64,000 nt of DNA, from NCBI GenBank assembly GCA_044222185.1, contig JBGANV010000001.1, positions 1,728,001 through 1,792,000 of the forward strand, written 5' to 3'. The notes under the pieces were generated by a model. The model was not told the origin of the DNA. It saw only the letters and a list, made by a program, of their open reading frames with translations, and did no database searches. A program made the translations under genes and the position numbers. The stretch comes from Planctomycetota bacterium. Its GTDB lineage: Bacteria; Planctomycetota; GCA-002687715; CAIWVZ01. This document shows positions 1-64,000 of this stretch, piece after piece (positions within the stretch are counted from its first letter, which is position 1; each line of letters starts with the position of its first letter).

Positions 1-34
1 CGCGTTCACCGCGGCCGTCGCACGCGCCGCGCCG

Positions 35-1606
35 TCAGGGAATCAACACGAACGTGCGCGGCGGTGTCAGGGCGACGGCGACCCCGGGAGCGACGACGAG
101 GCCTCCGCTCGGATCGACGATCGCCGCCTGACCGTGAAGGACGAGTCCAGCGAGGTAGGGGTAGCTCGGAATGGGAAGCGCAAGCACGGAGGCCCCCGCA
201 GCATCCGTCATGGTCGAACCGACCGAGCCGTCCGGAAGCAGGAGGTCGCCCGGTGCGACGGATATGGCCACACCGCATCCAACGGCGCTGCTCCTGGAAC
301 GTGAAAGCGCGAACGTCACGGGTGCGTTCGGCGCAGCACCGGAGACCGAGAGGGCAAACGCGGCATTCCCGAGCGTCGCGCTCCCGCCAGAGAGGATAGG
401 GACTCCACTCGAACCGGCGCAGCCGTGTCCGAAGCGGGACTCGTTGCGGAAGACGGTGCAGCCCCCGTTCGTCGTCGGCAGGCCGAAGAGATCGGGATCG
501 CCGTCTGCGTCGATGTCCATCACAGAAACGGAGAGCACGTTGGCCGGTGGCGTGATCCCGAGAAATGCCTGCGACTGGAACTGTCGCGCACCGCGCCCTC
601 GGAACACCGAGAGTGCCGTCTGATCGTAGTTGGCGGAGTTGCACGCAATCCCCGCCGTGCACCAGAGCTGTCGGACGACGATGTCCTGGATCCCGTCCTG
701 ATCGAGGTCCGCGACCGCGATCGGAATGCCGGGCGAAAACTGCAGCGGAAGGTAGACGACCGGTATCTCGAGCCCGAGCGTGGGATGACCGAAGAGGATG
801 AAGATGCCGGCTCCCGTGGCGAAGAGGAGATCGGCGCGACCGTCGAGGTCGACGTCGGCGGTGATGAAGTTCGACGCGCCGTAGAACGTCCCGACGAAGC
901 GGGTGCTGATCGGCGGCACGCCGCCTCCGATGGCGAAGTAGAGCCAGAGTAGCTGGGCGGACGTCTCGAAATGTGCCACGTCCAAGTGGCCGTCGCCGTC
1001 GAAGTCCGCGAGACCCGCGACCGGGCCGGCGGGCCCGCCCCATGACGCAACGACCCAATTCGGCCACGCGTTCCTGCACACGGTGAAGCGGTAACTCACG
1101 GACCCGGTCGACGTATGGGCGGCAACCACATCGTCGAGCCCGTCGCCGTCGACATCTCCGACGAACGGAGATCCAAGAACCCCGCTTCCTCCCGTGATGA
1201 CGGACACCGCGCCGGGTGAGAATCCTCCAGCGTTGACCGTCCCGACCACGCGGTGGGTGAAGGCCAATCCATCGGCGACGACGAGATCCGGCAACGCGTC
1301 CCCGTCCAGATTGGCGAACGCGGGACTGCCGGTGACGCCATATGGGAGTGTCGAGTCCGTTCGCAGCCACGCGGCGGCGCCGGCGAGATTCGTGTCCGGA
1401 TCGAGCATGAGGCTGAGTCGGCCAGCGTCCGTGAACGCCAGGTCCGGCGTTCCATTTCCGTCGACGTCTGCCGTCACACCCGGCGCCGGACAGGCGTGGT
1501 TTGTGAAGAGCGGAGTGACGAGCCCTCGTGACTCCTGCGTGAGTAGCTGCGCGTGTACCCACGGAACGCCAGCCCAGCACACCAATGCAACGCTTGCGAG
1601 TCTCAT
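35..1606 (-). CDS. Secreted FG-GAP/VCBS repeat protein with shared C-terminal domain
   Basis: Signal peptide ending HA-Q; repeated DxDGDGxxD motifs (ADVDGNGTPD, DVDGDGLDD, DFDGDGHLD); C-terminal FGHGCAG...TDAAG...QAAIVDP domain. Confidence 0.85.
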   Translation of the reverse strand: MRLASVALVCWAGVPWVHAQLLTQESRGLVTPLFTNHACPAPGVTADVDGNGTPDLAFTDAGRLSLMLDPDTNLAGAAAWLRTDSTLPYGVTGSPAFANLDGDALPDLVVADGLAFTHRVVGTVNAGGFSPGAVSVITGGSGVLGSPFVGDVDGDGLDDVVAAHTSTGSVSYRFTVCRNAWPNWVVASWGGPAGPVAGLADFDGDGHLDVAHFETSAQLLWLYFAIGGGVPPISTRFVGTFYGASNFITADVDLDGRADLLFATGAGIFILFGHPTLGLEIPVVYLPLQFSPGIPIAVADLDQDGIQDIVVRQLWCTAGIACNSANYDQTALSVFRGRGARQFQSQAFLGITPPANVLSVSVMDIDADGDPDLFGLPTTNGGCTVFRNESRFGHGCAGSSGVPILSGGSATLGNAAFALSVSGAAPNAPVTFALSRSRSSAVGCGVAISVAPGDLLLPDGSVGSTMTDAAGASVLALPIPSYPYLAGLVLHGQAAIVDPSGGLVVAPGVAVALTPPRTFVLIP

Positions 1607-1878
1607 GCAGCGCCTCCGCGGAGAATCTACAGCGGATCGTTCGTGTTCGCATCAACCGACGCGTGCGGCGGCGCAGGCCTCACGCGCCCGCTCGGAACGG
1701 ACATCGCGATCCCGTGCGCGGCACTCGCTCCCTCGCCGGATCACGCAGGCAATTCCGATGCGAGGCGAGAACGAACCGCGTGAAGTCGGCTGGGCCATCG
1801 ACCCCCGGGTCGCTCCGTCGCGACGGACAACTTCAGTCGCAACCACGTCCGTGCGAACATCGCACCACGAGGAACCAC

Positions 1879-2574
1879 ATGAAGGTCGTCATCGGAGAGG
1901 CGATCGCACGCGCGACCCGACCGCAGAAGGTCTGGTTGCAGGCCAGCACGGCCACGATCTACGCCCACCGCCTCGACGCACCGAATGACGAGCTCACCGG
2001 GATCCTCGGAGGCGACGAGCCGGGCGCCCCCGAGACCTGGCGATTCAGCATCGGCATCCCGACGGCCTGGGAGGCCGCGCTCGACGCCGCAGTCACTCCG
2101 CACACGCGAAAAGTCGCCATGCGCTCGGCCATGGTAATGACGCCAGACCGCGGCGGCGTGTTCGACGTGCTCACGACGCTCGCCCGTCGCGGGCTGGGTG
2201 GCAACGTCGGCGGCGGTCGCCAATACGTCTCCTGGATCCACGGTGAGGACTTCGTCCGCAGCCTGTACTGGCTCGCCGAGCACGAAGAGCTCGCGGGCGC
2301 CGTCAACATCTCCTCGCCGAATCCACTCCCCTATTCCGACTTCATGCGCGAGATCCGGCGCGCGCTCGGCGTTCGCGTCGCACTGCCGGCGCCCGCCTGG
2401 ATGGTGGAAGTCGCGGCCTGGTTCATGCGCACGGAGTCCGAACTCGTCCTGAAGAGCCGTCGCGTGATCCCCACGCGGCTGTTGCAGTCGGGGTTCACGC
2501 TCCGCTACCCGAGATGGTCGGATGCGGACGCGGACCGCTGCGCGAGGCTGCGGCCGGTCCCGGCGGGAGCGTGA
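1879..2574 (+). pseudogene. TIGR01777-like NAD-dependent epimerase (DUF1731), internally deleted and lacking the Rossmann GxxGxxG motif
   Basis: RBS GAGGA then MKVVI fused directly to GEAIARA...WLQASTATIYAHR; GxQYVSWIH and ELVLKSRRVIPTRL motifs; 231 aa versus about 300 typical. Confidence 0.7.
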
Positions 2575-2746
2575 TTCCCACACGCCGCGGCCGAGAATCC
2601 CGCGCCTTCCGGCACGCGGCGGCGCCCGAGCCGCCGGGCTCGCACGGATCCGGATGCTGGACCGGGGTGATGCCGCCGTGTAGATTCGCGGTCGATTCTC
2701 GGCGCGCCGTCGTCTCCGACCGTGCCGCCGTCGGAGTGAAGCGTCG

Positions 2747-3328
2747 ATGCCCAACCGCAGCACCGGCTCCCATCGGGGAGTCCTCGTCCTCGCAGCCCTT
2801 CTCGTCGGCGTTCCGCTCGCGATCGCCTGCGTCATCCCGCGAACCCTCGCCCAACAGATCGGAATGGCCGGCGACGAGATCCTCGTTGCACGGGTCGACT
2901 CCGTTCGCGAGATCGACGTCATGGAGCCCGACGGCTTCACGTTCACCTGGACGATCGCCGACCTGTCCGTCGAAGAGTCGTTGGTCACGGGTTCACGCGG
3001 CGGCACGACACGCGTAGCCATGAGAGGCGGAGTGCGGCCCGGTTCGCGCTCGACGTCCATCACGCCATCGCCAGAGGACATGAAGCCAGGCCGGAGACTC
3101 CTGCTCTTCCTCGCAAGCCACACGCCGGGCGCGGGTCTCCCGGCCGATGTGCCGTGGATCGTCCCGTCGTTCGCCGAGGTCTACCGAATCGAGTCCGTCG
3201 ACACGCGAACGGGACCACGCGAGGTCCTGCTCGGACAGGGTGCGGGCGCCGCCTTCCCCGACAACCGATCGCTCGCCGAGGCGCGGGAAGAAGTGATCCA
3301 ACTCGCCAGGACCTTGAGGAAGCGGTGA
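2747..3328 (+). CDS. Exported protein co-transcribed with the metallopeptidase (propeptide-like partner)
   Basis: Hydrophobic N-terminus; 4-nt gap to next gene; ADEILVARV...GG...PGRRLLLFL pattern. Confidence 0.65.
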   Translation: MPNRSTGSHRGVLVLAALLVGVPLAIACVIPRTLAQQIGMAGDEILVARVDSVREIDVMEPDGFTFTWTIADLSVEESLVTGSRGGTTRVAMRGGVRPGSRSTSITPSPEDMKPGRRLLLFLASHTPGAGLPADVPWIVPSFAEVYRIESVDTRTGPREVLLGQGAGAAFPDNRSLAEAREEVIQLARTLRKR

Positions 3329-3332
3329 GCCC

Positions 3333-4886
3333 ATGAAGCGACGCAACCCTGCCACTCCGCTCCTGATCATCGTCGTCGCGCTCACGCTCGCGCCAGGCCT
3401 GATCCTCGCATTCACGACGCTTGGAGGTGGCCAACTCCTCGGCATCGCCACGAGCGGAACGGGTTATCAACGCGACGTCCGCGTATGGAACAACGCCGTC
3501 GACCCGACCGCGAACCCCAACGGCGCAACGGACCCTTCCCTGCCTGGAGCGAGCGGCGCAGCGCTTGCCGGGTGGCGTGCATCGCGCGCCTGGAACTCCG
3601 ACACCCCGACCGCCGGCGGCAACTTCGACTACGACTGGCAGGGCGCGGCCACGGCCTCGAATCCGAACCAGAACACCATCAGCTTCGGCGACACGGGGTG
3701 CAGCGGCTCCGTCCTCGCGTACACCGAGACGCCGGTCAACGACGGGTGGCGAATCCTCGTCTGCGAGTCCGCCTGGGTGTGGTACGCGGACAACGGAACG
3801 CCGACGGCCGGTCAGTACGACCTGCGCGGCGTTCTCACACACGAACTCGGGCATGCGCTGGGTCTCGGCCACAGCCAGACGGCCAATTGCGCCGGTTCGT
3901 CGTGCAGTTCGAACCCCTGCATGTGCGCGTTCATCTGCGGAACGGGCGCGCCGCAGCGCGTGATCACGGCCGACGATCAGGCCGGCGTGCAATCGATCTA
4001 CGGCACCATTCCCGCGAACAAGCCCCTCATCACGAGCGTGAGTGGCTCGCTCGTGACGGGAGGAACGATCACGATCATGGGGCAGAACTTCGCGCCGACG
4101 GTCTCCGTGAAGTTCTCTGCACGAACGTCCACGAACACGGGGTCGATCCCCGGCGTCGTCACCAACGTGCCGTCGACCTTGGGCGGAACTCGGCTGACCG
4201 TGGTCGTCCCCTCGGCGGCCGTCTCGGGGAACGTCGTCGTCTGGGAGCCCGCGCTCGGCGTCATGTCGAATGCATTCCCCATCGGTCTGGGTCTGACCGC
4301 ACCCGCCATCACGTCGGTGACGCCGCAATCCGTACCGGCATTCGGCGACCCCGTCGTCACGCTCACCGGGACGGCGTTCTCCCCGGCCACGCAGGTCGTG
4401 TTCGGAGGAGTGACGCTGTCCCTCCCCGGTGGGTTCACGATCGTCAACGACACGACGATCACGTTCCCCGCCCCGCCAGCGCAGGCCTTCGGGCCGGCAA
4501 CGGTCACGGTGACCAATCCGACGGGCACGAGCGCACCGGCGAACTTCGCGTACGTGGAAGTGGATCCGCCGCTCCTCATCACGCCCGGACTCACCTCATC
4601 CGCGGTGCCGTACACGGCGACTTTTGCCGGCGGCGCCAACGACACGTACTTCCTGGTCGCGGCACTGGACCCGACGACGACATCGTTCCTCGGCTTCACG
4701 GTCCTGCAGAACTACTTCGTGGTGACGTCCGGCGCACTGAACCCGCTCGGTCAGGGATCGCACACGGTCCAGATCCCACCCGGCCTGACGGGGATCACGT
4801 TCCGCATGCAGGTCGCGACGGTGAGTGACACGACCGCGAGCTTCGTCGGAGCAAGCAACATCACGCTCTCGGCAATCATCTTCTGA
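3333..4886 (+). CDS. Secreted matrixin (M10)-like zinc metallopeptidase with IPT/TIG domains and C-terminal domain
   Basis: HELGHALGLGH metzincin motif; Met-turn region (PCMC); two PxITSV...G IPT/TIG repeats; signal peptide. Confidence 0.85.
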   Translation: MKRRNPATPLLIIVVALTLAPGLILAFTTLGGGQLLGIATSGTGYQRDVRVWNNAVDPTANPNGATDPSLPGASGAALAGWRASRAWNSDTPTAGGNFDYDWQGAATASNPNQNTISFGDTGCSGSVLAYTETPVNDGWRILVCESAWVWYADNGTPTAGQYDLRGVLTHELGHALGLGHSQTANCAGSSCSSNPCMCAFICGTGAPQRVITADDQAGVQSIYGTIPANKPLITSVSGSLVTGGTITIMGQNFAPTVSVKFSARTSTNTGSIPGVVTNVPSTLGGTRLTVVVPSAAVSGNVVVWEPALGVMSNAFPIGLGLTAPAITSVTPQSVPAFGDPVVTLTGTAFSPATQVVFGGVTLSLPGGFTIVNDTTITFPAPPAQAFGPATVTVTNPTGTSAPANFAYVEVDPPLLITPGLTSSAVPYTATFAGGANDTYFLVAALDPTTTSFLGFTVLQNYFVVTSGALNPLGQGSHTVQIPPGLTGITFRMQVATVSDTTASFVGASNITLSAIIF

Positions 4887-5576
4887 CGGCTTCGAGAAAC
4901 GGCGTGGACTGCAGCTCCGTCCCGTCGTGCGCGGCATCATGCCGGGTGCTTCGGCGCCCGCGAACGGCCGGGTGATGCACGGCGGTTCGACGCCTCGTTC
5001 CGCGACGGCGCCGAGGCGGCGCCGGTCACGCAACGGTTCGAGGGCCGCCGGACGTGGGAACCCGGCGCCAACGGCGAAATCGAAGGCGAACCACTCGTGT
5101 GGAGGCATCTCGCAATCATCGCCGTGCGCGCGAGCGCGCCGGCCGCCTCCGGCTGATCGAACTCCTCGACGGCACGAAGCGCGGCGCGCAACCACTCGAG
5201 GCCGAGGCTCCGCTGACGCCGCCCCTGTGCGTGAACGAGGTCGTCCTTCGAGCGGCGCCCGATCGGCCCGAGGCATGGCGGCTTCGGGGCGTCATCCCGG
5301 TTCCCATGATGGACGCGCGTCCACGTTCAGGGCGGGGGCGAGAGATCAGCCAATCCGGCCCGTCAGGACCTGCGCCTCCGACGATCCGACCTTCGGACGC
5401 GGCCATCACCGCGGACGATCCCGCCGGTGACCTCGTTCGGATCACTGCCTTCGACGCAGGACGCTCGTGCGTGCCGCCGGACTCACGGGGTTGCCGATGG
5501 CGTGTCGGCCTCGTGCACGATCGACGGGCCACTCCGGAACCGCGCCGCTCGAATGGCCCGTAGTAGGATGACGCGC

Positions 5577-7685
5577 ATGAATTCAACCACGCTCGGACGG
5601 CGGTGTGGCCCTCGGTGCAACCCACCGATCGGCGTCGTCGCGCGCTCTCTGGCGGCAGCCCTCGTCATCGCCGGGTTCTCCATCGCGCAGTCGACCCAGC
5701 AAGCCGCGGTCCTCGTGAGCGCCACCGTCTCGACGAGTCCGCCTTCCATCAGCTTCTCCTGGCCGGCGGATTCCTCGGCGTCGAGCTACGCAGTGTACCG
5801 GCGGCTGAGTGGCGCAACGGCGTGGGGAACACCGACGACGATCCCCGGCGGCGCGTCCGCAACGTCGTGGGTCGACACCAGCGTCGTCCCCGGCACGCGG
5901 TACGAGTACTGGTTCAACAAGTCGGGCTCGGTCGCGGGACGAAGCCTCGTCGCGTCTGGCATCGAAGTGCCTGCGGTGGACGCGCGTGGCAAGCTCGTCC
6001 TCATGGTGGACGCGACGAAGGTCTCGGCCCTGGGCCCACGGCTCGATCGACTGATGAACGACCTCGTCGGCGACGGGTGGACGGTGCTGCGGCACGACGT
6101 CCTTCCCACGCAATCCGTACCCAGCATCAAGGCTCTCATCGTCGCGGACTACAACGCGGATCCGGCGAACGTCCGCGCGGTGTTCTTGCTGGGCCGGATC
6201 CCGGTCCCCTATTCCGGCATCATCGCGCCCGACGGTCATCCAGATCACCAAGGTGCCTGGCCGGCCGACGTGTACTACGGCGAGATCAACGGAACCTGGA
6301 CCGACGTCTCGGTAAATACCACGACGGCATCCCGCCAGGAGAACAAGAACGTCCCCGGCGACGGCAAGTTCGACCAGAGCCAGATCCCGAACGACGTGGA
6401 CCTCATGGTCGGGCGCGTCGACCTCTCCAACATGCCGGCGTTCGGCACGACCGAGGACGTGCTGCTCCAGAACTACCTGGACAAGGACCACGACTATCGC
6501 CACGGGGTCTTCACCGCCGATCGACGCGCCGTCATCGACGACAACTTCGGATACTTCGCCGGCGAGGCCTTCGCGGCGACCGGGTGGCGCAACTTCTCCG
6601 CGCTGCTCGGAGTGTCGAACGTCGTGGCGGCGGACTATTTCACGACGCTGAACACGACCTTCGGCGGCGGTCATCTGTGGTCCTACGGCTGCGGTGGCGG
6701 CTCCTACACGAGCGCGGGCGGCATCGGCTCGACGACGGATTTCACGAGCAGCACCAACCGCAACGTGTTCACGATGTTGTTCGGCAGCTACTTCGGCGAC
6801 TGGGATTCCCAGAACGACTTCCTGCGTGCGCCGCTCTGTACTGGATGGACGCTGTCGAGTTGCTGGGCAGGGCGACCCCACTGGTCGTTCCATTTGATGG
6901 GCATGGGTGACACGCTCGGGCACTGCGCGCGGTTCAGCCAGAACGACACGGTCGCGGGCGGTTTCGGCACGCGGTCGATCCACGTGGCGTTGATGGGTGA
7001 TCCCACCCTGCGCGAGCATGTCCTCTCGCCGCCGGCGAACGTCGCGGCGCTCGCGGGAGGCGGGCAGGTCGCCGTCACGTGGGCCGCGTCGCCTGCGGTC
7101 GTTGCGGGCTACCACGTCTATCGCAGCTCATCGGCCTCGGGGCCGTTCACGCGCCTCACGACGGCGCCGGTCACGGGGCTGAGCTTCGTCGATCCGGCGC
7201 CGGTAGCGATGACCGACATCTACATGGTCCGGTCGATCGCTCTCGAGTCGGGATCGAGCGGCTCCTATTGGAACTCGAGTCAGGGTGTCACGGCGACCGC
7301 GTGTCCGGCGCCGACCGCCATCGCCCAGAGCATCGGGTCCTCGTGCGGCGTCGTGCCGCCATCGCTCCAAGGCACGCCTCCGATCATCGGCCAGGCGGTG
7401 ACCCTCTCCGTCACCAATGGAACGCCGAACGCCGCCGGCGGGATCTACGTGGGCGTACTCGGGACTCCGACGGCAGTCGGGAACGGATGCACGTTGCAGC
7501 TCGATCTCCCGACCCTCGCGCTGTTCGCGCCAATCCAGCTCACGCCCCAAGGCGCGTGGTCGCTCTCGACGTCGCTCCCGAACGACCCGACCCTCCTGTG
7601 TCGCGGCGCCGACTTCCAAGCCGTCGTTTTCGAGTCAGGCGGCGTCGCGCTGACCAACGCCCTCCACGTGGTCGTCGGCAACTGA
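5577..7685 (+). CDS. Secreted FN3 plus peptidase C25 (gingipain)-like domain protein with shared C-terminal domain
   Basis: FN3-like segments (YAVYRR...YEY; YHVYRS) flank a domain with FLLGRIPVP, ADVYYG, VGRVD, GSYFGDWD and LMGDPTL motifs; start chosen at ATG 7 nt after TAGGAT. Confidence 0.7.
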   Translation: MNSTTLGRRCGPRCNPPIGVVARSLAAALVIAGFSIAQSTQQAAVLVSATVSTSPPSISFSWPADSSASSYAVYRRLSGATAWGTPTTIPGGASATSWVDTSVVPGTRYEYWFNKSGSVAGRSLVASGIEVPAVDARGKLVLMVDATKVSALGPRLDRLMNDLVGDGWTVLRHDVLPTQSVPSIKALIVADYNADPANVRAVFLLGRIPVPYSGIIAPDGHPDHQGAWPADVYYGEINGTWTDVSVNTTTASRQENKNVPGDGKFDQSQIPNDVDLMVGRVDLSNMPAFGTTEDVLLQNYLDKDHDYRHGVFTADRRAVIDDNFGYFAGEAFAATGWRNFSALLGVSNVVAADYFTTLNTTFGGGHLWSYGCGGGSYTSAGGIGSTTDFTSSTNRNVFTMLFGSYFGDWDSQNDFLRAPLCTGWTLSSCWAGRPHWSFHLMGMGDTLGHCARFSQNDTVAGGFGTRSIHVALMGDPTLREHVLSPPANVAALAGGGQVAVTWAASPAVVAGYHVYRSSSASGPFTRLTTAPVTGLSFVDPAPVAMTDIYMVRSIALESGSSGSYWNSSQGVTATACPAPTAIAQSIGSSCGVVPPSLQGTPPIIGQAVTLSVTNGTPNAAGGIYVGVLGTPTAVGNGCTLQLDLPTLALFAPIQLTPQGAWSLSTSLPNDPTLLCRGADFQAVVFESGGVALTNALHVVVGN

Positions 7686-7750
7686 GCGCGGGTCCGACGC
7701 GAGGCGCCGGCGTGAACGTCGAGCCGGTCCCCCCGGATCGCAGCGCCGCG

Positions 7751-9664
7751 TCAACGAGGACGCTTGGGTCGCACGTCGAGGGCACGAAGGCGCGCGTCGC
7801 GCGTGACACCCAGCCGTGTCACGGCGACGCCGTCGATCGTCGCGAGGGGCTGCAGATCGCCCACGCGGCGGATGGATACCGACACCGTGCCCGGCAGGAT
7901 GCCCACCAGCGTGAACATGCCGTTGCTGTCGACGGCCGCACCGAAGGTCTGCACGGCCGGGCGTTGATCCGACGTGGAGTCCGCCCGTTCGACGGCGACG
8001 ACGAGGCGCGCCACGGGCGCGGCCTCGTCGGTGACGAGCGAACCTTCGATCGTGCCCGCCCCATGAAGAACGATCGTGCGATCCGTCGTGCCCGCTTCCA
8101 GATGGGGCGATGAGGGCACCTGGACGTAGCCCTCTGCCTGTGCCGTCAGCGAGAACGACGTGATGCGGACATCGTCGACCGACGGGGCCGCAGCGATCGT
8201 GAATCCCCCGTCTGAGGCCGTCCGCACGCGATGGCGGTGCGGCGCGGTATCACCGCCGCCGACGACGTCATGATCGCGGGAACTCTGGCCCCCACGCATG
8301 GACCGCGGCTCCAGGTCGAGTGTGACATCCGCCATGGGTCGTCCGAATTCATCGACGACTTTCCCAGACACGAGGGGAGTGGGCACCTGGAGCTCGACGT
8401 CGCCGAGGTCCCGCCTTTCGATGTTCCCAAACGGCGGAACGATCATCGCGTCTGAGCACGCGACGAGAACCGGCGACTGCATGGCCTCGACGAGAAGGGC
8501 GCAACCCTCGCCGTGGAACGCATACCTCTCGACGGGAATCGAAAAGCGCCCATCGCCATCCGTTACCACGACGAGATGCGGTTGCCGCGATGAGGCGCGC
8601 TCAGTCGGCACGAGATCGACGTGAATCTGTCGCCTCCCGAGCGGAGCGCGGTCGGGGCCGACGATGCGCCCCGAGAGGATCGGTTTGCGCCGGGCGAACC
8701 GAACGTCGACGTCGAACCCTCCTCCGGGGGCCGGTGTGAGCGATGCTGGATGGCAGACGTGTTCGAAAGCGTCGCATCGGGCGGCCACTGAGAACCCGCC
8801 GTCCGGCTCGACGGTCACGAACTGTGCAACGCCGTTCACGCCGTCGCGCATCGCCGCCCGCGACGGGACCAACGCGGCTTCCAATCCGCTTTCCTGCGGG
8901 CTGCGCTCCCTACCGAGCCATACTCTGACGTCGCCGGTGATCGGCGCCCCTTCAGGATCGCGTGCGTGCACGGTCACGCGCGCGGCGCGCGTCACGGTGA
9001 TGGTGAGCGGACGTCTCGCGGCTTCGTCCACGGTTGCTGCCACGCTCTCCGCTCTTGCCGCGGTGCCGATCACCGTTGCGCGCACGGTGACGGTGCCCTC
9101 GAGCGTTCCCCGCAGACGCATCGTATGCCCGCCGAACGCCACACCATCCGGCGCGCGCGTCGCCGACATGAAGAAGGTCTGCGACGACCGCCCCTCGGTC
9201 CTTGCCGACAGGGAGAACCAGACATCCACCCCGGGAACCGGCTCGCCCCGCGCGTCGATGACGCGGGCCTGGATCACGGCGCCGGAAACGATCGCCAGTC
9301 GCACTTCTCCGTGAGGCGCCTCGGTGAAATGTCTCGACCCGAAAGCCTCACCGCGCATCGCGGCGATCGTCAGACTCGCGGAGGTCCTGACCTGGGCTCG
9401 ACCCGAGGCGTCCGTTCGCGTCCGATTCGCCGGACGAGTCGTATCGAAGAGCGCGTACGCGACGGTCGCGTGGTACTGAAGGCTCCCCTCGGGCGGATCC
9501 TGATCTCCCCACACGACGTCCGCATCGGCGACGGGTTGGCCCGTTTCATGGTCGACGACGAAGACCGTCAAGACGTCCGGGTCAGTCGACGTCGGAGCCG
9601 TGACCGACGCGATGACGACCCCCAAGGCCACGGCCGCCGAGACGAACAGGTCCAGACAACGCAT
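7751..9664 (-). CDS. Carboxypeptidase regulatory-like (prealbumin-fold) repeat protein, exported
   Basis: N-terminal hydrophobic helix; repeated GxVVDxxGxP...TDxDGxF motifs. Confidence 0.7.
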   Translation of the reverse strand: MRCLDLFVSAAVALGVVIASVTAPTSTDPDVLTVFVVDHETGQPVADADVVWGDQDPPEGSLQYHATVAYALFDTTRPANRTRTDASGRAQVRTSASLTIAAMRGEAFGSRHFTEAPHGEVRLAIVSGAVIQARVIDARGEPVPGVDVWFSLSARTEGRSSQTFFMSATRAPDGVAFGGHTMRLRGTLEGTVTVRATVIGTAARAESVAATVDEAARRPLTITVTRAARVTVHARDPEGAPITGDVRVWLGRERSPQESGLEAALVPSRAAMRDGVNGVAQFVTVEPDGGFSVAARCDAFEHVCHPASLTPAPGGGFDVDVRFARRKPILSGRIVGPDRAPLGRRQIHVDLVPTERASSRQPHLVVVTDGDGRFSIPVERYAFHGEGCALLVEAMQSPVLVACSDAMIVPPFGNIERRDLGDVELQVPTPLVSGKVVDEFGRPMADVTLDLEPRSMRGGQSSRDHDVVGGGDTAPHRHRVRTASDGGFTIAAAPSVDDVRITSFSLTAQAEGYVQVPSSPHLEAGTTDRTIVLHGAGTIEGSLVTDEAAPVARLVVAVERADSTSDQRPAVQTFGAAVDSNGMFTLVGILPGTVSVSIRRVGDLQPLATIDGVAVTRLGVTRDARLRALDVRPKRPR

Positions 9665-9839
9665 CGGTCATCCCCCGTCATGGGCAGCGTCCGCCGCCGA
9701 GCCTGGACGAGAGCATGCACCCGAGGTCGCCGGAGGTCAATGATGAGCCTGCGTCGATCTCCCGGACGCGTGCCAACACCTGCACCGCACTGACGACCGA
9801 GTCGCGCGCGCACGCGAGGTTTCGCTGCTCAGCCAGGAA

Positions 9840-11474
9840 TCACAGGTAGAAGAAGATCATGCGCCCCGCCGTCAACGCGAGGTTCGTGCCGCCGGCGTTG
9901 AACGCGCCCGCGGGGTCGAGCACGGCTGCCTGCGCGTAGTAGACCGAGGCGATCGGGATCGGACCCGCGAGAGGAATCGTCGCAGTCCAGTTGCCTGACG
10001 CATCCGTCACTCCGAGGCCGAGGCCGCCTGAGGGCAGCACGAGATTCCCAGGCGCGAGACTGAGTTGGATGCCGCAGCCAGCGATAGGCGTGGCCTGAGT
10101 GGAGAGGGCAAGAACCACGGGGGTGGCCGGCGGCGCGACGACGGTGAATGCGAACGTGACGTTGCCGAGGAATGCCGACCCGACGCGAAGCTGAGGTACG
10201 ACGGTGCCCGCGCACGCGGTTCCGAACTCCGAGAAGTTCTCGTAGATCGCGAGCCCGGTCGTGTCGTCGTTGCCGATCAGGTCGTCGTCGCCGTCGAGGT
10301 CGATGTCCACGAACCGCGTCGTCGGCGCCGGCGGGTGGGCCGACAGGTTGATGTCGGTCACGTTCGACGCGTACGCGTACGGGTACGTCGCCATGCGCGC
10401 GTCGAAGCCAGGGGCGGGCGCCGTGCAACCGAAGCCCGAGCAGTACGGATTCCGCCAGCACGCGAAGTCGCGGCTCGACGACTTGTCGAGGCGCGGAGTT
10501 TCGATCCGCAATGACTGCGGCGTCCCAGCCGGGATTGGGAGAACGATCTGCCCGGTCTGAAGCAGCGCGCCGGTCGTCGTCCCGTAGTTGGCGAGGACGA
10601 AGGCAAAGTTGAGTTGACCGGCCGAGCGATAGGTCAGGAAGTCGTGCCGCCCGTCACCGTCCATGTCCGCGACGAACGTCACGCCGAAGGTCGGCACGAT
10701 CGAAGTGATCGGCTGCGACGTGGAATGGATGGCGCCGAAACCCGCCGCCGTGTTCACCGTCATCACGTCGACCGAGTGCAAGAGGTTCGCCGTCAACGGA
10801 GGCAGCCAAGCCAGATCCCACACTCCATCGCCATCGAAGTCCCCCGCCCGCACGGTCGGAGGTCGGCACGCGATGGTCGTCGCCGCTACGAACGGAAAGG
10901 CCGGCCATGCGTTGGCGCAGAGTTGACAGGTCGCGCTCGTCGGATTGGAAGCCGAGTCTTCCACGAGAAGCAGGTCGGCGTACGGGTCGGAATCGAAGGG
11001 TGCCGCGATGACGACGCGCGTGGAACCCGGCGTCTGAGCCGGCAAGGCCACGGTCGTCGGAGGCTGGAACGTCCCGTTGCCGTTGCCCAACAGCACGAAG
11101 ACGGCCGTCGCTCCCAGGAAGTCCACGCCGGTGACGACGAGGTCGAGCGTCGCGTTCGCATCGATGCGGCCGGAAGCCACCGACGACACGTAGAGCCCGC
11201 CCGGCAGACCGCCGGACGGGACGATCGTCGGAAGCGCCGAAAGCTGCGCGGCGCCAGCGCTACCTGCGTCGAGTAGGATCTGCGCTCCCCCCACCGTCGT
11301 GCCGAAGACGATGTCGACCAACCCGTTGTTGTTGAAGTCTCCCGTCGTTTCGATCGACGAGGCAATGCTGCCGGGGGCACCGTGGGCCTTGAACCGGAGG
11401 ACCTGACTCGGCGCGTCCATTCCGATGGCCGCGCAAACGAGGAGGGTCGTCAACGTCCAGTGGAATTTGGTCAT
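9840..11474 (-). CDS. Secreted FG-GAP repeat protein with shared C-terminal domain
   Basis: GDFNNNGLVD, LGNGNGTF, GDFDGDG motifs; signal peptide ending PS-Q; tandem paralog of 11520-13172. Confidence 0.85.
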   Translation of the reverse strand: MTKFHWTLTTLLVCAAIGMDAPSQVLRFKAHGAPGSIASSIETTGDFNNNGLVDIVFGTTVGGAQILLDAGSAGAAQLSALPTIVPSGGLPGGLYVSSVASGRIDANATLDLVVTGVDFLGATAVFVLLGNGNGTFQPPTTVALPAQTPGSTRVVIAAPFDSDPYADLLLVEDSASNPTSATCQLCANAWPAFPFVAATTIACRPPTVRAGDFDGDGVWDLAWLPPLTANLLHSVDVMTVNTAAGFGAIHSTSQPITSIVPTFGVTFVADMDGDGRHDFLTYRSAGQLNFAFVLANYGTTTGALLQTGQIVLPIPAGTPQSLRIETPRLDKSSSRDFACWRNPYCSGFGCTAPAPGFDARMATYPYAYASNVTDINLSAHPPAPTTRFVDIDLDGDDDLIGNDDTTGLAIYENFSEFGTACAGTVVPQLRVGSAFLGNVTFAFTVVAPPATPVVLALSTQATPIAGCGIQLSLAPGNLVLPSGGLGLGVTDASGNWTATIPLAGPIPIASVYYAQAAVLDPAGAFNAGGTNLALTAGRMIFFYL

Positions 11475-11519
11475 GTCTTGGCTCGCGATGTCTCCGTGCT
11501 GTCGGATGCGCAGTCGCTT

Positions 11520-13172
11520 TCAGAACAACAAGATCGTGCGTGCATTCGTCAGCGCGAACGAGGCGCCGCCGAGGTGGAATGGGCCGGTGGGATCCAGCAC
11601 CGCCGCTTGCGCGAAATACGCACCGGCCAAAGCGGGAACGCTTGGCAACGGAATGGACAGAGTGAAGAGACCACCGGGTCCTGTCGCACCGAATCCGAGC
11701 TGCCCGTGCGGCAGGATGAGGTTGGTCGACCCGAGATCGATCTGCGGCCCGCACGCGGCCGACGGCGCGAGCTGCGTTGACAGCCCGAGAACGACCGGAG
11801 CGTTCGGCGCTCCCGAGACCTGGATCACGAAACTCGCGCTCCCGAGTGCTCCAGGAGTGGACACGAGTCCCGCGGCCGTGGATCCGGAGCATCCTCCACC
11901 GAGTTCGGCGGTGTTGTCCAACCGGGTCATGAAGCCTGCCGTCGTGGTCCCAAGAAGGTCGGCATCGCCGTCCAGGTCGAGGTCGCGAAGCAGGTGTGCG
12001 ACGGAGACTCCCGGGGACGGCTGGGTGAGGACCGTACCCGTCGCCGCATAGGTTCGGCCCGCCGTGGACATCCAACTGAGGTGATAAGGCGGCGACGGCG
12101 AGCAGCCGGGTGCGCCACAAATGGGGACCACCCAATAGAGCAGGTCCAGATCGCCCGCCCGATCGAGGTCGGCGATTTCGACCGCAGGTGGTGTCGACGG
12201 GTAGCCGTTCGCGTAGTTCGCGACGGACGCAGACGACGGCGACAGGAAGGTCCCGGTGCCCGTTCCGTAGCAGATGAAGACGCTGAACTGGGCGAACGAT
12301 GAGGGCCCGACCTGGAAGGCCACGAGATCCGAGAACCCGTCGCCGTCCATGTCGGCAGTCGACAGCTGGATGTTCGTACCGCCTCCGGGCGTCGTGACCG
12401 TCTGGACGGTGCCGAAGCCGGTGCTCGTGCTCAGGTGTCTCGCGCGGGCCACGACGGTCCCGGCCGTAGTGCCGGCGGTGACCCAGGCCAGTTCGTCGAT
12501 GCCGTCGCCGTCGAAGTCGCCCGTGGTGAACGAGAACGCAGGGATTGCCAGTGGCGCACCCGCGATCCAAACCGGCCATTGATTGTGGAAGATCTGGCAC
12601 GTCGGCGCGCCGTTGGGTGGGTACGAGATGAGCAGGATGTCGGAGAGCCCGTCGGCATCCATGCGCGCCACGCGGGCGCGTCGGTATCCGCCAACGAACG
12701 CCATCGGAGGAAGCGGCACGGGAACGGCCGGCTGAAAGGTCCCATCCCCGTTGCCGAGAAGTATGAACGTGTCACCGAGCGCTGTCGCGACGGATGTGAC
12801 GATGATCACGTCCAGGTTGATGTCTCCGTCGAAGTGGCCGACGCCGATCGCGCCACTGGTGAGCCCATTGGGAAGCGTCGTCGGCCCGATCAGAGGCAGA
12901 AGCGTGGCGAGACTCGACCCTGTGGCAACGCCGGGATCGAGGAGCAGGCCGTATCCGGACGGGTCGAGAAACACCACGTCGGGAAGCCCGTTGTTGTTGA
13001 AGTCGCCCACGGCTTCTGCGGAGAACACGAAGCCCAACGCAGGTCCCTGCGCACCCTGGCGGAAGATCTGCGCGGGGAGCACGCACGTCTGAAGCATGGC
13101 CGCCGCCATCACGATGACCGATGTCACACACGTCCTGATGCACATGGCGTTGATCCTGAAGCGGAGCGCCAC
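11520..13172 (-). CDS. Secreted FG-GAP repeat protein with shared C-terminal domain
   Basis: GDFNNNGLPD, LGNGDGTF, ADMDGDG motifs; signal peptide ending PA-Q; start may be at 13145. Confidence 0.85.
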   Translation of the reverse strand: MALRFRINAMCIRTCVTSVIVMAAAMLQTCVLPAQIFRQGAQGPALGFVFSAEAVGDFNNNGLPDVVFLDPSGYGLLLDPGVATGSSLATLLPLIGPTTLPNGLTSGAIGVGHFDGDINLDVIIVTSVATALGDTFILLGNGDGTFQPAVPVPLPPMAFVGGYRRARVARMDADGLSDILLISYPPNGAPTCQIFHNQWPVWIAGAPLAIPAFSFTTGDFDGDGIDELAWVTAGTTAGTVVARARHLSTSTGFGTVQTVTTPGGGTNIQLSTADMDGDGFSDLVAFQVGPSSFAQFSVFICYGTGTGTFLSPSSASVANYANGYPSTPPAVEIADLDRAGDLDLLYWVVPICGAPGCSPSPPYHLSWMSTAGRTYAATGTVLTQPSPGVSVAHLLRDLDLDGDADLLGTTTAGFMTRLDNTAELGGGCSGSTAAGLVSTPGALGSASFVIQVSGAPNAPVVLGLSTQLAPSAACGPQIDLGSTNLILPHGQLGFGATGPGGLFTLSIPLPSVPALAGAYFAQAAVLDPTGPFHLGGASFALTNARTILLF

Positions 13173-13383
13173 GAGTCCGGGTCCATGCGTACGCCAGAGT
13201 GGACCGGGAGGTGACTCGCTCGCCCGGCATCATAAAGGACCCCCGCTCCCGGAACGTCACGGCAAGACGATGAGGAACGCACCCCGAGCCGTGAAAACGC
13301 GATCTCGCGGGTTGGTTCTCGCTGCCGCAGTCGGAGTCGGCGCCCGAAGGGCGCGACCGCCATCGATTCTCGGTCGCAATCCA

Positions 13384-13586
13384 GGAACGCCGGGCTTCGC
13401 CCGGCTGGTTGGGCAGGCTCCAGCCTGCCCGCGGTCATGCATCGCACGCCCGCCGAGGCCGGCGACCCCGAACCGACCGTGAGCGTGATCGCGCGGAGTC
13501 GGAGCCGCGCATGAGCGATCGAATCCGCTCCTTGGTTCCAGGCAGGGCGGAGCCCTGCCGTCCAGCCGGGCGAAGCCCGGCGCTCC
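13384..13586. repeat. Pair of inverted REP-like palindromic units (REPIN-like)
   Basis: 13384-13429 GGAACGCCGGGCTTCGCCCGGCTGG..GGCAGGCTCCAGCCTGCC versus reverse complement of 13541-13586 GGAGCGCCGGGCTTCGCCCGGCTGGACGGCAGGGCTCCGCCCTGCC; each unit holds two hairpins. Confidence 0.7.
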
Positions 13587-13704
13587 GAAAAACGACGAAC
13601 GCGTGTCCACGGTCAGGCGCGAGATGCAAAGGGGCGAACGGCCAAGGTCATCTGGCCTGCGAATCCCCCGGCGGCCCCGCGCCGCAATACCGGAGCACAC
13701 TGCC

Positions 13705-15594
13705 ATGCGTCTCGTCGATCGTCAGCGTTCCCGTCGTGGCTCGGCACAGTCCGCACTCCTCGTCGCCATGGTTGCGCTCGCCCTCGCGACCACGGGATCC
13801 GTTCGCGCCCAATCGTGCGTGCCGACGCCGCCTGGAACGTCGTTCTGGGCGCCGCTCGACGAAAACGCCGGCGCATCACTCCACAACATCGCCAAGCCGA
13901 CCGGCGCGGGCTTCGACGTGGGCAATCCCCAGATCTACTCGGGCTACGTATCGCCCGGACAGGCGCGCCGATACAACGGCTCGTCGCAGTACAGCGAATT
14001 CCCCGACCACCCGTGGCTGAACCCCTGGGAGAACGGCGGCGCCGGGTTCTCCCTGTCATGCTGGGTCAACTGCCTGACGATCGACAACGTGAGCGGCGTC
14101 CGCGTCATCCTCGACAAGCGGACGTTCGTCGGTGGCGCGATTCGAGGCTTCACGTTGTTCCTCGATGGCGGATACCTCGGGTGCCAGATCGCCGATGGCA
14201 CGTACTCGAACTACGTCGCCTACATCCCCTCGCACCAGATCGTCCCGAGCAACCAGTGGCGCTTCATCGCCATGAGCGTGAATCGTCCGCTCGGCCAGGG
14301 CTACCTCCGCGTCGACAACGCCGTGTGGAACTTCAACCCCTCCGCGCACCAGGGCTCGCTGGTGACGAACGCGCCCCTGCGCATCGGCGCGTCGAGCGAT
14401 GCGATCCCCGGCTCACATTTCTCCGGCATCGTCGACGAGCTGATGCTCTCGCAGAAATGGCTGCCGTCCTCGACGTTCGACCCCGTCTACACGGCGACAC
14501 CGTTTGGCGTCGCGGGAATGTGCAAGACGCAGGTCGCGATCTTCAGCGCACCGAGCTTCCCGACGCTCGCGCAATCCTGCGCGTGGGTCCAAGGACGCAT
14601 CTGGAACAACAACGTCTGGCCCATGACGTACGCGTACTCGTTCCAATCGCTCGCCGCGAACTCGGTGCCTGGTTGCACGATCAACGGGCCCACGAGCATC
14701 CAGCCGGCCTCGGGGAACATCACGGTGCTCCCGTTCTCGTTCGCCGACGTCGGGGCGCTGATCAACCGGCCGCTGGGGCTCGGTTACGCGTGCGTCCGGC
14801 TGCAGGCTTCGAGCGGTGGCAACTCGGTCTCGCACACGGCGAGCTTCTGGGTGAACAACGGAACGCTCACCGCAGGCCCTCCATGCGTCTACATTCCATC
14901 GCCGATCGTCAACGCGGGGGTGAATCAGATCGGGACCGCAAGCCTCACGCTCGGCAACGACGGCCCGTCGCCGGTCGCCGCCACGTACCGGCTCGCCGTC
15001 GTCGCTCCCGACGGCACGGAGGACTTCGAGCACGTGAGCCTGAACGGCCTTCCACCTGGCACGGCGCACCTCGAATCCGTGATGCTCTCCCCGGGCACGT
15101 CGCAGGCGATCCCGGTGTCGGCCACCTTCGTCAAGACGGACCCGATGAGGGATTACGCGATCACGCTCCTGGCGGACGCGGGCGGCACGCCCGGCGGGCA
15201 ATTCCAAACGATCGCGTGGGTCGGGCTTCGCGACGCGCGTGCCGACGGCGTCTGTTCCGAGGCGTTGACGCCCGAGGCGGGATCACTGCACTTCGGCGTC
15301 TCTGGAGCCCCCGCTGGCGCGACGGTCTACACGTTCCTGACGTTCGCGCCCGGTGCGTTCCCCTTCGGTTGGTTCTTCGGCCTGGACATCGGCTTCCCGG
15401 ATCTCGTCAATCAATACAACCTCGCCGTTCTCGGCCTGCCGCCGTTCGCCGTCCAGGCTGGCGCGAACGGAACGGCGGATTGGTCGCTGGCGGGACTCCC
15501 CCCGGGAATCCCCGTGTTCGGCGTCAGCGTCACGACAGGCGCAGGTTCGGTCCCGCTTCTGCATTCGAACCCGTTCCAGTTCACGACGCAGTGA
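13705..15594 (+). CDS. Secreted LamG/concanavalin-like domain protein with C-terminal domain
   Basis: RBS GGAG; signal peptide ending RA-Q; WAPLDE, FSLSCWV, QWRFIAM, FSGIVDEL LamG motifs. Confidence 0.8.
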   Translation: MRLVDRQRSRRGSAQSALLVAMVALALATTGSVRAQSCVPTPPGTSFWAPLDENAGASLHNIAKPTGAGFDVGNPQIYSGYVSPGQARRYNGSSQYSEFPDHPWLNPWENGGAGFSLSCWVNCLTIDNVSGVRVILDKRTFVGGAIRGFTLFLDGGYLGCQIADGTYSNYVAYIPSHQIVPSNQWRFIAMSVNRPLGQGYLRVDNAVWNFNPSAHQGSLVTNAPLRIGASSDAIPGSHFSGIVDELMLSQKWLPSSTFDPVYTATPFGVAGMCKTQVAIFSAPSFPTLAQSCAWVQGRIWNNNVWPMTYAYSFQSLAANSVPGCTINGPTSIQPASGNITVLPFSFADVGALINRPLGLGYACVRLQASSGGNSVSHTASFWVNNGTLTAGPPCVYIPSPIVNAGVNQIGTASLTLGNDGPSPVAATYRLAVVAPDGTEDFEHVSLNGLPPGTAHLESVMLSPGTSQAIPVSATFVKTDPMRDYAITLLADAGGTPGGQFQTIAWVGLRDARADGVCSEALTPEAGSLHFGVSGAPAGATVYTFLTFAPGAFPFGWFFGLDIGFPDLVNQYNLAVLGLPPFAVQAGANGTADWSLAGLPPGIPVFGVSVTTGAGSVPLLHSNPFQFTTQ

Positions 15595-15672
15595 AACACA
15601 CGTGGTGCGCGCCGCGGTCCATCGATCACGCGCGCACCACCCGCGATCCGGGAGCCCCGTAAGATCATCGCC

Positions 15673-18366
15673 ATGACCCCGCCCGACGCAAACTCTGGAA
15701 CCGACTCCGAAGCGGGGGCATCGGCGGAGCTGTTCGATTTCGTCCACCAGTACCTGGAGGACGAAGCCAACGCGTCGGTCGGAACGCTCGACGACTACCT
15801 GCGGCGTTTCCCAGGGCTGGAAGAGGAAGTGGCTCTGGAATTCGCGCGCCTCGCCGGCCGCGACGCATCGGACGGGTCGCCCGGCGCAATGGTCCCGGAC
15901 GAACGACGCGTGGGCCCCTACCGGCTCTTGGGACTGATCGGGTGTGGAGGCCAGGCGGCCGTCTATGCCGCCGCCGACACGCGCGTCGATCGGAAGGTTG
16001 CGCTCAAGGTCTTCCACCCGGCGTTCGCCTCGCTGAGCGGCGAGCAGCTCAAGCGCTTCCATCGCGAGGTCGAGGTCGTCTCCAGGCTCAACCACCCAGG
16101 CATCTGCCCCGTGTTCGAGGCTGACACGGACGCCGGGGTGCCATTCCTCGCGATGCCGCTCATCACGGGTGCGACGCTGAAGGACATCCTCGCAGCCGAA
16201 TCTGAAACGGCAGGCGAAACGCAGCGCGACGGATCGCGCGATCGTGCGAGGATCCATCGCGCCGTGAGCATCATCGAGCAGGTCGCCCGCGCGCTCCACG
16301 CGGCGCACGAAGCGGGCATCCTCCATCGCGACGTGAAGCCGGGCAACATCATGGTCGGCGCCGACGACCGGCCGATCATCCTCGACTTCGGCCTCGCCCG
16401 AGAGAGCGACGCGTCGGACGCCGGGACGACCGCGACAGGCGCCCTCGTGGGGACGCCGGCGTACCTCGCGCCCGAGATCGTGACGAGCGGGATCCGATCG
16501 TCGAGCGTGCAGTCGGACGTCTACGCGCTCGGAGTGACGCTCTACGAGTGGATCGCGTCGTCGCTCCCGTTCTCGGCCCCGACCCGTGCCGGGCTGCTCG
16601 CGGCGATCGTCCGTGGCGAGGCGGCGACCCTGCGGTCCATCGAACCCCACGTCGGACGGGATCTGGACGTGGCGGTGGCGACGGCGATGGAGCCCGATTG
16701 CAACCGCCGGTATCAGTCCGCGCAGGCGTTCGCGGACGAGCTCGCGCGCATCCGCGAGGGCCGCCCGATCCTCGCGCGACCCGTGAGTGCGTGGCGACGT
16801 CTCGTGCGATGGTCGCGACGCCGGCCGGCGCTCGCGGCAGCGGCGTTCTGCACGCTCGTCGGGTTCGCGACGAGCATCTTCTTCTGGCATCGCGCAGAGG
16901 TCGCCGTCGACGCCTACGAGATCGTCGCCGGCGCAACCGAGGTGGCGCGCCTGCGTGCCGAGGCCGATCGCCTGTGGCCGCTCGATCCGCAGCTCGCGCC
17001 AGCGATGCGCGACTGGAGCCGGCGGGCACGCGAGATCGCGACGCGACTTCCCGCCATCGACGGCATGCTCGACCGGCTCAGACGATCGGGCACGCGAAGA
17101 ACGGGGTCGCACTCCGACGAGTTCGCGGCCGCGTCTCACCCCGTGGCTTCGGCCGCCGTACCGTTCGTCCCGAGCCCCGAATCCGACACCTGGGAATTCC
17201 CCGACGTTTCGCTGCAGTTCCAGCACGACGTGCTGACGGAATACTCGCGCGGGCTTCACCAGTTCGCCGACGGGGATCGCGGCCTGATCGCGCAGGTCGA
17301 CGGACGGGCGACGTTCCTCGAGATGGTGGCGGCCCGCACGATCGAGCGACACCGCGACGCGTGGCGTGAGGCCATCGCGAGCATCGGCGACGTCGCGCGC
17401 TTCCCGCACTACCGAGGCATCAAGCTCGAACCGATCGCCGGGCTGATACCCATCGGCCCCGATCCCGCGTCGCAGCTCTACGAGTTCGTCGATCTCGGCA
17501 CGACGGCGCTCGAGCTGCGAGACGACCCGGTACCGGTTCGATCCGCCGACGGCCGACTTCGCGTGACGTGGATGACTGGCGTCGTCTTCGTGCTTCTGCC
17601 TGGCGGCGCGACGAAGGTCGGGAGCGTGCCCTCGAAGAGTCCGAACGCGGGTTCCACCGATCAACTCGACGACGATGGCGAACCCCACGAGCGGCCAGTC
17701 CGAGACGTCGTGCTCGAACCGTTCCTCATGTCGAAGTACGAGATGACCCAGGGACAGTGGTCACGCGTGACCGGCCAGAACCCGAGCTTCTTCCAAGATC
17801 AACCGAAGACGATGCCGGACGTCGACCTGCGGCGCATGCCCGTGGAGTTCGTGAGTTGGGAAGAGTCGGACCTCTGGGCTCGACGGCTGGGCTGGGTTCT
17901 GCCGACCGAGGCGCAGTGGGAGTACGCGGCGCGTGGCCTCACCAAGACGGCCTGGTCGACGGGGCGCACGCGCGACTCGTTGATCGGCTTCGCGAACGTC
18001 GCCGGTGCGGAGTTCAACACCGCGTCGGGTTCGTCCCGCGTCCTTCACGAACCGTGGAACGACGGCTTCGAGCGCCCGTGGCCGGTCGGCACCGGACGCG
18101 CGAACCCCTTCGGCCTGCATGACGTCCACGGGAACGTCTGGGAATGGTGTCGGGACGGTTTCAGCGACTACGCCGGGAGTTCGTTCCGCGATGGCGACGG
18201 TTTCAAATCCGGCGGGCAGACTCTCGGTCCGGTGTACCGCGGAGGAAGCTGGCTGCGCGACGCCTATTGGGCGCGCTGCTCCGCACGCCTCTACAACCGG
18301 TCCGACTATCGAAGGAACGAGGTCGGGCTCCGCCCGGCGCGAACCATCCCGATACGAAATGAGTGA
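15673..18366 (+). CDS. Hanks Ser/Thr protein kinase fused to a C-terminal FGE-sulfatase (SUMF1-like) domain
   Basis: IGCGGQAAVY, VALK, HRDVKPGN, DFGLA, GTPAYLAPE; TM segment; MSKYEMTQ, LPTEAQWEYAARG, NPFGLHDVHGNVWEWC, RGGSW. Confidence 0.92.
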   Translation: MTPPDANSGTDSEAGASAELFDFVHQYLEDEANASVGTLDDYLRRFPGLEEEVALEFARLAGRDASDGSPGAMVPDERRVGPYRLLGLIGCGGQAAVYAAADTRVDRKVALKVFHPAFASLSGEQLKRFHREVEVVSRLNHPGICPVFEADTDAGVPFLAMPLITGATLKDILAAESETAGETQRDGSRDRARIHRAVSIIEQVARALHAAHEAGILHRDVKPGNIMVGADDRPIILDFGLARESDASDAGTTATGALVGTPAYLAPEIVTSGIRSSSVQSDVYALGVTLYEWIASSLPFSAPTRAGLLAAIVRGEAATLRSIEPHVGRDLDVAVATAMEPDCNRRYQSAQAFADELARIREGRPILARPVSAWRRLVRWSRRRPALAAAAFCTLVGFATSIFFWHRAEVAVDAYEIVAGATEVARLRAEADRLWPLDPQLAPAMRDWSRRAREIATRLPAIDGMLDRLRRSGTRRTGSHSDEFAAASHPVASAAVPFVPSPESDTWEFPDVSLQFQHDVLTEYSRGLHQFADGDRGLIAQVDGRATFLEMVAARTIERHRDAWREAIASIGDVARFPHYRGIKLEPIAGLIPIGPDPASQLYEFVDLGTTALELRDDPVPVRSADGRLRVTWMTGVVFVLLPGGATKVGSVPSKSPNAGSTDQLDDDGEPHERPVRDVVLEPFLMSKYEMTQGQWSRVTGQNPSFFQDQPKTMPDVDLRRMPVEFVSWEESDLWARRLGWVLPTEAQWEYAARGLTKTAWSTGRTRDSLIGFANVAGAEFNTASGSSRVLHEPWNDGFERPWPVGTGRANPFGLHDVHGNVWEWCRDGFSDYAGSSFRDGDGFKSGGQTLGPVYRGGSWLRDAYWARCSARLYNRSDYRRNEVGLRPARTIPIRNE

Positions 18367-18410
18367 TTCGAGCGCGGCTTCCACGAGATCGCGCGCCGCT
18401 CGAACGCGCG

Positions 18411-19031
18411 TCATTCGTCGTTCGGAATGAGGCCCGGCGGCAACCCGCCTTCGACGAGGCGGGCCTTCAGCCGCTGCCATCGTTTGTGGACGGCCTCCTT
18501 GGTGAGCCCGAGCAGCGGCGCCACGGCCGCGTGGCTCATGCCCTCGAGCCCGCAATGAACGACGAGCTCGCGGTCCTCGCGGTCGAGGCTCGCGAGCAGA
18601 AGTTTGATTCCGTCGAGCGCCTCGTCTCGTGCCAGGCGCCGACTCATGGTCGTGATGCTCGCCGGAAGTTCGTCCACGGCCCACAGTGCCGAACCCGATT
18701 CATCCAGCCGCCGAACGACGTCTGGGCGACGAAGTTGACGAACCGCTTGCAGCAGGACGTTCTTCGCGACGCGAAAGATCCACCCACGGAACGTACCCCG
18801 CGTCGGGTCGTAGGTCGGGAGTGATCGCGACGTCTGGAACCAGACTTCCTGAACCACGTCCTCCGGCGACAGATACCGGCGCAGATGCCTGGGTATCCGT
18901 ACGGTCGCCCACACGAGCAGCGCCGGCGCGATCTTCTCGTACAGGCGCGGAAACGACTCGCGCCCGCGCGCGCCGAGCGCATCCGTCGTCGTTTCGCGCG
19001 CTTCCGGCGTCTCGTCGGGCCCGGTCGCCAT
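18411..19031 (-). CDS. ECF RNA polymerase sigma factor
   Basis: Region 2 EDVVQEVW...FRGWIFRVAKN; region 4 HTH GMSHAAVAPLLGLTKEAVHKRWQR. Confidence 0.88.
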   Translation of the reverse strand: MATGPDETPEARETTTDALGARGRESFPRLYEKIAPALLVWATVRIPRHLRRYLSPEDVVQEVWFQTSRSLPTYDPTRGTFRGWIFRVAKNVLLQAVRQLRRPDVVRRLDESGSALWAVDELPASITTMSRRLARDEALDGIKLLLASLDREDRELVVHCGLEGMSHAAVAPLLGLTKEAVHKRWQRLKARLVEGGLPPGLIPNDE

Positions 19032-19107
19032 GGGCGGTGATGTACCACGGCGCCGCCGGACGATGCAAATCGGAGCGCCGAGGGCCGTCGAGTCGCGGGT
19101 CGTCCGA

Positions 19108-19583
19108 ACGCGATCTCATCTCACGACCCGTGGGATCGGTCCTGAGGACGGACTCGTACGAGCAACCGAGCCTGCCGAGCACCTCGCCGTTCTCCCCCAC
19201 GTGCACGAGCGCCTACGTCACTGATCCGACATCCGCCTCCCTATCGCCAGGGTTCTCCAGGAGGCGGCAGAGATCGAACAGCCGCGCCGCCTGCATGCCA
19301 CGGCCGAGGTCGGTAATCTCATCGTCGCTCGCGCTTTTCGCCCTAAGCTTGCCGAGGGCGTCGCCGACTCCCGCGAACGGCTCGCTCGGCATGCGCCTCG
19401 CCCGTTCGATCCGCGCGTCGATCCAGTCGGTGTCGCCGTCGCCGACGATCCTCCGCCAGCCTGCCGCAGAGACAGGCAGCGAGCGACCCGCGGTATGCCC
19501 TCCGCCGGCTGCGATCGAGCCCACCGGCCAGGATCACGTGCACCGAGGATTCCAGACAGCGGCGAGAGTTGCCCTTGGTTCAC
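19108..19583 (-). pseudogene. Degraded conserved hypothetical gene (frameshift plus nonsense codon)
   Basis: LGARDPGRWARSQ...LRQA, then frameshift near 19459 into WRRIVGDGDTDWID...; in-frame TAG at 19213-19215 followed by ALVHVGENGEVLG...ESVLRTDPTGREMR; family recognised from memory only. Confidence 0.6.
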
Positions 19584-19799
19584 CGCGACATGTATCGAGT
19601 GGGCGGCGTCCGTTCGAGTGAACGATGGCCCGCGGTGACTCCTGGCAAGGGACCGCGTGGAGTCTCAGCGTGCACGGCACCTCGGGCGGAACTGCCGCGG
19701 TCGACGCCCCAGACGGATTACGCCGTCGGGGCGCGAGTGACGCACATCAAAGAGTCATCGAGAGCTCGTCGCACACCACAGGCCGGGTCTGCTCGCGGA

Positions 19800-21425
19800 A
19801 TGCTCCCTGCCCTGAAGGCCCCCTCGTTGCTGGCCACTCCCGGTTCGTTCTCCCTCTTCGCCATCGGGCAGCTCCCTTTCCCGCTTTCGAACCCGACGAC
19901 GGTGGGCCCTCCGGGCCCGTGCGCCACCCGGTCATCCGTCGGCGACCTGAACGGCGATGGAAGAGACGACTTCGTCGGCGGTGGAGCAGGGTTGTCCGTC
20001 ATGTGCAGCCTCGCGGGCGGGGGCTACGGACCTCCAGTGCCATTCGGTCCAACGATCACCGCAGGTGCGTCGGTCAACGTGCACGCGGTCGCGGATATGA
20101 ACGTCGACGGGATCGCGGACGTCCTCATGACCGTCGAGGCGCCGCTCACCGGCCTCTTCAGTCCGCCTTTGACACCGCCGGTAACGATGGTCCTGCCAGG
20201 CCTCGGCAATTGCCTGTTCGGCGCTGCGCTCCCAGTGCCTGATCCCACCGGGGCGACGAGTTGGAGACGTGCTTGTTTCCTGAACCCATACATCCCTGGA
20301 CTCGTCGCACCCGGGATGCCACCAGCCATCGTCATGGTCTCTTGGCAAGGGTGCGCGAATGCCCAGCCACATTTCGTTCACACACTCACCTATGCAGCGG
20401 GCGCATACTCGGCGGTGGCATCCACACCGGCTCCGATCCCGCCCGCGTTCGCGACGTGGGGCCCGCTCGCGACGTTCTCGATTCAGCGAGCGGGAGACGT
20501 CGATGGCGACGGCCTTCTCGACCTCGTTGGCAACAGCCAGTGCTTCGCCTATCCACAGTTGGTGTTGGCCCGCGGCTCGGCGATCCCGCCCTACTTCGTC
20601 AACCCGACGTCGGTCGCGATGTCCTCGGGATTCGCGAACCTCGCGGTCGAGGTGAGCGACGTGAACAACGACGGCCTCGCAGACGTCGTCTACGTCGACG
20701 CTTACGGGACCGTCGTGGCGTTCTTCGGCCACCCAACGTCACCGTTGACCGCGTTCCAGGTCTCTTCGGTGGGCGCTCCGATCCAATCGTTCTTCGTGCA
20801 AGACCTCGACGGAGACGGCGCCGCGGACTTCTTCTTCCGGAGTTACGGCGCGACCTCCGTCGGATTCAGCCGCGGAAACGGCCTCGGCGCGTTTGGCCCG
20901 GCGATGACGGTGCCGGCCTCCGCGTCACATACAAGCAGTTGCGCGTGGCCGGCAGATGAGAACGGGGACGGTTCGATGGACTTCGTCGCGGCGCTCCTTC
21001 CTGGCATCACGGGTGCCAGGACGTTCGCCATGCACAATCTGTCGCGGTTCGGACCGGGCGTTCCCGGCAGCAATGCCGTCGTCCCGCAAGCCGTGTCCGG
21101 GATCGCGAACGCGGGAGCCGTCTCGTACTTCGTTGGCATCGTCGGCGCCGCGGGCAATGCACCCGCCATACTTGGAGTTTCACTCGGTGCGCTGACGACA
21201 CCCGACACTGCCGGCAACATGCTCGACCTCAACCTGCTCGTTCTCCCGAGCGGGAATTTCGGCTCGTTCCAGACGGATGCGTCGGGAAACGCCACATGGA
21301 CTCTGACCCTCCCGCCGCTCCCTGCACTCGTTGGGCAGACGATCTTCCTCGAGTGGTTCGTGCACGACACCGGGGCGACAGCAGGCTATGGCCTCTCGCC
21401 CGCTCGCAAGGTGGTGTTCTGGTAG
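19800..21425 (+). CDS. Secreted FG-GAP repeat protein with shared C-terminal domain
   Basis: GDLNGDGRDD, GDVDGDGLLD, SDVNNDGLAD motifs; predicted cleavage IG-Q; start uncertain. Confidence 0.8.
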   Translation: MLPALKAPSLLATPGSFSLFAIGQLPFPLSNPTTVGPPGPCATRSSVGDLNGDGRDDFVGGGAGLSVMCSLAGGGYGPPVPFGPTITAGASVNVHAVADMNVDGIADVLMTVEAPLTGLFSPPLTPPVTMVLPGLGNCLFGAALPVPDPTGATSWRRACFLNPYIPGLVAPGMPPAIVMVSWQGCANAQPHFVHTLTYAAGAYSAVASTPAPIPPAFATWGPLATFSIQRAGDVDGDGLLDLVGNSQCFAYPQLVLARGSAIPPYFVNPTSVAMSSGFANLAVEVSDVNNDGLADVVYVDAYGTVVAFFGHPTSPLTAFQVSSVGAPIQSFFVQDLDGDGAADFFFRSYGATSVGFSRGNGLGAFGPAMTVPASASHTSSCAWPADENGDGSMDFVAALLPGITGARTFAMHNLSRFGPGVPGSNAVVPQAVSGIANAGAVSYFVGIVGAAGNAPAILGVSLGALTTPDTAGNMLDLNLLVLPSGNFGSFQTDASGNATWTLTLPPLPALVGQTIFLEWFVHDTGATAGYGLSPARKVVFW

Positions 21426-22014
21426 CACTCTGCCTCGGTCTGCAGATCTGGGGTCGGTGGATCGACCGGGCGAAGGCTTGCGGTGCCATTCGCGCAACCA
21501 TCGGACTCGGTGCGTGGTCGGTATCGCAGGCTCCGCGGGATGCGGAGGGACGGCAGGGAGGCGCTCACGCCGCGTGCTCTCGCGTCGAGGCTCGGGTCGA
21601 ACCCAGTGCCATCCGATTCCGCCGGGGCCGCCGGGCCTCGTGCGGTGGGCGGAGCGGCGTTGAACGGCCGTGGATGAGACTCACGGCGAATGATTTCTTC
21701 GACGTCGCCTTCGAATTCTGGACGCCCGACGTGCAACGGCCGGGGGTGAGGCGGAAGAACCGACGGCTGGCGTCCATCTCCGCAGGACGTACTCGGACGA
21801 ACCGATCCGAGACACCGTACCCTCGAATCGTCTCGCCGTGGCGCCCGCCGCGCTTGCTGAGCCGAAGGCTCGCAAGCGCGTCAGGCCGTCGTGTCAGCGA
21901 CTTCGACACATGGAATGGCGCGTCCGGGATACGATCTCCAGTCGTCCGGCTCAGCCACCCACACACGCCGCTGCGCATCCTCCGAACTGTCCACTCCAAC
22001 CTCGAGTCTCAACC

Positions 22015-23217
22015 ATGTCACCTGCGTCATTGGTTTCGGTTCTGCTCGCCGCCACGCTGTTCGCGAACGGCCAGGACGTCATCCACTACAAGTTCGACGA
22101 AGGGGGTGGTAATCGCGTCGTCAACTTCGCGACCGGTTCCCCGGCGGTTCCACGAGAAGGAACAGTCGTGACATCCGGCGCCATGGCCGCGAGTCAGGCG
22201 TGGACCACCGGGCGCTTTGGCGGCGGGTTCCTTCAATCGGCGAACACGTCGCTCGGAGGCGCGGAGGTGGACACGGGCTGGAATGATGAGGTCCCCGCCG
22301 ACGTCACCGTCGCGGCGTTCGTGCGCTTTCCCAATGGACCGACATCCGCGGTGATCGCGAATCGATGGGCGAGCACGAATGCCTACACCGGCATCTCGAT
22401 ACAGCTGACCGGGACCGGGCCCTTGGCGGGCCACACGCAGCTGAGATGGAGGTCGGGTTCGAGCACCCAGGTCTTCAATTCGTCGGGCACGTTCTTCCCG
22501 CCGAACACGACGAGCTGGGTCCACATCGCGGTCGTCGTCAGTCAAACCGCCCAGACGCCTTACGTCCGCTGGTACCTGAACGGGATCGCCGAATCGCCTC
22601 AGCCGACTGCGGGTCTGGCGCCAATCCCGCCTTCCTACTACCTGACGTCGACCAACCCCTACACCTTCGGGACGTTTGCCGTCGGCAACGACGGAGCCAG
22701 CGGGAGCACGGTCGTACCCGTCGTCCTCGACGAGTTTCGCGTCTCGCTGCGCGTGGTCCCAGATGCGGAGATCCTTCAGTGGGCGACCTCCCCTTCTGCC
22801 GCGCACGCGGCATTCGGCGCACCGTGCCATCCATTCGGTCTTCGAGTACTTCTCGACGGCACGGCCGGCGGACTCCCGACGATCGGAAACGCGAACTACC
22901 AACTCACCGTGTACGGGCTCCCTCAGTCCCAGGTGACGCTCGGGATCGGCACCTCCGTGCAAACGTTCGCGGGCATGGCCCTCCCGTTCGATCTCGGAGT
23001 CCTCGGCCCGCCGCTCGCTGGGTGTCTCCTGCGCATGAGCCCGGATGTCCTGCTCAATGGCTCGATCCCGGCCACAGGCAGCATCGCCTTCCCAACGATC
23101 ATCCCCGCGGCACCCGCCCTCATGGGCACGACCGCTTATGCGCAGGCGCTTCTCTTCAACGGCGTCGTCAACTCGTCGAGCGTGACGAACGCATGGGCGT
23201 TGACGATCGGACCGTGA
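22015..23217 (+). CDS. Secreted LamG-like domain protein with shared C-terminal domain
   Basis: Signal peptide ending NG-Q; HYKFDEG, WVHIAVV, WYLNG, LDEFRV motifs. Confidence 0.8.
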   Translation: MSPASLVSVLLAATLFANGQDVIHYKFDEGGGNRVVNFATGSPAVPREGTVVTSGAMAASQAWTTGRFGGGFLQSANTSLGGAEVDTGWNDEVPADVTVAAFVRFPNGPTSAVIANRWASTNAYTGISIQLTGTGPLAGHTQLRWRSGSSTQVFNSSGTFFPPNTTSWVHIAVVVSQTAQTPYVRWYLNGIAESPQPTAGLAPIPPSYYLTSTNPYTFGTFAVGNDGASGSTVVPVVLDEFRVSLRVVPDAEILQWATSPSAAHAAFGAPCHPFGLRVLLDGTAGGLPTIGNANYQLTVYGLPQSQVTLGIGTSVQTFAGMALPFDLGVLGPPLAGCLLRMSPDVLLNGSIPATGSIAFPTIIPAAPALMGTTAYAQALLFNGVVNSSSVTNAWALTIGP

Positions 23218-23338
23218 TTGCGGAGGGCGCGATCCGTCGGCAGCCATGGGGCGGAGTTCCAGACACACGCCGCGCGTCCTTCGCGGGCCGCCATGAGGCG
23301 TGCTCCGCGATGCGCCGAATCGGCCGAGCTACCGATGG

Positions 23339-25900
23339 TCACTGAACCACGCGCCGCCCCACCGGTGAATGGCAGCCCGCCGGCGATCCCGTCACGTCGA
23401 TGACGATTCCGTCGATCGTGATCCCGGGCGCGGTCGAATACGGCCCGAACGTGGCGGTAGTGGAAGTCGCGACGAACCGGAATGGAGGCGTCCCCGGCGG
23501 GAGGAGCACCTGCGCGACGAGTTCGGAAGGATCCGAGGCACACAGTCCAAGATAGGGTCCCGAGCCCGCAACCCCGCACGGCGCGAGACTGAACACGTTC
23601 GCATAGTCGTGCGTCGGAATGAGGTGAGCGTTGTCGACGGTCAACCCGAAACCTCCGCTGCCCATCTGCGAGAGCACGACCGTGGGTGCGCCCGTCCCCC
23701 ATTTCGCAAGCGAGCCTGACGGAATGCCGCCGGCAGTGTCGAAACTCCCGCGGGCGAAGATCGCCGGGCCCGAGCCGTCGTCGGACAGAACGAGACCTTG
23801 GAATCGGGCCAGCCCCTGCACCTGACTCACCGAAGGAAGCGTCTCCCAAGTGGCGCCGCGGAGCCGATGAATCGTCGCGTTCGTTGCGCAGTACAACGCG
23901 GGCCCGGAGCCGTCGTCGAGGGTCTTCAAGACTTGCGGAATGAAATTCGAGACACCGGTCGGAGGTGCGACCGGACTCCAGGACTGCCCGTTCCACCGTG
24001 CCAACCCGATCACGGGCGTTCCGCCGGCGGCGGTGATGGGACCCCCGGCGTAGAGCGCGCGACCGGTTCCGTCGTCATAGACGGCGAGCAAGACGTAGGG
24101 CAGCAGTCCGCCTCCGGTGACGCCTCCTCCGACACTCGACCACGCGAAGCCGTCCCAGCGCGCGATCGCAGCCGCGGGGAGCCCTCCAGCCGAGGAGAAG
24201 TAACCAGAAGCGAACAAGGATGGTCCGGCCCCGTCGTCGAACGTAACGAGTGAGTTGACTCTCGGCAGAATGAACCCTTGCGGTGTCCCCGTGACGCCGC
24301 CGCCGACACCGTGCCATGAGGTGCCGTCCCATCGTGCGATGTTCGCACTCGCAACACCGTTCACGGTGGCGAAGTGGCCACCGACATAGAGACCCGATGT
24401 AACGCCATCATCGACCCGCTCGAGAATGTCGATCGTGGAAGAAAGGACTGCCCCTGGATCTGCCACGGCCCCCACCTGCGTCCAGACTCCACCGTCGAGG
24501 CGTCGGAGCTCGGAGCCGGCTCCGCAGTACAGGTGCGGACCGCTTCCTGCGTCGAACGTACCGAGCGCTCCAGCCACTGGCAGGCTCGGGCCAACGGGCA
24601 GCCACCCGGTACTCCCCCGCTCGAGGACCCCGTCCCACGTGAAGCCCTGGGTCACGAGATGTCCCGCAACGTGGAGCGCTGCTCCATTCCCGAGATCCAG
24701 GTTCTCCGCCGCTGCCACTGTAGATCCAAACCCGTTCGCGGACGTCGACGGGAGGCCCGACCATGCCGTTCCGTTCCAAGCTGCGATGTTGACGGCGGTA
24801 GCACTTCCGGAACCAGTGAACCGGCCTCCAACGCACAGCGTCGGGGGTGAGGTCCAGTCCATACCAGTAAGGGACGAGATGCTGTTGGCACCGGGAAGTC
24901 CGGCCGCCATGACCGACCAGGCCGCCCCGTTCCATCGGGCTACATTCGGCGCGGCCAGGCCTCCCGCGTGGTTGAAATTCCCCGCGACATGGAGCGCCGG
25001 GCCGTTGCCGTCATCGAACGCAAGAAGGCACGTGGCGAGCCCGTCGACCCCGCTCCCGAGTGCGCCGAACGCAGGGCCATCGATGCACGCAACGTTGCTC
25101 GCTGCAACTCCGCTCGCCGACGCGAACTGACCCGCAACATACACCGAAGGACCCAAACCCGGATCGAAGGCAGCGAGGGCATAGCCGGTACTGCCGAGAG
25201 TCGTGCCCGCCCACGCATGACCGTCCCATTGGGCGACGAACCCCGTCGCGAATCCCGTCGCGAGCGCGAACCGACCGGTCGCATAGAGACGCGGGAGACC
25301 CCAGACCGATGCGACGACGAGCGCACGAACTTCCATGAGCGCTGCGGTGATCCCAGGATGGCCGGGCAGGACCACCCACCCTGCGGCCGTGAGTCGAGCG
25401 ACCCCTGACGGCAGGAACGAACCAGAGGCATACAGTTCTGGCCCGGATCCAGCATCGAACACCGCCAGTCCAGTGGGCGCCGCCGTCCCGGGTGGCGTCG
25501 GCACCGCAAACCACTGAGTCCCGTCCCACCGCGCGATGCGCGCCGACGGGACTCCGCCTGCGTTCGTGAAGTTGCCCGCAACGTAGAGCGACGCCCCTGC
25601 GCCGTCGACGGCGGTCGTCATCGCGGTCACGTCTCCGTTCAGACCCGAGCCGAGCGGCGACCAGACGGAGCCATTCCAGCGTGCAATCCTGGCGAGCGGT
25701 TGGCTGCCGATCGCCGTGAAACCGCCACCAACGATCAAAGAGGGGCCCGAGCCGTCGTCGAATGAAATCAGTTTCGTGACGTCGTAATTCGGGCCTGGGA
25801 CGGCGTATCCGGCCTGCCACGAGCCGACGCATTGGCCGATCGATACGAGCGTGGACCCAACGGCTACGCAGACTCCGCATGCCCAACGATGGAAGTTCAC
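23339..25900 (-). CDS. Secreted beta-propeller repeat protein (DDGxGPxLYxGGxF...IARWDGxxW repeats) with C-terminal domain
   Basis: More than 10 tandem repeats of about 50 aa; GTG start with AAGGAG RBS; signal peptide ending IG-Q. Confidence 0.8.
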   Translation of the reverse strand: MNFHRWACGVCVAVGSTLVSIGQCVGSWQAGYAVPGPNYDVTKLISFDDGSGPSLIVGGGFTAIGSQPLARIARWNGSVWSPLGSGLNGDVTAMTTAVDGAGASLYVAGNFTNAGGVPSARIARWDGTQWFAVPTPPGTAAPTGLAVFDAGSGPELYASGSFLPSGVARLTAAGWVVLPGHPGITAALMEVRALVVASVWGLPRLYATGRFALATGFATGFVAQWDGHAWAGTTLGSTGYALAAFDPGLGPSVYVAGQFASASGVAASNVACIDGPAFGALGSGVDGLATCLLAFDDGNGPALHVAGNFNHAGGLAAPNVARWNGAAWSVMAAGLPGANSISSLTGMDWTSPPTLCVGGRFTGSGSATAVNIAAWNGTAWSGLPSTSANGFGSTVAAAENLDLGNGAALHVAGHLVTQGFTWDGVLERGSTGWLPVGPSLPVAGALGTFDAGSGPHLYCGAGSELRRLDGGVWTQVGAVADPGAVLSSTIDILERVDDGVTSGLYVGGHFATVNGVASANIARWDGTSWHGVGGGVTGTPQGFILPRVNSLVTFDDGAGPSLFASGYFSSAGGLPAAAIARWDGFAWSSVGGGVTGGGLLPYVLLAVYDDGTGRALYAGGPITAAGGTPVIGLARWNGQSWSPVAPPTGVSNFIPQVLKTLDDGSGPALYCATNATIHRLRGATWETLPSVSQVQGLARFQGLVLSDDGSGPAIFARGSFDTAGGIPSGSLAKWGTGAPTVVLSQMGSGGFGLTVDNAHLIPTHDYANVFSLAPCGVAGSGPYLGLCASDPSELVAQVLLPPGTPPFRFVATSTTATFGPYSTAPGITIDGIVIDVTGSPAGCHSPVGRRVVQ

Positions 25901-26278
25901 CTGAGGCTCCTTGCCGGCCGCCCCTTCGTGGGTGCGTGCGCGACCGAGGGAAACACCGGCCCGTGCAATCCTACGAGCGGAGGTGAAACTGGGCGCACGA
26001 ATGCACGTCACCGCCCTCGTTCTCGCTCGCGTGCCCGCGACGCCTCCCGCTGAGCCTGATCATCGGCCTCATAGCTCCGACGGGTGTCGGCCGACGAGGC
26101 CGAGCCTGATCGCGACGGGTCCCCATGTTGCCGCCCGGTACTCGTGTCTGATGCTTCCCCAGTTCAGTGGTTGCTTGCAGTCCGTTCTGACCATCCGCCC
26201 GAGTACCGATAGGCACTCGCTCCAACGACCGCCAGATCGCCTTCATCGCCCGCCATTGCCCGACCGCACCTCGCCCCG

Positions 26279-27181
26279 TCACCTTCGATCGTCGACCGGG
26301 CCACCCGTCGGGATCACGTCCCCATCGGTCGTGACGAGCACGCGTCCAGCCATGGCGAAGCAGCAGGCACGTGGCCTCCCGAGATCCCGCGCGAAGAGGA
26401 CCTCCCCGTCCGATGCTCGGAGCCTCAGCAGACGCTTGGCTCCGTCGCTTTCGTACCGAAATTCGACCGCCACGATGTCGCCGTCAGACTCATCGTGCGC
26501 GAGGTTCAGGACGTGGCTATCCGGTGCCGAGGTATGACGCCACCGCTCACGTCCCGAGGAAACGTCGAGGCATCGGAGCGGGCCGCCACTCTCCGAGAGC
26601 AGGAGCAAACCTGGCGCGAATGCGACGCCGAGGAACGCGAACGTCGTCCGTTCGACGACGAAGCGTCGGACTCCACGTGAGTCGACGACACACGGATGCG
26701 TAGCATCGACGAAATGGACGGCGTCGTACGGGCTCTCGTGAAGCTCGCGTGCACCACGTAGCGAATACGTCGTCTCGCCGGTTCTCAGGTCGAGAGCTAC
26801 CAGCGCGGAAGCAACGAACCCGCAGTACCCCGTCAAGCCATCCCGCGACAATGTGACGCATTGGATCTTCTTGAGGTCCTTGCGGCGCCACACCTCCCGC
26901 TGCAACGAGGCCGAGTAGAACGCCACGCCGCTGACGTGGTAAGCCGCCGCCAACACGCCATCGAGAGGGTCCGAGAGAGCGAGTCGGCGGCCACCGAAGT
27001 CGAACGTCGTCTCGAGGATGTCCGAGCGCGCACCGCTTGCGAGGTCTCGAATCTCGACGTGCTTCTCGAATGCGGCGAACAGGACTCTGTGACCCGCCGA
27101 CGAAGCCACCACGGCCGTTGCCCTGAAGCGTGGCGCCGACGAAGCACCACTCGGGCCTTGCGTTCCCTCCACTGAACTCAT
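26279..27181 (-). CDS. PQQ-like beta-propeller hypothetical protein
   Basis: GGAGG RBS; LVALDLRTGE and LRCLDVSSGRERW repeats. Confidence 0.6.
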   Translation of the reverse strand: MSSVEGTQGPSGASSAPRFRATAVVASSAGHRVLFAAFEKHVEIRDLASGARSDILETTFDFGGRRLALSDPLDGVLAAAYHVSGVAFYSASLQREVWRRKDLKKIQCVTLSRDGLTGYCGFVASALVALDLRTGETTYSLRGARELHESPYDAVHFVDATHPCVVDSRGVRRFVVERTTFAFLGVAFAPGLLLLSESGGPLRCLDVSSGRERWRHTSAPDSHVLNLAHDESDGDIVAVEFRYESDGAKRLLRLRASDGEVLFARDLGRPRACCFAMAGRVLVTTDGDVIPTGGPVDDRR

Positions 27182-27227
27182 GGACGCCTCCACGACACAC
27201 GGGGCCGAGCGCGCGCGCAAAGCGACT

Positions 27228-27527
27228 TCAACCGAGCCACCGGCTGAGGACGCTCATCAGCTCACTGAACCCGTGATCCTCGTGTCTCTCGATGCACTCC
27301 GGCTCGCCGTCGCGACTCGCTTCGACCTCGCAGAAATATCGTCCCGGTGGCATTTGGAACGTCGACACATACGCGACTAGTCCCGGCCGCGACGTCGCGC
27401 CGATCCCGATTGCACACAGGTCGGCATCCCAATGGTCTACGGTCACCCATCCATGCTCTGCCAACGCGCACCGCTCGAGCAATTGCTCGATTGCTGGATC
27501 TTTCACCACGGCAAGAACTCCAAACAC
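27228..27527 (-). CDS. Small hypothetical protein
   Basis: Protein-like composition (VDHWDADLCAIGI...YVSTF); true start may be a downstream GTG (V-K-D-P). Confidence 0.55.
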   Translation of the reverse strand: MFGVLAVVKDPAIEQLLERCALAEHGWVTVDHWDADLCAIGIGATSRPGLVAYVSTFQMPPGRYFCEVEASRDGEPECIERHEDHGFSELMSVLSRWLG

Positions 27528-27751
27528 TGAGGCTCTGGGGATAGTGGCGCCGCCTGGGCGAATGCTGCGACGACTCGGGTCACACGCTGGCTCCGATGCC
27601 CCCTTGACCCGACTGATCGCCTACGCGCCAAGGTGCGTGCCATCGCTGGGGCGCCCATCGCCACGGTGGTTCCCTCAGCGTAGGCCGTTCCGTTCACCCG
27701 TCAACCGTCATCGACTCACGCTGTACGATCAGAACCCAAAGGAGTCCCACG

Positions 27752-28261
27752 ATGAAAGGCTTTCTGGCGGGTGTTGGTGCCGCGACCGTGCTGTTCGCGC
27801 TGACGTCGTTCGCGTACTGGTCCGGCAAGGCGGAGAGAGTGGCGCAGCCACCGCCCACGGCGAGGCGAACCGGACCGCTCCGGATCGAGGATCTCACGCT
27901 GGACCGAGCGTTTCGCCAGCGTATCGACGTTCCGCTCGTTGGCTCGGCGCTCGCAGTCCCGTTTCCTCCGACCGTCGGGGTCGTCATTCGCTCCCTCACG
28001 ACGACGCGGAGTGGAGACCCCGACAACGGCAGCCTTCAGGTTCACATGGCGATAAACGGCACTCCGGACGAGCGCGTGATGTTCGGTTTGATCTACGGGT
28101 ACAACTCGGACGCCGATCGCGGCCAAACGGTGACGCTCGATCCGCCGCTTGTCGTGCGCCCCGGGGATGCATTGACAATGTGGTTCGAGGGGCTCTCTGC
28201 GTCGCAGACGTCGTTGAACCTCACGATCGGCGGCTATTTCGTTTACCCCGGCGAGGTGTAG
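27752..28261 (+). CDS. Small exported protein, paralog of element gene 38199-38651
   Basis: AAGGAG RBS; MKGFLAGVGAATVLFALTSFAYWSG; shares PFPPT and DPPxxVRPG motifs with the paralog. Confidence 0.75.
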   Translation: MKGFLAGVGAATVLFALTSFAYWSGKAERVAQPPPTARRTGPLRIEDLTLDRAFRQRIDVPLVGSALAVPFPPTVGVVIRSLTTTRSGDPDNGSLQVHMAINGTPDERVMFGLIYGYNSDADRGQTVTLDPPLVVRPGDALTMWFEGLSASQTSLNLTIGGYFVYPGEV

Positions 28262-28738
28262 TCGTGATTCGGCGCTGCGTCGGAATGCGATTCGAGGAAT
28301 GCGGTGGCATCGAAGCAATTGAGCTCGGGCAGCACCTCCTGGTCGCTGAGGCGTTCGCGTTGCGTTCACGATGACGTCTCAGCTACGTGACCCCGTCGGC
28401 GGCTGCCGCCTCCCCCGGAAGCCCCTCCACCCTGCCGCGCAGGAGGAAGATTCACGACGCACAACGCCAAGTCGATCGCGGCGAAGCGTGGGGGTGCGGG
28501 GAACACGTCGGTCGGGTCGAGCCGGGCGGTGGGTTCGACGCCGTTGTCCGGGCAGTCGGCGGCTGGAGAGTGAGCCTCCCCGATCAGGCTTGCCCACCGA
28601 CCGCCCACACTCCGAGCGCCCGGAATGGCGTTCGGTGTCTCAGCGTGGCGAACCGCTCGACGCGGCGCGTCGTCCTCTCTTCGGCCTGAAACCGTTGCGA
28701 CAGCCCGCGTCGTGACACCATGTCGCACGCTGTCTGAA

Positions 28739-28781
28739 ATGGGAGCGCCGGGGGTCGAACCCGGGACCTACGGATTAAAAA
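28739..28781. repeat. att core duplicate (3' half of tRNA-Lys), distal end of the integrated element
   Basis: 43-bp exact direct repeat ATGGGAGCGCCGGGGGTCGAACCCGGGACCTACGGATTAAAAA, also at 40079-40121. Confidence 0.95.
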
Positions 28782-28920
28782 CGACCCCAGGCGACCGGAC
28801 CGATCACGACGTCCCAAGCGGACAGAGTACGACAGAAGCCTTGCGAGACAACGACTTCCGACCATTCCCGTTCGAGTGAGTCGCACGGCCATCTGGACGC
28901 CAGCGGACCCGAAACGGTCG

Positions 28921-28944
28921 CGAAGTTGGCAGTATTCTGGCAAT
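28921..28944 (+). promoter_or_regulatory. Putative integrase arm-type binding site
   Basis: CGAAGTTGGCAGTATTCTGGCAAT, 23/24 identical to 39982-40005. Confidence 0.65.
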
Positions 28945-28966
28945 GTCATCGCTCCGAACGACGCCG

Positions 28967-31768
28967 TCAACGTTTCGCCCGTCGGGACGGATTTCGAACC
29001 AAGGGTCCAACTAACCCCTCATACCGCCTGAAGAGCTCCTCCATGCGTTCCCGCTCGGATGCGAATGCTCCACCTCGATAGCAGCGATCCACTGCCCGAT
29101 CGAGCTGCTGGTGCGCGTCTACGAGATCGGGGGGCATCGAAAGAGGATCGTAGATGTCAGCGAAGGTCGCCTTCCCGTGTGGCGGCAGGTAGCGCTCGCG
29201 CACTTGCAAGACCAACTGTGCCGCAGACGTAACTTTCGATCGCCGCCGATCATCCACGCGAGGCCAGGGAAAGTTGTTGTAGATGAGCGTACTCGAGTAG
29301 CGATAATCCGATTTTAGTCGCCCGCCGATGGTGCGGACCCATGCCATGTGCATGGCTGACGTCACTATCCCAAATTCCCACAAGCCAGCTTGCTCAATAA
29401 CGAACAACTCCGTGCTCGCTATGACGTTTGCATCGAGAAATCCGATCGGTATGTAGCGGCGCACCTCGGCGGATGTCTTTGGCACGGCCAGGTAGGAACC
29501 CGACGGTTGACGGATCTCGCCGAATAGACTCGGTTGCATAGCGAGGTGTTTTGTAGCTTCACGAGAGCTGCGACTCCTCACTTCGCGCACCGCCTCGACA
29601 CGTTCTAAGAGGCGAGGCATGCCACGAAGCACCGACGGATCAACGCCGACGAGCCAGAGGCACCACCGATCAAGCCCGTTGATGAACTCCACTGAACCCC
29701 GGAATGGCCTGATAAACGGAGCCGTGCCCGGCTCCTCCGCGATTAGTGCGTTCCGTTCTGCGGAACTCAGCAGGAGGTAGCCCCCATCATTGGGCATACT
29801 CCCAAATGAAATGGGCCGTTGACCACTTAGTGGACGCTGGGTGAGAGAAACGACCACATCAGAGCCCGCGATGAGATAGGGACTGATGTTGGCAACCCTC
29901 GTCGCCGTCGCCGCTCCATCAGGACCGTACTCAAATATCATCTTCGGATCATAGTTGCGAGCGCCGAAGCCAACTATCACCACATGAACGCTAGCGCCGC
30001 CACGCGCCTCGCTCTGCCACCGAAATGTACGATGGGCTATGTGGATCTTGACGCCATGCTTCCCATAGAGGGTCGACCAGAGGATTTCGACTTGCTCGCC
30101 TTGCGCAATAGAGTTCGTTGAGACAAACGCAACGCGGCAATCCGTCCCTTCTATGAACTGAGCTGCCTTTCGATACCAGCAAGTCACATAGTCAAGCGTT
30201 AGGCCTCCAGCTGTGTCGCCCCAGACTCTTTCCATATCCGAAGTCTGGCTTGCCTTACGAAACCTTTTTCCGACGAAGGGTGGATTGCCGAGCACGTAGG
30301 TGCAATCCGCGGCCGGGATGAGGTCATTCCAGTCAAAATCCAATGCGTTGCGACAAAGCACATGCGGCGACTTCTCAAGTGGAAGTCTTTTGTAGCTCTC
30401 ACCAAACGCCTCCGACACGGCGGTGTTCATCTGATGGTCCATGAGCCAAATCGCTACTTCTGCAATCCTGGCGGGCCATTCATCTATTTCGATCCCATAG
30501 AATTGGTCGACGTCAACCCACACGATCTGCCGAATGTCAAGCAGCTTCTCGTCGGGATTGTAGATTTCTTTGAGCACGTCCAATTCTAGCGAGCGCAGCT
30601 CTCTATAGGCGATGATGAGAAAGTTCCCGCAACCGCAGGCAGGATCAAGGATATTCACACTCCGGAGTTTTGCGTGAAACGCACGAAGGCGTGCGTCGCG
30701 TCCGGTCGATCGGTCGGCTTTCCTCAATTCAAATTCCGTGCGAAGCGAGTCGAGGAACAGTGAGCGTATCACCCGGAGAATGTCCCGCTCAGAGGTGTAA
30801 TGTGCGCCTGCTTGGCGACGCTCGGTGTCCAGAAGCACCCCCTGGAACAGGCTGCCAAATACAGCAGGTGACACTTTCGCCCAGACGAAGTCGGTGGCTG
30901 CCAACAATGCGGCCCGCATTGCTCGAGTGAAGACCGGAAACGAAAGACGTTCGGCAAACAAGTCGCCATTGACATAGGGGAACAAGGCGACATCGTCCGG
31001 GAGAGCAGCCTGCCGTTTTTCCGAGGGCGTATTGAGAATGTCGAAGAGGTAGTTGAGTTGCGCCCCTACGTCCGCACCATCCTCGGACGTGCGCTCCCTC
31101 AAGAATGATTGGAACGCGTTGGGCTCAAATACGCCAGTGTCTTCAGCGAACAAACAGAACAGTATCCGAACGAGCAGGCGCTCCAGGTCCGGACCCGCAA
31201 CGCCACCCCCCTTGAGGGCATCGTGGAGCTCGCACATCCGCGCATACGCCTTCTCATTTGCCGGATCTTGGGGGTCGACGCGCCGCAGAGACTCGCCCTT
31301 GATAAATGCGAAGTCCCTCACATGCTTATGGAGCTGTGATAGTGGAACTATTTTTGGAATGATCTCACTGGCACCACTTGGCTTCGGGCTATCCGACTCC
31401 AGGTCATAGAGCGCGATTCTCTGAAAGTCGGATACAATGATAAATCGTGGGACCGCGTCATCCCGGCCCTCTCGTATGAGGTCCGCAATGTAGGAGAAGG
31501 CCTGAGACTCTGCTCGATCCAGGCTCTCACCTCGGCTCTTGTGTTCGACCAGCAGTGTCCCGCTCCAAAGCAGGTCTATTCGATTATACCGCTTACGAAT
31601 GTTCTTAACCGCTACTTGGAACGTCGCCAGATGACGACGGTTCCTTCCAAAAACCTGGAAGAACTCGTTCCAGAATGTCTGGCTCTCACCAGCTTCGCTA
31701 GCAACGTCTTCGAATGCTCGCGCAAATCTCATTGCGCGGTCGCGAACTTCATTCCAACTAAGGCTCAT
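28967..31768 (-). CDS. MmeI-like type IIL restriction-modification enzyme (fused endonuclease, N6-adenine methyltransferase and TRD)
   Basis: N-terminal ESQTFWNEFF and IDLLW...LVEHKS nuclease motif; GAHYTS, LDPACGCGNF, GNPPF; GRLKSDYRYS...YNNFPWP; visibly lower GC than flanks. Confidence 0.92.
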   Translation of the reverse strand: MSLSWNEVRDRAMRFARAFEDVASEAGESQTFWNEFFQVFGRNRRHLATFQVAVKNIRKRYNRIDLLWSGTLLVEHKSRGESLDRAESQAFSYIADLIREGRDDAVPRFIIVSDFQRIALYDLESDSPKPSGASEIIPKIVPLSQLHKHVRDFAFIKGESLRRVDPQDPANEKAYARMCELHDALKGGGVAGPDLERLLVRILFCLFAEDTGVFEPNAFQSFLRERTSEDGADVGAQLNYLFDILNTPSEKRQAALPDDVALFPYVNGDLFAERLSFPVFTRAMRAALLAATDFVWAKVSPAVFGSLFQGVLLDTERRQAGAHYTSERDILRVIRSLFLDSLRTEFELRKADRSTGRDARLRAFHAKLRSVNILDPACGCGNFLIIAYRELRSLELDVLKEIYNPDEKLLDIRQIVWVDVDQFYGIEIDEWPARIAEVAIWLMDHQMNTAVSEAFGESYKRLPLEKSPHVLCRNALDFDWNDLIPAADCTYVLGNPPFVGKRFRKASQTSDMERVWGDTAGGLTLDYVTCWYRKAAQFIEGTDCRVAFVSTNSIAQGEQVEILWSTLYGKHGVKIHIAHRTFRWQSEARGGASVHVVIVGFGARNYDPKMIFEYGPDGAATATRVANISPYLIAGSDVVVSLTQRPLSGQRPISFGSMPNDGGYLLLSSAERNALIAEEPGTAPFIRPFRGSVEFINGLDRWCLWLVGVDPSVLRGMPRLLERVEAVREVRSRSSREATKHLAMQPSLFGEIRQPSGSYLAVPKTSAEVRRYIPIGFLDANVIASTELFVIEQAGLWEFGIVTSAMHMAWVRTIGGRLKSDYRYSSTLIYNNFPWPRVDDRRRSKVTSAAQLVLQVRERYLPPHGKATFADIYDPLSMPPDLVDAHQQLDRAVDRCYRGGAFASERERMEELFRRYEGLVGPLVRNPSRRAKR

Positions 31769-32126
31769 CGGTTATCGATGGATCGAACTTGCGCAACGCT
31801 GCCGGGGCCAACCATTGAGCCGCGAACGCCTTTATCGCCGTCGAGCACGACAGCCGTCTTCGCGATCATGCGTTTCCGCATCTCTGACTCCAGTTGGCCG
31901 CACGACCACCGTCGTGGAAGCGAGATTCCATCGAGTGACGGTACCACGGGCCCGACGGGCTTCGAGACTGCGAACCGTGGAAGATCGCTGCGGTTCGCCA
32001 CGCGCTGCGGATCGCGTACCTTTCGTCGTCGAGCACGGGCCCGGCCTGATCACCGGCTCCGGGGCGCGTCTCCCGGCGCGCCCACGCTCGGCTACATCCC
32101 GGGAGCCGTCGAACCGGGAGACGGCC

Positions 32127-33017
32127 ATGTCGGAGGAAGAGGACCGCGTCGAGAGGCTTCGCGCGAAGATGAAGGCTTGGGTCGAGGAACACGCGCTGCG
32201 ACGAGTCTTCGGTGAGAGCTTCCAGTCGCTTCCTCCAGAGTCTCGCGCCCTCTTTGAGGGCCTCCTGAACGACTTTCGAAGCATCGTCACCGCGCGGCGT
32301 ACCGCCATCGAGACCCTGCTCGATCGTTGGCGCAAGATGCCTGAGGAGAGTTACCGCGGCGATCTCGGGCTTGAGTCGTTCTGCACGTCCGTCCGCATGA
32401 TCCGCGACGAAGCCGACTGGTACTCGCGCCTAAAGTGGATACCAGACTGCGACGAGTATTGGTCGTACTCCGGGAGCCTGATGCACCTTTGGGCTGGGAC
32501 TGTTCACGTCGCGCGCTTCCTCGGATTGACCGACACACCGTTTGCGAAGGCCAACACGCTGGAACGGATGCGATTCGATCCACGCGTGCCGGGAACCATC
32601 CACGACATGCTTGCCAACGATCTGGCGATAAGGCGGTGGTTTGACGGAATCGAGGAGTATCTCCCGAAGCTCCGCTCGGGGCTCGGCAAGGCACGGGTCA
32701 TCACCATCTCAAAGTTCATCGCTGGAGTCCAATCCCTCATCTCGAAGCTTGAGCGCGCCCAATTTGCCCGGGGTTTTCGGAGGGCAGCGAAACTGGAGGC
32801 ACCGAGGTATGCAGCGCCAGCTGGATGCGGTGCACACTCCAGGTACCTACTCGACCGATTGATCGAGCTTTCGAAGCGTCAGAATCTGGACGTGCCTGCA
32901 TTCGTCGTGGGCAAGTTGATCGAACTCGCGGAGGCGGACGTGCCACCGGCGTGGCCGAAGGCCCGCGGCACGACGAAAGGCACGAGCAAGCGGTCCAAGA
33001 AGCGGTCGAAGCGGTAG
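32127..33017 (+). CDS. Hypothetical element protein with basic tail
   Basis: GGGAG RBS; helical, protein-like composition; no family recognised. Confidence 0.65.
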   Translation: MSEEEDRVERLRAKMKAWVEEHALRRVFGESFQSLPPESRALFEGLLNDFRSIVTARRTAIETLLDRWRKMPEESYRGDLGLESFCTSVRMIRDEADWYSRLKWIPDCDEYWSYSGSLMHLWAGTVHVARFLGLTDTPFAKANTLERMRFDPRVPGTIHDMLANDLAIRRWFDGIEEYLPKLRSGLGKARVITISKFIAGVQSLISKLERAQFARGFRRAAKLEAPRYAAPAGCGAHSRYLLDRLIELSKRQNLDVPAFVVGKLIELAEADVPPAWPKARGTTKGTSKRSKKRSKR

Positions 33018-33061
33018 GCGTTCGCTTCCGCGCTCCCTGGTTCTCATGCCAGGTTGCGCGC

Positions 33062-33259
33062 ATGAAACGCACCGATCCGCTCGACGGCTTCATGACTCCG
33101 GAAGCCTTTGCCAAAGCCGTAGGAGTTCCGACCTCGAACGTTCGCCGTTGGATATGCAATGGAGAGCTGCCCGCCCTCAAAGTCGGTCGGCTGCTCGTGA
33201 TCCCGGAGAACGCGCTTCAGCTCGCGCTTGAGGACGCTCGGCGTCCAGGAGGGCGATGA
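33062..33259 (+). CDS. Excisionase-like HTH_17 DNA-binding protein
   Basis: MTPEAFAKAVGVPTSNVRRWICNGELPALKVGRLLVIP. Confidence 0.85.
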   Translation: MKRTDPLDGFMTPEAFAKAVGVPTSNVRRWICNGELPALKVGRLLVIPENALQLALEDARRPGGR

Positions 33260-33594
33260 TGACCGCCCCGCTCGTCTCACTCCTGGGCCCCGAGGACATC
33301 CGCGCCATCTGCCGTGAGCAGGCAGACGCAGAACGCCCCCTCCTTGCGAGAGCCGTCGTCGATTTGCTCCGCGCCGAGTTGGATCGCGATGAAGACGACG
33401 ATCCGCCGCCCGGCGATGCGGGTCTGATCCCAATCCGCGAGGTCGCGCGGCGGACCGGACTCCATCCTCGGTCGATCCGGAGGGCGATCTTGTCGGACGA
33501 CTTCCCTCCGGGGATCCCGCTCGGCCGCAACGGTCGCGGGCTGCGGTGGCGCCCCTCGGACGTCGCCGCCTTCATCGCGAGTCGGCAGCCATGA
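33256..33594 (+). CDS. AlpA-family transcriptional regulator/RDF
   Basis: LIPIREVARRTGLHPRSIRRAILSDDFPPGIPLG...LRWRPSDVAAFI; ATGA overlaps. Confidence 0.8.
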   Translation: MMTAPLVSLLGPEDIRAICREQADAERPLLARAVVDLLRAELDRDEDDDPPPGDAGLIPIREVARRTGLHPRSIRRAILSDDFPPGIPLGRNGRGLRWRPSDVAAFIASRQP

Positions 33595-34502
33595 TCGCCT
33601 TCGCTGACCGAGTCGCGGAGCTGGCGCTTTCCGGCGCAGACGTCCTGAGCCTTCATGCGGTCGAGGCGCACCGAGCAGGCCCGAACCACGCCCTGATCCT
33701 GTGCCCCATCCACGACGAGTCTCGGCCGTCTTGCTCCGTCCGGTTGGCGACCGGGCAGGCGCGATGCCACGCATGCGGGTTTCGCGCGAGGGACGTCGTC
33801 TCCCTTCACCGAGCCCTTGGAAGATTCGCGTCGATGGGAGATGCGCTGCGCGACCTCCGCGCCCGCTCCGGCGCCTCGATACCTCGGCTCCAGCTTCGCC
33901 CCTCCGTGTATTCATCAGCGCGCTCGCCCGGCGCGCCGATCGGACAGCCCGAGATCGTGAAGACATGGAGGTACGACCGGGCTGACGGGTCCATCGCGTT
34001 CGAGGTGCGGCGGATCCAGTTCCGCCTCTCGGACGGGACGTGGGAGATCGATCCCGGCAAGGGCAAGCTCCGGAAGTCTTACCGGCCGTTTGATCCGGTC
34101 GCGAGAACGCTCGGAATGCCCCCCGGGTTCGATCGACCCGGCTCCCGGCCGCTGTTCGGACTGTCTGCAATCTTCTCCGCCGATCCAGCGATCGAGATCA
34201 TCATCACCGAGGGGGAGCCGGCAGCGGATGCCGTGGCATCGATGGGGAGCATGGCCACGACGTCGAGCGGGGGCGCCGCATCGCCCGACCGGACAGATTG
34301 GTCGCCGCTCGCGGGTCGCGACGTCCTGGTCTGGCCCGACAACGACGAGGCTGGCCAGCGGTACGCGCGGTCTGTTACCGCCCTGCTCGGCGCACTCTCC
34401 CCCGCGCCTCGCGTCCGATGGGTCGACGTGGCGCAACTCGGATTGCCGGTGGGCGGGGATGCGGTTGATTGGGTCGCCCGCCAGAAGCGGAGCGCACCGT
34501 GA
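33591..34502 (+). CDS. DNA primase (CHC2 zinc finger plus TOPRIM)
   Basis: CPIHDESRPS...CHACG; IITEGEPAADA; WPDNDEAG; GGDAVDW. Confidence 0.85.
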   Translation: MIAFADRVAELALSGADVLSLHAVEAHRAGPNHALILCPIHDESRPSCSVRLATGQARCHACGFRARDVVSLHRALGRFASMGDALRDLRARSGASIPRLQLRPSVYSSARSPGAPIGQPEIVKTWRYDRADGSIAFEVRRIQFRLSDGTWEIDPGKGKLRKSYRPFDPVARTLGMPPGFDRPGSRPLFGLSAIFSADPAIEIIITEGEPAADAVASMGSMATTSSGGAASPDRTDWSPLAGRDVLVWPDNDEAGQRYARSVTALLGALSPAPRVRWVDVAQLGLPVGGDAVDWVARQKRSAP

Positions 34503-36121
34503 GCGACGAGCGACCTTCGATCGCTTTCAACGCTTCTATCGCGGGCGCACTCCCAACGTGCGAGCCGCCATCGGTCGCGGGCGCGGAGTCCGAAGATCGT
34601 CTCGACCTTCCTGCGCGGCCGGCTCCGTTGGGATCGGCGGCGCTTCACGGTCTCGTCGGGGACGTCGTCCGCATGATCGAGCCGCACTCCGAATCAGACC
34701 CGGCGGCGATCCTGTTCCAGTTCCTCGCGGCCTTTGGAAACGTGGTCGGCCGACGGCCCCACCGTCAAGTCGAGGCCGCGCGCCACACCGCCAACGTCTA
34801 CGTCGTCCTCGTGGGCAGCACGTCGAAGGGCCGGAAGGGAACGGCGTGGGGCCGCGTGCTCCAGCTCTTCGAGACGGTCAACGAATCGTGGATCGAGAAT
34901 GCCGTCGTGGACGGTCTGGGAAGCGGCGAGGGATTGATCGCAGCCGTCCGCGACCCCAGGGAAAAGAAGGAAGCGGTTCGGGTCGATGGCAAGGTCGTCG
35001 ACTACCAGTCCGTGATCGAGGACCACGGAGTCAGCGACAAGCGGCGCATCGTCGCGGCCACGGAGTTCTCGTCGGTGCTGAGAGTCGCGACGCGTGAAGG
35101 GAACACTCTCTCCGCAGTCCTGCGGAACGCTTGGGATACCGGCGACCTGCGAATCCTCATCAAGAACAACCCGATGATCGCCAGCGACGCGCACATAAGC
35201 GTCGTCGGACACATCACACGGCAGGAGCTTCTATCGCAGCTCAAGGACGTCGAGGCCGCGAACGGTTTCGGAAACAGGTTTCTCTGGGTGTGGTGCCGGC
35301 GCTCGAAGGAGCTTCCCAATGGAGGGTCGATCGACGAGTCGCTGTTCCGAGAGACGACCGCCCGAATCCGAGATGCCGTCGATGCCGCTCGGGAGACAGG
35401 CGCCCTCGATTGGACGCCCGACGCCTCGCGACGGTGGTGCGAGTGCTACAGCGCCCTCTCGGCGGAGAGACCCGGGCTCCTCGGCGCGATCCTGGCGCGC
35501 TCGGAGGCTCAGGTGGTCCGCCTTGCGTTGATCTACGCGCTCCTCGATCGCTCCCAGGTCATCGGAATCGAGCACCTCGAAGCCGCGTTCGCCGTCTGGA
35601 AGTACGCGGAGAGTTCGGCGCGTTACATCTTCGGGGACAAGCTCGGGAACGCTGCCGCCGACAAGATCCTCGCGGCCCTTCGCGGCCGGCCCGAGGGCAT
35701 GACGCGAACGGAGATCAACGCTCTATTCCAGAACCATCGGGCGGGCGACGTCAGGGAAGCGCTGCGGATCCTCGTCGAGTCGAATCTTGTGGAGGCGAAG
35801 GACGTCCCGACGGGCGGGCGGCCAGCCCAACGGTGGTTCGCACTCGGTACCCCTGCGATAGAAGCTACGAAAGCTATCGAAGGGAGGGATCTTTCATCGC
35901 TTCCGTCGCTTTCATCGCAAGCGCGTGCCATGCAACCGGCCGTCGAGCTGGCGAACGGCGAGTACGAAAGCACGCGATCGGGAGCGGAGCGGCCAGCGGA
36001 ACATGACGGCGTTCTCTCGTGCGAGCGGCTTCGGGAGGAAGCGGACGAGCGAGCCGCGATCCAGGCCGCGGATGGTTGCCTCAAGGCCACGTCCGACGCG
36101 TTCGAGGGCGGGCCGTGGTGA
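34499..36121 (+). CDS. DUF3987 (YfjI-like) replicative P-loop ATPase/helicase with C-terminal winged helix
   Basis: GTGA overlap with primase; LVGSTSKGRKGT Walker A-like motif; GSGEGLI, LRNAWD, NGFGNRFL. Confidence 0.8.
   Translation: MSDERPSIAFNASIAGALPTCEPPSVAGAESEDRLDLPARPAPLGSAALHGLVGDVVRMIEPHSESDPAAILFQFLAAFGNVVGRRPHRQVEAARHTANVYVVLVGSTSKGRKGTAWGRVLQLFETVNESWIENAVVDGLGSGEGLIAAVRDPREKKEAVRVDGKVVDYQSVIEDHGVSDKRRIVAATEFSSVLRVATREGNTLSAVLRNAWDTGDLRILIKNNPMIASDAHISVVGHITRQELLSQLKDVEAANGFGNRFLWVWCRRSKELPNGGSIDESLFRETTARIRDAVDAARETGALDWTPDASRRWCECYSALSAERPGLLGAILARSEAQVVRLALIYALLDRSQVIGIEHLEAAFAVWKYAESSARYIFGDKLGNAAADKILAALRGRPEGMTRTEINALFQNHRAGDVREALRILVESNLVEAKDVPTGGRPAQRWFALGTPAIEATKAIEGRDLSSLPSLSSQARAMQPAVELANGEYESTRSGAERPAEHDGVLSCERLREEADERAAIQAADGCLKATSDAFEGGPW
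35854..35919. repeat. Iteron-like 9-bp repeats, three direct plus three inverted; candidate origin
   Basis: CGATAGAAG CTACGAAAG CTATCGAAG - 8 nt - CTTTCATCG CTTCCGTCG CTTTCATCG. Confidence 0.6.
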
Positions 36122-36318
36122 ACCGCGATCCTCGTCGAATGACGCTCGGGCTACCTTGGCGCGCTTTGCAGCGGCACTCGCTCACCGTTCGATTGCTTCG
36201 GGAGCGGTCTCGCACCACGAGGCTCGACGCAGATTCGATTCTTGCGTCGGTTCGCGTCGCTCGCAGTCAGATCGTGGGAAGCAACACGTGACGCTCTCGC
36301 AGATGAAAAGGAGGACAA

Positions 36319-36828
36319 ATGGACAGTGCACTTCCCCAAGTTTCGATCGAAAAACGTGACGATGGAGGCGAAAACGGCTCCGATTCCGTCCGATTGAGTC
36401 CGAAACAAGTCGCCGTTCTGGCGGCGATTCTCGCCGGTGCGTCCCTGGCGGGAGCGGCGAAGGCGGCGAGCCTGCATCCCGAAACTGTCCGAAGATGGCG
36501 GCGCGAGGATGGCCCGTTCCGCGACGCCCTGGCCGCTGGCATCCGTGCAATCCACGTCCACGTCAACGCTCGCATCGTGGGACTCGTCGATCGCGCGCTC
36601 GATTCCCTCGTGGACGTCCTGGAGGAAGCGCCGGACAGCCGGAGCCGCGTCCTCGCGGCGCAGACGATCCTGCAACTGGCCGGAGATCGACTCCGTCCTC
36701 GTGACGCAGACGTCCAGCACGCGTACTTGCAGAATCCGAAGGTCGAGCCGCTCATGGCGTTCGACGTCAACGCGGCGCGGGAACACTGGCTGATCCCGGC
36801 GGAGGAAGAGGGCGAGGCTGGGAAATGA
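36319..36828 (+). CDS. HTH protein resembling terminase small subunit-like proteins of satellites
   Basis: LSPKQVAVLAAILAGASLAGAAKAASLHPETVRRWRREDGPF; SRVLAAQTIL; AGGAGG RBS. Confidence 0.6.
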   Translation: MDSALPQVSIEKRDDGGENGSDSVRLSPKQVAVLAAILAGASLAGAAKAASLHPETVRRWRREDGPFRDALAAGIRAIHVHVNARIVGLVDRALDSLVDVLEEAPDSRSRVLAAQTILQLAGDRLRPRDADVQHAYLQNPKVEPLMAFDVNAAREHWLIPAEEEGEAGK

Positions 36829-36873
36829 CGCGGTTTACTTACCTCCGTCTTCGCCTCGATCTTCCCTGGCGTC

Positions 36874-36948
36874 GTGTCTGCTTCTGTCACGAGACACTTG
36901 ACGTGGCGTCGCTCCGCGCTCTACATTCGGTGAGTCAGGAGCAGACAC
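36874..36948 (+). promoter_or_regulatory. Sigma70-type promoter of the serine recombinase bracketed by an inverted repeat (candidate res/operator site)
   Basis: TTGACG (36898)-N18-TACATT (36922); GTGTCTGCTTCTG (36874-36886) versus CAGGAGCAGACAC (36936-36948), 12/13 complementary. Confidence 0.6.
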
Positions 36949-37668
36949 ATGGCGACACGAGCAGTCGGCTACGTCAGAGTCAGCACGGAAGAGCAGGCGT
37001 CCGAGGGAGTCTCGCTCGCGGCACAACGGGACAGAATTACCCTCTACGCGAAGCTCAACGAACTCGACCTCGTCGCGATCGAGTCCGACGAGGGGCTGTC
37101 CGGGAAGCGAGCCGACAACCGTCCAGGGCTACAGGCGGCACTACGACGGCTCAGGATCGGCGACGCGACGGCGCTCGTCGTCGTGAAGCTGGACAGGTTG
37201 AGCCGCTCGACGCGGGACGTCCTGGACCTCGCGGACGGGTCGGGGCGGGAGGGCTGGAGCCTGCACTCCATCTCCGAGAAGCTCGACACCTCCACGGCAT
37301 CGGGGCGCTTCGTGCTGACGATCATGGCAGCGCTGGCGCAGATGGAGCGCGAGCAGATCGGCGAAAGGACATCGGCCGCGATGTCCCACATGAAGGCTCA
37401 GAGGCTCCGCGTCGGCTCCGTGCCGTTCGGATTCGACCTCGATGGAGATGGCCGGACCTTGCGGCCGAACGCCGTGGAGCTGGCGACGATCGACAAGATG
37501 CGGGCCATGCGGCAGACTGGCACGACGCTCCGCGAGATTGCAGCACGGCTCAATGCAGACGGCGTGCGACCGAAGCGAGCCGCGAGATGGTCGCCGGAGA
37601 CCATCCGGGCCTTGATCGCCTCGACGCACACGACGAACACGGTTTGTCAGGAGGGGACCCCTTGCTGA
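36949..37668 (+). CDS. Serine recombinase (resolvase/invertase family)
   Basis: GYVRVSTEEQ catalytic Ser motif; VVKLDRLSRS; DTSTASGRF; LAQMERE. Confidence 0.92.
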   Translation: MATRAVGYVRVSTEEQASEGVSLAAQRDRITLYAKLNELDLVAIESDEGLSGKRADNRPGLQAALRRLRIGDATALVVVKLDRLSRSTRDVLDLADGSGREGWSLHSISEKLDTSTASGRFVLTIMAALAQMEREQIGERTSAAMSHMKAQRLRVGSVPFGFDLDGDGRTLRPNAVELATIDKMRAMRQTGTTLREIAARLNADGVRPKRAARWSPETIRALIASTHTTNTVCQEGTPC

Positions 37669-37684
37669 CAGGAATGGGCAAGAA

Positions 37685-38062
37685 GTGGCGGCAGAATGGA
37701 TCCCGATCGCTGCGGCAGCACGAACACTCCGCGTTGGACGCTCGACGGTCGCGACGTGGCTGTCTTCACTTCCTCAGGCCGACGTGCGGAGAGATGGCGT
37801 GCGATGGTTCCTCCGTGCGAGCCTCGTGGACCGGCTCAGGAAGGACCAGGACGCGAGGCGGGCTGTCGCGGAGAAGAGCTACAGCGTTCGGAACCGTGAG
37901 CTGGCGAGCCTGCGAATCGAAGTGGACGAGCTGCGACGTGCCGTCGAATGGCTGGGCTCACGAGCTGGCGGGTTCCCGCAGGACGTCGCTCCGAAGCATC
38001 GCGCTGCCCCGCCCACGGGGGTACGGCTTCGGGGGGGCCGCCCCCGTCGTGCCCGCGGGTGA
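37685..38062 (+). CDS. HTH plus coiled-coil hypothetical protein
   Basis: WIPIAAAARTLRVGRSTVATWL; ELASLRIEVDELRRAVE. Confidence 0.55.
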   Translation: MAAEWIPIAAAARTLRVGRSTVATWLSSLPQADVRRDGVRWFLRASLVDRLRKDQDARRAVAEKSYSVRNRELASLRIEVDELRRAVEWLGSRAGGFPQDVAPKHRAAPPTGVRLRGGRPRRARG

Positions 38063-38198
38063 GGGTACTTACCTGCTCATCTTCGTCGACACCGTGTTCG
38101 AGATGCCCCCAGGGTATACCCCCGAAGGGGGGACCGGCCCGCTCGCCAGTCCGCTGGAGACTAGTCACCTTGTCTCTGCGCCCTCGCTTCGCGCCATC

Positions 38199-38651
38199 TC
38201 ACACGTCGCCGAGGCCGAGGGTCCAGCCGCCAAGACGAAGCGACGGGGGGTTGTTGCCGAACGTCGAGCAAATGATGGTCAACGTGCTACCCGGCCTGAC
38301 GAGGATAGGTGGATCGAACTCGGTGCCGTCGAACCGCGCGACGGGCACGCCGTCGACGATGATCTGGCCGCTGCTACCTGCGAAGTTCACAGCCTGCGAG
38401 ATCGCGATGCCGGACGTTGGGGGAAACGGGAGCGTGATTTCGAACGCGGATTGCCCCGGGATCGGCGAAAACGCAGTCGACGGGAGCGCTACCTGAAACG
38501 ATCGATTCAGCGGCAGGTCCGCGAGCTTGATCGAGCCGACCTGTTGTCGATTAGGTGGCGCGGCTGCGGCGGCGTGGCCCGACCAGTACGCGAACGACGT
38601 CAACGCAAACAGCACGTTCGCGGCACCCACACCAGCAAGAAAGCCTTTCAT
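38199..38651 (-). CDS. Small exported protein, paralog of 27752-28261
   Basis: AAGGAG RBS; MKGFLAGVGAANVLFALTSFAYWSG; divergent from the integrase. Confidence 0.75.
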   Translation of the reverse strand: MKGFLAGVGAANVLFALTSFAYWSGHAAAAAPPNRQQVGSIKLADLPLNRSFQVALPSTAFSPIPGQSAFEITLPFPPTSGIAISQAVNFAGSSGQIIVDGVPVARFDGTEFDPPILVRPGSTLTIICSTFGNNPPSLRLGGWTLGLGDV

Positions 38652-38716
38652 CGTGGAACTCCTTTGGCTGAAGATCGTACACCCGAACTGCACGAAGGAA
38701 GCGAACGGAGCGTGAC

Positions 38717-40141
38717 ATGAGCGGACGGCAAAAGGGACGCGGCCGAGGACGGCTCATTCGGCAGAAGGGCGCGGACGGACGCCACGTCTACCTCGGGGAC
38801 TGGATCGGCGCCGATGGCAAGCGACACCGTAGGTCGCTGTCGTCGGACAAGCTGGTAGCGGAGCGGATGCTCGCGAAGCTGATTCGAGAACGGGATCTCG
38901 CTGCATCCGGCCTCATCGTCGAGGAGGGCATGGAGCGGCGTCTCGTGGACCTGACGACGGCATACGTCGCGGATCTCCGGGCGATCCGCACGGAGTCCTA
39001 CGCCGATCGCGTGGAGGCGGACCTGCGGCACCTGAGCGATTACCTCGGCAACGTGAAGATCCGGGAGGTGGTCCCCGAGCGAATGCTCGAACGCCGACGG
39101 AAGCGCATCACGGAGGGCGCGAGTCACGCGACGATCAACCTCGAAGTCGGCTCGTTACGCGGCTGCTTCAACTGGGCGATTCGGAGCGGGCTCCTGGGGG
39201 TCAATCCTCTGGCTCACGTCAAGCCGCTGTCACTGACGGAAGCGGACCAAGCTCGGCCCCGTCGAGCGCTCTCGGAGGAAGAGGTATCAGCATTCCTACG
39301 CGCCGCGATCGATCTTGACGTCGAACGTCACGAGTACGTCCTCGCGCTCCGCACCATCGCGAGCAAGCAACGAGGCGCCGCGTACGCCGCTCAGGACCGG
39401 CTCCCTCCAATCCCGCAGGCCGTCCTGTGGCAGACGATCCTGGCGACAGGCATGCGATGGGGAGAGACCGCCGCGCTGACCTGGGGCGACTTCGATCCCG
39501 ACCGACGGAGCATGCTCATCCGGGCAGCCACGACGAAGGGAAAGCGCTCGCGCATGGTTCCCGTCCCCTCCTACCTCATCGTCGAGCTGGCGACGCTTCG
39601 ATCAGCGCACGAGCGTCGTCTCGCGCGCGCTCCCTGGCCCGCGGACTTCATCTTCCTGACGCCGTTCGGAAAGCCGTGGACAGACACCGGCTGCCATTAC
39701 CGGCTCGACCTCTTCAACGCGACGCTGGCGCGTGCGGAGATCGAGAAGGTGGACGAGCTGGGCCGATCGGTGGACGTGCACGCGTTGAGGCGCACGGCGA
39801 ACACGAGGCTGCTCCGTCACGGCGTTCCAATCATGACGGCGGCGACAATCCTCGGTCACCAGGATCCGAAGATCACGGCGAAACACTACACCGAGTTGCA
39901 TCTCGCGGACACGCTCGCCGCGGTCGCCTCGGTCCCTCCGGCCGCCGCGTCCGAGCCATCGAACACGGGCAAAGTCGCAGTCGAAGCTGGCAGTATTCTG
40001 GCAATCCGAAGAGGCGGTGGCGGATCCCGCAACAACCAACTTCCGCGCAACGTGTGCGCGCGCCACGACTTGAACGAGATGGGAGCGCCGGGGGTCGAAC
40101 CCGGGACCTACGGATTAAAAATCCGGTGCTCTACCGACTGA
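38717..40141 (+). CDS. Tyrosine integrase; 3' end runs through att into the antisense strand of tRNA-Lys
   Basis: TGMRWGE (R), TTKGK (K), HALRR (HxxR), LGHQ (H), KHYT (Y). Confidence 0.93.
   Translation: MSGRQKGRGRGRLIRQKGADGRHVYLGDWIGADGKRHRRSLSSDKLVAERMLAKLIRERDLAASGLIVEEGMERRLVDLTTAYVADLRAIRTESYADRVEADLRHLSDYLGNVKIREVVPERMLERRRKRITEGASHATINLEVGSLRGCFNWAIRSGLLGVNPLAHVKPLSLTEADQARPRRALSEEEVSAFLRAAIDLDVERHEYVLALRTIASKQRGAAYAAQDRLPPIPQAVLWQTILATGMRWGETAALTWGDFDPDRRSMLIRAATTKGKRSRMVPVPSYLIVELATLRSAHERRLARAPWPADFIFLTPFGKPWTDTGCHYRLDLFNATLARAEIEKVDELGRSVDVHALRRTANTRLLRHGVPIMTAATILGHQDPKITAKHYTELHLADTLAAVASVPPAAASEPSNTGKVAVEAGSILAIRRGGGGSRNNQLPRNVCARHDLNEMGAPGVEPGTYGLKIRCSTD
39982..40005 (+). promoter_or_regulatory. 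Putative integrase arm-type binding site
   Basis: CGAAGCTGGCAGTATTCTGGCAAT, 23/24 identical to 28921-28944. Confidence 0.65.
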
Positions 40142-40152
40142 GCTACGCTCCC
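40080..40152 (-). tRNA. tRNA-Lys (UUU), CCA not encoded
   Basis: GGGAGCG acceptor stem, GCTC/GAGC D arm, anticodon loop TTTTTAA, T loop TTCGACC. Confidence 0.95.
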
Positions 40153-40287
40153 GCTGAGCGGGCGCAGTGTATCGAGAGAGATGCGCGGCAACGAGGCGGG
40201 AGTTGGCGGCGAGGAGGCGGCTGCGAGGAGGGACCCGAAGCCGGACGTGGTTAGGCTGGCGCGGCGAATTCAGTGAGTGGCCCCTCG

Positions 40288-41007
40288 ATGCGCATCGCGA
40301 TCGTCTCCGACATTCATGGCAACAGGACGGCGTTCGATGCCGTCGTTTCCGACCTGCGGCAAACGGCCCCAGACGTCGTGCTGCATGGGGGCGATCTGGC
40401 TGACGTGGGCCCTCACCCCGCGGAGATCGTCGATCGGATTCGGGATCTGGGATGGCACGGGGTCAGGGGCAACACGGACGAGATGCTCTGCCGGCCCGAA
40501 TCGTTGACGGAGTACGCGTCGCAGTTCCCGGCACTGGCCTCGTTGTTCACGGCCGTCGAGGAGATGGCCGTCGCGACGCGACTCGCGCTCGGCCGCGAGC
40601 GACTGGAGTGGCTGGGCAAGCTCCCGCGGATCCACCGGGAAGGACCGCTGGCGTTGGTGCACGCAAGCCCGGCGACGCCGTGGCGGTCGCCGGGTGCCGG
40701 ATCGACCGACGCCGAACTCGAAGCCATCTTTGGTCCGCTGGGGTGTTCGGTCGCGGTGTTCGGCCACATCCACCATCCATTCATCCGGAGGATCGGCACG
40801 CTCACGGTCGCGAACTGCGGGAGCGTCGGGATGTCGTATGACGGCGACCGCCGCGCGGCCTACCTCCTCGTTGACGATGAAACGCCGTCGATCCGACGCG
40901 TGGAATACGACGTCGAGACGGAGGTCCAGGCGGTGCGCTGCTGCGGCTGGCCACATGCGGACTGGGTGGCGCGAGTGTTGGAGAGTGCGGGGCCGCAAAT
41001 GCCTTGA
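40288..41007 (+). CDS. Metallophosphoesterase (YfcE/calcineurin-like family)
   Basis: SDIHGN, GGDL, RGNTD, HASP, FGHIH, NCGSVG. Confidence 0.9.
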   Translation: MRIAIVSDIHGNRTAFDAVVSDLRQTAPDVVLHGGDLADVGPHPAEIVDRIRDLGWHGVRGNTDEMLCRPESLTEYASQFPALASLFTAVEEMAVATRLALGRERLEWLGKLPRIHREGPLALVHASPATPWRSPGAGSTDAELEAIFGPLGCSVAVFGHIHHPFIRRIGTLTVANCGSVGMSYDGDRRAAYLLVDDETPSIRRVEYDVETEVQAVRCCGWPHADWVARVLESAGPQMP

Positions 41008-41085
41008 GCGGCCCGACGGTGCGGGAGCCCCGACCTCGCGACGCGATCGCGCGCGGTCACCTCGCCCACACGAAACGGCGACCCG

Positions 41086-41652
41086 TCAAACGGTCATCAC
41101 CTCGGCCTGCTTCTTCTTGAACAGGTCGTCGACCTTCGCTTCCTCGGCCTTCAACAGATCCGAGATCTGCTTGTCGAACTTCTTGTGATCGTCCTCGGTG
41201 ATCCCGTGTTCCTTCTTCGCCTGCTCGGCCTTCTTCAGGATGTCGCGGCGTAGATTGCGGAGGGAGACGCGCTGCTGTTCGCAGAGATCCTTGACGTGGT
41301 GAACGAGCTGTTTGCGGCGCTCCTCGGACAGCGGCGGGAGGTTGATGCGGATGATCTTCCCGTCATTGTTCGGCGTGATGCCGAGATCGGACGCGGAGAT
41401 CCCGCGCTCGATGTCCTTCAACGTCGTGCTGTCGAACGGTTTGATCTGAAGCGTGCGCGCGTCGGAGACCATGATCTGCGCGAGGTTTTTCAGGGGTTGC
41501 GTCGACCCGTAGGCCTCGACGCGGATGTTCTCGACGAGCGCCGGCGTCGCCCGCCCGGTGCGGATGCCCTTCAGTTCCTCCTCGAGGAACGTCACGGCCT
41601 TGTTCATCTTGTCCTTGGTTTCCTTCAGGCCCGCGTCCGTCGTGAACGTCAT
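41086..41652 (-). CDS. frr: Ribosome recycling factor
   Basis: IRTGRATPAL, LGITPNNDG, PPLSEERRK; synteny. Confidence 0.97.
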   Translation of the reverse strand: MTFTTDAGLKETKDKMNKAVTFLEEELKGIRTGRATPALVENIRVEAYGSTQPLKNLAQIMVSDARTLQIKPFDSTTLKDIERGISASDLGITPNNDGKIIRINLPPLSEERRKQLVHHVKDLCEQQRVSLRNLRRDILKKAEQAKKEHGITEDDHKKFDKQISDLLKAEEAKVDDLFKKKQAEVMTV

Positions 41653-41676
41653 GACTCTCCCCTCTCGAAGAACGAC

Positions 41677-43294
<1,618 letters not shown>

Positions 43295-43402
43295 GGGAGT
43301 CTCGCCTTGCTCGAATGAATGTGGGAATGGTGCGGCGCCCGCAGAACGGGGTTCGCACCGCGGCTCACGTTCGAGCCGCAGGCGCGGGCGCCAGGACGAC
43401 GA

Positions 43403-44395
43403 TCACGTCGTCGGTTCGGGACCGGCCGGGCCGGGCTTCGTCTCGCCGGCGGGCGCGGGCTTGGCGGGGGCTGCGGGCTTGGGGGCCGCGCCCGTCGTCG
43501 GAGCGCTGACCACGTCGCCCTTGCCTTCCTTCTCGGCGCGGTACTTGGCGGCTGCCGCGCGAATCACCGCGTCCTGCTCGTGCTGAGCCTTGAGCTGCTG
43601 CTCGCGCTCGGCGGCACGCTTCTTCTGCACGTCGCGGAGCTTGCGGTCTTCCTCCGCCTTTCGGTTCGCCTCTTCCTGGCGGCGCTTCTCCTCTTCCTGG
43701 AGCCACTGCGCGTACGCCGTGAGGCCGCTGCCGATGGCGTCGGTGAGTCGGCCGAGGAGGATCTGCACCGAGCGCATCGAGTCGTCATTGCCCGGGATCG
43801 GGATGTCGATGCGCGACGGATCGCAGTCCGTGTCGAGGATCGCGACCACCGGGATGCCGAGCTTGGACGCTTCCTTCACCGCGTTGTGCTCGCGGTTCGA
43901 GTCGACGATGACGAGCGCGCCCGGCAGCTTCTCCATGTTTCGGATGCCGTCGAGGTTGCGGAAGATCTTGCGCTTCTCGCGCATGAGGCTCGCCATGGCC
44001 TTCTTGCTCATGCCGGGGACGATGCCCGCCTTCTCCGTCGCTTCGAGTTCGGTCAAGCGACCGAGGCGCATGCGGACCGTGGTGAAGTTCGTGAGCGTTC
44101 CACCCAGCCACCGCTCGTTCACGAACGGCATGCTGACCTTGCGCGCGCACTCGGCGATGACGGACTGGGCCTGACGCTTGGTGCCGACGAAGAGGATCTG
44201 GTGGCCCTCGGCGGAAAGGCGGTGGAGGAACGTGGTGGCCTTGATGAGGCCTCGCAGCGTCTCCTTCAGATCGATGATGTGGATCTGGTTCTTGCGGCCG
44301 AAGATGAACGGCTTCATCCTCGGGTTCCAACGCGACGCGCGACAGCCGAAATGGACGCCTGCCTCGAGCAGGTCTTTCACGGGAACCGTGAGCAT
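43403..44395 (-). CDS. rpsB: 30S ribosomal protein S2 with long charged C-terminal extension
   Basis: LLEAGVHFG, RWNPRM, ERWLGGTLTNF, PGNDDS. Confidence 0.97.
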   Translation of the reverse strand: MLTVPVKDLLEAGVHFGCRASRWNPRMKPFIFGRKNQIHIIDLKETLRGLIKATTFLHRLSAEGHQILFVGTKRQAQSVIAECARKVSMPFVNERWLGGTLTNFTTVRMRLGRLTELEATEKAGIVPGMSKKAMASLMREKRKIFRNLDGIRNMEKLPGALVIVDSNREHNAVKEASKLGIPVVAILDTDCDPSRIDIPIPGNDDSMRSVQILLGRLTDAIGSGLTAYAQWLQEEEKRRQEEANRKAEEDRKLRDVQKKRAAEREQQLKAQHEQDAVIRAAAAKYRAEKEGKGDVVSAPTTGAAPKPAAPAKPAPAGETKPGPAGPEPTT

Positions 44396-44520
44396 GGTCT
44401 GACCCTTCGTCGTGCCCGCCTTGGTGGGTCCTTGCAAACGAGGATCCCGCGGACGCCGACCGGAACTTGTGGTGATGTGCCCGTCTCTGCCCCGCATGGG
44501 GCACCAGGAGCGAGCCGGGG

Positions 44521-44548
44521 AGTGTAACGGTCGATCCCCACCGGACAA
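44521..44548 (-). promoter_or_regulatory. Putative sigma70 promoter of the rpsB operon
   Basis: TTGTCC-N16-TACACT followed by a GC-rich discriminator. Confidence 0.55.
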
Positions 44549-44602
44549 GCGTCGGAAGGGGCCTCATCCTCGTGCGATCGCCGGGTATCGTGCCCGCCGA
44601 AG

Positions 44603-45763
44603 ATGGGCCAATCCCCCGTGCTCCAGATCGTCGCCGGCGAACCGTCGGGCGACACCCATGCTGCCGCGGTGCTGCGGGAGCTTTCCGCCCGCCTGCCGGG
44701 GCTGCGCGCCTTCGGTTTCGGAGGGAAGCGGCTGGCCGAGGCCGGGATGCGGTTGGACGAGGACCTGGCCTCCCACGCCATCATGGGGATCTTCCCCGTC
44801 CTCAAGTCCCTGCCTTACATCAAGAAGCTGTTCGATCGGGCGGTTCGGGGTCTCCGCGAGGAGCGCCCGGACGCATTGCTCCTCGTGGACTACCCGGGGT
44901 TCAACATGCGGCTCGCGGCGAGGGCGAGGGATCTGGGCGTCCCGGTCATCTACTACATCAGCCCCCAAGTCTGGGCCTGGGCGCCGGGCCGCATCCGCAA
45001 GCTCGCGCGCCTCGTCGACCTGATGCTGGTGATCCTCCCGTTCGAGGCCGAGGTCTACCGCAAGACGGGAATGGAGACCGTGTTCACGGGCCATCCCGTG
45101 TTCGATCACGTGGGTGCATCGCCAGCCGACGGCGCGCTCATCGACGACCTCCGCAGTCGGCGGGGCGCGGGGCCGCTGATCGGCGTGTTCCCCGGAAGCC
45201 GCAAGCACGTCGTGGCGTCGCTTGCGCCGCAGTTCGCCGCCGTCGCGCGCCGGCTCCGGGCCGAGCCGAAGACGGCCGATTCACGGTTCGTCTTCGCGCT
45301 CGCTCAACCACGCTTCCGACCGATCGTCGAGAGGCATTGGCCCGCAAACGTCCCCCACGAGTTCGTCGACGGACATTCGCTCGACGTGATGCGGGCGGCG
45401 GATCTCTGTCTCACGACGTCTGGAACGACGACCCTCGAGATCGCGGCCGTCGGGACGCCGTTCGTGCTCGCGTACCACACGAGCCCCCTCTTCTACTTCG
45501 TCGCGCGCAAGCTGGTGACGATCGACCACATCGGTCTCGTGAACCTCGTGGCCGGGCGGACCGTCGTCCCCGAGCACGTCGGCTGGCGTGCGCTCGACGC
45601 GGGGATCGCGGCCGACCTCACGGCGTTGTGGACGGATCAAACGGTCCGCGACACGCAACTGGCCGGGCTCGCCGACGTGCGTCGCAGACTGGACGTCCGC
45701 GGCGCCTACGCGCGCGCCGCAGCGGAGATCGCGAAGAAGCTCGCGACGGTGATCGATCGCTGA
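44603..45763 (+). CDS. lpxB: Lipid-A-disaccharide synthase
   Basis: AGEPSGD, VDYPGFN, YYISPQVWAW, ILPFE, PGSR, SGTTTLE. Confidence 0.95.
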   Translation: MGQSPVLQIVAGEPSGDTHAAAVLRELSARLPGLRAFGFGGKRLAEAGMRLDEDLASHAIMGIFPVLKSLPYIKKLFDRAVRGLREERPDALLLVDYPGFNMRLAARARDLGVPVIYYISPQVWAWAPGRIRKLARLVDLMLVILPFEAEVYRKTGMETVFTGHPVFDHVGASPADGALIDDLRSRRGAGPLIGVFPGSRKHVVASLAPQFAAVARRLRAEPKTADSRFVFALAQPRFRPIVERHWPANVPHEFVDGHSLDVMRAADLCLTTSGTTTLEIAAVGTPFVLAYHTSPLFYFVARKLVTIDHIGLVNLVAGRTVVPEHVGWRALDAGIAADLTALWTDQTVRDTQLAGLADVRRRLDVRGAYARAAAEIAKKLATVIDR

Positions 45764-45800
45764 CGGGATCGCGGCGGCACGACTCCGCGCCGCTGAGTCG

Positions 45801-47249
45801 TCACACCTTGCCGGCGACGAGCCCCTTCTCGCCGTACTCGAGGCTCGTATTGACGCGCATCACGTCGGCGCGCGCGACCTCGCCCTTGATCGCCTGGGCC
45901 GTGAGCAGTCCCATCTCGATCGAGTGGTCGGCGTTGTTGTACCGGAACGTTCCGCCACGTCCGACGATCGCGAGGCGCTCGAGCGTCTCGATGTGGGCCT
46001 TCATCATCTCGAGCTTCTTCGAGTAGCCGAGCGAGTAGACGGGGTACGCCTCCTTCGCACGCAGGCAGAAGCCGCCCAGGACCTTCTCCTTGGTGATGAG
46101 CCCCAGGCTGGCGAGGTCGCCCACGGCCTCGTCGACGAGCTGCTGATCGGACTTGTTCCAGGTGGAATCGCCCGTCGTGCAGAAGTACTCGAGCACGACG
46201 CTCGTCTTGGACGGATCCGGCACCATGTCCGGACTCCAGTTCTTCGGCTCGTGAAGCCGCGCGAATCCCAGCCCCTCGTCGTGGCAGTAGATCCACGTGT
46301 CCTTCGTCATCTGCGGCATGTCGAGCATCAAGTTGACGCAGATGACGGAGCGGAATTCGAGCGATTGCGCGGCCTCGATGACTTCGGCCGGCGGCTTGGG
46401 CTCGAGGCCGTGCGCGAGAAGCCCCGTCAGGGCGATGGTCGAAACGACCCAGTCGCTCTCGACCGTGAGGAGGCGTCCGTCCTTCTGGTACGTGACCTTG
46501 GGCCGCAGTGGCTCGGTGATGTCCACCTTCTTCACGTCGGCCTCGAGGATGACGTGGTTGCCTTCGTGCGACTCGACGACCTGCGCCATCCGTTCGCTGA
46601 TGACGGAGTATCCGAGCCGCGGATAGAGGAACGTCTCGATCAGGCTCTGCGCCTTCTCTTTCGGCTTCAGGAGGGCATTCGCGATCGTCGTCCAGATCGA
46701 CAGCCCCTTGCTGCGCTGCGAGACCCAGTCGGCTGACATGAGTCCACACGACCGTCCCCACACCTTCTCGCTGTACCGGCGGAAGAACATGTCGTAGAGC
46801 TTGCGACCGAACTGTGCGACGAACGCATCCTCCATCGTCACGATCGGCTTGACGGAAAAGCGATTCAGCACGGCCGTCTTCGCGTAATCCACGACGCACT
46901 TCGCGGAGGTCCACAGCCCCGCAGTCCGGAGGACGTTCCCGATCGAGATCGGGTAGTCGAAGTACTTCCGGTTGAAGAGGATTCGGCTCGTGCGTTCGAC
47001 GGACACGAGATGGCCCGCCATCAACCGCTTGAACCAGTTGTTCAGGGCGACGTTCTTCGTGAACCATCGGTGGCCACCGAGGTCGAAGCGGAAGCCGTCC
47101 TTGATCGTCGTGAGTGAAAGTCCGCCGACGTAGTCGTTACGGTCGAGGACCGTCACGCGGTAGCCCGACTCGGCGAGCTCGTGGGCGCACGCGAGACCGC
47201 CCGGTCCGGCTCCGAGAACGACGACGTGTTGTCGAGTGTCTTGGCTCAA
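45801..47249 (-). CDS. FAD-dependent oxidoreductase (UDP-galactopyranose mutase/protoporphyrinogen oxidase-like)
   Basis: GAGPGG, FDLGGHRWFTK, YSEKVWG, AYPVY, GRGGTFRYNNADH. Confidence 0.85.
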   Translation of the reverse strand: MSQDTRQHVVVLGAGPGGLACAHELAESGYRVTVLDRNDYVGGLSLTTIKDGFRFDLGGHRWFTKNVALNNWFKRLMAGHLVSVERTSRILFNRKYFDYPISIGNVLRTAGLWTSAKCVVDYAKTAVLNRFSVKPIVTMEDAFVAQFGRKLYDMFFRRYSEKVWGRSCGLMSADWVSQRSKGLSIWTTIANALLKPKEKAQSLIETFLYPRLGYSVISERMAQVVESHEGNHVILEADVKKVDITEPLRPKVTYQKDGRLLTVESDWVVSTIALTGLLAHGLEPKPPAEVIEAAQSLEFRSVICVNLMLDMPQMTKDTWIYCHDEGLGFARLHEPKNWSPDMVPDPSKTSVVLEYFCTTGDSTWNKSDQQLVDEAVGDLASLGLITKEKVLGGFCLRAKEAYPVYSLGYSKKLEMMKAHIETLERLAIVGRGGTFRYNNADHSIEMGLLTAQAIKGEVARADVMRVNTSLEYGEKGLVAGKV

Positions 47250-47414
47250 GGCTTCAACTGCGAGGCGGGCAGCATCCGTGACCGCCGAAGTTCATTCATC
47301 CCGCAACATCGGCGCTCTGGTGGAACGCCGCAAAGATACCACCTCCCGCCGAGTCGTGGTGGCGCCTGATCCGCCCAACCATCGACCCGATGACCCTTCG
47401 CGCTGAATGGCCGG

Positions 47415-47744
47415 TCAGTCCTTCCGCAGGCCGGCGACCAGGTTGTAGAGGCGCGAGATGACGATCCCCGCGAAGAAACCGTAGGCAAAAGCCCACACGG
47501 CCCCGATGAAGCTGCCCAGCAACGTGACTTCGTAGAAAGGCAGGTAATACCGCAGGAGCGAGAGGTGCGCCCCGACGTTCGGTCCACCCTGCCAGACGAG
47601 GACGTTCGTGGCGACGAAGATCCCGATCGCGAAGACGAGCCCCAGCGTCAGCCCCAGCACCCGGGCGTTGAGGCGCCGAAGGATCGACTCAAGGAGGCGC
47701 TCGGCCTCGATCTGATCCTGAATGGTGTCGAGCGGTGATTTCAT
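47415..47744 (-). CDS. Small two-TM membrane protein, paralog of 47751-48149
   Basis: Two hydrophobic helices; LL..Y...YEVT..G...G...F..GF pattern. Confidence 0.75.
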   Translation of the reverse strand: MKSPLDTIQDQIEAERLLESILRRLNARVLGLTLGLVFAIGIFVATNVLVWQGGPNVGAHLSLLRYYLPFYEVTLLGSFIGAVWAFAYGFFAGIVISRLYNLVAGLRKD

Positions 47745-47750
47745 CGTCCC

Positions 47751-48149
47751 TCAGATCTCGTCGAGGAAGTGGCGCCGCCGCCAGCGGGCCTGGTCCCAGT
47801 TGAGTTTGGCGAGCACGACGTGGAGGGCGAGATTCCGGCAGTAGGCGATGACGAATCCGCCCACGAACCCCAGCCCGAAGAACCAGGCCACCCCCCAGGC
47901 GAGCCCGATCCAGCTGATGTCGAAGCCGCGCAGGAATTGCCCCAGGAGTCCCACGGAGTATTCGAGTGCGTCCTCGGTCCGGCTCACGAGGAGGCGGCCG
48001 GTGACCAGGGCGATCACGAGGGCCGCCGTCGTCCCGCAGGCCACGGCGAAGGCGAGCGGATCGATGCGCGTGAACGTCCGTCGGATCGCCTCCTGGCGAC
48101 GACGTTCGAGCTCAGCAAGCACTTCAGTTGTCCCGCGGTCCATTGCCAT
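47751..48149 (-). CDS. Small two-TM membrane protein, paralog of 47415-47744
   Basis: Two hydrophobic helices; LLGQF..GFDIS..G...G...F..GF pattern. Confidence 0.75.
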   Translation of the reverse strand: MAMDRGTTEVLAELERRRQEAIRRTFTRIDPLAFAVACGTTAALVIALVTGRLLVSRTEDALEYSVGLLGQFLRGFDISWIGLAWGVAWFFGLGFVGGFVIAYCRNLALHVVLAKLNWDQARWRRRHFLDEI

Positions 48150-48218
48150 CTTCCGAGTTCCCTTATCGGCAGGACATGTTCCGCGACCCGAGCCCGACCG
48201 GCAACGTGAGCCGAGAAC

Positions 48219-49439
48219 TCAAAGCGCCCGGCGCGGGGGGACGACGACGCTCGCGACGAGCAGCCCCGTGACGAGCGCGACGGCCGACAAAAGCATCGAG
48301 AACGCCGTGTTGAGGCCCACGACGGTCGACTCCTCCAGGAGGAACGCCACGCTCCGGAACCCCACGCTTCCCGGAACCAGGAGCATGATCCCCGGGACGA
48401 GCATGACCGAGGACGGCCGGTTCCAGATGCGGGAGTAGGCGTAGCCGACGACCCCCACGAGGAAGGCGCCGACGGCCACGCCGAGCGCCGGCCCGAGCAG
48501 GACCACCCCGAGCCTGGAACCGATGTAGGCCACGGCGCAGGAGACGAGCATCGACAGCGCATCCCGCGGTCGGGCGGAGAAAATCACCAGGAAAGCCAGG
48601 GCGGCGGGAACCAACGCGAACACCGGCAGCCAGGGTGACTGCACCCCCGCGGCAATCGGCAGGTTCGGCTCCCACAGCGCGTGGCCGAGCCGGTTTCCGA
48701 CGGCCGTACCGAACCCGATCGTCAGGAACAGGAGGATCGCGCCCATGAGGCGCGTCGTTCCCGCGACGAGCTGCCGGGTGGCGAGTTCCGTCATGGCGAC
48801 CGTCAGCGTGAAGCCGGGCACGAGACCGATGAGGCCCGCGGTCGTCGCCAACTGGTAGTTCAGCCCGGGGACGAAGTGCGCGGCGGACACGGTCAAGAAC
48901 GCCACCACCGTCGCGGCGAGCGGCTCGAACACCCGGTCGAGCTGCGCCCGCCGTTGCGTTGCGAGGGCGATCAGGCCGACGACGAACCCGGTCGCCGCCG
49001 CAGAGGCGAACTCCTCCCCTCCTCCACCCAGGAAGAGTGCACTCGCCGCGGACGCCAGCATGAAGGCGATGGCTCGAACGGGCGCGCTCCACCGGACCGG
49101 CGCCGCCATCACGCGCGCGATCGCCGCCGACCCATCCTGCGGCGTCACCGCCCCGTGGATGACGCTCTCGAAGATGTCGTCGAGGAGGATCAGGACTTCG
49201 AGATTGACGCGGCCTGGCTCGGTCCGCACCAACCAGACGTGCTGTGCGTCAGGCGGGCCGAAGCCGGCCGTGATCGACGTCGGAAGCGAGAAGAACTGCC
49301 CGCCGATGCCGAAGCGCGTGGCGCAGGCGTTCATCACGTCTTCGAGGCGGTGCGTCGGCACGCCGCTCGTGTGGAGGGCGCGCCCGAGATCCATGGTGAA
49401 CCGTGCCGCGGCGGCGGAATGGGTGTCGTCCTGCGGCAC
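48219..49439 (-). CDS. Threonine/serine exporter family protein (ThrE/ThrE_2)
   Basis: LHTSGVPTHRLE, LVPGFTLTVAMTEL, PGIMLLVPGS; about 10 TM helices. Confidence 0.88.
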   Translation of the reverse strand: MPQDDTHSAAAARFTMDLGRALHTSGVPTHRLEDVMNACATRFGIGGQFFSLPTSITAGFGPPDAQHVWLVRTEPGRVNLEVLILLDDIFESVIHGAVTPQDGSAAIARVMAAPVRWSAPVRAIAFMLASAASALFLGGGGEEFASAAATGFVVGLIALATQRRAQLDRVFEPLAATVVAFLTVSAAHFVPGLNYQLATTAGLIGLVPGFTLTVAMTELATRQLVAGTTRLMGAILLFLTIGFGTAVGNRLGHALWEPNLPIAAGVQSPWLPVFALVPAALAFLVIFSARPRDALSMLVSCAVAYIGSRLGVVLLGPALGVAVGAFLVGVVGYAYSRIWNRPSSVMLVPGIMLLVPGSVGFRSVAFLLEESTVVGLNTAFSMLLSAVALVTGLLVASVVVPPRRAL

Positions 49440-49461
49440 GGTCAACGGCCGATCGATCGGG

Positions 49462-50217
49462 TCAGAGGATGAGGACGGGGAGCGCCTGGGCGATGCGGCG
49501 CACCACACACGGCGCGCTGAGGTCGAGAACGACGTAGTCGATGATGAGCGCCGTCCCGACGATCTGTGGCAGGTTCGGTGTGACGACCGTCGGGGACTGG
49601 GTCGCGCCGACACCGTTCAGGTTGCCGCTGAAGTTCAGGAAGATCGGGTTCGGGCTCGTCGACAGGGTGAAGACCGCATCGAGCTGCAGCGGGATCAAGC
49701 CCCCGCACGTGACGATCCCTCCGGCAAGCGGAGGGAATGACGCGGCCGCAACGTAAGGCCGGTTGGCGTCCGCGGGCGATTCGAAATCGAGCTGCCGCGT
49801 CGTGCCGATGCGGATCGGTCCCAAGGGCGCGATCGTCGCCCCGACGCCGTTGGTGATCGTCACGCTGACGGTGGTCAGACCACCGCCCGGCACGAGAACG
49901 TCCACCAGGTAGATCCCCGCCGGGACCTGTTGGTTCGCGTCATTCACCTGGTTCCAGTACGTCGTGAACACCGTCCCCGGGTTCACCGGGACGACGATGG
50001 CGATGCAGAACGGCGTGTAAACCGGCGTTCCCCCCTGCGTCCGCACGGTGAACGGGCAGACCCCCGTGAAGATCGTCGCCGCCGTATCGTTGGCGATGGT
50101 CACGGCGATGGGGTTTCCGACGGGCGCCTGTTGAGGAGCGACGGTCGCGGACACCTGTGCCGTCGCGGCGGCTGCCAACAGCGCGAAAAGGATCGCTGCG
50201 TTTCGGATGCGAGACAT
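49462..50217 (-). CDS. Secreted protein with a FlgD/BsuPI-like Ig domain plus C-terminal domain
   Basis: GGAGG RBS; signal peptide ending TA-Q; WNQVNDANQQVPAGIY Ig motif. Confidence 0.7.
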   Translation of the reverse strand: MSRIRNAAILFALLAAAATAQVSATVAPQQAPVGNPIAVTIANDTAATIFTGVCPFTVRTQGGTPVYTPFCIAIVVPVNPGTVFTTYWNQVNDANQQVPAGIYLVDVLVPGGGLTTVSVTITNGVGATIAPLGPIRIGTTRQLDFESPADANRPYVAAASFPPLAGGIVTCGGLIPLQLDAVFTLSTSPNPIFLNFSGNLNGVGATQSPTVVTPNLPQIVGTALIIDYVVLDLSAPCVVRRIAQALPVLIL

Positions 50218-50291
50218 GACCAGACCTCCGTGCAAGTGGAACGGCGCGGACCCCGCGCGGCGTGCAGGTCGCGCCGCCGGGCACCGAGCCG

Positions 50292-50795
50292 TCATTTCCT
50301 GACCCGAGTGAAACGGAACTCCTGTTTGACGTGCTTCCCGCCTTCGTCGCCCTCGAGGGTCGCGACGAGGCCACCGTCAGGCGTCAGTGCGTAACGGATG
50401 ACCTTCGGGTGATCGTGCGTCGGGTTCTCGAATTGTGCGGAGCGGGCGTCCGAGGCCGTCTGCCTGAATTCGGTGACGGGGCCGCCGTTCGGGCTCGCGA
50501 CGTAGACGATGCCGTCCTTCCGCTGCTCGAGGCGCAGGAACTCGAACGACATCGTGCGGTCCTTCAGGACGGTTCGACCGAGCCCCAGCATCGTGCGACC
50601 CTTGGCCGAGATCCAGTGCTCTTCCAGTTCGGCACCGCGAAAGGTCCCTTCCCAGTCACCGACCATCCAGGAGAGATCCGCCAGTCCCGATGGCCGGGTG
50701 GCCGCGTCCTGAGGCAGAACCCGCATCCAAGGGATCACCGCAACGGCGCACGCGGCGACGGCGAGCCCGCCGCGGGACATCAAGCGTCGATTCAT
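50292..50795 (-). CDS. DUF6265-like exported protein
   Basis: LSWMVGDW, EEHW, FEFLRL, FENPTHDHPKVIRY. Confidence 0.75.
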   Translation of the reverse strand: MNRRLMSRGGLAVAACAVAVIPWMRVLPQDAATRPSGLADLSWMVGDWEGTFRGAELEEHWISAKGRTMLGLGRTVLKDRTMSFEFLRLEQRKDGIVYVASPNGGPVTEFRQTASDARSAQFENPTHDHPKVIRYALTPDGGLVATLEGDEGGKHVKQEFRFTRVRK

Positions 50796-50903
50796 CCTGA
50801 GCCTCCGAGGCGTGAACGGTAGCGATCACGCGCCGCGGAAAGTAGAGCAAGCGCCGCGCTGCGCCGTGATAGAAACCTGCCGGCGCTGCGGTGCCGTCAC
50901 ACC

Positions 50904-51845
50904 ATGAACACGCTCGAACCCGCCCTGCGTGCCGCTGAGAGGATTCGTCCTCACATCCGACGCACGCCTCTCCTCGATGCGTCGATCGCCCGCGTCCCGG
51001 GGAACCCGAGCGGGCCGCTCCACCTGAAGCTCGAAAACCTGCAAGTCACCGGGTCGTTCAAGGCACGTGGGGCGGTCAACCGCGTGTTGTCGCTGGATCG
51101 CGACCAACGCGCCCGAGGGATCATCACGGCGTCCGGCGGGAATCACGGACTCGGCGTCGCCTACGCCGGCTGGATCACGAAGTGCGCCGCGACCGTGGTC
51201 CTTCCCGAGAACGCGCCGCGCGCGAAGCAGGAGAAGCTCGAGTCGTGGGGCGCGCGAGTCATCCGCGCAGGCGCCGTCTGGGACGATGCCAACGTCGTCG
51301 CGCTCCAGATGGCTTCGGCGAGTGACCTGGCCTACGTTCATCCGTTCGCGGACGAAGACATCATCTCGGGGCAGGCGACGATCGCGCTCGAGATCCTCGG
51401 TGACCGTCCCGACGTGGACGTCGTGATCGCAGCCATCGGCGGCGGCGGGCTCATCGGTGGCGTCAGCCTGGGAGCGAAGCTCTCACGCCCCGGCATCCGT
51501 GTGATCGGAGTGGAACCCACCGGAGCCCCAACGCTCTACGAGAGCCGCAAGGCCGGCCAGGTCGTCTCCCTCACGGAGATCCGCACGGCGGCCAACACGC
51601 TCGCGCCGCGTCGCAGCCATGAGCGCAATTTCGCCATGATCGAGAGGTACGTCGACGACATCGTCCTCGTCACGGACGACGAGATGAGGTCCGCCGCGAA
51701 GTGGCTTTGGTTCGAGTTCGGAGTTGCTTCGGAGCTGAGCGGCGCCGCGGCCGTGGCTGCCCTGATGACCGGACGCATTCGCGTCGCCCCCGGCGCAGTC
51801 GTGTGCGCCATCGTCTGCGGCGCCGGCACCGACGGCATCGTCTGA
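50904..51845 (+). CDS. PLP-dependent threonine/serine dehydratase
   Basis: KLENLQVTGSFKARGA, ASGGNHG, IGGGGLIGG. Confidence 0.9.
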   Translation: MNTLEPALRAAERIRPHIRRTPLLDASIARVPGNPSGPLHLKLENLQVTGSFKARGAVNRVLSLDRDQRARGIITASGGNHGLGVAYAGWITKCAATVVLPENAPRAKQEKLESWGARVIRAGAVWDDANVVALQMASASDLAYVHPFADEDIISGQATIALEILGDRPDVDVVIAAIGGGGLIGGVSLGAKLSRPGIRVIGVEPTGAPTLYESRKAGQVVSLTEIRTAANTLAPRRSHERNFAMIERYVDDIVLVTDDEMRSAAKWLWFEFGVASELSGAAAVAALMTGRIRVAPGAVVCAIVCGAGTDGIV

Positions 51846-52029
51846 GTGCGGCAGCACTGGCATGCCGGGCTCGCGCCGCCGTCGCCTCGACGAGCGCCGG
51901 CCGAGGCGATGAAAGCCACCACCTTCGCCGGGTTTTGGTGTGCCGCGCAGACGCAGCCTATACTGCCATCGCCGGGCCCCTCTGCCGTCGCGAGAACCTC
52001 ACTCGTCGAGCCCCATTCACATCATCACC

Positions 52030-53919
52030 ATGCACATCAAATCCCGAATCGCGATCGCGTCGCTGGCCTCGTTCCTCGTCGCCGCGACCGTTCGCGCACA
52101 GTCACTTCCAACCGGGTTCAGCGATGAGCTCATCGCTGGAGGATTCACCCTTCCCATCGGGCTCGGGTTCCTCCCGGACGGGAGGATGATCGTCTGCGAA
52201 CAACAGTCCCACGTCATCAAGGTCGTCGCCAACGGCGTGACTGCCACGATGGGCACCGTCCCCGGGGTCGACAACGGAGTGATCGAGAACGAGCGCGGAC
52301 TGCAGCACATCGCCGTGGACCCGCAATGGCCGGCGCGTCCGTACATCTACGTGTTCTTCACGCACGACTCCCCGCACAACTGCTGGCTGTCGATGTACAC
52401 CGTGACCGGAACCCTCACGAGTCCGACGAGCACCAACCTGACGCTCGGCACGAAGTACGACATCATCACCGACATCCCCGACAACTCCGAGAACCACAAC
52501 GGCTCGTCGCTCCGCTTCGGGCCGGATGGATTCCTCTACGTCAGCGTCGGTGAGGACTATCAGTTCTGCCCAGCGCAGGACGTGTCGAGCGGCCTGGGTT
52601 GCATCATGCGTCTGGACGTGTCGTCGCTCCCCGGCGCAGGCTCGGGCCCGCCGCCGAAGACCCAGATCGCCGCCGCCGGCAACCCCATCGCAACGGGAAC
52701 CGGGTTCGAGCGACTCGTTTGGGCCTACGGCCTCCGCAACCCGTGGCGCTTCCACATCGATTCCCTGTCGGGTCAGCTCTTCATCGGCGACGTCGGTGAA
52801 TCGACCTGGGAAGAGCTCGATTGGTGCTTCGCGGGCGGTCAGAACTTCGGATGGCCGTGGAAGGAAGCCAACTCGAATCACGGAAGCTGCGCGGGGAATC
52901 AACCTCCGCTCGTCTCCCCGGTCGTGGCGCACAACCACAACACGAGCTGGTTCTCCATCGAGTCAATGGTGACGTACCGCAACCGCCCCAACGGCATCTA
53001 CAACTTCGGGGCGAGCTACGACGGCGACTGGTTCTACACGGATTACATCTCGGGCGCCGTTCGCCGCCTCCAATTCAACGGCCTTTCCTGGAGCGCGGCC
53101 CCGTCCGTGCCCGGCCAGCCCGATGCCTCGAACTGGGCGACGGGACTGTCGTTCGTGTCGGACTCGACCATCGGGCCCGACGGCGCGATCTACTACTTGA
53201 AGCATCTCGCGGGTCAGATCCGTCGCATCAAGTCCACCGCCAACGCGCCCACGTTCACCGTCCAGAGCGGCGCCGGCCAGCCGGTCAACGCGGGACAGTC
53301 GGCGCTCTCACCGCTGACCGTCCGGGTTGCGACGCCGGGCGGGGTCCCCTTCGCGAACACGACCGTGACGTTCGCCGTGACGACGGGTGGCGGATCGGTG
53401 TCGCCCACGACGGTCGTCACGGATTCGAACGGCATCGCGTCGACGACGTTCACGGCCTCCGCGACGACGGTCACGAACCCGATCGTGACGGCGTCCACGC
53501 CGGGTGCCACGTCGGTGACGATCCCCCTCGTCTGGCGCGGATTGAGCGTGGCCTACATCCCAGCCCTCTCGCAGATCACGATGACGGTCCGCCACAGTCA
53601 GACGAACTCGCCAGTGACGCTGGCAGCCGACATCCCGCCGCCGACGCCCTACCTCGTCACTCCCTACGGAAGCGTGTGGACCTCGATCCTCTCGGTGCCG
53701 TCCACCGCGACCGTTCTCGACGGGCTCGGGCTCGTCGGACCACCCATGCCTGGGTTCGTCACCGGTCCGGTGAACCCCACCTACACGATCACGTTCCAGA
53801 ATCTCCCAGCCCTCGGAGGCGTTCCCGTGCTCCTGCAGGCTTACGCGCTCGACACGGCGATACTCGCGCAACCGCAGGCGATCATGATCAGCCAGCCCGT
53901 CACCGTCACGCTCAACTGA
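52030..53919 (+). CDS. Secreted PQQ-dependent sugar dehydrogenase (GSDH) with Big_1 domain and C-terminal domain
   Basis: ERGLQHIAVDP, HNGSSLRFGPDG, YGLRNPWR, GDVGE, NFGWP; TDSNGIA Ig motif; signal peptide ending RA-Q. Confidence 0.88.
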   Translation: MHIKSRIAIASLASFLVAATVRAQSLPTGFSDELIAGGFTLPIGLGFLPDGRMIVCEQQSHVIKVVANGVTATMGTVPGVDNGVIENERGLQHIAVDPQWPARPYIYVFFTHDSPHNCWLSMYTVTGTLTSPTSTNLTLGTKYDIITDIPDNSENHNGSSLRFGPDGFLYVSVGEDYQFCPAQDVSSGLGCIMRLDVSSLPGAGSGPPPKTQIAAAGNPIATGTGFERLVWAYGLRNPWRFHIDSLSGQLFIGDVGESTWEELDWCFAGGQNFGWPWKEANSNHGSCAGNQPPLVSPVVAHNHNTSWFSIESMVTYRNRPNGIYNFGASYDGDWFYTDYISGAVRRLQFNGLSWSAAPSVPGQPDASNWATGLSFVSDSTIGPDGAIYYLKHLAGQIRRIKSTANAPTFTVQSGAGQPVNAGQSALSPLTVRVATPGGVPFANTTVTFAVTTGGGSVSPTTVVTDSNGIASTTFTASATTVTNPIVTASTPGATSVTIPLVWRGLSVAYIPALSQITMTVRHSQTNSPVTLAADIPPPTPYLVTPYGSVWTSILSVPSTATVLDGLGLVGPPMPGFVTGPVNPTYTITFQNLPALGGVPVLLQAYALDTAILAQPQAIMISQPVTVTLN

Positions 53920-53921
53920 CC

Positions 53922-55106
53922 GTGCATCTGCTCGTCGACGGCGCGACCTGGGCGAACTGCCGGGGATTCGGACGGTTCACGCGCGAGTTGATCGCGGCGC
54001 TTCGGAAGGAGGCGCCGGCGACCGACCGCATCTCGCTCCTCGTCGACCCGGCGACCCGCACGCGCGGTGGATTCCCGGACGGGGTCGACGTGATCGAAGT
54101 CGGTGTGCAGGTGGCGCCATCGGAGGCCGCGTCGGCGGAAGGCGCGCGGAGCCTCCGCGACCTTCTGGCATTCCGCCGCGCCGCTGCCGGGGTTCGTGCG
54201 GACGTCCTCTACTTCCCCGCGGTGTACTCCTACTTCCCCGTCGCGGGACGCGTACCGGTCGCCGTGACGTTCCATGACGCCATCGCGGAGTCGCTCCCGA
54301 AGGCCATCTTCCCGACCTGGCGCGGACGCCTCTTCTGGAGGCTCAAGTGCTCGGCCGCGGCGCGCCGCTCCGATCTGATCGTCACCGTCTCGGAGGCGTC
54401 CCGCGCGGCGATCGCGAAGTACTACCCGGTCGCGCGAAAGCCGACGGTGGTCATTCCCGAGGGCTACGACGCGCGGGTGTTCCACGCCCGCCGCTCGACG
54501 GAAGAGGCCGCTGCCGAGCGCGCACGACTGGGGATCGGCCCGCAGACGCACGTGCTCCTCACGGTGGGCGGGCTGAGTCCACACAAGAACCTGGATCGAC
54601 TCGTCGCCGCCGTGGGCGAACTGGGTGATCGCAGGAAGGACCTGGACATCCACGTCGTGATGTGCGGCGCCGACCGCGAAGACGTGTTCTTCTCCGCGCG
54701 CGAGAAGCTCGTGAACCAGGTGAACGCCCAGGGACTGGCGAAACGCGTCACGTTCACGGGATTCGTGAGCGACGAGCGCCTCGGGGCGCTCTACCGGCTT
54801 GCGGACGCGCTCGTCTTTCCGTCGCTCCTCGAGGGTTTCGGGTTGCCGGCATTGGAGGCCATGGCCAGCGCCACGCCGGTGATCACGTCGGGTCGTGGAT
54901 CGCTCCAGGAAATCCTCGGCGACGCGGGCGCTTATTTCGACGCCGAGTCGTCCGCCGACCTCGCACGTGTCATCGAGGTGACGCTGAGCGACGCCGCCGC
55001 CCGGCGTCGCGCCGCCGACGTGGGGCTCGACCGGTCGCGGCGGTTCGGTTGGGACAAGGCCGCGCGCCTGCTGCTTCAGGAGTTCGGGAAGCTGTCCGGT
55101 CGATAG
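53922..55106 (+). CDS. Glycosyltransferase family 4
   Basis: [29 protein letters not shown]. Confidence 0.92.
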
Positions 55107-55273
55107 AACCGTCGGCGTGGAGGATCTCGACCCGCGCGCGGAGACTCCGTTCCGTCGGCGGCGCCGCTCGCGACGTCGTTCGCACCGGAGCGCATGCGCT
55201 CCCAGGACCGTTGCCCGCACCGGGCCTTGGGGCTAATCTCCGCATCGAAACTCGGTCTCACCTGCCCGAAAAC

Positions 55274-56350
55274 ATGTCGACCATCACGAACAGGATCTCC
55301 CGGCACATCCGGCTTTCCCGCGATGCCGCCAGTCGCAGCGCGCGGTTCACGCCGCCGTTCCTGATCGTGTTCATCAACTCGATCTGCAATCTGACCTGTG
55401 AGCACTGCTTTTACTGGACGAGCCTGAACAAGAAGGACGACCTGACCTTCGACGAGTTCGACAAGCTGACGTCCGAGCTGGGGCCGATCGAGAACCTGAA
55501 CCTCTCCGGCGGCGAACCGTTCCTGCGCCCCGAGTTCGCCGAGATCTGTGAGATGTTCGTCCGCAAGAACGGCGCCAAGCAGATCTACGTCCCGACGAAC
55601 GGGTACTTCACCGATCGGACGGAGACGGCACTTCGCAAGGTGCTCGCGGAGAAGTCGCTGCAGCTCTTCGTGTGCGAACTCTCGCTCGATGGAATGCCGG
55701 AGTACCACGACCGATTCCGCGGCAACCCCAAGTCGTTCGCGAAGGCGATGGAGACGTACGACATGCTCGCGCGCCTCCAGGCGGAGGATCCGAGGCTGCG
55801 GATCCACTCCATCAGCACCGCGACGCACGAGAACATGGAGGAGCTGCGAGCCCTGACGACGCACCTCCACGAACGGTGCCCGAAGATGGACCACCACAAC
55901 CTGGCCATCATCCGCGGCGACCGGAAGAACAAATCGCTGCAGGGCCCCCAGCTCGCGGCCTACGACGAGTTGTACAAGCACCTGCGTTCGATCTGGAGCG
56001 ATCGCGAGATGGGCCGGTTCGGCGCCATCGTCGACCCCATGCTCACCTGGGCGAAACGCAAGACGATCGACCGTCAGGAGCAGGTCATCCCGTGCAAGGC
56101 GGGACGGCTTTCGGGCGTCGTCTATGCCAACGGCGACGTCTCTTTCTGCGAAACCCACGAGCCCATCGGCAACCTCCGCAAGAACTCGTTCTTCGAAATC
56201 TGGGATTCACCGAAGGCCGAACAGCTCCGCGCGGACATCGCCGCGAAGAAGTGCTTCTGCACGAACGAAGTCTTCATGTGGTCGAGCATCGCGTTCCAGC
56301 CGGTTCACCTCATGCGCGCCATGATCGGCGCGCGCGTGTGGAGCGTCTGA
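55274..56350 (+). CDS. Radical SAM protein with SPASM/twitch domain
   Basis: [20 protein letters not shown]...GDVSFCE...IGNL...CFC; TTGCCC-N17-TAATCT upstream. Confidence 0.9.
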
Positions 56351-57141
56351 TGAGCGCCGCCGGACCGCAGTCGAACGCGGCGACGACCCTCGACGTCGTC
56401 ATCCCGGTGCTGAACGAGGCGCACGTCCTCGAGAAGAGCGTGAGGACCGTCCGCGACTACCTCCGCGCGAACATGCCCTATCGGTGGCGGATCGTGGTCG
56501 CCAACAACGGCTCCACGGACGGCACCGACAAGGTCGCGGAGAAACTCGTGGCCGCGTTCCCCGGCGAAGTCGCGCACATGCTCTTCAATCAGCGGGGGCG
56601 CGGCCGTGCCCTGCGGATCGCCTGGACCGAGAGCCGTGCGGACATCTGCTGCTACACGGACGTCGATCTGTCGACCGACCTCGTCCACCTGCGGCCGCTC
56701 ATCGACGCGATCGCCGTGGACGGCTTCGACCTGTCGACGGGCTCGCGTCTCATGCGCGAGTCGAACATCGAACGCGGCTTCAAGCGAGACGTCATCTCGC
56801 GCCTCTACAACATCTTCGTGAAGCTCGTCCTCAGAACGAACTTCAGTGACGCGCAGTGCGGCTTCAAGGCCGTCAGCCGGCGCGTCATCGACCAGGTCGT
56901 GCCGCTCGTGAAGGATCAGGGCTGGTTCTTCGACACGGAGCTCCTCACACTCTCTGAGAAGCTCGGATTCCGCATCAAGGACGTCCCCGTGCGCTGGATC
57001 GACGACGACGACAGCCGCGTCAAGATCGTCTCGACCGCATGGGAGGACATCAAAGGCGTCTTCCGCGTCCGGCGCGCGCTCGCGTCGATCCTTCGCGACG
57101 CCGGCAACGCGCGCCCAAAGGTCGAACAGCGAACCACATGA
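56350..57141 (+). CDS. GT2 polyprenol/dolichol-phosphate glycosyltransferase
   Basis: VIPVLNE, NGSTDGT, YTDVDLS, SDAQCGFKA, WFFDTE. Confidence 0.9.
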   Translation: MSAAGPQSNAATTLDVVIPVLNEAHVLEKSVRTVRDYLRANMPYRWRIVVANNGSTDGTDKVAEKLVAAFPGEVAHMLFNQRGRGRALRIAWTESRADICCYTDVDLSTDLVHLRPLIDAIAVDGFDLSTGSRLMRESNIERGFKRDVISRLYNIFVKLVLRTNFSDAQCGFKAVSRRVIDQVVPLVKDQGWFFDTELLTLSEKLGFRIKDVPVRWIDDDDSRVKIVSTAWEDIKGVFRVRRALASILRDAGNARPKVEQRTT

Positions 57142-58502
57142 AGGTCCTCCTCGTCAACCCGTTCCAGGTCCGGCTCGTAGGCCGCAAGGGACGCATCTAC
57201 AACCGCACGTGGACGCCGCTGGATCTGGCGAACACCGCCTCGATGCTGCGGGCACGTGGCATCGAGGTCGCCATCCTCGACGCGAACGCCGAGCAGATCG
57301 GCGCCGCCGACGTCGCGGCGCGATCGAAGGGGTTCGACCAGGCCTTCGTGACGTCGACGAGCCTGGATCGGTGGCAGTGCCCCTACCTGGACATCGACCC
57401 GTTCATCGAGGTCGTCCATGCGATCCGCGCCGTCGTACCCGACGTCTACATCATGGGGAGCCATGGCACCGTCAAGCCGGCGGAAATGCTCGAGGTGACG
57501 GGCGCGCGCGCCGTGATCCGCGGCGAGCCCGAACGCACCGTCTGTGAGCTCGCGGCGAAGAAGCCTCTCGACGAAGTCATGGGCATCACGTTCAAGCGTG
57601 GCGGCGAAGTCGTGAGCAATCCGGATGCGCCCCTCGTCAAGCTGGACGAGATTCCCATCCCCGCCTTCGACCTGCTCCCGATGCACCTCTACAGCTACGA
57701 GGTCATGGGCGATCACTTCACGCTCTTCGAGATGTCGCGAGGATGCGCGTCGGACTGCACGTTCTGCCTCTTGAAGACCTACGGTGACGGCGTCCGCAAG
57801 AAGTCGACGGCGCGCCTGTGCTCGGAGATCGAGACGGCCGTGACGAAGTTCGGGGTGAAGTGCGCGTACTTCATCGACCTGGAATTCACCGTCTTGAAGA
57901 AGCAGGTCTACGAGCTCTGCGACTGGCTGATCGAACGCAAGCTCGACTTCCAGTGGTGCTGCCAGACGCGCTTCGACCTCGTCGACGACGACATGCTCGC
58001 GAAGATGAAGCAGGCCGGATGCACGCTCATCCACTTCGGCGTCGAGGCCGGGAGCGACGAGATGCTCGCCCGCGTGGACAAGGGCATCACGATGGCCCAG
58101 ATCCGCGAAGGCATGAAGCGCGTGAAGAAGTCCGGCATCCGGAGCGCGTGCTTCTTCATGATCGGGTTCCCCGAGTCCACCGAAAAAGACATGCGTGAGA
58201 TCCAGGAGTTCGCCCGCGAGCTCGCGCCCGACTACCCGCTGTTCCACATCACGGCCCCGTACCCGGGGACGAAGCTCTACGACCAGGTGCGAAACGACCC
58301 GAAAGTCCGGTTCAGCGACAAGTCGCTCTTCCCCGAGGCCGTGGAGGCCAATTTCACGCTGTCGGATCTCAAGCGCATCACGCGATCGGCCTACCTGAAG
58401 TACTACACGCGGCCTTCCTACATCCTCGGACGCGTCGCCAAGGGTGATTGGCGGAATCTGGCGCACCAGGCCCGTCTCTTCTGGAACTTCGTCCGGGCCT
58501 GA
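57138..58502 (+). CDS. Cobalamin-binding radical SAM enzyme (class B methyltransferase-like)
   Basis: N-terminal B12-binding domain (PLDLA, GSHGT, IRGEPE); SRGCASDCTFC; GVEAG; PYPGTKLY. Confidence 0.9.
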   Translation: MKVLLVNPFQVRLVGRKGRIYNRTWTPLDLANTASMLRARGIEVAILDANAEQIGAADVAARSKGFDQAFVTSTSLDRWQCPYLDIDPFIEVVHAIRAVVPDVYIMGSHGTVKPAEMLEVTGARAVIRGEPERTVCELAAKKPLDEVMGITFKRGGEVVSNPDAPLVKLDEIPIPAFDLLPMHLYSYEVMGDHFTLFEMSRGCASDCTFCLLKTYGDGVRKKSTARLCSEIETAVTKFGVKCAYFIDLEFTVLKKQVYELCDWLIERKLDFQWCCQTRFDLVDDDMLAKMKQAGCTLIHFGVEAGSDEMLARVDKGITMAQIREGMKRVKKSGIRSACFFMIGFPESTEKDMREIQEFARELAPDYPLFHITAPYPGTKLYDQVRNDPKVRFSDKSLFPEAVEANFTLSDLKRITRSAYLKYYTRPSYILGRVAKGDWRNLAHQARLFWNFVRA

Positions 58503-58565
58503 CCCAGGATCGCGCCACCCCGCCTCGTCTCGCACGCGATCCATCGCCGATACAATCCTCGTCCC

Positions 58566-60182
58566 ATGGGAAAGGAAACGAGGACGCGTCTCTGGTTTGG
58601 GCTCGTGTGGCCCTGGCTCGCCGCCTGCGCGCTCGGGCAGATTCACGGCACCGATCCGGCGACGTCACGGCCCGAGCACCAGGTGCCGGGCGGAATCCAC
58701 CACCAGGTGATCACGGCGGAGCCCTCGTTGGAGGAGTGGCTCGGACCGACGGCGATCGGCCGTTTCCTGCGCAACGTGGCCGTATCGCTCGAGCCCAACG
58801 ACGGTGGTGCCCTCGCGATCGGTCTCGTGATCCTCCTCGTCGTCGCGTGCTCGTTCAGGCCGTTCCGGTTCGGATGGAACCTGCAGGCCCTCCTGCTGAT
58901 CGGGGTGGCGATCTGCTTCGCCGACCTCGTGCCGAGACAATTCGCACTCGACCGCGACGGCCAGCGTGGGGCCTTCACGCTCGCGTTCACGATCATCTAT
59001 GCCCTGACGGGGTTCTGGGCCCTGCGCGCGATCGCCGGAGCCTTCGGATCGGAGGCACGCGCGTGGTCGCCCACGCTGCCGACGGGCACGCTCGCGACGC
59101 TCGCGCTGCTCCTCGTCGGACTGAACGTCCTCATCGGCGTCGTGCGCGAGCCTGACGACTGCGGCGTCTACACGAACCTGGGGACGCAGCGCATGCTGGA
59201 AGCGGGGACGTTCCCGTACGGCGACGCCAGGCTGCGCGGCGGCGCGGCGGCGACGTACGGCCCCGTCCTCTACCTGTCCCACGCTCCACTGCGGATGCTC
59301 GGCGGCGCCATCAAGCAGTCGGCGGATGCCGATCCGAACTCCGCGTCCTATGAGCGGCCGCCCGTCTGGATCACGAAGGCCGTCTGCATCGCGTTCCACA
59401 TCGCTGGATTGTTCGCACTCTTCTTTGCGGCGCGGCGACTGGCCGGCGCGCCGACCGCGCTCGCGATCGTCTGTCTCTACGCGGGAAGCGCCTACGTCCT
59501 CGGCGTCGGGGGCGGACCCACGCGCATCGGCGGCATGGGTTACATCTCGCACATCGCACCGGCCGCGCTGACGCTCCTCGGATTCGTCGCGCTACGCTCC
59601 CCCGTCGCATGCGGCGCGCTGCTCGCGCTCGCGGCTGGGACCGTCTACTACCCCGCGTTCTTCTTCCCGCTTTGGTGGAGCTACCACCGCACGCGTGGCC
59701 GCGCGTTGCGGTTCACGCTGGGTTTCGTCGCGACGGGCGCGTTGCTCGGCGGCGCGGTCGTCGCGTTCACGCATACCGAGCCGGGTCAGAACGCCGTGTC
59801 CCTCTTCTTCCAGAGCACCCTCGAGCACCAGGAAGCGCCCGACCAGTACGGGTCGAGCCCGTTCAGCTTCTTCGGCGTGCATCCCGACCTCCGCAAGTCG
59901 TGGAACTCGCCCATCGCGTCCATCGGAAGCTCGTCGTTGCTGAAGCCCACGTTCCTGCTCGTCACCGCCGTCTCGCTGCTTGGGTTCCTCTTCGGGCGTC
60001 GTCGCAGGCCGGCACAGCTCGCGCTGCTCACGGCCGCCGTGGCCGCCACCGTCCAGTTGTGGAAGACGCATGCGACGGGCAGTTACGTCGAGTGGTACTA
60101 CCCGTTCCTCCTCCTCGGGCTCTTCGCCGACCGCGACGAGACGGCCGATCTCGCGCCGGGGAGCGATGCCGTCCCCGCCTGA
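58566..60182 (+). CDS. Polytopic membrane protein, GT-C (GT87-like) glycosyltransferase candidate
   Basis: Many TM helices; loop EPDDCGVY...FPYG...TYGPVLY; C-terminal YVEWYYPF. Confidence 0.6.
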   Translation: MGKETRTRLWFGLVWPWLAACALGQIHGTDPATSRPEHQVPGGIHHQVITAEPSLEEWLGPTAIGRFLRNVAVSLEPNDGGALAIGLVILLVVACSFRPFRFGWNLQALLLIGVAICFADLVPRQFALDRDGQRGAFTLAFTIIYALTGFWALRAIAGAFGSEARAWSPTLPTGTLATLALLLVGLNVLIGVVREPDDCGVYTNLGTQRMLEAGTFPYGDARLRGGAAATYGPVLYLSHAPLRMLGGAIKQSADADPNSASYERPPVWITKAVCIAFHIAGLFALFFAARRLAGAPTALAIVCLYAGSAYVLGVGGGPTRIGGMGYISHIAPAALTLLGFVALRSPVACGALLALAAGTVYYPAFFFPLWWSYHRTRGRALRFTLGFVATGALLGGAVVAFTHTEPGQNAVSLFFQSTLEHQEAPDQYGSSPFSFFGVHPDLRKSWNSPIASIGSSSLLKPTFLLVTAVSLLGFLFGRRRRPAQLALLTAAVAATVQLWKTHATGSYVEWYYPFLLLGLFADRDETADLAPGSDAVPA

Positions 60183-62181
60183 GTCGCAGACGTCGCCTGC
60201 GTCCTCGAAGCCGCGCGCGGTGCACGCGTCCTGGCGGTCGGTCGTCGCCGTGAGCGCAGTGGCTCACGGGCTCTGGTGGATCGTGGCCGTGTTCGGCGCG
60301 CGCCTCTGTCCCGAGCTCTTTGCACTCCGCCGCGACGCCACGAGTCTCTCGTTCACCGCCCGCTACGTGGTGGCACCGCTCTTCACGTCCCTCACGACGC
60401 TCGTGTGGATCGGGCCGGGCTTCCTCCTGGAACGAAGCCTCTGGCGTACGCGCGAGGCGACGCCACTCTTGGCCTTGCGCTCCGCCGGGTGCTCCGCGGC
60501 GATCTTCATGCTCCTCGCGAGCCTGACGAAGTGGATTCTTGGTGCGCCCGCGCCGGCCTTCGCCGAGATGGGCCTCATCACCGCCGTCACCGCCGCGATG
60601 CTGCTCCTTGCCCGCCGATCGACCGTGATGGCGGAGAGCGTGACGACGGCGGATCGCCGCGCGTTCCTGATCGCGGCAGCGCTCCAGGTCCTCGCCGCCG
60701 CGTGGCTCGCGCCAGCCGTCTTCGTACGGGAGCTGTCCAGCGACGGCATCGAGTCCCTCGAGATGGGGCTGTCCCTCGCCGAGTTCCACCTCCCGAGGAA
60801 TCCCTCGGAATCTGGCCTCGTCGGTGTGGGCGTCGGCATGATCGCACAGGCGTTCCCCGCCCACTTCTTCAGCTTGGTCCTCGGCCCGCTCGAGGCGGCG
60901 CCGAGGCTTCCGCTCCTCCTCTTCCTGCCGTTTCTTCACTTGGGCGTCGTGGGGTTGGCGGGGCGGGCGACGGCCGGGCGGCTGCCATCACTCGCGAATG
61001 CCGGAGTCGCTGCGGCACTCCTCTCGGTCGTCGCCGTGCTCGGGCTCAACGCGAGCTTCGATCCGTACTTCTCCGACCTCGCGTCTCCGGCCGCACTCGA
61101 CGCCATGACGCTGACGATGATCCTCGGGATCCTCGCCGCGAACGAGGAGAGGGATTGGCCCAGGCTCCTCTCGTTCGGCGCGCTGGCTCACTTCTGCCGG
61201 CCGTCGGGGATGTTGATCCTGCTGTTCCTCACGGCCGCGACGTTCCTCACGGCGCGCGGAGCGCGCATCCGCTCCTGTCTGCGGCTCGTTCTGGCCATCG
61301 CCGCATGCGCGATCCTGACGTGGCTGTACGAGCGCGTATACGTGCCGCGCGTCGGCGGCGGCCTGGGCCTCCCCGCGGGTTCCGTGCTCTCGCGTCTTCG
61401 CTACGTCTGCTTCACCGATTGGCGCCGACTCGCGTTCGTCGTCCTGCCCGCCGGCGTCGTCACCATCCCGGCCTTGTTCCTCCATCGCCGGATGGACGCG
61501 CCGACACGCGCGCTGGCCTGGGTTTCGCTGGCGTGGGTCGCGTTCTTCTACTTCCCAGGCAACTACGCGCCGCACCACTTCGCTCCGGCGATGGTCCTGC
61601 CCGTGATCGTCTACTGGCGGCTCGCGGCCGGCGCGGCCACGGCTGCGGTCCGAGCCCGTCTCGCCGCCATCGGAGTGATGGGCGCGCTCGCGGGGCTGTG
61701 GCTCTGCCTTCCCGCGCACGACTCGGTGCCACAGCCGTTCCGCGATGCCGGAGCCGCCGTGAGCGTGCCTGCGGGCGGGCCGCGGCTGGGGTCCGACCTC
61801 GCGCCGTTCGCCGTGCTGTCGTCCGTCGTGTCACCGCCGTGGTCGGGCGCCGACCCGCATGCGACGCTCGTCGGCTCGCCGCTGCAGGTCGCGCATTACG
61901 CACGGCTCCTTGGGCCACGACCCGACGACCCGTCGTGGACGTATCGGGTCCAGCGCAGCGACGCAGCCCGCGCGCCGGGGGCCGTCGTGCTCGAAGAACG
62001 GCCGCCGTGGGTGCTCCTCGCGCGGGATGCATCGGTCGTCCGTCCCGGAGCGGTCGGTCACCTCGCGACGGACTTCCAGCGACCGTGGCTCGTCGTTCCG
62101 CCAGAACGGCTCGTCCGCGGAATCCTGGAGAAGCGGCACGCCTACGACGTCGACATACGGGCCCTCGTTGGACGACGCTGA
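60166..62181 (+). CDS. Polytopic membrane protein, GT-C-like candidate
   Basis: Many TM helices; acidic loop ELSSDGIE; overlaps the upstream gene. Confidence 0.55.
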   Translation: MPSPPESQTSPASSKPRAVHASWRSVVAVSAVAHGLWWIVAVFGARLCPELFALRRDATSLSFTARYVVAPLFTSLTTLVWIGPGFLLERSLWRTREATPLLALRSAGCSAAIFMLLASLTKWILGAPAPAFAEMGLITAVTAAMLLLARRSTVMAESVTTADRRAFLIAAALQVLAAAWLAPAVFVRELSSDGIESLEMGLSLAEFHLPRNPSESGLVGVGVGMIAQAFPAHFFSLVLGPLEAAPRLPLLLFLPFLHLGVVGLAGRATAGRLPSLANAGVAAALLSVVAVLGLNASFDPYFSDLASPAALDAMTLTMILGILAANEERDWPRLLSFGALAHFCRPSGMLILLFLTAATFLTARGARIRSCLRLVLAIAACAILTWLYERVYVPRVGGGLGLPAGSVLSRLRYVCFTDWRRLAFVVLPAGVVTIPALFLHRRMDAPTRALAWVSLAWVAFFYFPGNYAPHHFAPAMVLPVIVYWRLAAGAATAAVRARLAAIGVMGALAGLWLCLPAHDSVPQPFRDAGAAVSVPAGGPRLGSDLAPFAVLSSVVSPPWSGADPHATLVGSPLQVAHYARLLGPRPDDPSWTYRVQRSDAARAPGAVVLEERPPWVLLARDASVVRPGAVGHLATDFQRPWLVVPPERLVRGILEKRHAYDVDIRALVGRR

Positions 62182-62184
62182 ACC

Positions 62185-62676
62185 ATGACTCATCTGCGCG
62201 CTCCCCTGCTCTGGCCGGTTCTCGCTGGCGGCGTCGCTGCCGCTGCGGGGTCGGTCTGGGTCGCCTGCAGTTTCACGCACAAGGCGTATGCGCTGGGCTA
62301 CCACGTGCCTCTCGCGTTCCTCACGACGGCCGTCCTCGTCGATTGCATCGTCCAGGCGCGATCGACGCGCCAACTCGGGATCTTCTGGGCGGGCGCCCTC
62401 GCCGCCGGACTGATCACGGGACGGATGATCCACGACTGGCCCTGGTCGGGGCACGGAATCCTGGGGGCGCTTTACGCCGCATCACCGCTGCGGCCGGGAT
62501 GGCGGATCCTCGGGGCCGCGACGATCATTCAGTCGGCGATCACGAAGTCCGTCCGCGGAGAACGGCCGCTCGATGCCCTCTGGGGCGCATGCGTCGGCGT
62601 GGCGCTTCACCTCGTTGCGGTCGTCGTCGACCGTCGCCGCACGGCGATCATCCCGAAGACCGGCGCGAAGCCGTGA
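62185..62676 (+). CDS. Small membrane protein
   Basis: Hydrophobic helices; WPWSGH motif reminiscent of PAP2-like proteins. Confidence 0.55.
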   Translation: MTHLRAPLLWPVLAGGVAAAAGSVWVACSFTHKAYALGYHVPLAFLTTAVLVDCIVQARSTRQLGIFWAGALAAGLITGRMIHDWPWSGHGILGALYAASPLRPGWRILGAATIIQSAITKSVRGERPLDALWGACVGVALHLVAVVVDRRRTAIIPKTGAKP

Positions 62677-63673
62677 GCGCGAACTGGACGCGCACGATCA
62701 CGAACGTCGCCGCGGAGTAGAAGTAATAGAGCCAATGCACGGGGATCGCTCGGAGCATGAACCACAGCCCCCGGCGCTTCAGGAAGAACGTGTAAAGGTC
62801 GGCATTCAACGCCAGGAGAAGGACCACGAGAGTCGCCAGCACGAGTCCCCCGGAACCGGCGGGCCACGCCCACCCGAGGGCGCACGTGATCGCCAGGCAG
62901 GCCGTGGCCGCGACGAGGAGCCCGACCAGTCCCGCCGAGATGCGGTGGTGCGGTCGCAGGTTCAAGTCCGGAGGAACGGACCCGCGCTCGAGCATCAGGC
63001 GCGTCCACGGTACGGCGCGCTTGAACACGTCGACGCGAATCATCTCCACGAGCGTCCAGGCCTTCAGGTGGCAGACCTGCAGCGATGGGTCGAGCTCGAT
63101 GACCATGTCGCGATCCGTCATGCGGTATCCAAGATCGATGTCCTCGACCGACGGCACGTCGAACCGCCGGGTATCGAACCCGCCGACCGACAGGAACGAC
63201 GACTTGCGAACCGCGCCGCAGCCCGCCCAGAACGTCATGGCCCGGCGGCGTGCGCCTTGGTGAATGAAGTGGTGGACGAGGTTCTTGTACTGCGCCGTGA
63301 ACGTTCGCGCGTGGGGCTCCTCGTCGTACGAGCCGAAGAGCGCGTCGGGTGCGTCGGGCTGCGCGAATCGGGCCGCCACGCGGCCGATCGTGTCGCGATG
63401 GATCACGACGTCGCTGTCGATGAACAAGACGACGTCGTTGCGCGCCGTTGCCACGCCGTCGTTGCGGCCGGCGCCGGGACCGCCGCGCACGGTGCGGCGC
63501 AGGAACTCGAAGCCGTATTCCGCGACGATCGGTTCGAGGGAACGCGGCGACTCGTCATCGACGACGATGATCTGGTCCGCTCCGGGCTCGGCATCCCGTA
63601 GCGCGTCGAGCGACAACCGGAGCTGCCCCTCGTTTCCGCGTGCGGGTACGACGACCGTCACCGGAACCTTCAT
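62648..63673 (-). CDS. Glycosyltransferase family 2 with C-terminal TM helices
   Basis: VVVPAR, VVDDES, GPGAGRN, FIDSD, EDIDLGYR. Confidence 0.9.
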   Translation of the reverse strand: MKVPVTVVVPARGNEGQLRLSLDALRDAEPGADQIIVVDDESPRSLEPIVAEYGFEFLRRTVRGGPGAGRNDGVATARNDVVLFIDSDVVIHRDTIGRVAARFAQPDAPDALFGSYDEEPHARTFTAQYKNLVHHFIHQGARRRAMTFWAGCGAVRKSSFLSVGGFDTRRFDVPSVEDIDLGYRMTDRDMVIELDPSLQVCHLKAWTLVEMIRVDVFKRAVPWTRLMLERGSVPPDLNLRPHHRISAGLVGLLVAATACLAITCALGWAWPAGSGGLVLATLVVLLLALNADLYTFFLKRRGLWFMLRAIPVHWLYYFYSAATFVIVRVQFALTASRRSSG

Positions 63674-64000
63674 GAGGATGCTCCGTTGGCAAGTGCGGAG
63701 CGGACGGCCCGCCCCGCACGCCGCACGGCGAGCCAGGCGCGCACCCACGAAGCATCCAGATCACCGCGATCTGCGAGGAAACCCAGGTAGAAGGCATCCA
63801 GTCGCGGAAGGCGCGCCGGTTCCATCCCGGGCCGAACCTCGGCCAATTCCGTCGTGAAGCAGCCCTCGTAGACGCGGATCGCCTCGTTGGCGACGCGGAC
63901 GTCCAACGCGCCGAACGGGTATGCAAACAGCGGCACCGGCGCGCCGATCTCCGCTTCGATTCGTTCGCGGGATCCGCGCAGCTCGGCGACGAGTTCGTCG
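63670..64000 (-). CDS. Polysaccharide deacetylase (NodB/CE4), 3' part only
   Basis: ELRGSRERIEAEIGAPVPLFAYPFG...LPRLD; runs off the window edge. Confidence 0.75.
   Translation of the reverse strand, partial: DELVAELRGSRERIEAEIGAPVPLFAYPFGALDVRVANEAIRVYEGCFTTELAEVRPGMEPARLPRLDAFYLGFLADRGDLDASWVRAWLAVRRAGRAVRSALANGASS

Follow-up and report, generated by a model that had tools for sequence, protein, structure and literature searches.

A C-terminal domain on six predicted exported proteins of a planctomycete locus, a candidate module for recognition by an envelope partner

Genes of the locus and their C-terminal tails

The window analyzed here, a 64-kb stretch of planctomycete DNA, contains eleven open reading frames (ORFs) that a first-pass annotation had described as secreted proteins with unrelated N-terminal modules and one C-terminal domain in common. 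All eleven ORFs were recovered (11/11), and most of the N-terminal modules assigned to them were supported by Pfam: FG-GAP in 35-1606, 9840-11474, ORF 11520-13172 (protein 11520-13145) and ORF 19569-21425 (protein 19800-21425); Peptidase_M10 (matrixin) with TIG in 3333-4886; Laminin_G_3 (E = 1.9e-9) in ORF 21838-23217 (protein 22015-23217); a Rax2/DUF5122 propeller in ORF 23339-26011 (protein 23339-25900); and GSDH with Big_1 in ORF 51940-53919 (protein 52030-53919). Three other assignments did not hold up, as no Pfam family at E ≤ 0.1 was detected in the "C25-like" ORF 5427 (protein 5568-7685), the "LamG" ORF 13603 (protein 13705-15594) or the "Ig" protein 49462-50217; searches of PDB sequences returned only a Fn3-like match (E = 0.005) for the first of these and were empty for the other two. 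As annotated, a signal-peptide-like N terminus was evident by eye in 11/11 proteins, weakly in 19569 (hydrophobicity of 1.47 versus a cutoff of 1.9), and no gene for secretion machinery, that of T9SS included, was recognizable within the window.

When the last 150 residues of the eleven proteins were aligned and a hidden Markov model (HMM) was built, six tails, those of the genes ending at 35, 9840, 11520, 21425, 23217, and 7685, proved homologous beyond chance; we refer to their domain as type 1. By blastp within the set of 11, the tail of 11520 matched those of 9840 (E = 1.8e-38), 35 (E = 4e-29), 19569 (E = 2.8e-12), 5427 (E = 4.6e-8), and 21838 (E = 7e-6), and an HMM made from database members excluding 5427 still scored 5427 at 36.3 bits (E = 1.7e-10). 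Searched against 573 six-frame ORFs of the window, the type-1 HMM matched those six only. The FG-GAP proteins carry the domain at 38..433 on the minus strand (35-1606; 132 aa, running from FGHGCAG to the end of the protein; 120 bits), 9843..10226 on the minus strand (9840-11474; 128 aa; 112.8 bits), 11523..11903 on the minus strand (11520-13145; 127 aa; 115.5 bits), and 21048..21422 on the plus strand (19800-21425; 125 aa, lacking both cysteines; 98.4 bits). On the plus strand it is further found at 22813..23214 in the Laminin_G_3 protein 22015-23217 (134 aa; 67.7 bits; hhalign probability of 99%) and at 7332..7682 in 5568-7685, the N-terminal part of which is without a Pfam family (117 aa; 36.3 bits; hhalign approximately 98%). 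The six proteins count four N-terminal module types. The expectation that the tails align thus holds for this six-member core, which also has a confidently modeled fold.

A family-HMM match ending at the C terminus was obtained for 6/11 tails and for none of 3333, 13603, 23339, 49462, and 51940, whose scores of 4.3 to 12.6 bits lay inside the controls (250 background windows reaching 12.4 bits and 440 shuffles reaching 8.9 bits). We then counted weak phmmer matches at the corresponding distance from the C terminus and compared them with 15 shuffles. Matches exceeded shuffles for 49462 (39 targets versus ≤6), 3333 (17 versus ≤4), and 51940 (12 versus ≤5), and did not for 13603 (7 versus ≤7) or 23339 (1 versus ≤3). 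In another Planctomycetota genome, a GSDH-like protein adjoining rpsB has a type-1-like C-terminal domain (CTD) scoring 33.6 bits. By these comparisons, the tails of the matrixin/TIG protein 3333-4886 (4560..4883, plus strand; 108 aa, last residue F; 12.6 bits, at the top of the background) and of the small exported protein 49462-50217 (49465..49815, minus strand; 117 aa; 4.3 bits, within the background) are probable, not proven, remote relatives of type 1, and that of the GSDH/Big_1 protein 52030-53919 (53536..53916, plus strand; 127 aa; 4.3 bits) is a possible one.

The tail of the Rax2/DUF5122 propeller 23339-25900 (23342..23701, minus strand; approximately 120 aa, ending in VVQ) has relatives of its own, P0183, P0184 (FG-GAP), and P0185 (Rax2), all with this tail and its terminal Q. 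No relationship to type 1 was detectable by hhalign (probability of 0.3%), and judged by these alignments it represents another, distinct C-terminal family (type 2), whose AlphaFold2 model is of low confidence (pLDDT of 37.3). The tail of 13705-15594 (15244..15591, plus strand; 116 aa, ending in TTQ) scored 7.9 bits against the type-1 HMM and 7.1 bits against a type-2 HMM built without it (background ≤3.3, shuffles ≤8.4), and matched the tail of 23339 with an E value of 0.11; it was assigned to neither family. Altogether, "eleven proteins, one domain" was an overstatement: six members are firm, three are probable or possible remote relatives, one belongs to another family, and one is so far assigned to neither. 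Like type 1, type 2 may act as a tag.

Sequence, fold, and family of the type-1 domain

The type-1 domain comprises approximately 125 to 135 residues (117 in 5568-7685), begins at a [FL]-G-x-G-C-x-G motif, and ends in R-x-[ILV]-x-[ILV]-W or a similar strand. Two cysteines covary, with both present in 96 members, only the upstream one in 42, only the middle one in none, and neither in 27 (Fisher p = 1.6e-12); this pairing suggests a disulfide, by which the domain is probably braced. The AlphaFold2 model of the 11520 copy is all-beta, with approximately 10 strands in 135 aa (pLDDT of 92.3, pTM of 0.85). Its strands are 3 to 10 residues long, and the last strand is integral to the fold and confidently modeled; conservation of the terminal aromatic residue may therefore reflect structure alone. 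No match to the domain was found among PDB sequences, nor in Pfam or NCBIfam, either with the 11 proteins (E ≤ 0.1) or with 35 CTD sequences (E ≤ 1); with the latter, Pfam returned only residual upstream FG-GAP repeats and chance matches. CBM, PPC, dockerin, Ig-like, and CarboxypepD_reg were each rejected as the identity of type 1, having given no significant Pfam match, and a characterized carbohydrate-binding or structural Pfam domain, named beforehand as evidence against a sorting signal, was found on none of the tails (0 families). The ESM Atlas neighbors of the domain are unnamed Planctomycetota clusters, and our literature search found no paper describing it or any planctomycete C-terminal sorting domain.

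Foldseek yielded no close PDB fold for the model; the best TM-scores were 0.42 to 0.45, and the nearest folds were weakly similar generic beta-sandwiches (TM of 0.32 to 0.45), including polysaccharide-active ones. A rival explanation is that type 1 is a CBM- or adhesin-like module through which diverse secreted enzymes and propellers bind something external, either a substrate or a partner, and that it has no role in export or placement. The nearest folds, of the LPMO/CBM33 type and of the kind found as accessory sandwiches in glycoside hydrolases (E ≥ 1.3e-3), speak for this weakly. The beta-sandwich architecture of type 1 would suit it, as would the conserved polar positions N13, T66/D67, Q92 (97%), and D97 (85%), and a cargo of hydrolases, proteases, and propellers, which often bear binding modules; a C-terminal position, moreover, is typical of dockerins and of many binding modules too. 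However, TM-scores below 0.5 mark the likeness as generic, no CBM or other Pfam family is matched, and such modules are commonly N-terminal, internal, or in tandem, whereas type 1 is terminal in 179/179 cases and nearly always single. We regard this explanation as a genuine contender, albeit an unlikely one.

That positional count comes from the wider family. Among 1.84 billion sequences, the type-1 profile found 2,180 representatives (E ≤ 1e-3), of which 136 had E ≤ 1e-10; the best 150 of the 2,180 matches were inspected, and 179 domains (151 plus 28 further) were examined. In the first group, the domain reaches the last residue in 140/151 matches and ends no more than 5 residues from it in 151/151, while the 28 further matches end 1 to 7 residues from the C terminus. 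None of the 179 is internal, although frequent internal occurrence had been foreseen as the outcome that would count against a sorting signal. The domain forms a single matched stretch in all but 4 of 149 best-listed matches (P0006 left out). Among 178 members ending within 5 residues of the C terminus, the final residue is W in 78, F in 22, and Y in 9 (109/178 aromatic).

The diversity of cargo that was first noted in the window extends beyond it, with at least 11 different Pfam-defined modules carrying the type-1 domain. The cargo of 27 proteins outside the window genome comprised PKD (4), beta-lactamase-type (3), PF00082 (3), Kelch (3), PF15902 (2), and one each of Laminin_G_3, trypsin-like, FG-GAP, PF13229, haloperoxidase, and PF04151, with no module in 6; LVIVD is cargo in one further case. 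Yet the closest relatives mostly (86/104 scanned) belong to one FG-GAP family of approximately 540 aa, and most type-1 copies may therefore simply have been inherited with that family. In addition, the CTDs track cargo orthology rather than genome, the nearest neighbor coming from another genome for 5/6 window CTDs, a pattern in which co-evolution with a single receptor is not apparent.

These two observations are in line with a structural spacer or stalk with no recognition role, one of FG-GAP origin that was transferred to other proteins now and then. In integrins, an Ig-type thigh domain follows the propeller, and the type-1 domain likewise stands directly after the propeller with no obvious low-complexity linker, in FG-GAP proteins of similar length. 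We nevertheless hold a spacer to be improbable: nothing lies C-terminal of the domain, hence there is nothing to space; no fewer than 11 further types of Pfam-defined cargo bear it; and its strict terminal position and conserved terminal aromatic residue would be left unexplained. Furthermore, one study of bacterial integrin-type propeller proteins reports that no thigh or calf domains were recognizable in them (PMC3192720).

Carriers of type 1 appear to be exported. A signal-peptide-like hydrophobic N terminus was detected in 99/113 complete-looking members, compared to 2/15 other window proteins, one of them under the stricter form of the test; carriers lacking signal peptides, a further outcome listed as adverse, were not a feature of the six-member core. 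As a separate observation, the signal peptides of type-1 carriers are followed by [AGS]-Q, resembling the "Q-rule" of Bacteroidetes, whose exported proteins have Gln after the signal peptide (PMC5837995).

Export of proteases (PF00082, trypsin-like, and matrixin-type) and other enzymes with a strictly C-terminal domain would also suit a propeptide or intramolecular chaperone that aids folding or holds enzymes inactive and is removed after export. A comparable role has been suggested for PPC, the pre-peptidase C-terminal domain. Most carriers, however, are nonenzymatic propellers, the Pfam PPC model does not match type 1, and one carrier, P0174, already has PF04151 besides its type-1 domain; we consider this the most improbable of the explanations weighed here.

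A proposed role in recognition at the envelope

An end domain common to unrelated exported proteins may serve to address them to a route of secretion or surface anchoring. We favor, at a rough probability of 0.5, the reading that Planctomycetota have in type 1 a genuine, modular extracytoplasmic domain not described before, and that an envelope partner recognizes it. The precursor would be exported by Sec and cleaved by signal peptidase I ahead of the glutamine, and the C-terminal domain would fold and oxidize in the periplasm. A lineage-specific envelope partner would then recognize the domain in its folded state, including the free strand at its C terminus, which usually closes on an aromatic residue. 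This partner would either convey the passenger through the outer membrane or keep it on the cell surface. We infer this recognition, and the role in translocation or tethering, from anatomy and by analogy with known systems. The lineage-specific sorting signal proposed by the first-pass annotation fits the anatomy of the six-member core, and none of the outcomes it had listed as adverse was seen; the FG-GAP bias and the smaller membership weaken it. More speculatively, and doubtful at present, Planctomycetota may possess a post-Sec outer-membrane pathway of their own, with at least two folded-CTD cargo types (compare T9SS types A and B) coupled to a Bacteroidetes-like Q-rule; if so, the type-1 family is a cargo list from which the machinery could be found by co-occurrence.

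How planctomycetes transport proteins across or onto the outer membrane is poorly understood, and a strictly terminal domain on many exported proteins offers a concrete handle on this process. The type-1 HMM could list putative cargo, and phylogenetic profiling could point to the partner. Even if type 1 serves in docking or binding, it is a large uncharacterized domain family that deserves a database entry.

Comparison with known C-terminal signals

PEP-CTERM, LPXTG, and related sortase and exosortase signals consist of a short motif, then a transmembrane helix, and then a basic tail. Type 1 resembles them in marking the C terminus of proteins that have a signal peptide and varied passengers, but is a folded domain of approximately 130 aa that closes on a beta-strand. 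It was excluded from this class, having no transmembrane segment, no basic cluster, and no NCBIfam sorting-signal match; the C-terminal sequences thus agree with the earlier remark that the tails lack such an ending. With the beta-signal of outer-membrane beta-barrels and autotransporters, type 1 shares a hydrophobic terminal strand and a frequently aromatic last residue. In those proteins the C-terminal aromatic residue closes a membrane barrel with 8 or more long amphipathic strands, whereas type 1 is modeled as a compact, short-stranded sandwich rather than a membrane barrel, probably has a disulfide, and has soluble sandwiches as its fold matches; PagP matched weakly (E = 0.014 to 0.07), in 1/35 members and far below threshold. 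Dockerins, Ca-binding duplicated helical segments of approximately 70 aa, place cellulosomal enzymes on the cell surface via a scaffold. Like type 1, they are single, usually C-terminal modules on many different secreted enzymes; unlike them, type 1 is predicted to be all-beta and has no Pfam dockerin match, and we know of no cohesin-like partner for it.

The T9SS CTD provides the closest parallel in logic. Type 1, too, appears as a folded beta-sandwich forming the last domain of Sec-exported, signal-peptide-bearing proteins with many unrelated passengers, in a single copy per protein and with strong divergence within one genome, and its carriers have Gln after the signal peptide, as do Bacteroidetes exported proteins (PMC5837995). 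The T9SS CTD is a compact Ig-like 3+4 seven-strand beta-sandwich (PMC11285876), compared to approximately 10 predicted strands in 125 to 135 aa in type 1, which also has an aromatic residue at its end and probably a disulfide. T9SS is found in Bacteroidota, whereas type 1 is hosted by Planctomycetota. Membership was rejected on curated models, with no NCBIfam or Pfam match for the 11 proteins (E ≤ 0.1) or 35 CTDs (E ≤ 1), and the T9SS CTD was absent among the Foldseek PDB matches listed for the model. Judged by sequence, type 1 is not of the T9SS CTD family, while the logic proposed for it resembles that of the T9SS CTD.

Membership of the C-terminal tails in the window

The last 150 residues of the 11 proteins that the first-pass annotation had credited with one common C-terminal domain were compared all-against-all by blastp, and six were linked well beyond chance, i.e., the tails of 35, 9840, 11520, 19569 (gene at 19800-21425), 21838 (22015-23217), and 5427 (5568-7685). 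We refer to this shared domain of approximately 125 to 135 residues as the type-1 C-terminal domain (CTD). All 11 ORFs were present where they had been placed, with likely starts at the positions assigned to them, and none of the 11 tails is covered by a Pfam or NCBIfam family. The six tails aligned, and the HMM built from them was specific to them in the window, matching those six only among 573 six-frame ORFs; a broader HMM of 151 database sequences, 5427 not among them, scored 5427 at E 1.7e-10. Chance compositional similarity of the six core tails is excluded by blastp together with background and shuffle controls. As a single query in a word-index search, the 11520 CTD matched only itself.

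The five other tails, those of 3333, 13603 (13705-15594), 23339, 49462, and 51940 (52030-53919), scored 4.3 to 12.6 bits against the family HMM, with 250 background windows from the same proteins reaching 12.4 bits and 440 tail shuffles reaching 8.9. Compared singly with the family profile by hhalign, they gave a probability of at most 17%, and phmmer found no match to them below E 0.015 in 80 rpsB loci. An in-register test, counting family members with a weak phmmer match at equal distance from the C-terminus against 15 shuffles per tail, gave 39 matches for 49462 (at most 6 in shuffles), 17 for 3333 (at most 4), and 12 for 51940 (at most 5), with no excess for 13603 (7 versus 7) or 23339 (1 versus 3). 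The one domain envisaged for 11 tails is borne out by blastp and HMM for six; on the in-register test the tails of 49462, 3333, and 51940 are probable remote relatives, with no such signal for those of 13603 and 23339.

The tail of 23339 represents a separate family, type 2. Searching with a profile built from the tails of 13603 and 23339 retrieved P0183, which has no Pfam family, the FG-GAP protein P0184, and the Rax2 propeller P0185. These three share with 23339 the SGPYLGLCASDP...PPFHF...FGPY motifs, and all four tails finish on Q. Types 1 and 2 had no detectable relation by hhalign (probability 0.3%). A type-2 HMM from which the 13603 tail was left out scored it at 7.1 bits; the background reached 3.3 and one shuffle 8.4. 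Modeling of the type-2 tail by AlphaFold2, with an alignment of 5 rows, gave a pLDDT of 37.3, unusable for fold comparison with type 1, and the ESM Atlas scores for this tail were below 0.9 and serve as a lead only.

As for the cargo, Pfam agreed with FG-GAP on four proteins, matrixin in 3333 (plus TIG), a propeller in 23339 (Rax2/DUF5122), and GSDH in 51940 (plus Big_1). LamG was recovered, as Laminin_G_3, in 21838 only; 13603, also annotated as LamG, has no Pfam family and no match in the PDB sequence search. Neither the C25-like assignment of 5427 nor the Ig assignment of 49462 was reproduced, as both lack any Pfam family; the PDB sequence search returned only an Fn3-like match (E 0.005) for the former and added nothing for the latter. 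Approximately 150 bases (49462-49613) are shared by the end of ORF 49462-50295 and the longest ORF of the ThrE family (48219-49613), both on the same strand; since the Pfam ThrE domain begins only at residue 71, the true ThrE start probably lies downstream of that of the longest ORF.

In a different Planctomycetota genome, an ORF of 1177 codons adjoining rpsB (locus L011, 12996-16526, minus strand) has a GSDH-like N-terminus, 25% identical over 440 residues to the protein of 51940, and a type-1-like CTD at its end (33.6 bits), and this sequence suggests that the GSDH cargo class bears the tag elsewhere. The top non-member score of the CTD HMM in the window, 12.4 bits, came from an exported-looking Big_1/CarboxypepD_reg protein (7751-9664, minus strand), with the match internal at residues ~250-450. 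The CTD motif T-D-x-x-G-x is similar to the hairpin motif found in domains of the CarboxypepD_reg type, but no Pfam match links the CTD to them.

Distribution, cargo, and export of the type-1 family

By analogy with known sorting domains, we read type 1 as a post-Sec sorting or retention tag, with a probability of about one half; an as yet hypothetical envelope partner would read the tag after Sec export. Beyond the properties of being exported, modular, and terminal, each step of this reading is inferred.

Among 1.84 billion proteins, the profile of the six sequences found 2180 matching representatives at E≤1e-3, of which 136 reached E≤1e-10; the best 150 of the 2180 were examined from this search, and 179 of about 2180 overall. 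The domain end was the last residue in 140 of 151 domain matches and lay within 5 residues of the C-terminus in all 151, with 28 further matches ending 1 to 7 residues from it. Members typically end in R-x-[ILV]-x-[ILV]-W, and of the 178 in which the domain stops at most 5 residues short of the C-terminus, 78 finish on W, 22 on F, and 9 on Y. Such a terminal position could also be that of a propeptide, a role that we regard as very improbable for type 1. One 3500-residue database protein outside the window, P0006, has 24 matches, all confined to positions 52-90 of the CTD profile; the similarity probably reflects a repeat motif, not family membership, and the protein was excluded from every count.

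The Pfam cargo scan covered 104 of the best 150 matches, omitting P0006, 5 proteins of the window, 33 under 200 residues in length, and 7 others, and found FG-GAP in 86, LVIVD in 1, Kelch in 1, and no family in 16. Among longer proteins, a search with a 35-sequence profile yielded 27 proteins from other genomes, which carried PKD (4), beta-lactamase-type (3), PF00082 (3), Kelch (3), PF15902 (2), Laminin_G_3, trypsin-like, FG-GAP, PF13229, haloperoxidase, and PF04151 (1 each), or no family (6); we take PF00082 to be subtilase, PF13229 beta-helix, PF15902 sortilin/BNR, and PF04151 PPC. Where labeled, the organisms of these 27 were Planctomycetota/Planctomycetes (4) or "bacterium" (1), and the ESM Atlas neighbors of type 1 were Planctomycetota clusters without a Pfam 38.1 family. 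The type-1 domain is modular, yet one FG-GAP family dominates its closest relatives. This bias weakens the sorting-tag reading; the corresponding alternative, that the domain has a structural role in the FG-GAP family, is improbable to us given the wider cargo. In the part of PMC3192720 consulted, the thigh and calf domains of bacterial integrin-type propeller proteins are described as not recognizable. The tag reading is further weakened because CTDs track cargo orthology rather than genome. A search for homogenization of CTDs within one genome found none.

Signs of export were judged by a home-made, simple hydropathy test, which detected an N-terminal hydrophobic segment in 99 of 113 complete-looking members, with only 2 of 15 other window proteins, taken as controls, meeting the same cut-off. 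The signal-peptide-like segment was followed by [AGS]-Q in 93 of these 99 (18% of random windows), and by eye the pattern was present in 10 of the 11 window proteins, 3333 being the exception, as well as in two exported proteins without a CTD (2747-3328 and 58566-60182, both plus strand). It looks like the "Q-rule," described as Bacteroidetes-specific in the part of PMC5837995 consulted; a term search of that text gave no mention of Planctomycetes. Within the CTD, the cysteines of the opening G-x-G-C-x-G motif and mid-domain covary (p 1.6e-12; both in 96 sequences, upstream only in 42, middle only in 0, neither in 27), a pattern that a disulfide would give.

Genomic setting

G+C is approximately 66 to 68% across the window except for one 58% stretch (28967-40152). 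This stretch contains a restriction-modification gene of the MmeI type, a primase-like protein with a CHC2 zinc finger, and a tyrosine integrase; it has tRNA-Lys (40080-40152, minus strand) at its end and is probably an integrated mobile element. Chromosomal housekeeping genes lie at 41086-45763 (frr, pyrH, tsf, rpsB, and lpxB), the last of which indicates that the outer membrane contains lipid A. The longest S2 ORF (43403-44548, minus strand; 381 residues, Pfam S2 domain at residues 60-274) has a C-terminal extension of approximately 100 residues past the Pfam domain, into which the best two Planctomycetota matches reach (query residues up to 361-365). The closest RpsB relatives were from Planctomycetota genomes, the best two of 80 loci at 66% and 64%, and only one CTD-like ORF occurred in these 80 loci (1.31 Mb). 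A two-sequence CTD alignment searched against genome species representatives matched 192 stretches with 0 relatives, so the window genome and its close kin are absent from that set.

Amid the 26-kb cluster of CTD proteins lie a Ser/Thr kinase with a fused FGE-sulfatase domain (15673-18366, plus strand) and an ECF-type sigma factor (18411-19031, minus strand), which may regulate the cluster. The genes at 54662-62676 (plus strand) may form a cluster for peptide modification or a membrane cluster: a radical-SAM/SPASM gene and a second radical-SAM gene, of the B12-binding kind, precede three ORFs without a Pfam family, of which at least one has hydrophobic segments and a signal peptide. No machinery gene is recognizable in the 64-kb window, which also weakens the sorting-tag reading.

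Fold and comparison with known sorting domains

The AlphaFold2 model of the 11520 domain, from a 35-row alignment, was confident and all-beta, with approximately 10 strands (pLDDT 92.3, pTM 0.85). Its final strand was well ordered; in this model the terminal strand may be purely structural, a further weakness of the tag reading. Foldseek found no PDB match at E≤1e-3, the top match being an LPMO (E 1.3e-3, TM 0.42) and the other matches listed having TM 0.31 to 0.45, and the type-1 profile found no relative among PDB sequences at E≤1. A binding module is another role that type 1 might have on such varied exported cargo, though we consider it rather unlikely.

Searches of 35 CTD sequences against Pfam and NCBIfam at E≤1 gave nothing relevant, and by these sequence models type 1 does not belong to the T9SS CTD, dockerin, or PPC families. 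PEP-CTERM and LPXTG signals are likewise rejected, as the tails have no transmembrane segment plus basic tail and no sequence-model match, and a T1SS signal is excluded because the carriers have signal peptides. Full-text literature searches, supplements aside, returned no paper on the type-1 domain or on a planctomycete C-terminal sorting domain. What type 1 has in common with the T9SS CTD and like sorting domains is that it is folded, single, strictly terminal, and joined to unrelated exported passengers; as in such domains, it is also lineage-restricted with a conserved C-terminus.

Follow-up and report, generated by a model that had tools for sequence, protein, structure and literature searches.

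An integrase gene that runs through its own attachment site in a tRNA-Lys island of a Planctomycetota bacterium: predicted exchange of the C-terminus between free and integrated states

An apparently intact integrative element of 11,340 bp is inserted in the sole tRNA-Lys(UUU) gene of a Planctomycetota bacterium, and its lambda-like tyrosine recombinase gene, int, overlaps its own attachment site attP: a putative P arm (tandem TGGCA, 39988-40005) and the 46-bp core are both located in the last ~250 nt of the open reading frame (ORF). With both of them inside the gene, any crossover within the core exchanges the 3' end of int and, on the nucleotide sequence, necessarily turns a gene of 500 aa into one of 474 aa and vice versa. 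The circular attP form is predicted to encode a 500-aa protein ending in element DNA, and the attR form a 474-aa protein ending in antisense tRNA. We hold with moderate confidence that this swap is a by-product of the compact packing of att and int, having little or no selected effect on catalysis.

Coordinates refer throughout to the window, the whole stretch of 64,000 nucleotides that was analysed (Table 1). Of the 58 tRNA genes in the assembly (7.08 Mb), a single one encodes tRNA-Lys(UUU). As it occupies positions 40080-40152 on the minus strand, the int ORF, which ends at 40141, stops 62 nt inside its antisense, and this antisense sequence provides int with its final 6 codons and its TGA in the integrated state. 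The attL and attR cores constitute a 46-bp direct repeat with 45/46 identical positions. The identity block spans the tRNA from its 3' end to the anticodon loop, and the sole mismatch, A at 28738 versus G at 40078, is silent in the int frame, where both variants encode Glu. The repeats delimit the 11,340-bp element (28782-40121), which is thus found between the intact tRNA gene and a displaced 3' tRNA fragment; the tRNA-Lys gene is regenerated by integration. Both this 46-bp repeat and the 24-nt arm repeat described below are far beyond chance.

The att core begins at codon 454, 63 codons past the catalytic residue Y391. Joining position 40121, the first base of codon 469, to position 28782 generates one Thr codon followed by 31 residues of P0002, and the predicted excised Int comprises 468 + 32 = 500 aa with a TGA at 28877-28879. 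Integration exchanges 32 C-terminal residues for 6, both sets being downstream of Y391. The original prediction had claimed that int has no stop before att, that the integrated form is a 474-aa protein ending in IRCSTD on the antisense of tRNA-Lys and that excision would join 40121 to 28782 in frame, giving 500 aa with a stop at 28877-28879. These claims were borne out: the ORF 38717-40141 runs through the repeat copy at 40076-40121, and the 500-aa form, which is a reconstruction, has the same final residues as the relative P0003 at 9 of 10 positions. As to the interval that had been assigned to the feature, 38717..40152, its start is correct and its end is that of the tRNA, the ORF itself terminating at 40141.

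Table 1. Coordinates of the integrase gene, attachment sites and other features of the element in the window
Feature	Position	Strand	Remarks
int ORF, integrated form (P0001)	38717-40141	+	ATG start, 474 aa, ends in GLKIRCSTD followed by the stop
Post-catalytic tail, residues 392-474	39890-40138	+	pLDDT <50; doubles as P arm and att core
tRNA-Lys(UUU) (ttt)	40080-40152	-	ARAGORN; only tRNA found in the window
attL core	28736-28781		Displaced copy of the tRNA-Lys 3' part (antisense as written)
attR core	40076-40121		Within int codons 454-469
Element left end	28782-28879	+	Excised state: last 32 int codons, stop 28877-28879; final ten residues DNDFRPFPFE
P arm repeat	39982-40005	+	TGGCA at 39988 and 39999; inside the int ORF, encodes EAGSILAI
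P' arm repeat	28921-28944	+	TGGCA at 28927 and 28938; outside any int frame; putative arm-type Int site
MmeI-family type IIL restriction-modification enzyme, 933 aa	28967-31768	-	Five MmeI domains, E 1e-87 to 2e-23
Two overlapping small ORFs, excisionase/MerR-like HTH	32825-33259, 33256-33594	+	phrog_66, E 3.9e-8 and 3.2e-5; phrog_575
Primase-like ORF	33546-34502	+	Replication module, GC3 0.79
Helicase/primase-like ORF	34469-36121	+	Replication module, GC3 0.79
Serine recombinase (resolvase/invertase type), 239 aa	36949-37668	+	phrog_95, E 1e-59

The R-K-H-R-H-Y set of tyrosine recombinases is present in the window Int: in an 11-sequence alignment, R247, K274, H355, R358 and H381 are invariant and Y391, encoded by positions 39887-39889, is nearly so (at least 90%). 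Pfam assigns residues 231-394 to the Phage_integrase domain (PF00589; E 2.4e-20) and residues 74-171 to an integrase N-terminal/core-binding domain. Since the former match does not extend past residue 394 and the catalytic tyrosine is Y391, the catalytic residues are all located upstream of att, which agrees with the original prediction. In the AF2 model of the integrated form, the body of Int reaches pLDDT values of ~80-96 and residues 392-474 remain below 50, the ~80-residue tail past Y391 being predicted disordered. Residues 12-63 are modelled as three strands and a helix (pLDDT 74-85), a shape resembling that of an arm-binding domain, with no Pfam arm-binding family matched. The best fold matches retrieved by Foldseek were Tn1549 Int, full-length lambda Int (1z1g_A, E 3e-10), Xer and Cre.

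A second direct repeat, of 24 nt and with 23/24 identical positions (P and P' arm repeats, Table 1), flanks the core, and each of its copies contains two TGGCA half-sites 11 nt apart. In the reconstructed attP, the P arm copy is placed 71 nt before the core, within the int tail, and the P' arm copy ~146 nt after the core, past the stop of the excised form. We infer that the N-terminal domain of Int binds the TGGCA repeats. An 18-mer of the arm repeat occurs in only 3 copies in the 7.08 Mb (allowing at most 2 mismatches), each of them in an int-tail/att context. The third of these copies is the tail of the paralogue L002, with 18/18 identity at the DNA level despite 53% identity at the protein level, and the P' arm copy matches the L002 copy at 24/24 positions. 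At locus L009, located at a tRNA-Lys and encoding an integrase of 57% identity, both half-sites read GTGCA instead of TGGCA and the 11-nt spacing is kept. At locus L015, TGGCAGCAATCTGGCAAC and the 3' end of a tRNA-Ala are separated by 70 nt, which agrees with the spacing in the window (74 nt); in L015, the motif lies 1.2 kb away from the int ORF, and the intervening DNA shows no int homology. A search of the same genome for further copies of the excised-form tail or of the P' arm returned the 24-nt arm repeat only. In view of the 18-mer copies, the location of the P' copy outside the ORF, the joint change in L009 and the placement in L015, the conserved GS[IN]LA block is best read as a putative arm-type DNA site that is translated, and not as a peptide motif.

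Reading through att turned out to be common to the closest relatives of the window Int. The proteins P0003, P0004, P0013 and P0018 and the paralogues L002 and L005 (41-57% identity) all continue for 77-111 aa past the Tyr and into sequence antisense to a tRNA, compared with an end 19-37 aa past the Tyr in more distant relatives. The possibility raised along with the original prediction, that close homologues stop shortly after the catalytic Tyr, thus applies to the more distant relatives only. Both paralogues are encoded by the same genome as the element. L002 reads 55 nt into the antisense of a tRNA-Met and is a decayed remnant, since it contains an internal TGA, is devoid of a second att repeat within 50 kb on either side and has no second P' arm site in the genome. 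The other paralogue, L005, is truncated and extends 64 nt into a tRNA-Arg.

The tblastn alignments extended to the Tyr region at 48 loci, and 8 of these had an antisense tRNA within 800 nt. At 6 of these 8 loci (the window, L002, L005, L014, L017 and L019), the int ORF ends inside the tRNA or runs through it; in the remaining two, L009 is frameshifted and L007 stops 138 nt short of the tRNA. Where no antisense tRNA lies nearby, most of the int ORFs end 17-53 aa past the Tyr, with longer tails on three viral contigs. In a protein set of 149 sequences (146 representative hits to P0003 together with P0001, P0003 and P0004), the Tyr could be placed by regular expression in 126, and 31 of these 126 have tails of at least 55 aa. 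A peptide resembling the antisense of a tRNA T-arm is present in 18 of the 31 long tails, a rough count also obtained by regular expression. Nearly all homologues originate from metagenome-assembled genomes labelled Planctomycetota. Searches of genome contigs yielded 55 loci, the best at 57% (the frameshifted L009), those of viral contigs 80 loci kept (best 38%) and those of metagenome contigs 28 loci (best 30%); among 401 genomes of the phylum, 9 contained a match and none was closer.

One relative bears directly on the excised form. The protein P0003 (501 aa) was called as a gene on a contig of 10,960 nt from another assembly. It is 48% identical to P0001, with which it has the N-terminus and the GSILAI block in common; both the tRNA-like core that it traverses and the frame in which it does so are different. 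It ends in DNDFRPSPFE versus DNDFRPFPFE for the predicted excised form, i.e. 9/10 identical residues at the exact C-terminus (E 6e-5), and the decapeptide is therefore common to two integrases that are 48% identical and have different tRNA cores. The P0003 end supports the predicted excised junction and shows that a relative does have the attP-form reading. At their own attP-form ends, P0013 and P0018 displayed no similarity to the excised-form end of the window, and a query with the P0003 tail (residues 396-501) recovered P0003 itself only, 1 hit among 1138 candidates with protein lengths of 275-877. In the AF2 model of P0003, made to see whether the terminal peptide docks on the enzyme, residues 426-501 have pLDDT values below 50. 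Conservation of the decapeptide is explained poorly by a pure passenger tail, unless the DNA at this position is a protein-binding site. We consider it unlikely that DNDFRP[F/S]PFE has a function of its own as a peptide, be it in trans, in binding a partner or in signalling stability, and that it is removed by integration and restored by excision; were it so, this clade of integrases, so far encountered in metagenome-assembled genomes labelled Planctomycetota, would use recombination as a reversible covalent switch on its own enzyme that evolved independently of Mx8.

The composition of the tail allows its coding character to be appraised. The GC3 of 0.80 measured over codons 1-394 drops to 0.60 over codons 406-450, and the 32 codons specific to the excised form have a value of 0.66. 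Between the Tyr and the tRNA, the six read-through loci together contain 0, 3 and 14 stops in the int, +1 and +2 frames, respectively, the zero of the int frame being a matter of definition. The corresponding figures for the window tail are 0, 1 and 0, and the other two frames hold 0-1 stops each in the window, L002 and L005. Simple arithmetic indicates that ~14% of 80-codon stretches are stop-free by chance at 66% GC. A stop-free tail taken alone would not be convincing as an excess over chance in such GC-rich DNA, and stop-codon statistics do not discriminate selection for read-through there. The net length differences between the pre-core tails of the window and L002 are multiples of three, which is in favour of some coding constraint.

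The remaining genes of the element are listed in Table 1. The MmeI-family gene occupies a segment of low GC (0.55-0.58). The two small ORFs at 32825-33594 are candidate directionality factors, and one Xis-like ORF may direct excision. No virion genes were detected among the element ORFs scanned (14 against Pfam and 11 against PHROGs), and the gene content suggests an integrative island equipped with a small replication module and a defence cargo. A 631-aa ORF at 36825-38720, which overlaps the ATG of int, was set aside as a likely non-gene: its GC3 is 0.60, it has no Pfam match and it contains the serine recombinase in another frame. Terminator and promoter scans around int/tRNA and attL returned nothing above shuffled sequences. 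Transcription from int into the tRNA in the antisense direction is plausible from the geometry. The unitigs of the source run break at the att repeat, and positions 28752-40108 form one unitig of 11,357 nt.

How the tail should be understood depends on the weight given to these observations. According to the explanation that we favour, the tail of ~80-110 aa would be mostly passenger translation, its DNA sequence being set by att function in a genome where stops are rare because of the high GC content. The low pLDDT of the tail, the drop in GC3, the near-open other frames, the reading of GSILAI as a DNA site and the dissimilar ends of P0013 and P0018 speak for such a passenger. The geometry and the frames, the catalytic domain ending at residue 394, the Xis-like, primase, helicase and recombinase genes and the Mx8 precedent are also counted for this explanation. 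Against a passenger tail stand the decapeptide found at 9/10 in P0003, the length differences in multiples of three, the open frames at 6/8 loci and the change of behaviour in Mx8; a modest, Mx8-like change of activity could nevertheless accompany a passenger tail. The role suggested in the original prediction, a tail that tunes the stability or directionality of Int, received no direct support from these analyses. In lambda Int and Cre, catalysis is under the control of C-terminal tails, and it is possible, if rather doubtful in our estimate, that a regulatory self-editing switch operates here as proposed for Mx8: integration would remove a functional C-terminus and leave a less active or differently directed integrase, thereby stabilizing the integrated state, and excision would restore full activity. 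The terminal decapeptide of P0003, placed at the exact C-terminus, argues for a switch, as do the recurrence of long tails entering tRNA genes (6/8 tRNA-adjacent loci; 31/126 representatives with at least 55 aa) and the Mx8 precedent (passages of PMC6070905). However, neither the tail of the integrated form nor the end of the attP-form relative P0003 acquires a confident structure, the codon signal in the tail is weak, post-core tails are not conserved in P0013 or P0018, the P0003-tail search found P0003 alone (1/1138 candidates) and the conservation could be that of the DNA, as for the TGGCA site.

The two other readings concern the history of the element. It may no longer excise, in which case the 474-aa form would be the only one made and the 500-aa form would be hypothetical. 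The joints 40121/28782 (attP) and 28736/40076 (empty attB) were absent from the Logan contigs of four runs (27500-41500), a weak indication of such a locked element as contigs drop rare variants, and the two paralogous copies in the same genome are decayed, L002 by an internal TGA and L005 by truncation. The att repeats, however, are preserved at 45/46 and the arm sites at 23/24, the int ORF is uninterrupted, its N-terminus is common with that of P0003, Xis-like genes are present and P0003 displays an attP-form reading, all of which makes a loss of excision quite improbable. An accidental loss of the stop codon in this copy, the ancestral integrase having ended soon after the Tyr, would fit the distant homologues that end 19-37 aa post-Tyr and the ~14% of 80-codon stretches expected to be open at 66% GC. 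It is hardly credible since all relatives of at least 41% identity with a recognizable tail (P0003, P0004, P0013, P0018 and L002) are long and have the same blocks, GS[IN]LA and in some of them ARHDL, and this reading is largely refuted.

The present value of these observations lies in annotation: in this integrase family, int ORFs that extend into a tRNA gene are genuine and turn up repeatedly, and consequently should not be trimmed or called artefacts. The element also offers a clean example of an apparent protein conservation, GSILAI, that is really a putative arm-type DNA site inside a coding sequence. If the two forms of Int differ in activity, they would represent a second, independently evolved case of an integrase editing its own gene to lock integration, encountered in a little-studied phylum and on a non-phage island carrying a restriction enzyme.

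The direct precedent, which the original prediction did not name, is Myxococcus phage Mx8. Its attP is located within int and integration makes a new 3' end, which changes the specificity of the integrase and does not inactivate it, as described in passages of PMC6070905. The conversion of intP into intX on integration is attributed to Tojo et al. 1996 and Magrini et al. 1999, as cited in parts of PMC4383910 and PMC6070905. In the section of PMC4383910 on the Islander pipeline, Mx8 and SSV are named as integrases extending across attP, and an exception for them is built in. The attP-inside-int architecture found here is, to judge by its sequence, the Mx8 architecture and, with intP/intX as a direct precedent, the idea is not new. 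In both systems, the int ORF crosses attP, the target is a tRNA gene, a new C-terminus is acquired, the catalytic residues are spared and a long post-catalytic tail is present (Mx8 Int has 533 aa, with a Pfam domain region ending at 355). The differences are nonetheless considerable. The window Int is related to that of Mx8 at the superfamily level only (28% over 160 aa, E 4e-4), and Mx8 is absent among the best 25 of 58 phage records matching the window Int; the host falls into one family with a metagenome-assembled genome labelled Planctomycetota and is not a myxobacterium, and the element, an island of 11 kb in which no virion genes were detected, contrasts with the 49.5-kb phage Mx8. Integration of Mx8 reportedly replaces about 112 residues by 13, compared with 32 by 6 here, and the resulting IntX is said to be less active. 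New in the present case are the overlap of the tail with the arm site, the content of the island, the decapeptide match with P0003 and a tie to Mx8 Int at the superfamily level only.

Other known systems share some of these traits. The 'suicidal' archaeal integrases of the SSV type also carry attP inside int, and their gene is split by integration into two inactive parts (described in part in PMC7253208). In the window, by contrast, the catalytic residues stay on one intact ORF and the att core starts 63 codons after Y391, which sets this integrase apart from the SSV type. In mycobacteriophage BPs and its relatives, attP is located in the repressor gene, and the integrated and free forms of the repressor differ in their C-terminus (passages of PMC4557955). 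In BPs, the gene concerned is that of the repressor, which loses a degradation tag of the ssrA type; the present gene is int, and its PFPFE end does not resemble such a tag. The resemblance to heterobivalent integrases of the lambda type is supported by full-length lambda Int being among the best fold matches and by the repeats of the putative arm site that flank the core at roughly -130 and +150; unlike in lambda, where attP is separate from int, the two overlap in this element. Finally, the islands found in tRNA genes by Islander are of the same kind, the island lying between an intact tRNA gene and a 3' fragment with the integrase beside the tRNA gene, and in these islands too the identity block reaches the anticodon loop, so that the Planctomycetota element does not differ from them in kind.

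The open reading frame of 631 aa whose TGA overlaps the ATG of the integrase gene was considered as a real gene and rejected. Its GC content by codon position is 0.74/0.61/0.60, it has no Pfam match and it contains, in a different frame, the gene of a serine recombinase; it looks like a non-gene. An ORF on the minus strand, with a GC3 of 0.77, is more likely to be the gene adjoining int. The element holds both a serine recombinase and a tyrosine integrase, and multimer resolution or inversion are candidate roles for the former. The GC content of the MmeI-gene segment is 0.55-0.58 versus about 0.65 in flanking DNA.

Positions of the features discussed in the window and elsewhere in the same genome
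Feature	Position	Strand	Details
MmeI-family type IIL restriction-modification enzyme, island cargo	28967-31768	-	933 aa, complete, 5/5 MmeI domains
Zero-difference sludge metagenome contigs, MmeI gene	29396-30525
Zero-difference sludge metagenome contigs, int	38847-40095
631-aa ORF	36825-38720	+	TGA overlapping int ATG
Serine recombinase, resolvase/invertase type	36949-37668	+	phrog_95, E 1e-59
Minus-strand ORF	38199-38693	-	GC3 0.77
L002, decayed integrase paralogue	G000:C1:665699-670057		ends within tRNA-Met antisense
L005, decayed integrase paralogue	G000:C1:7060-10635		ends within tRNA-Arg antisense

Sludge metagenome runs from two other studies contain, at low depth, short contigs (151-261 nt) that match the element without differences; the element or its host is therefore not limited to the source sample.

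Two decayed integrase paralogues reside in the same genome. L002 carries an internal TGA and retains the 18-nt arm motif, identical to that of the window; a second att repeat and a P' arm were looked for at this locus and neither was found. The closest relative with available DNA, L009 (also L173, a 2258-nt contig), shares 57% identity, and its integrase is also sited at tRNA-Lys(UUU). In the contig region 900-1200, a 1-nt deletion occurs around the catalytic Tyr codon and additional frame changes follow in the tail; either the L009 gene is a pseudogene or the assembly is in error here. The arm half-sites of L009 read GTGCA twice where the window has TGGCA twice. In L015, a relative's locus, the arm-like motif TGGCAGCAATCTGGCAAC (within region 5430-5593) is located 70 nt from the tRNA-Ala 3' end. 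An integrase of 414 aa with a short tail is encoded 1.2 kb upstream of the motif, and the putative att seems uncoupled from int in this relative.
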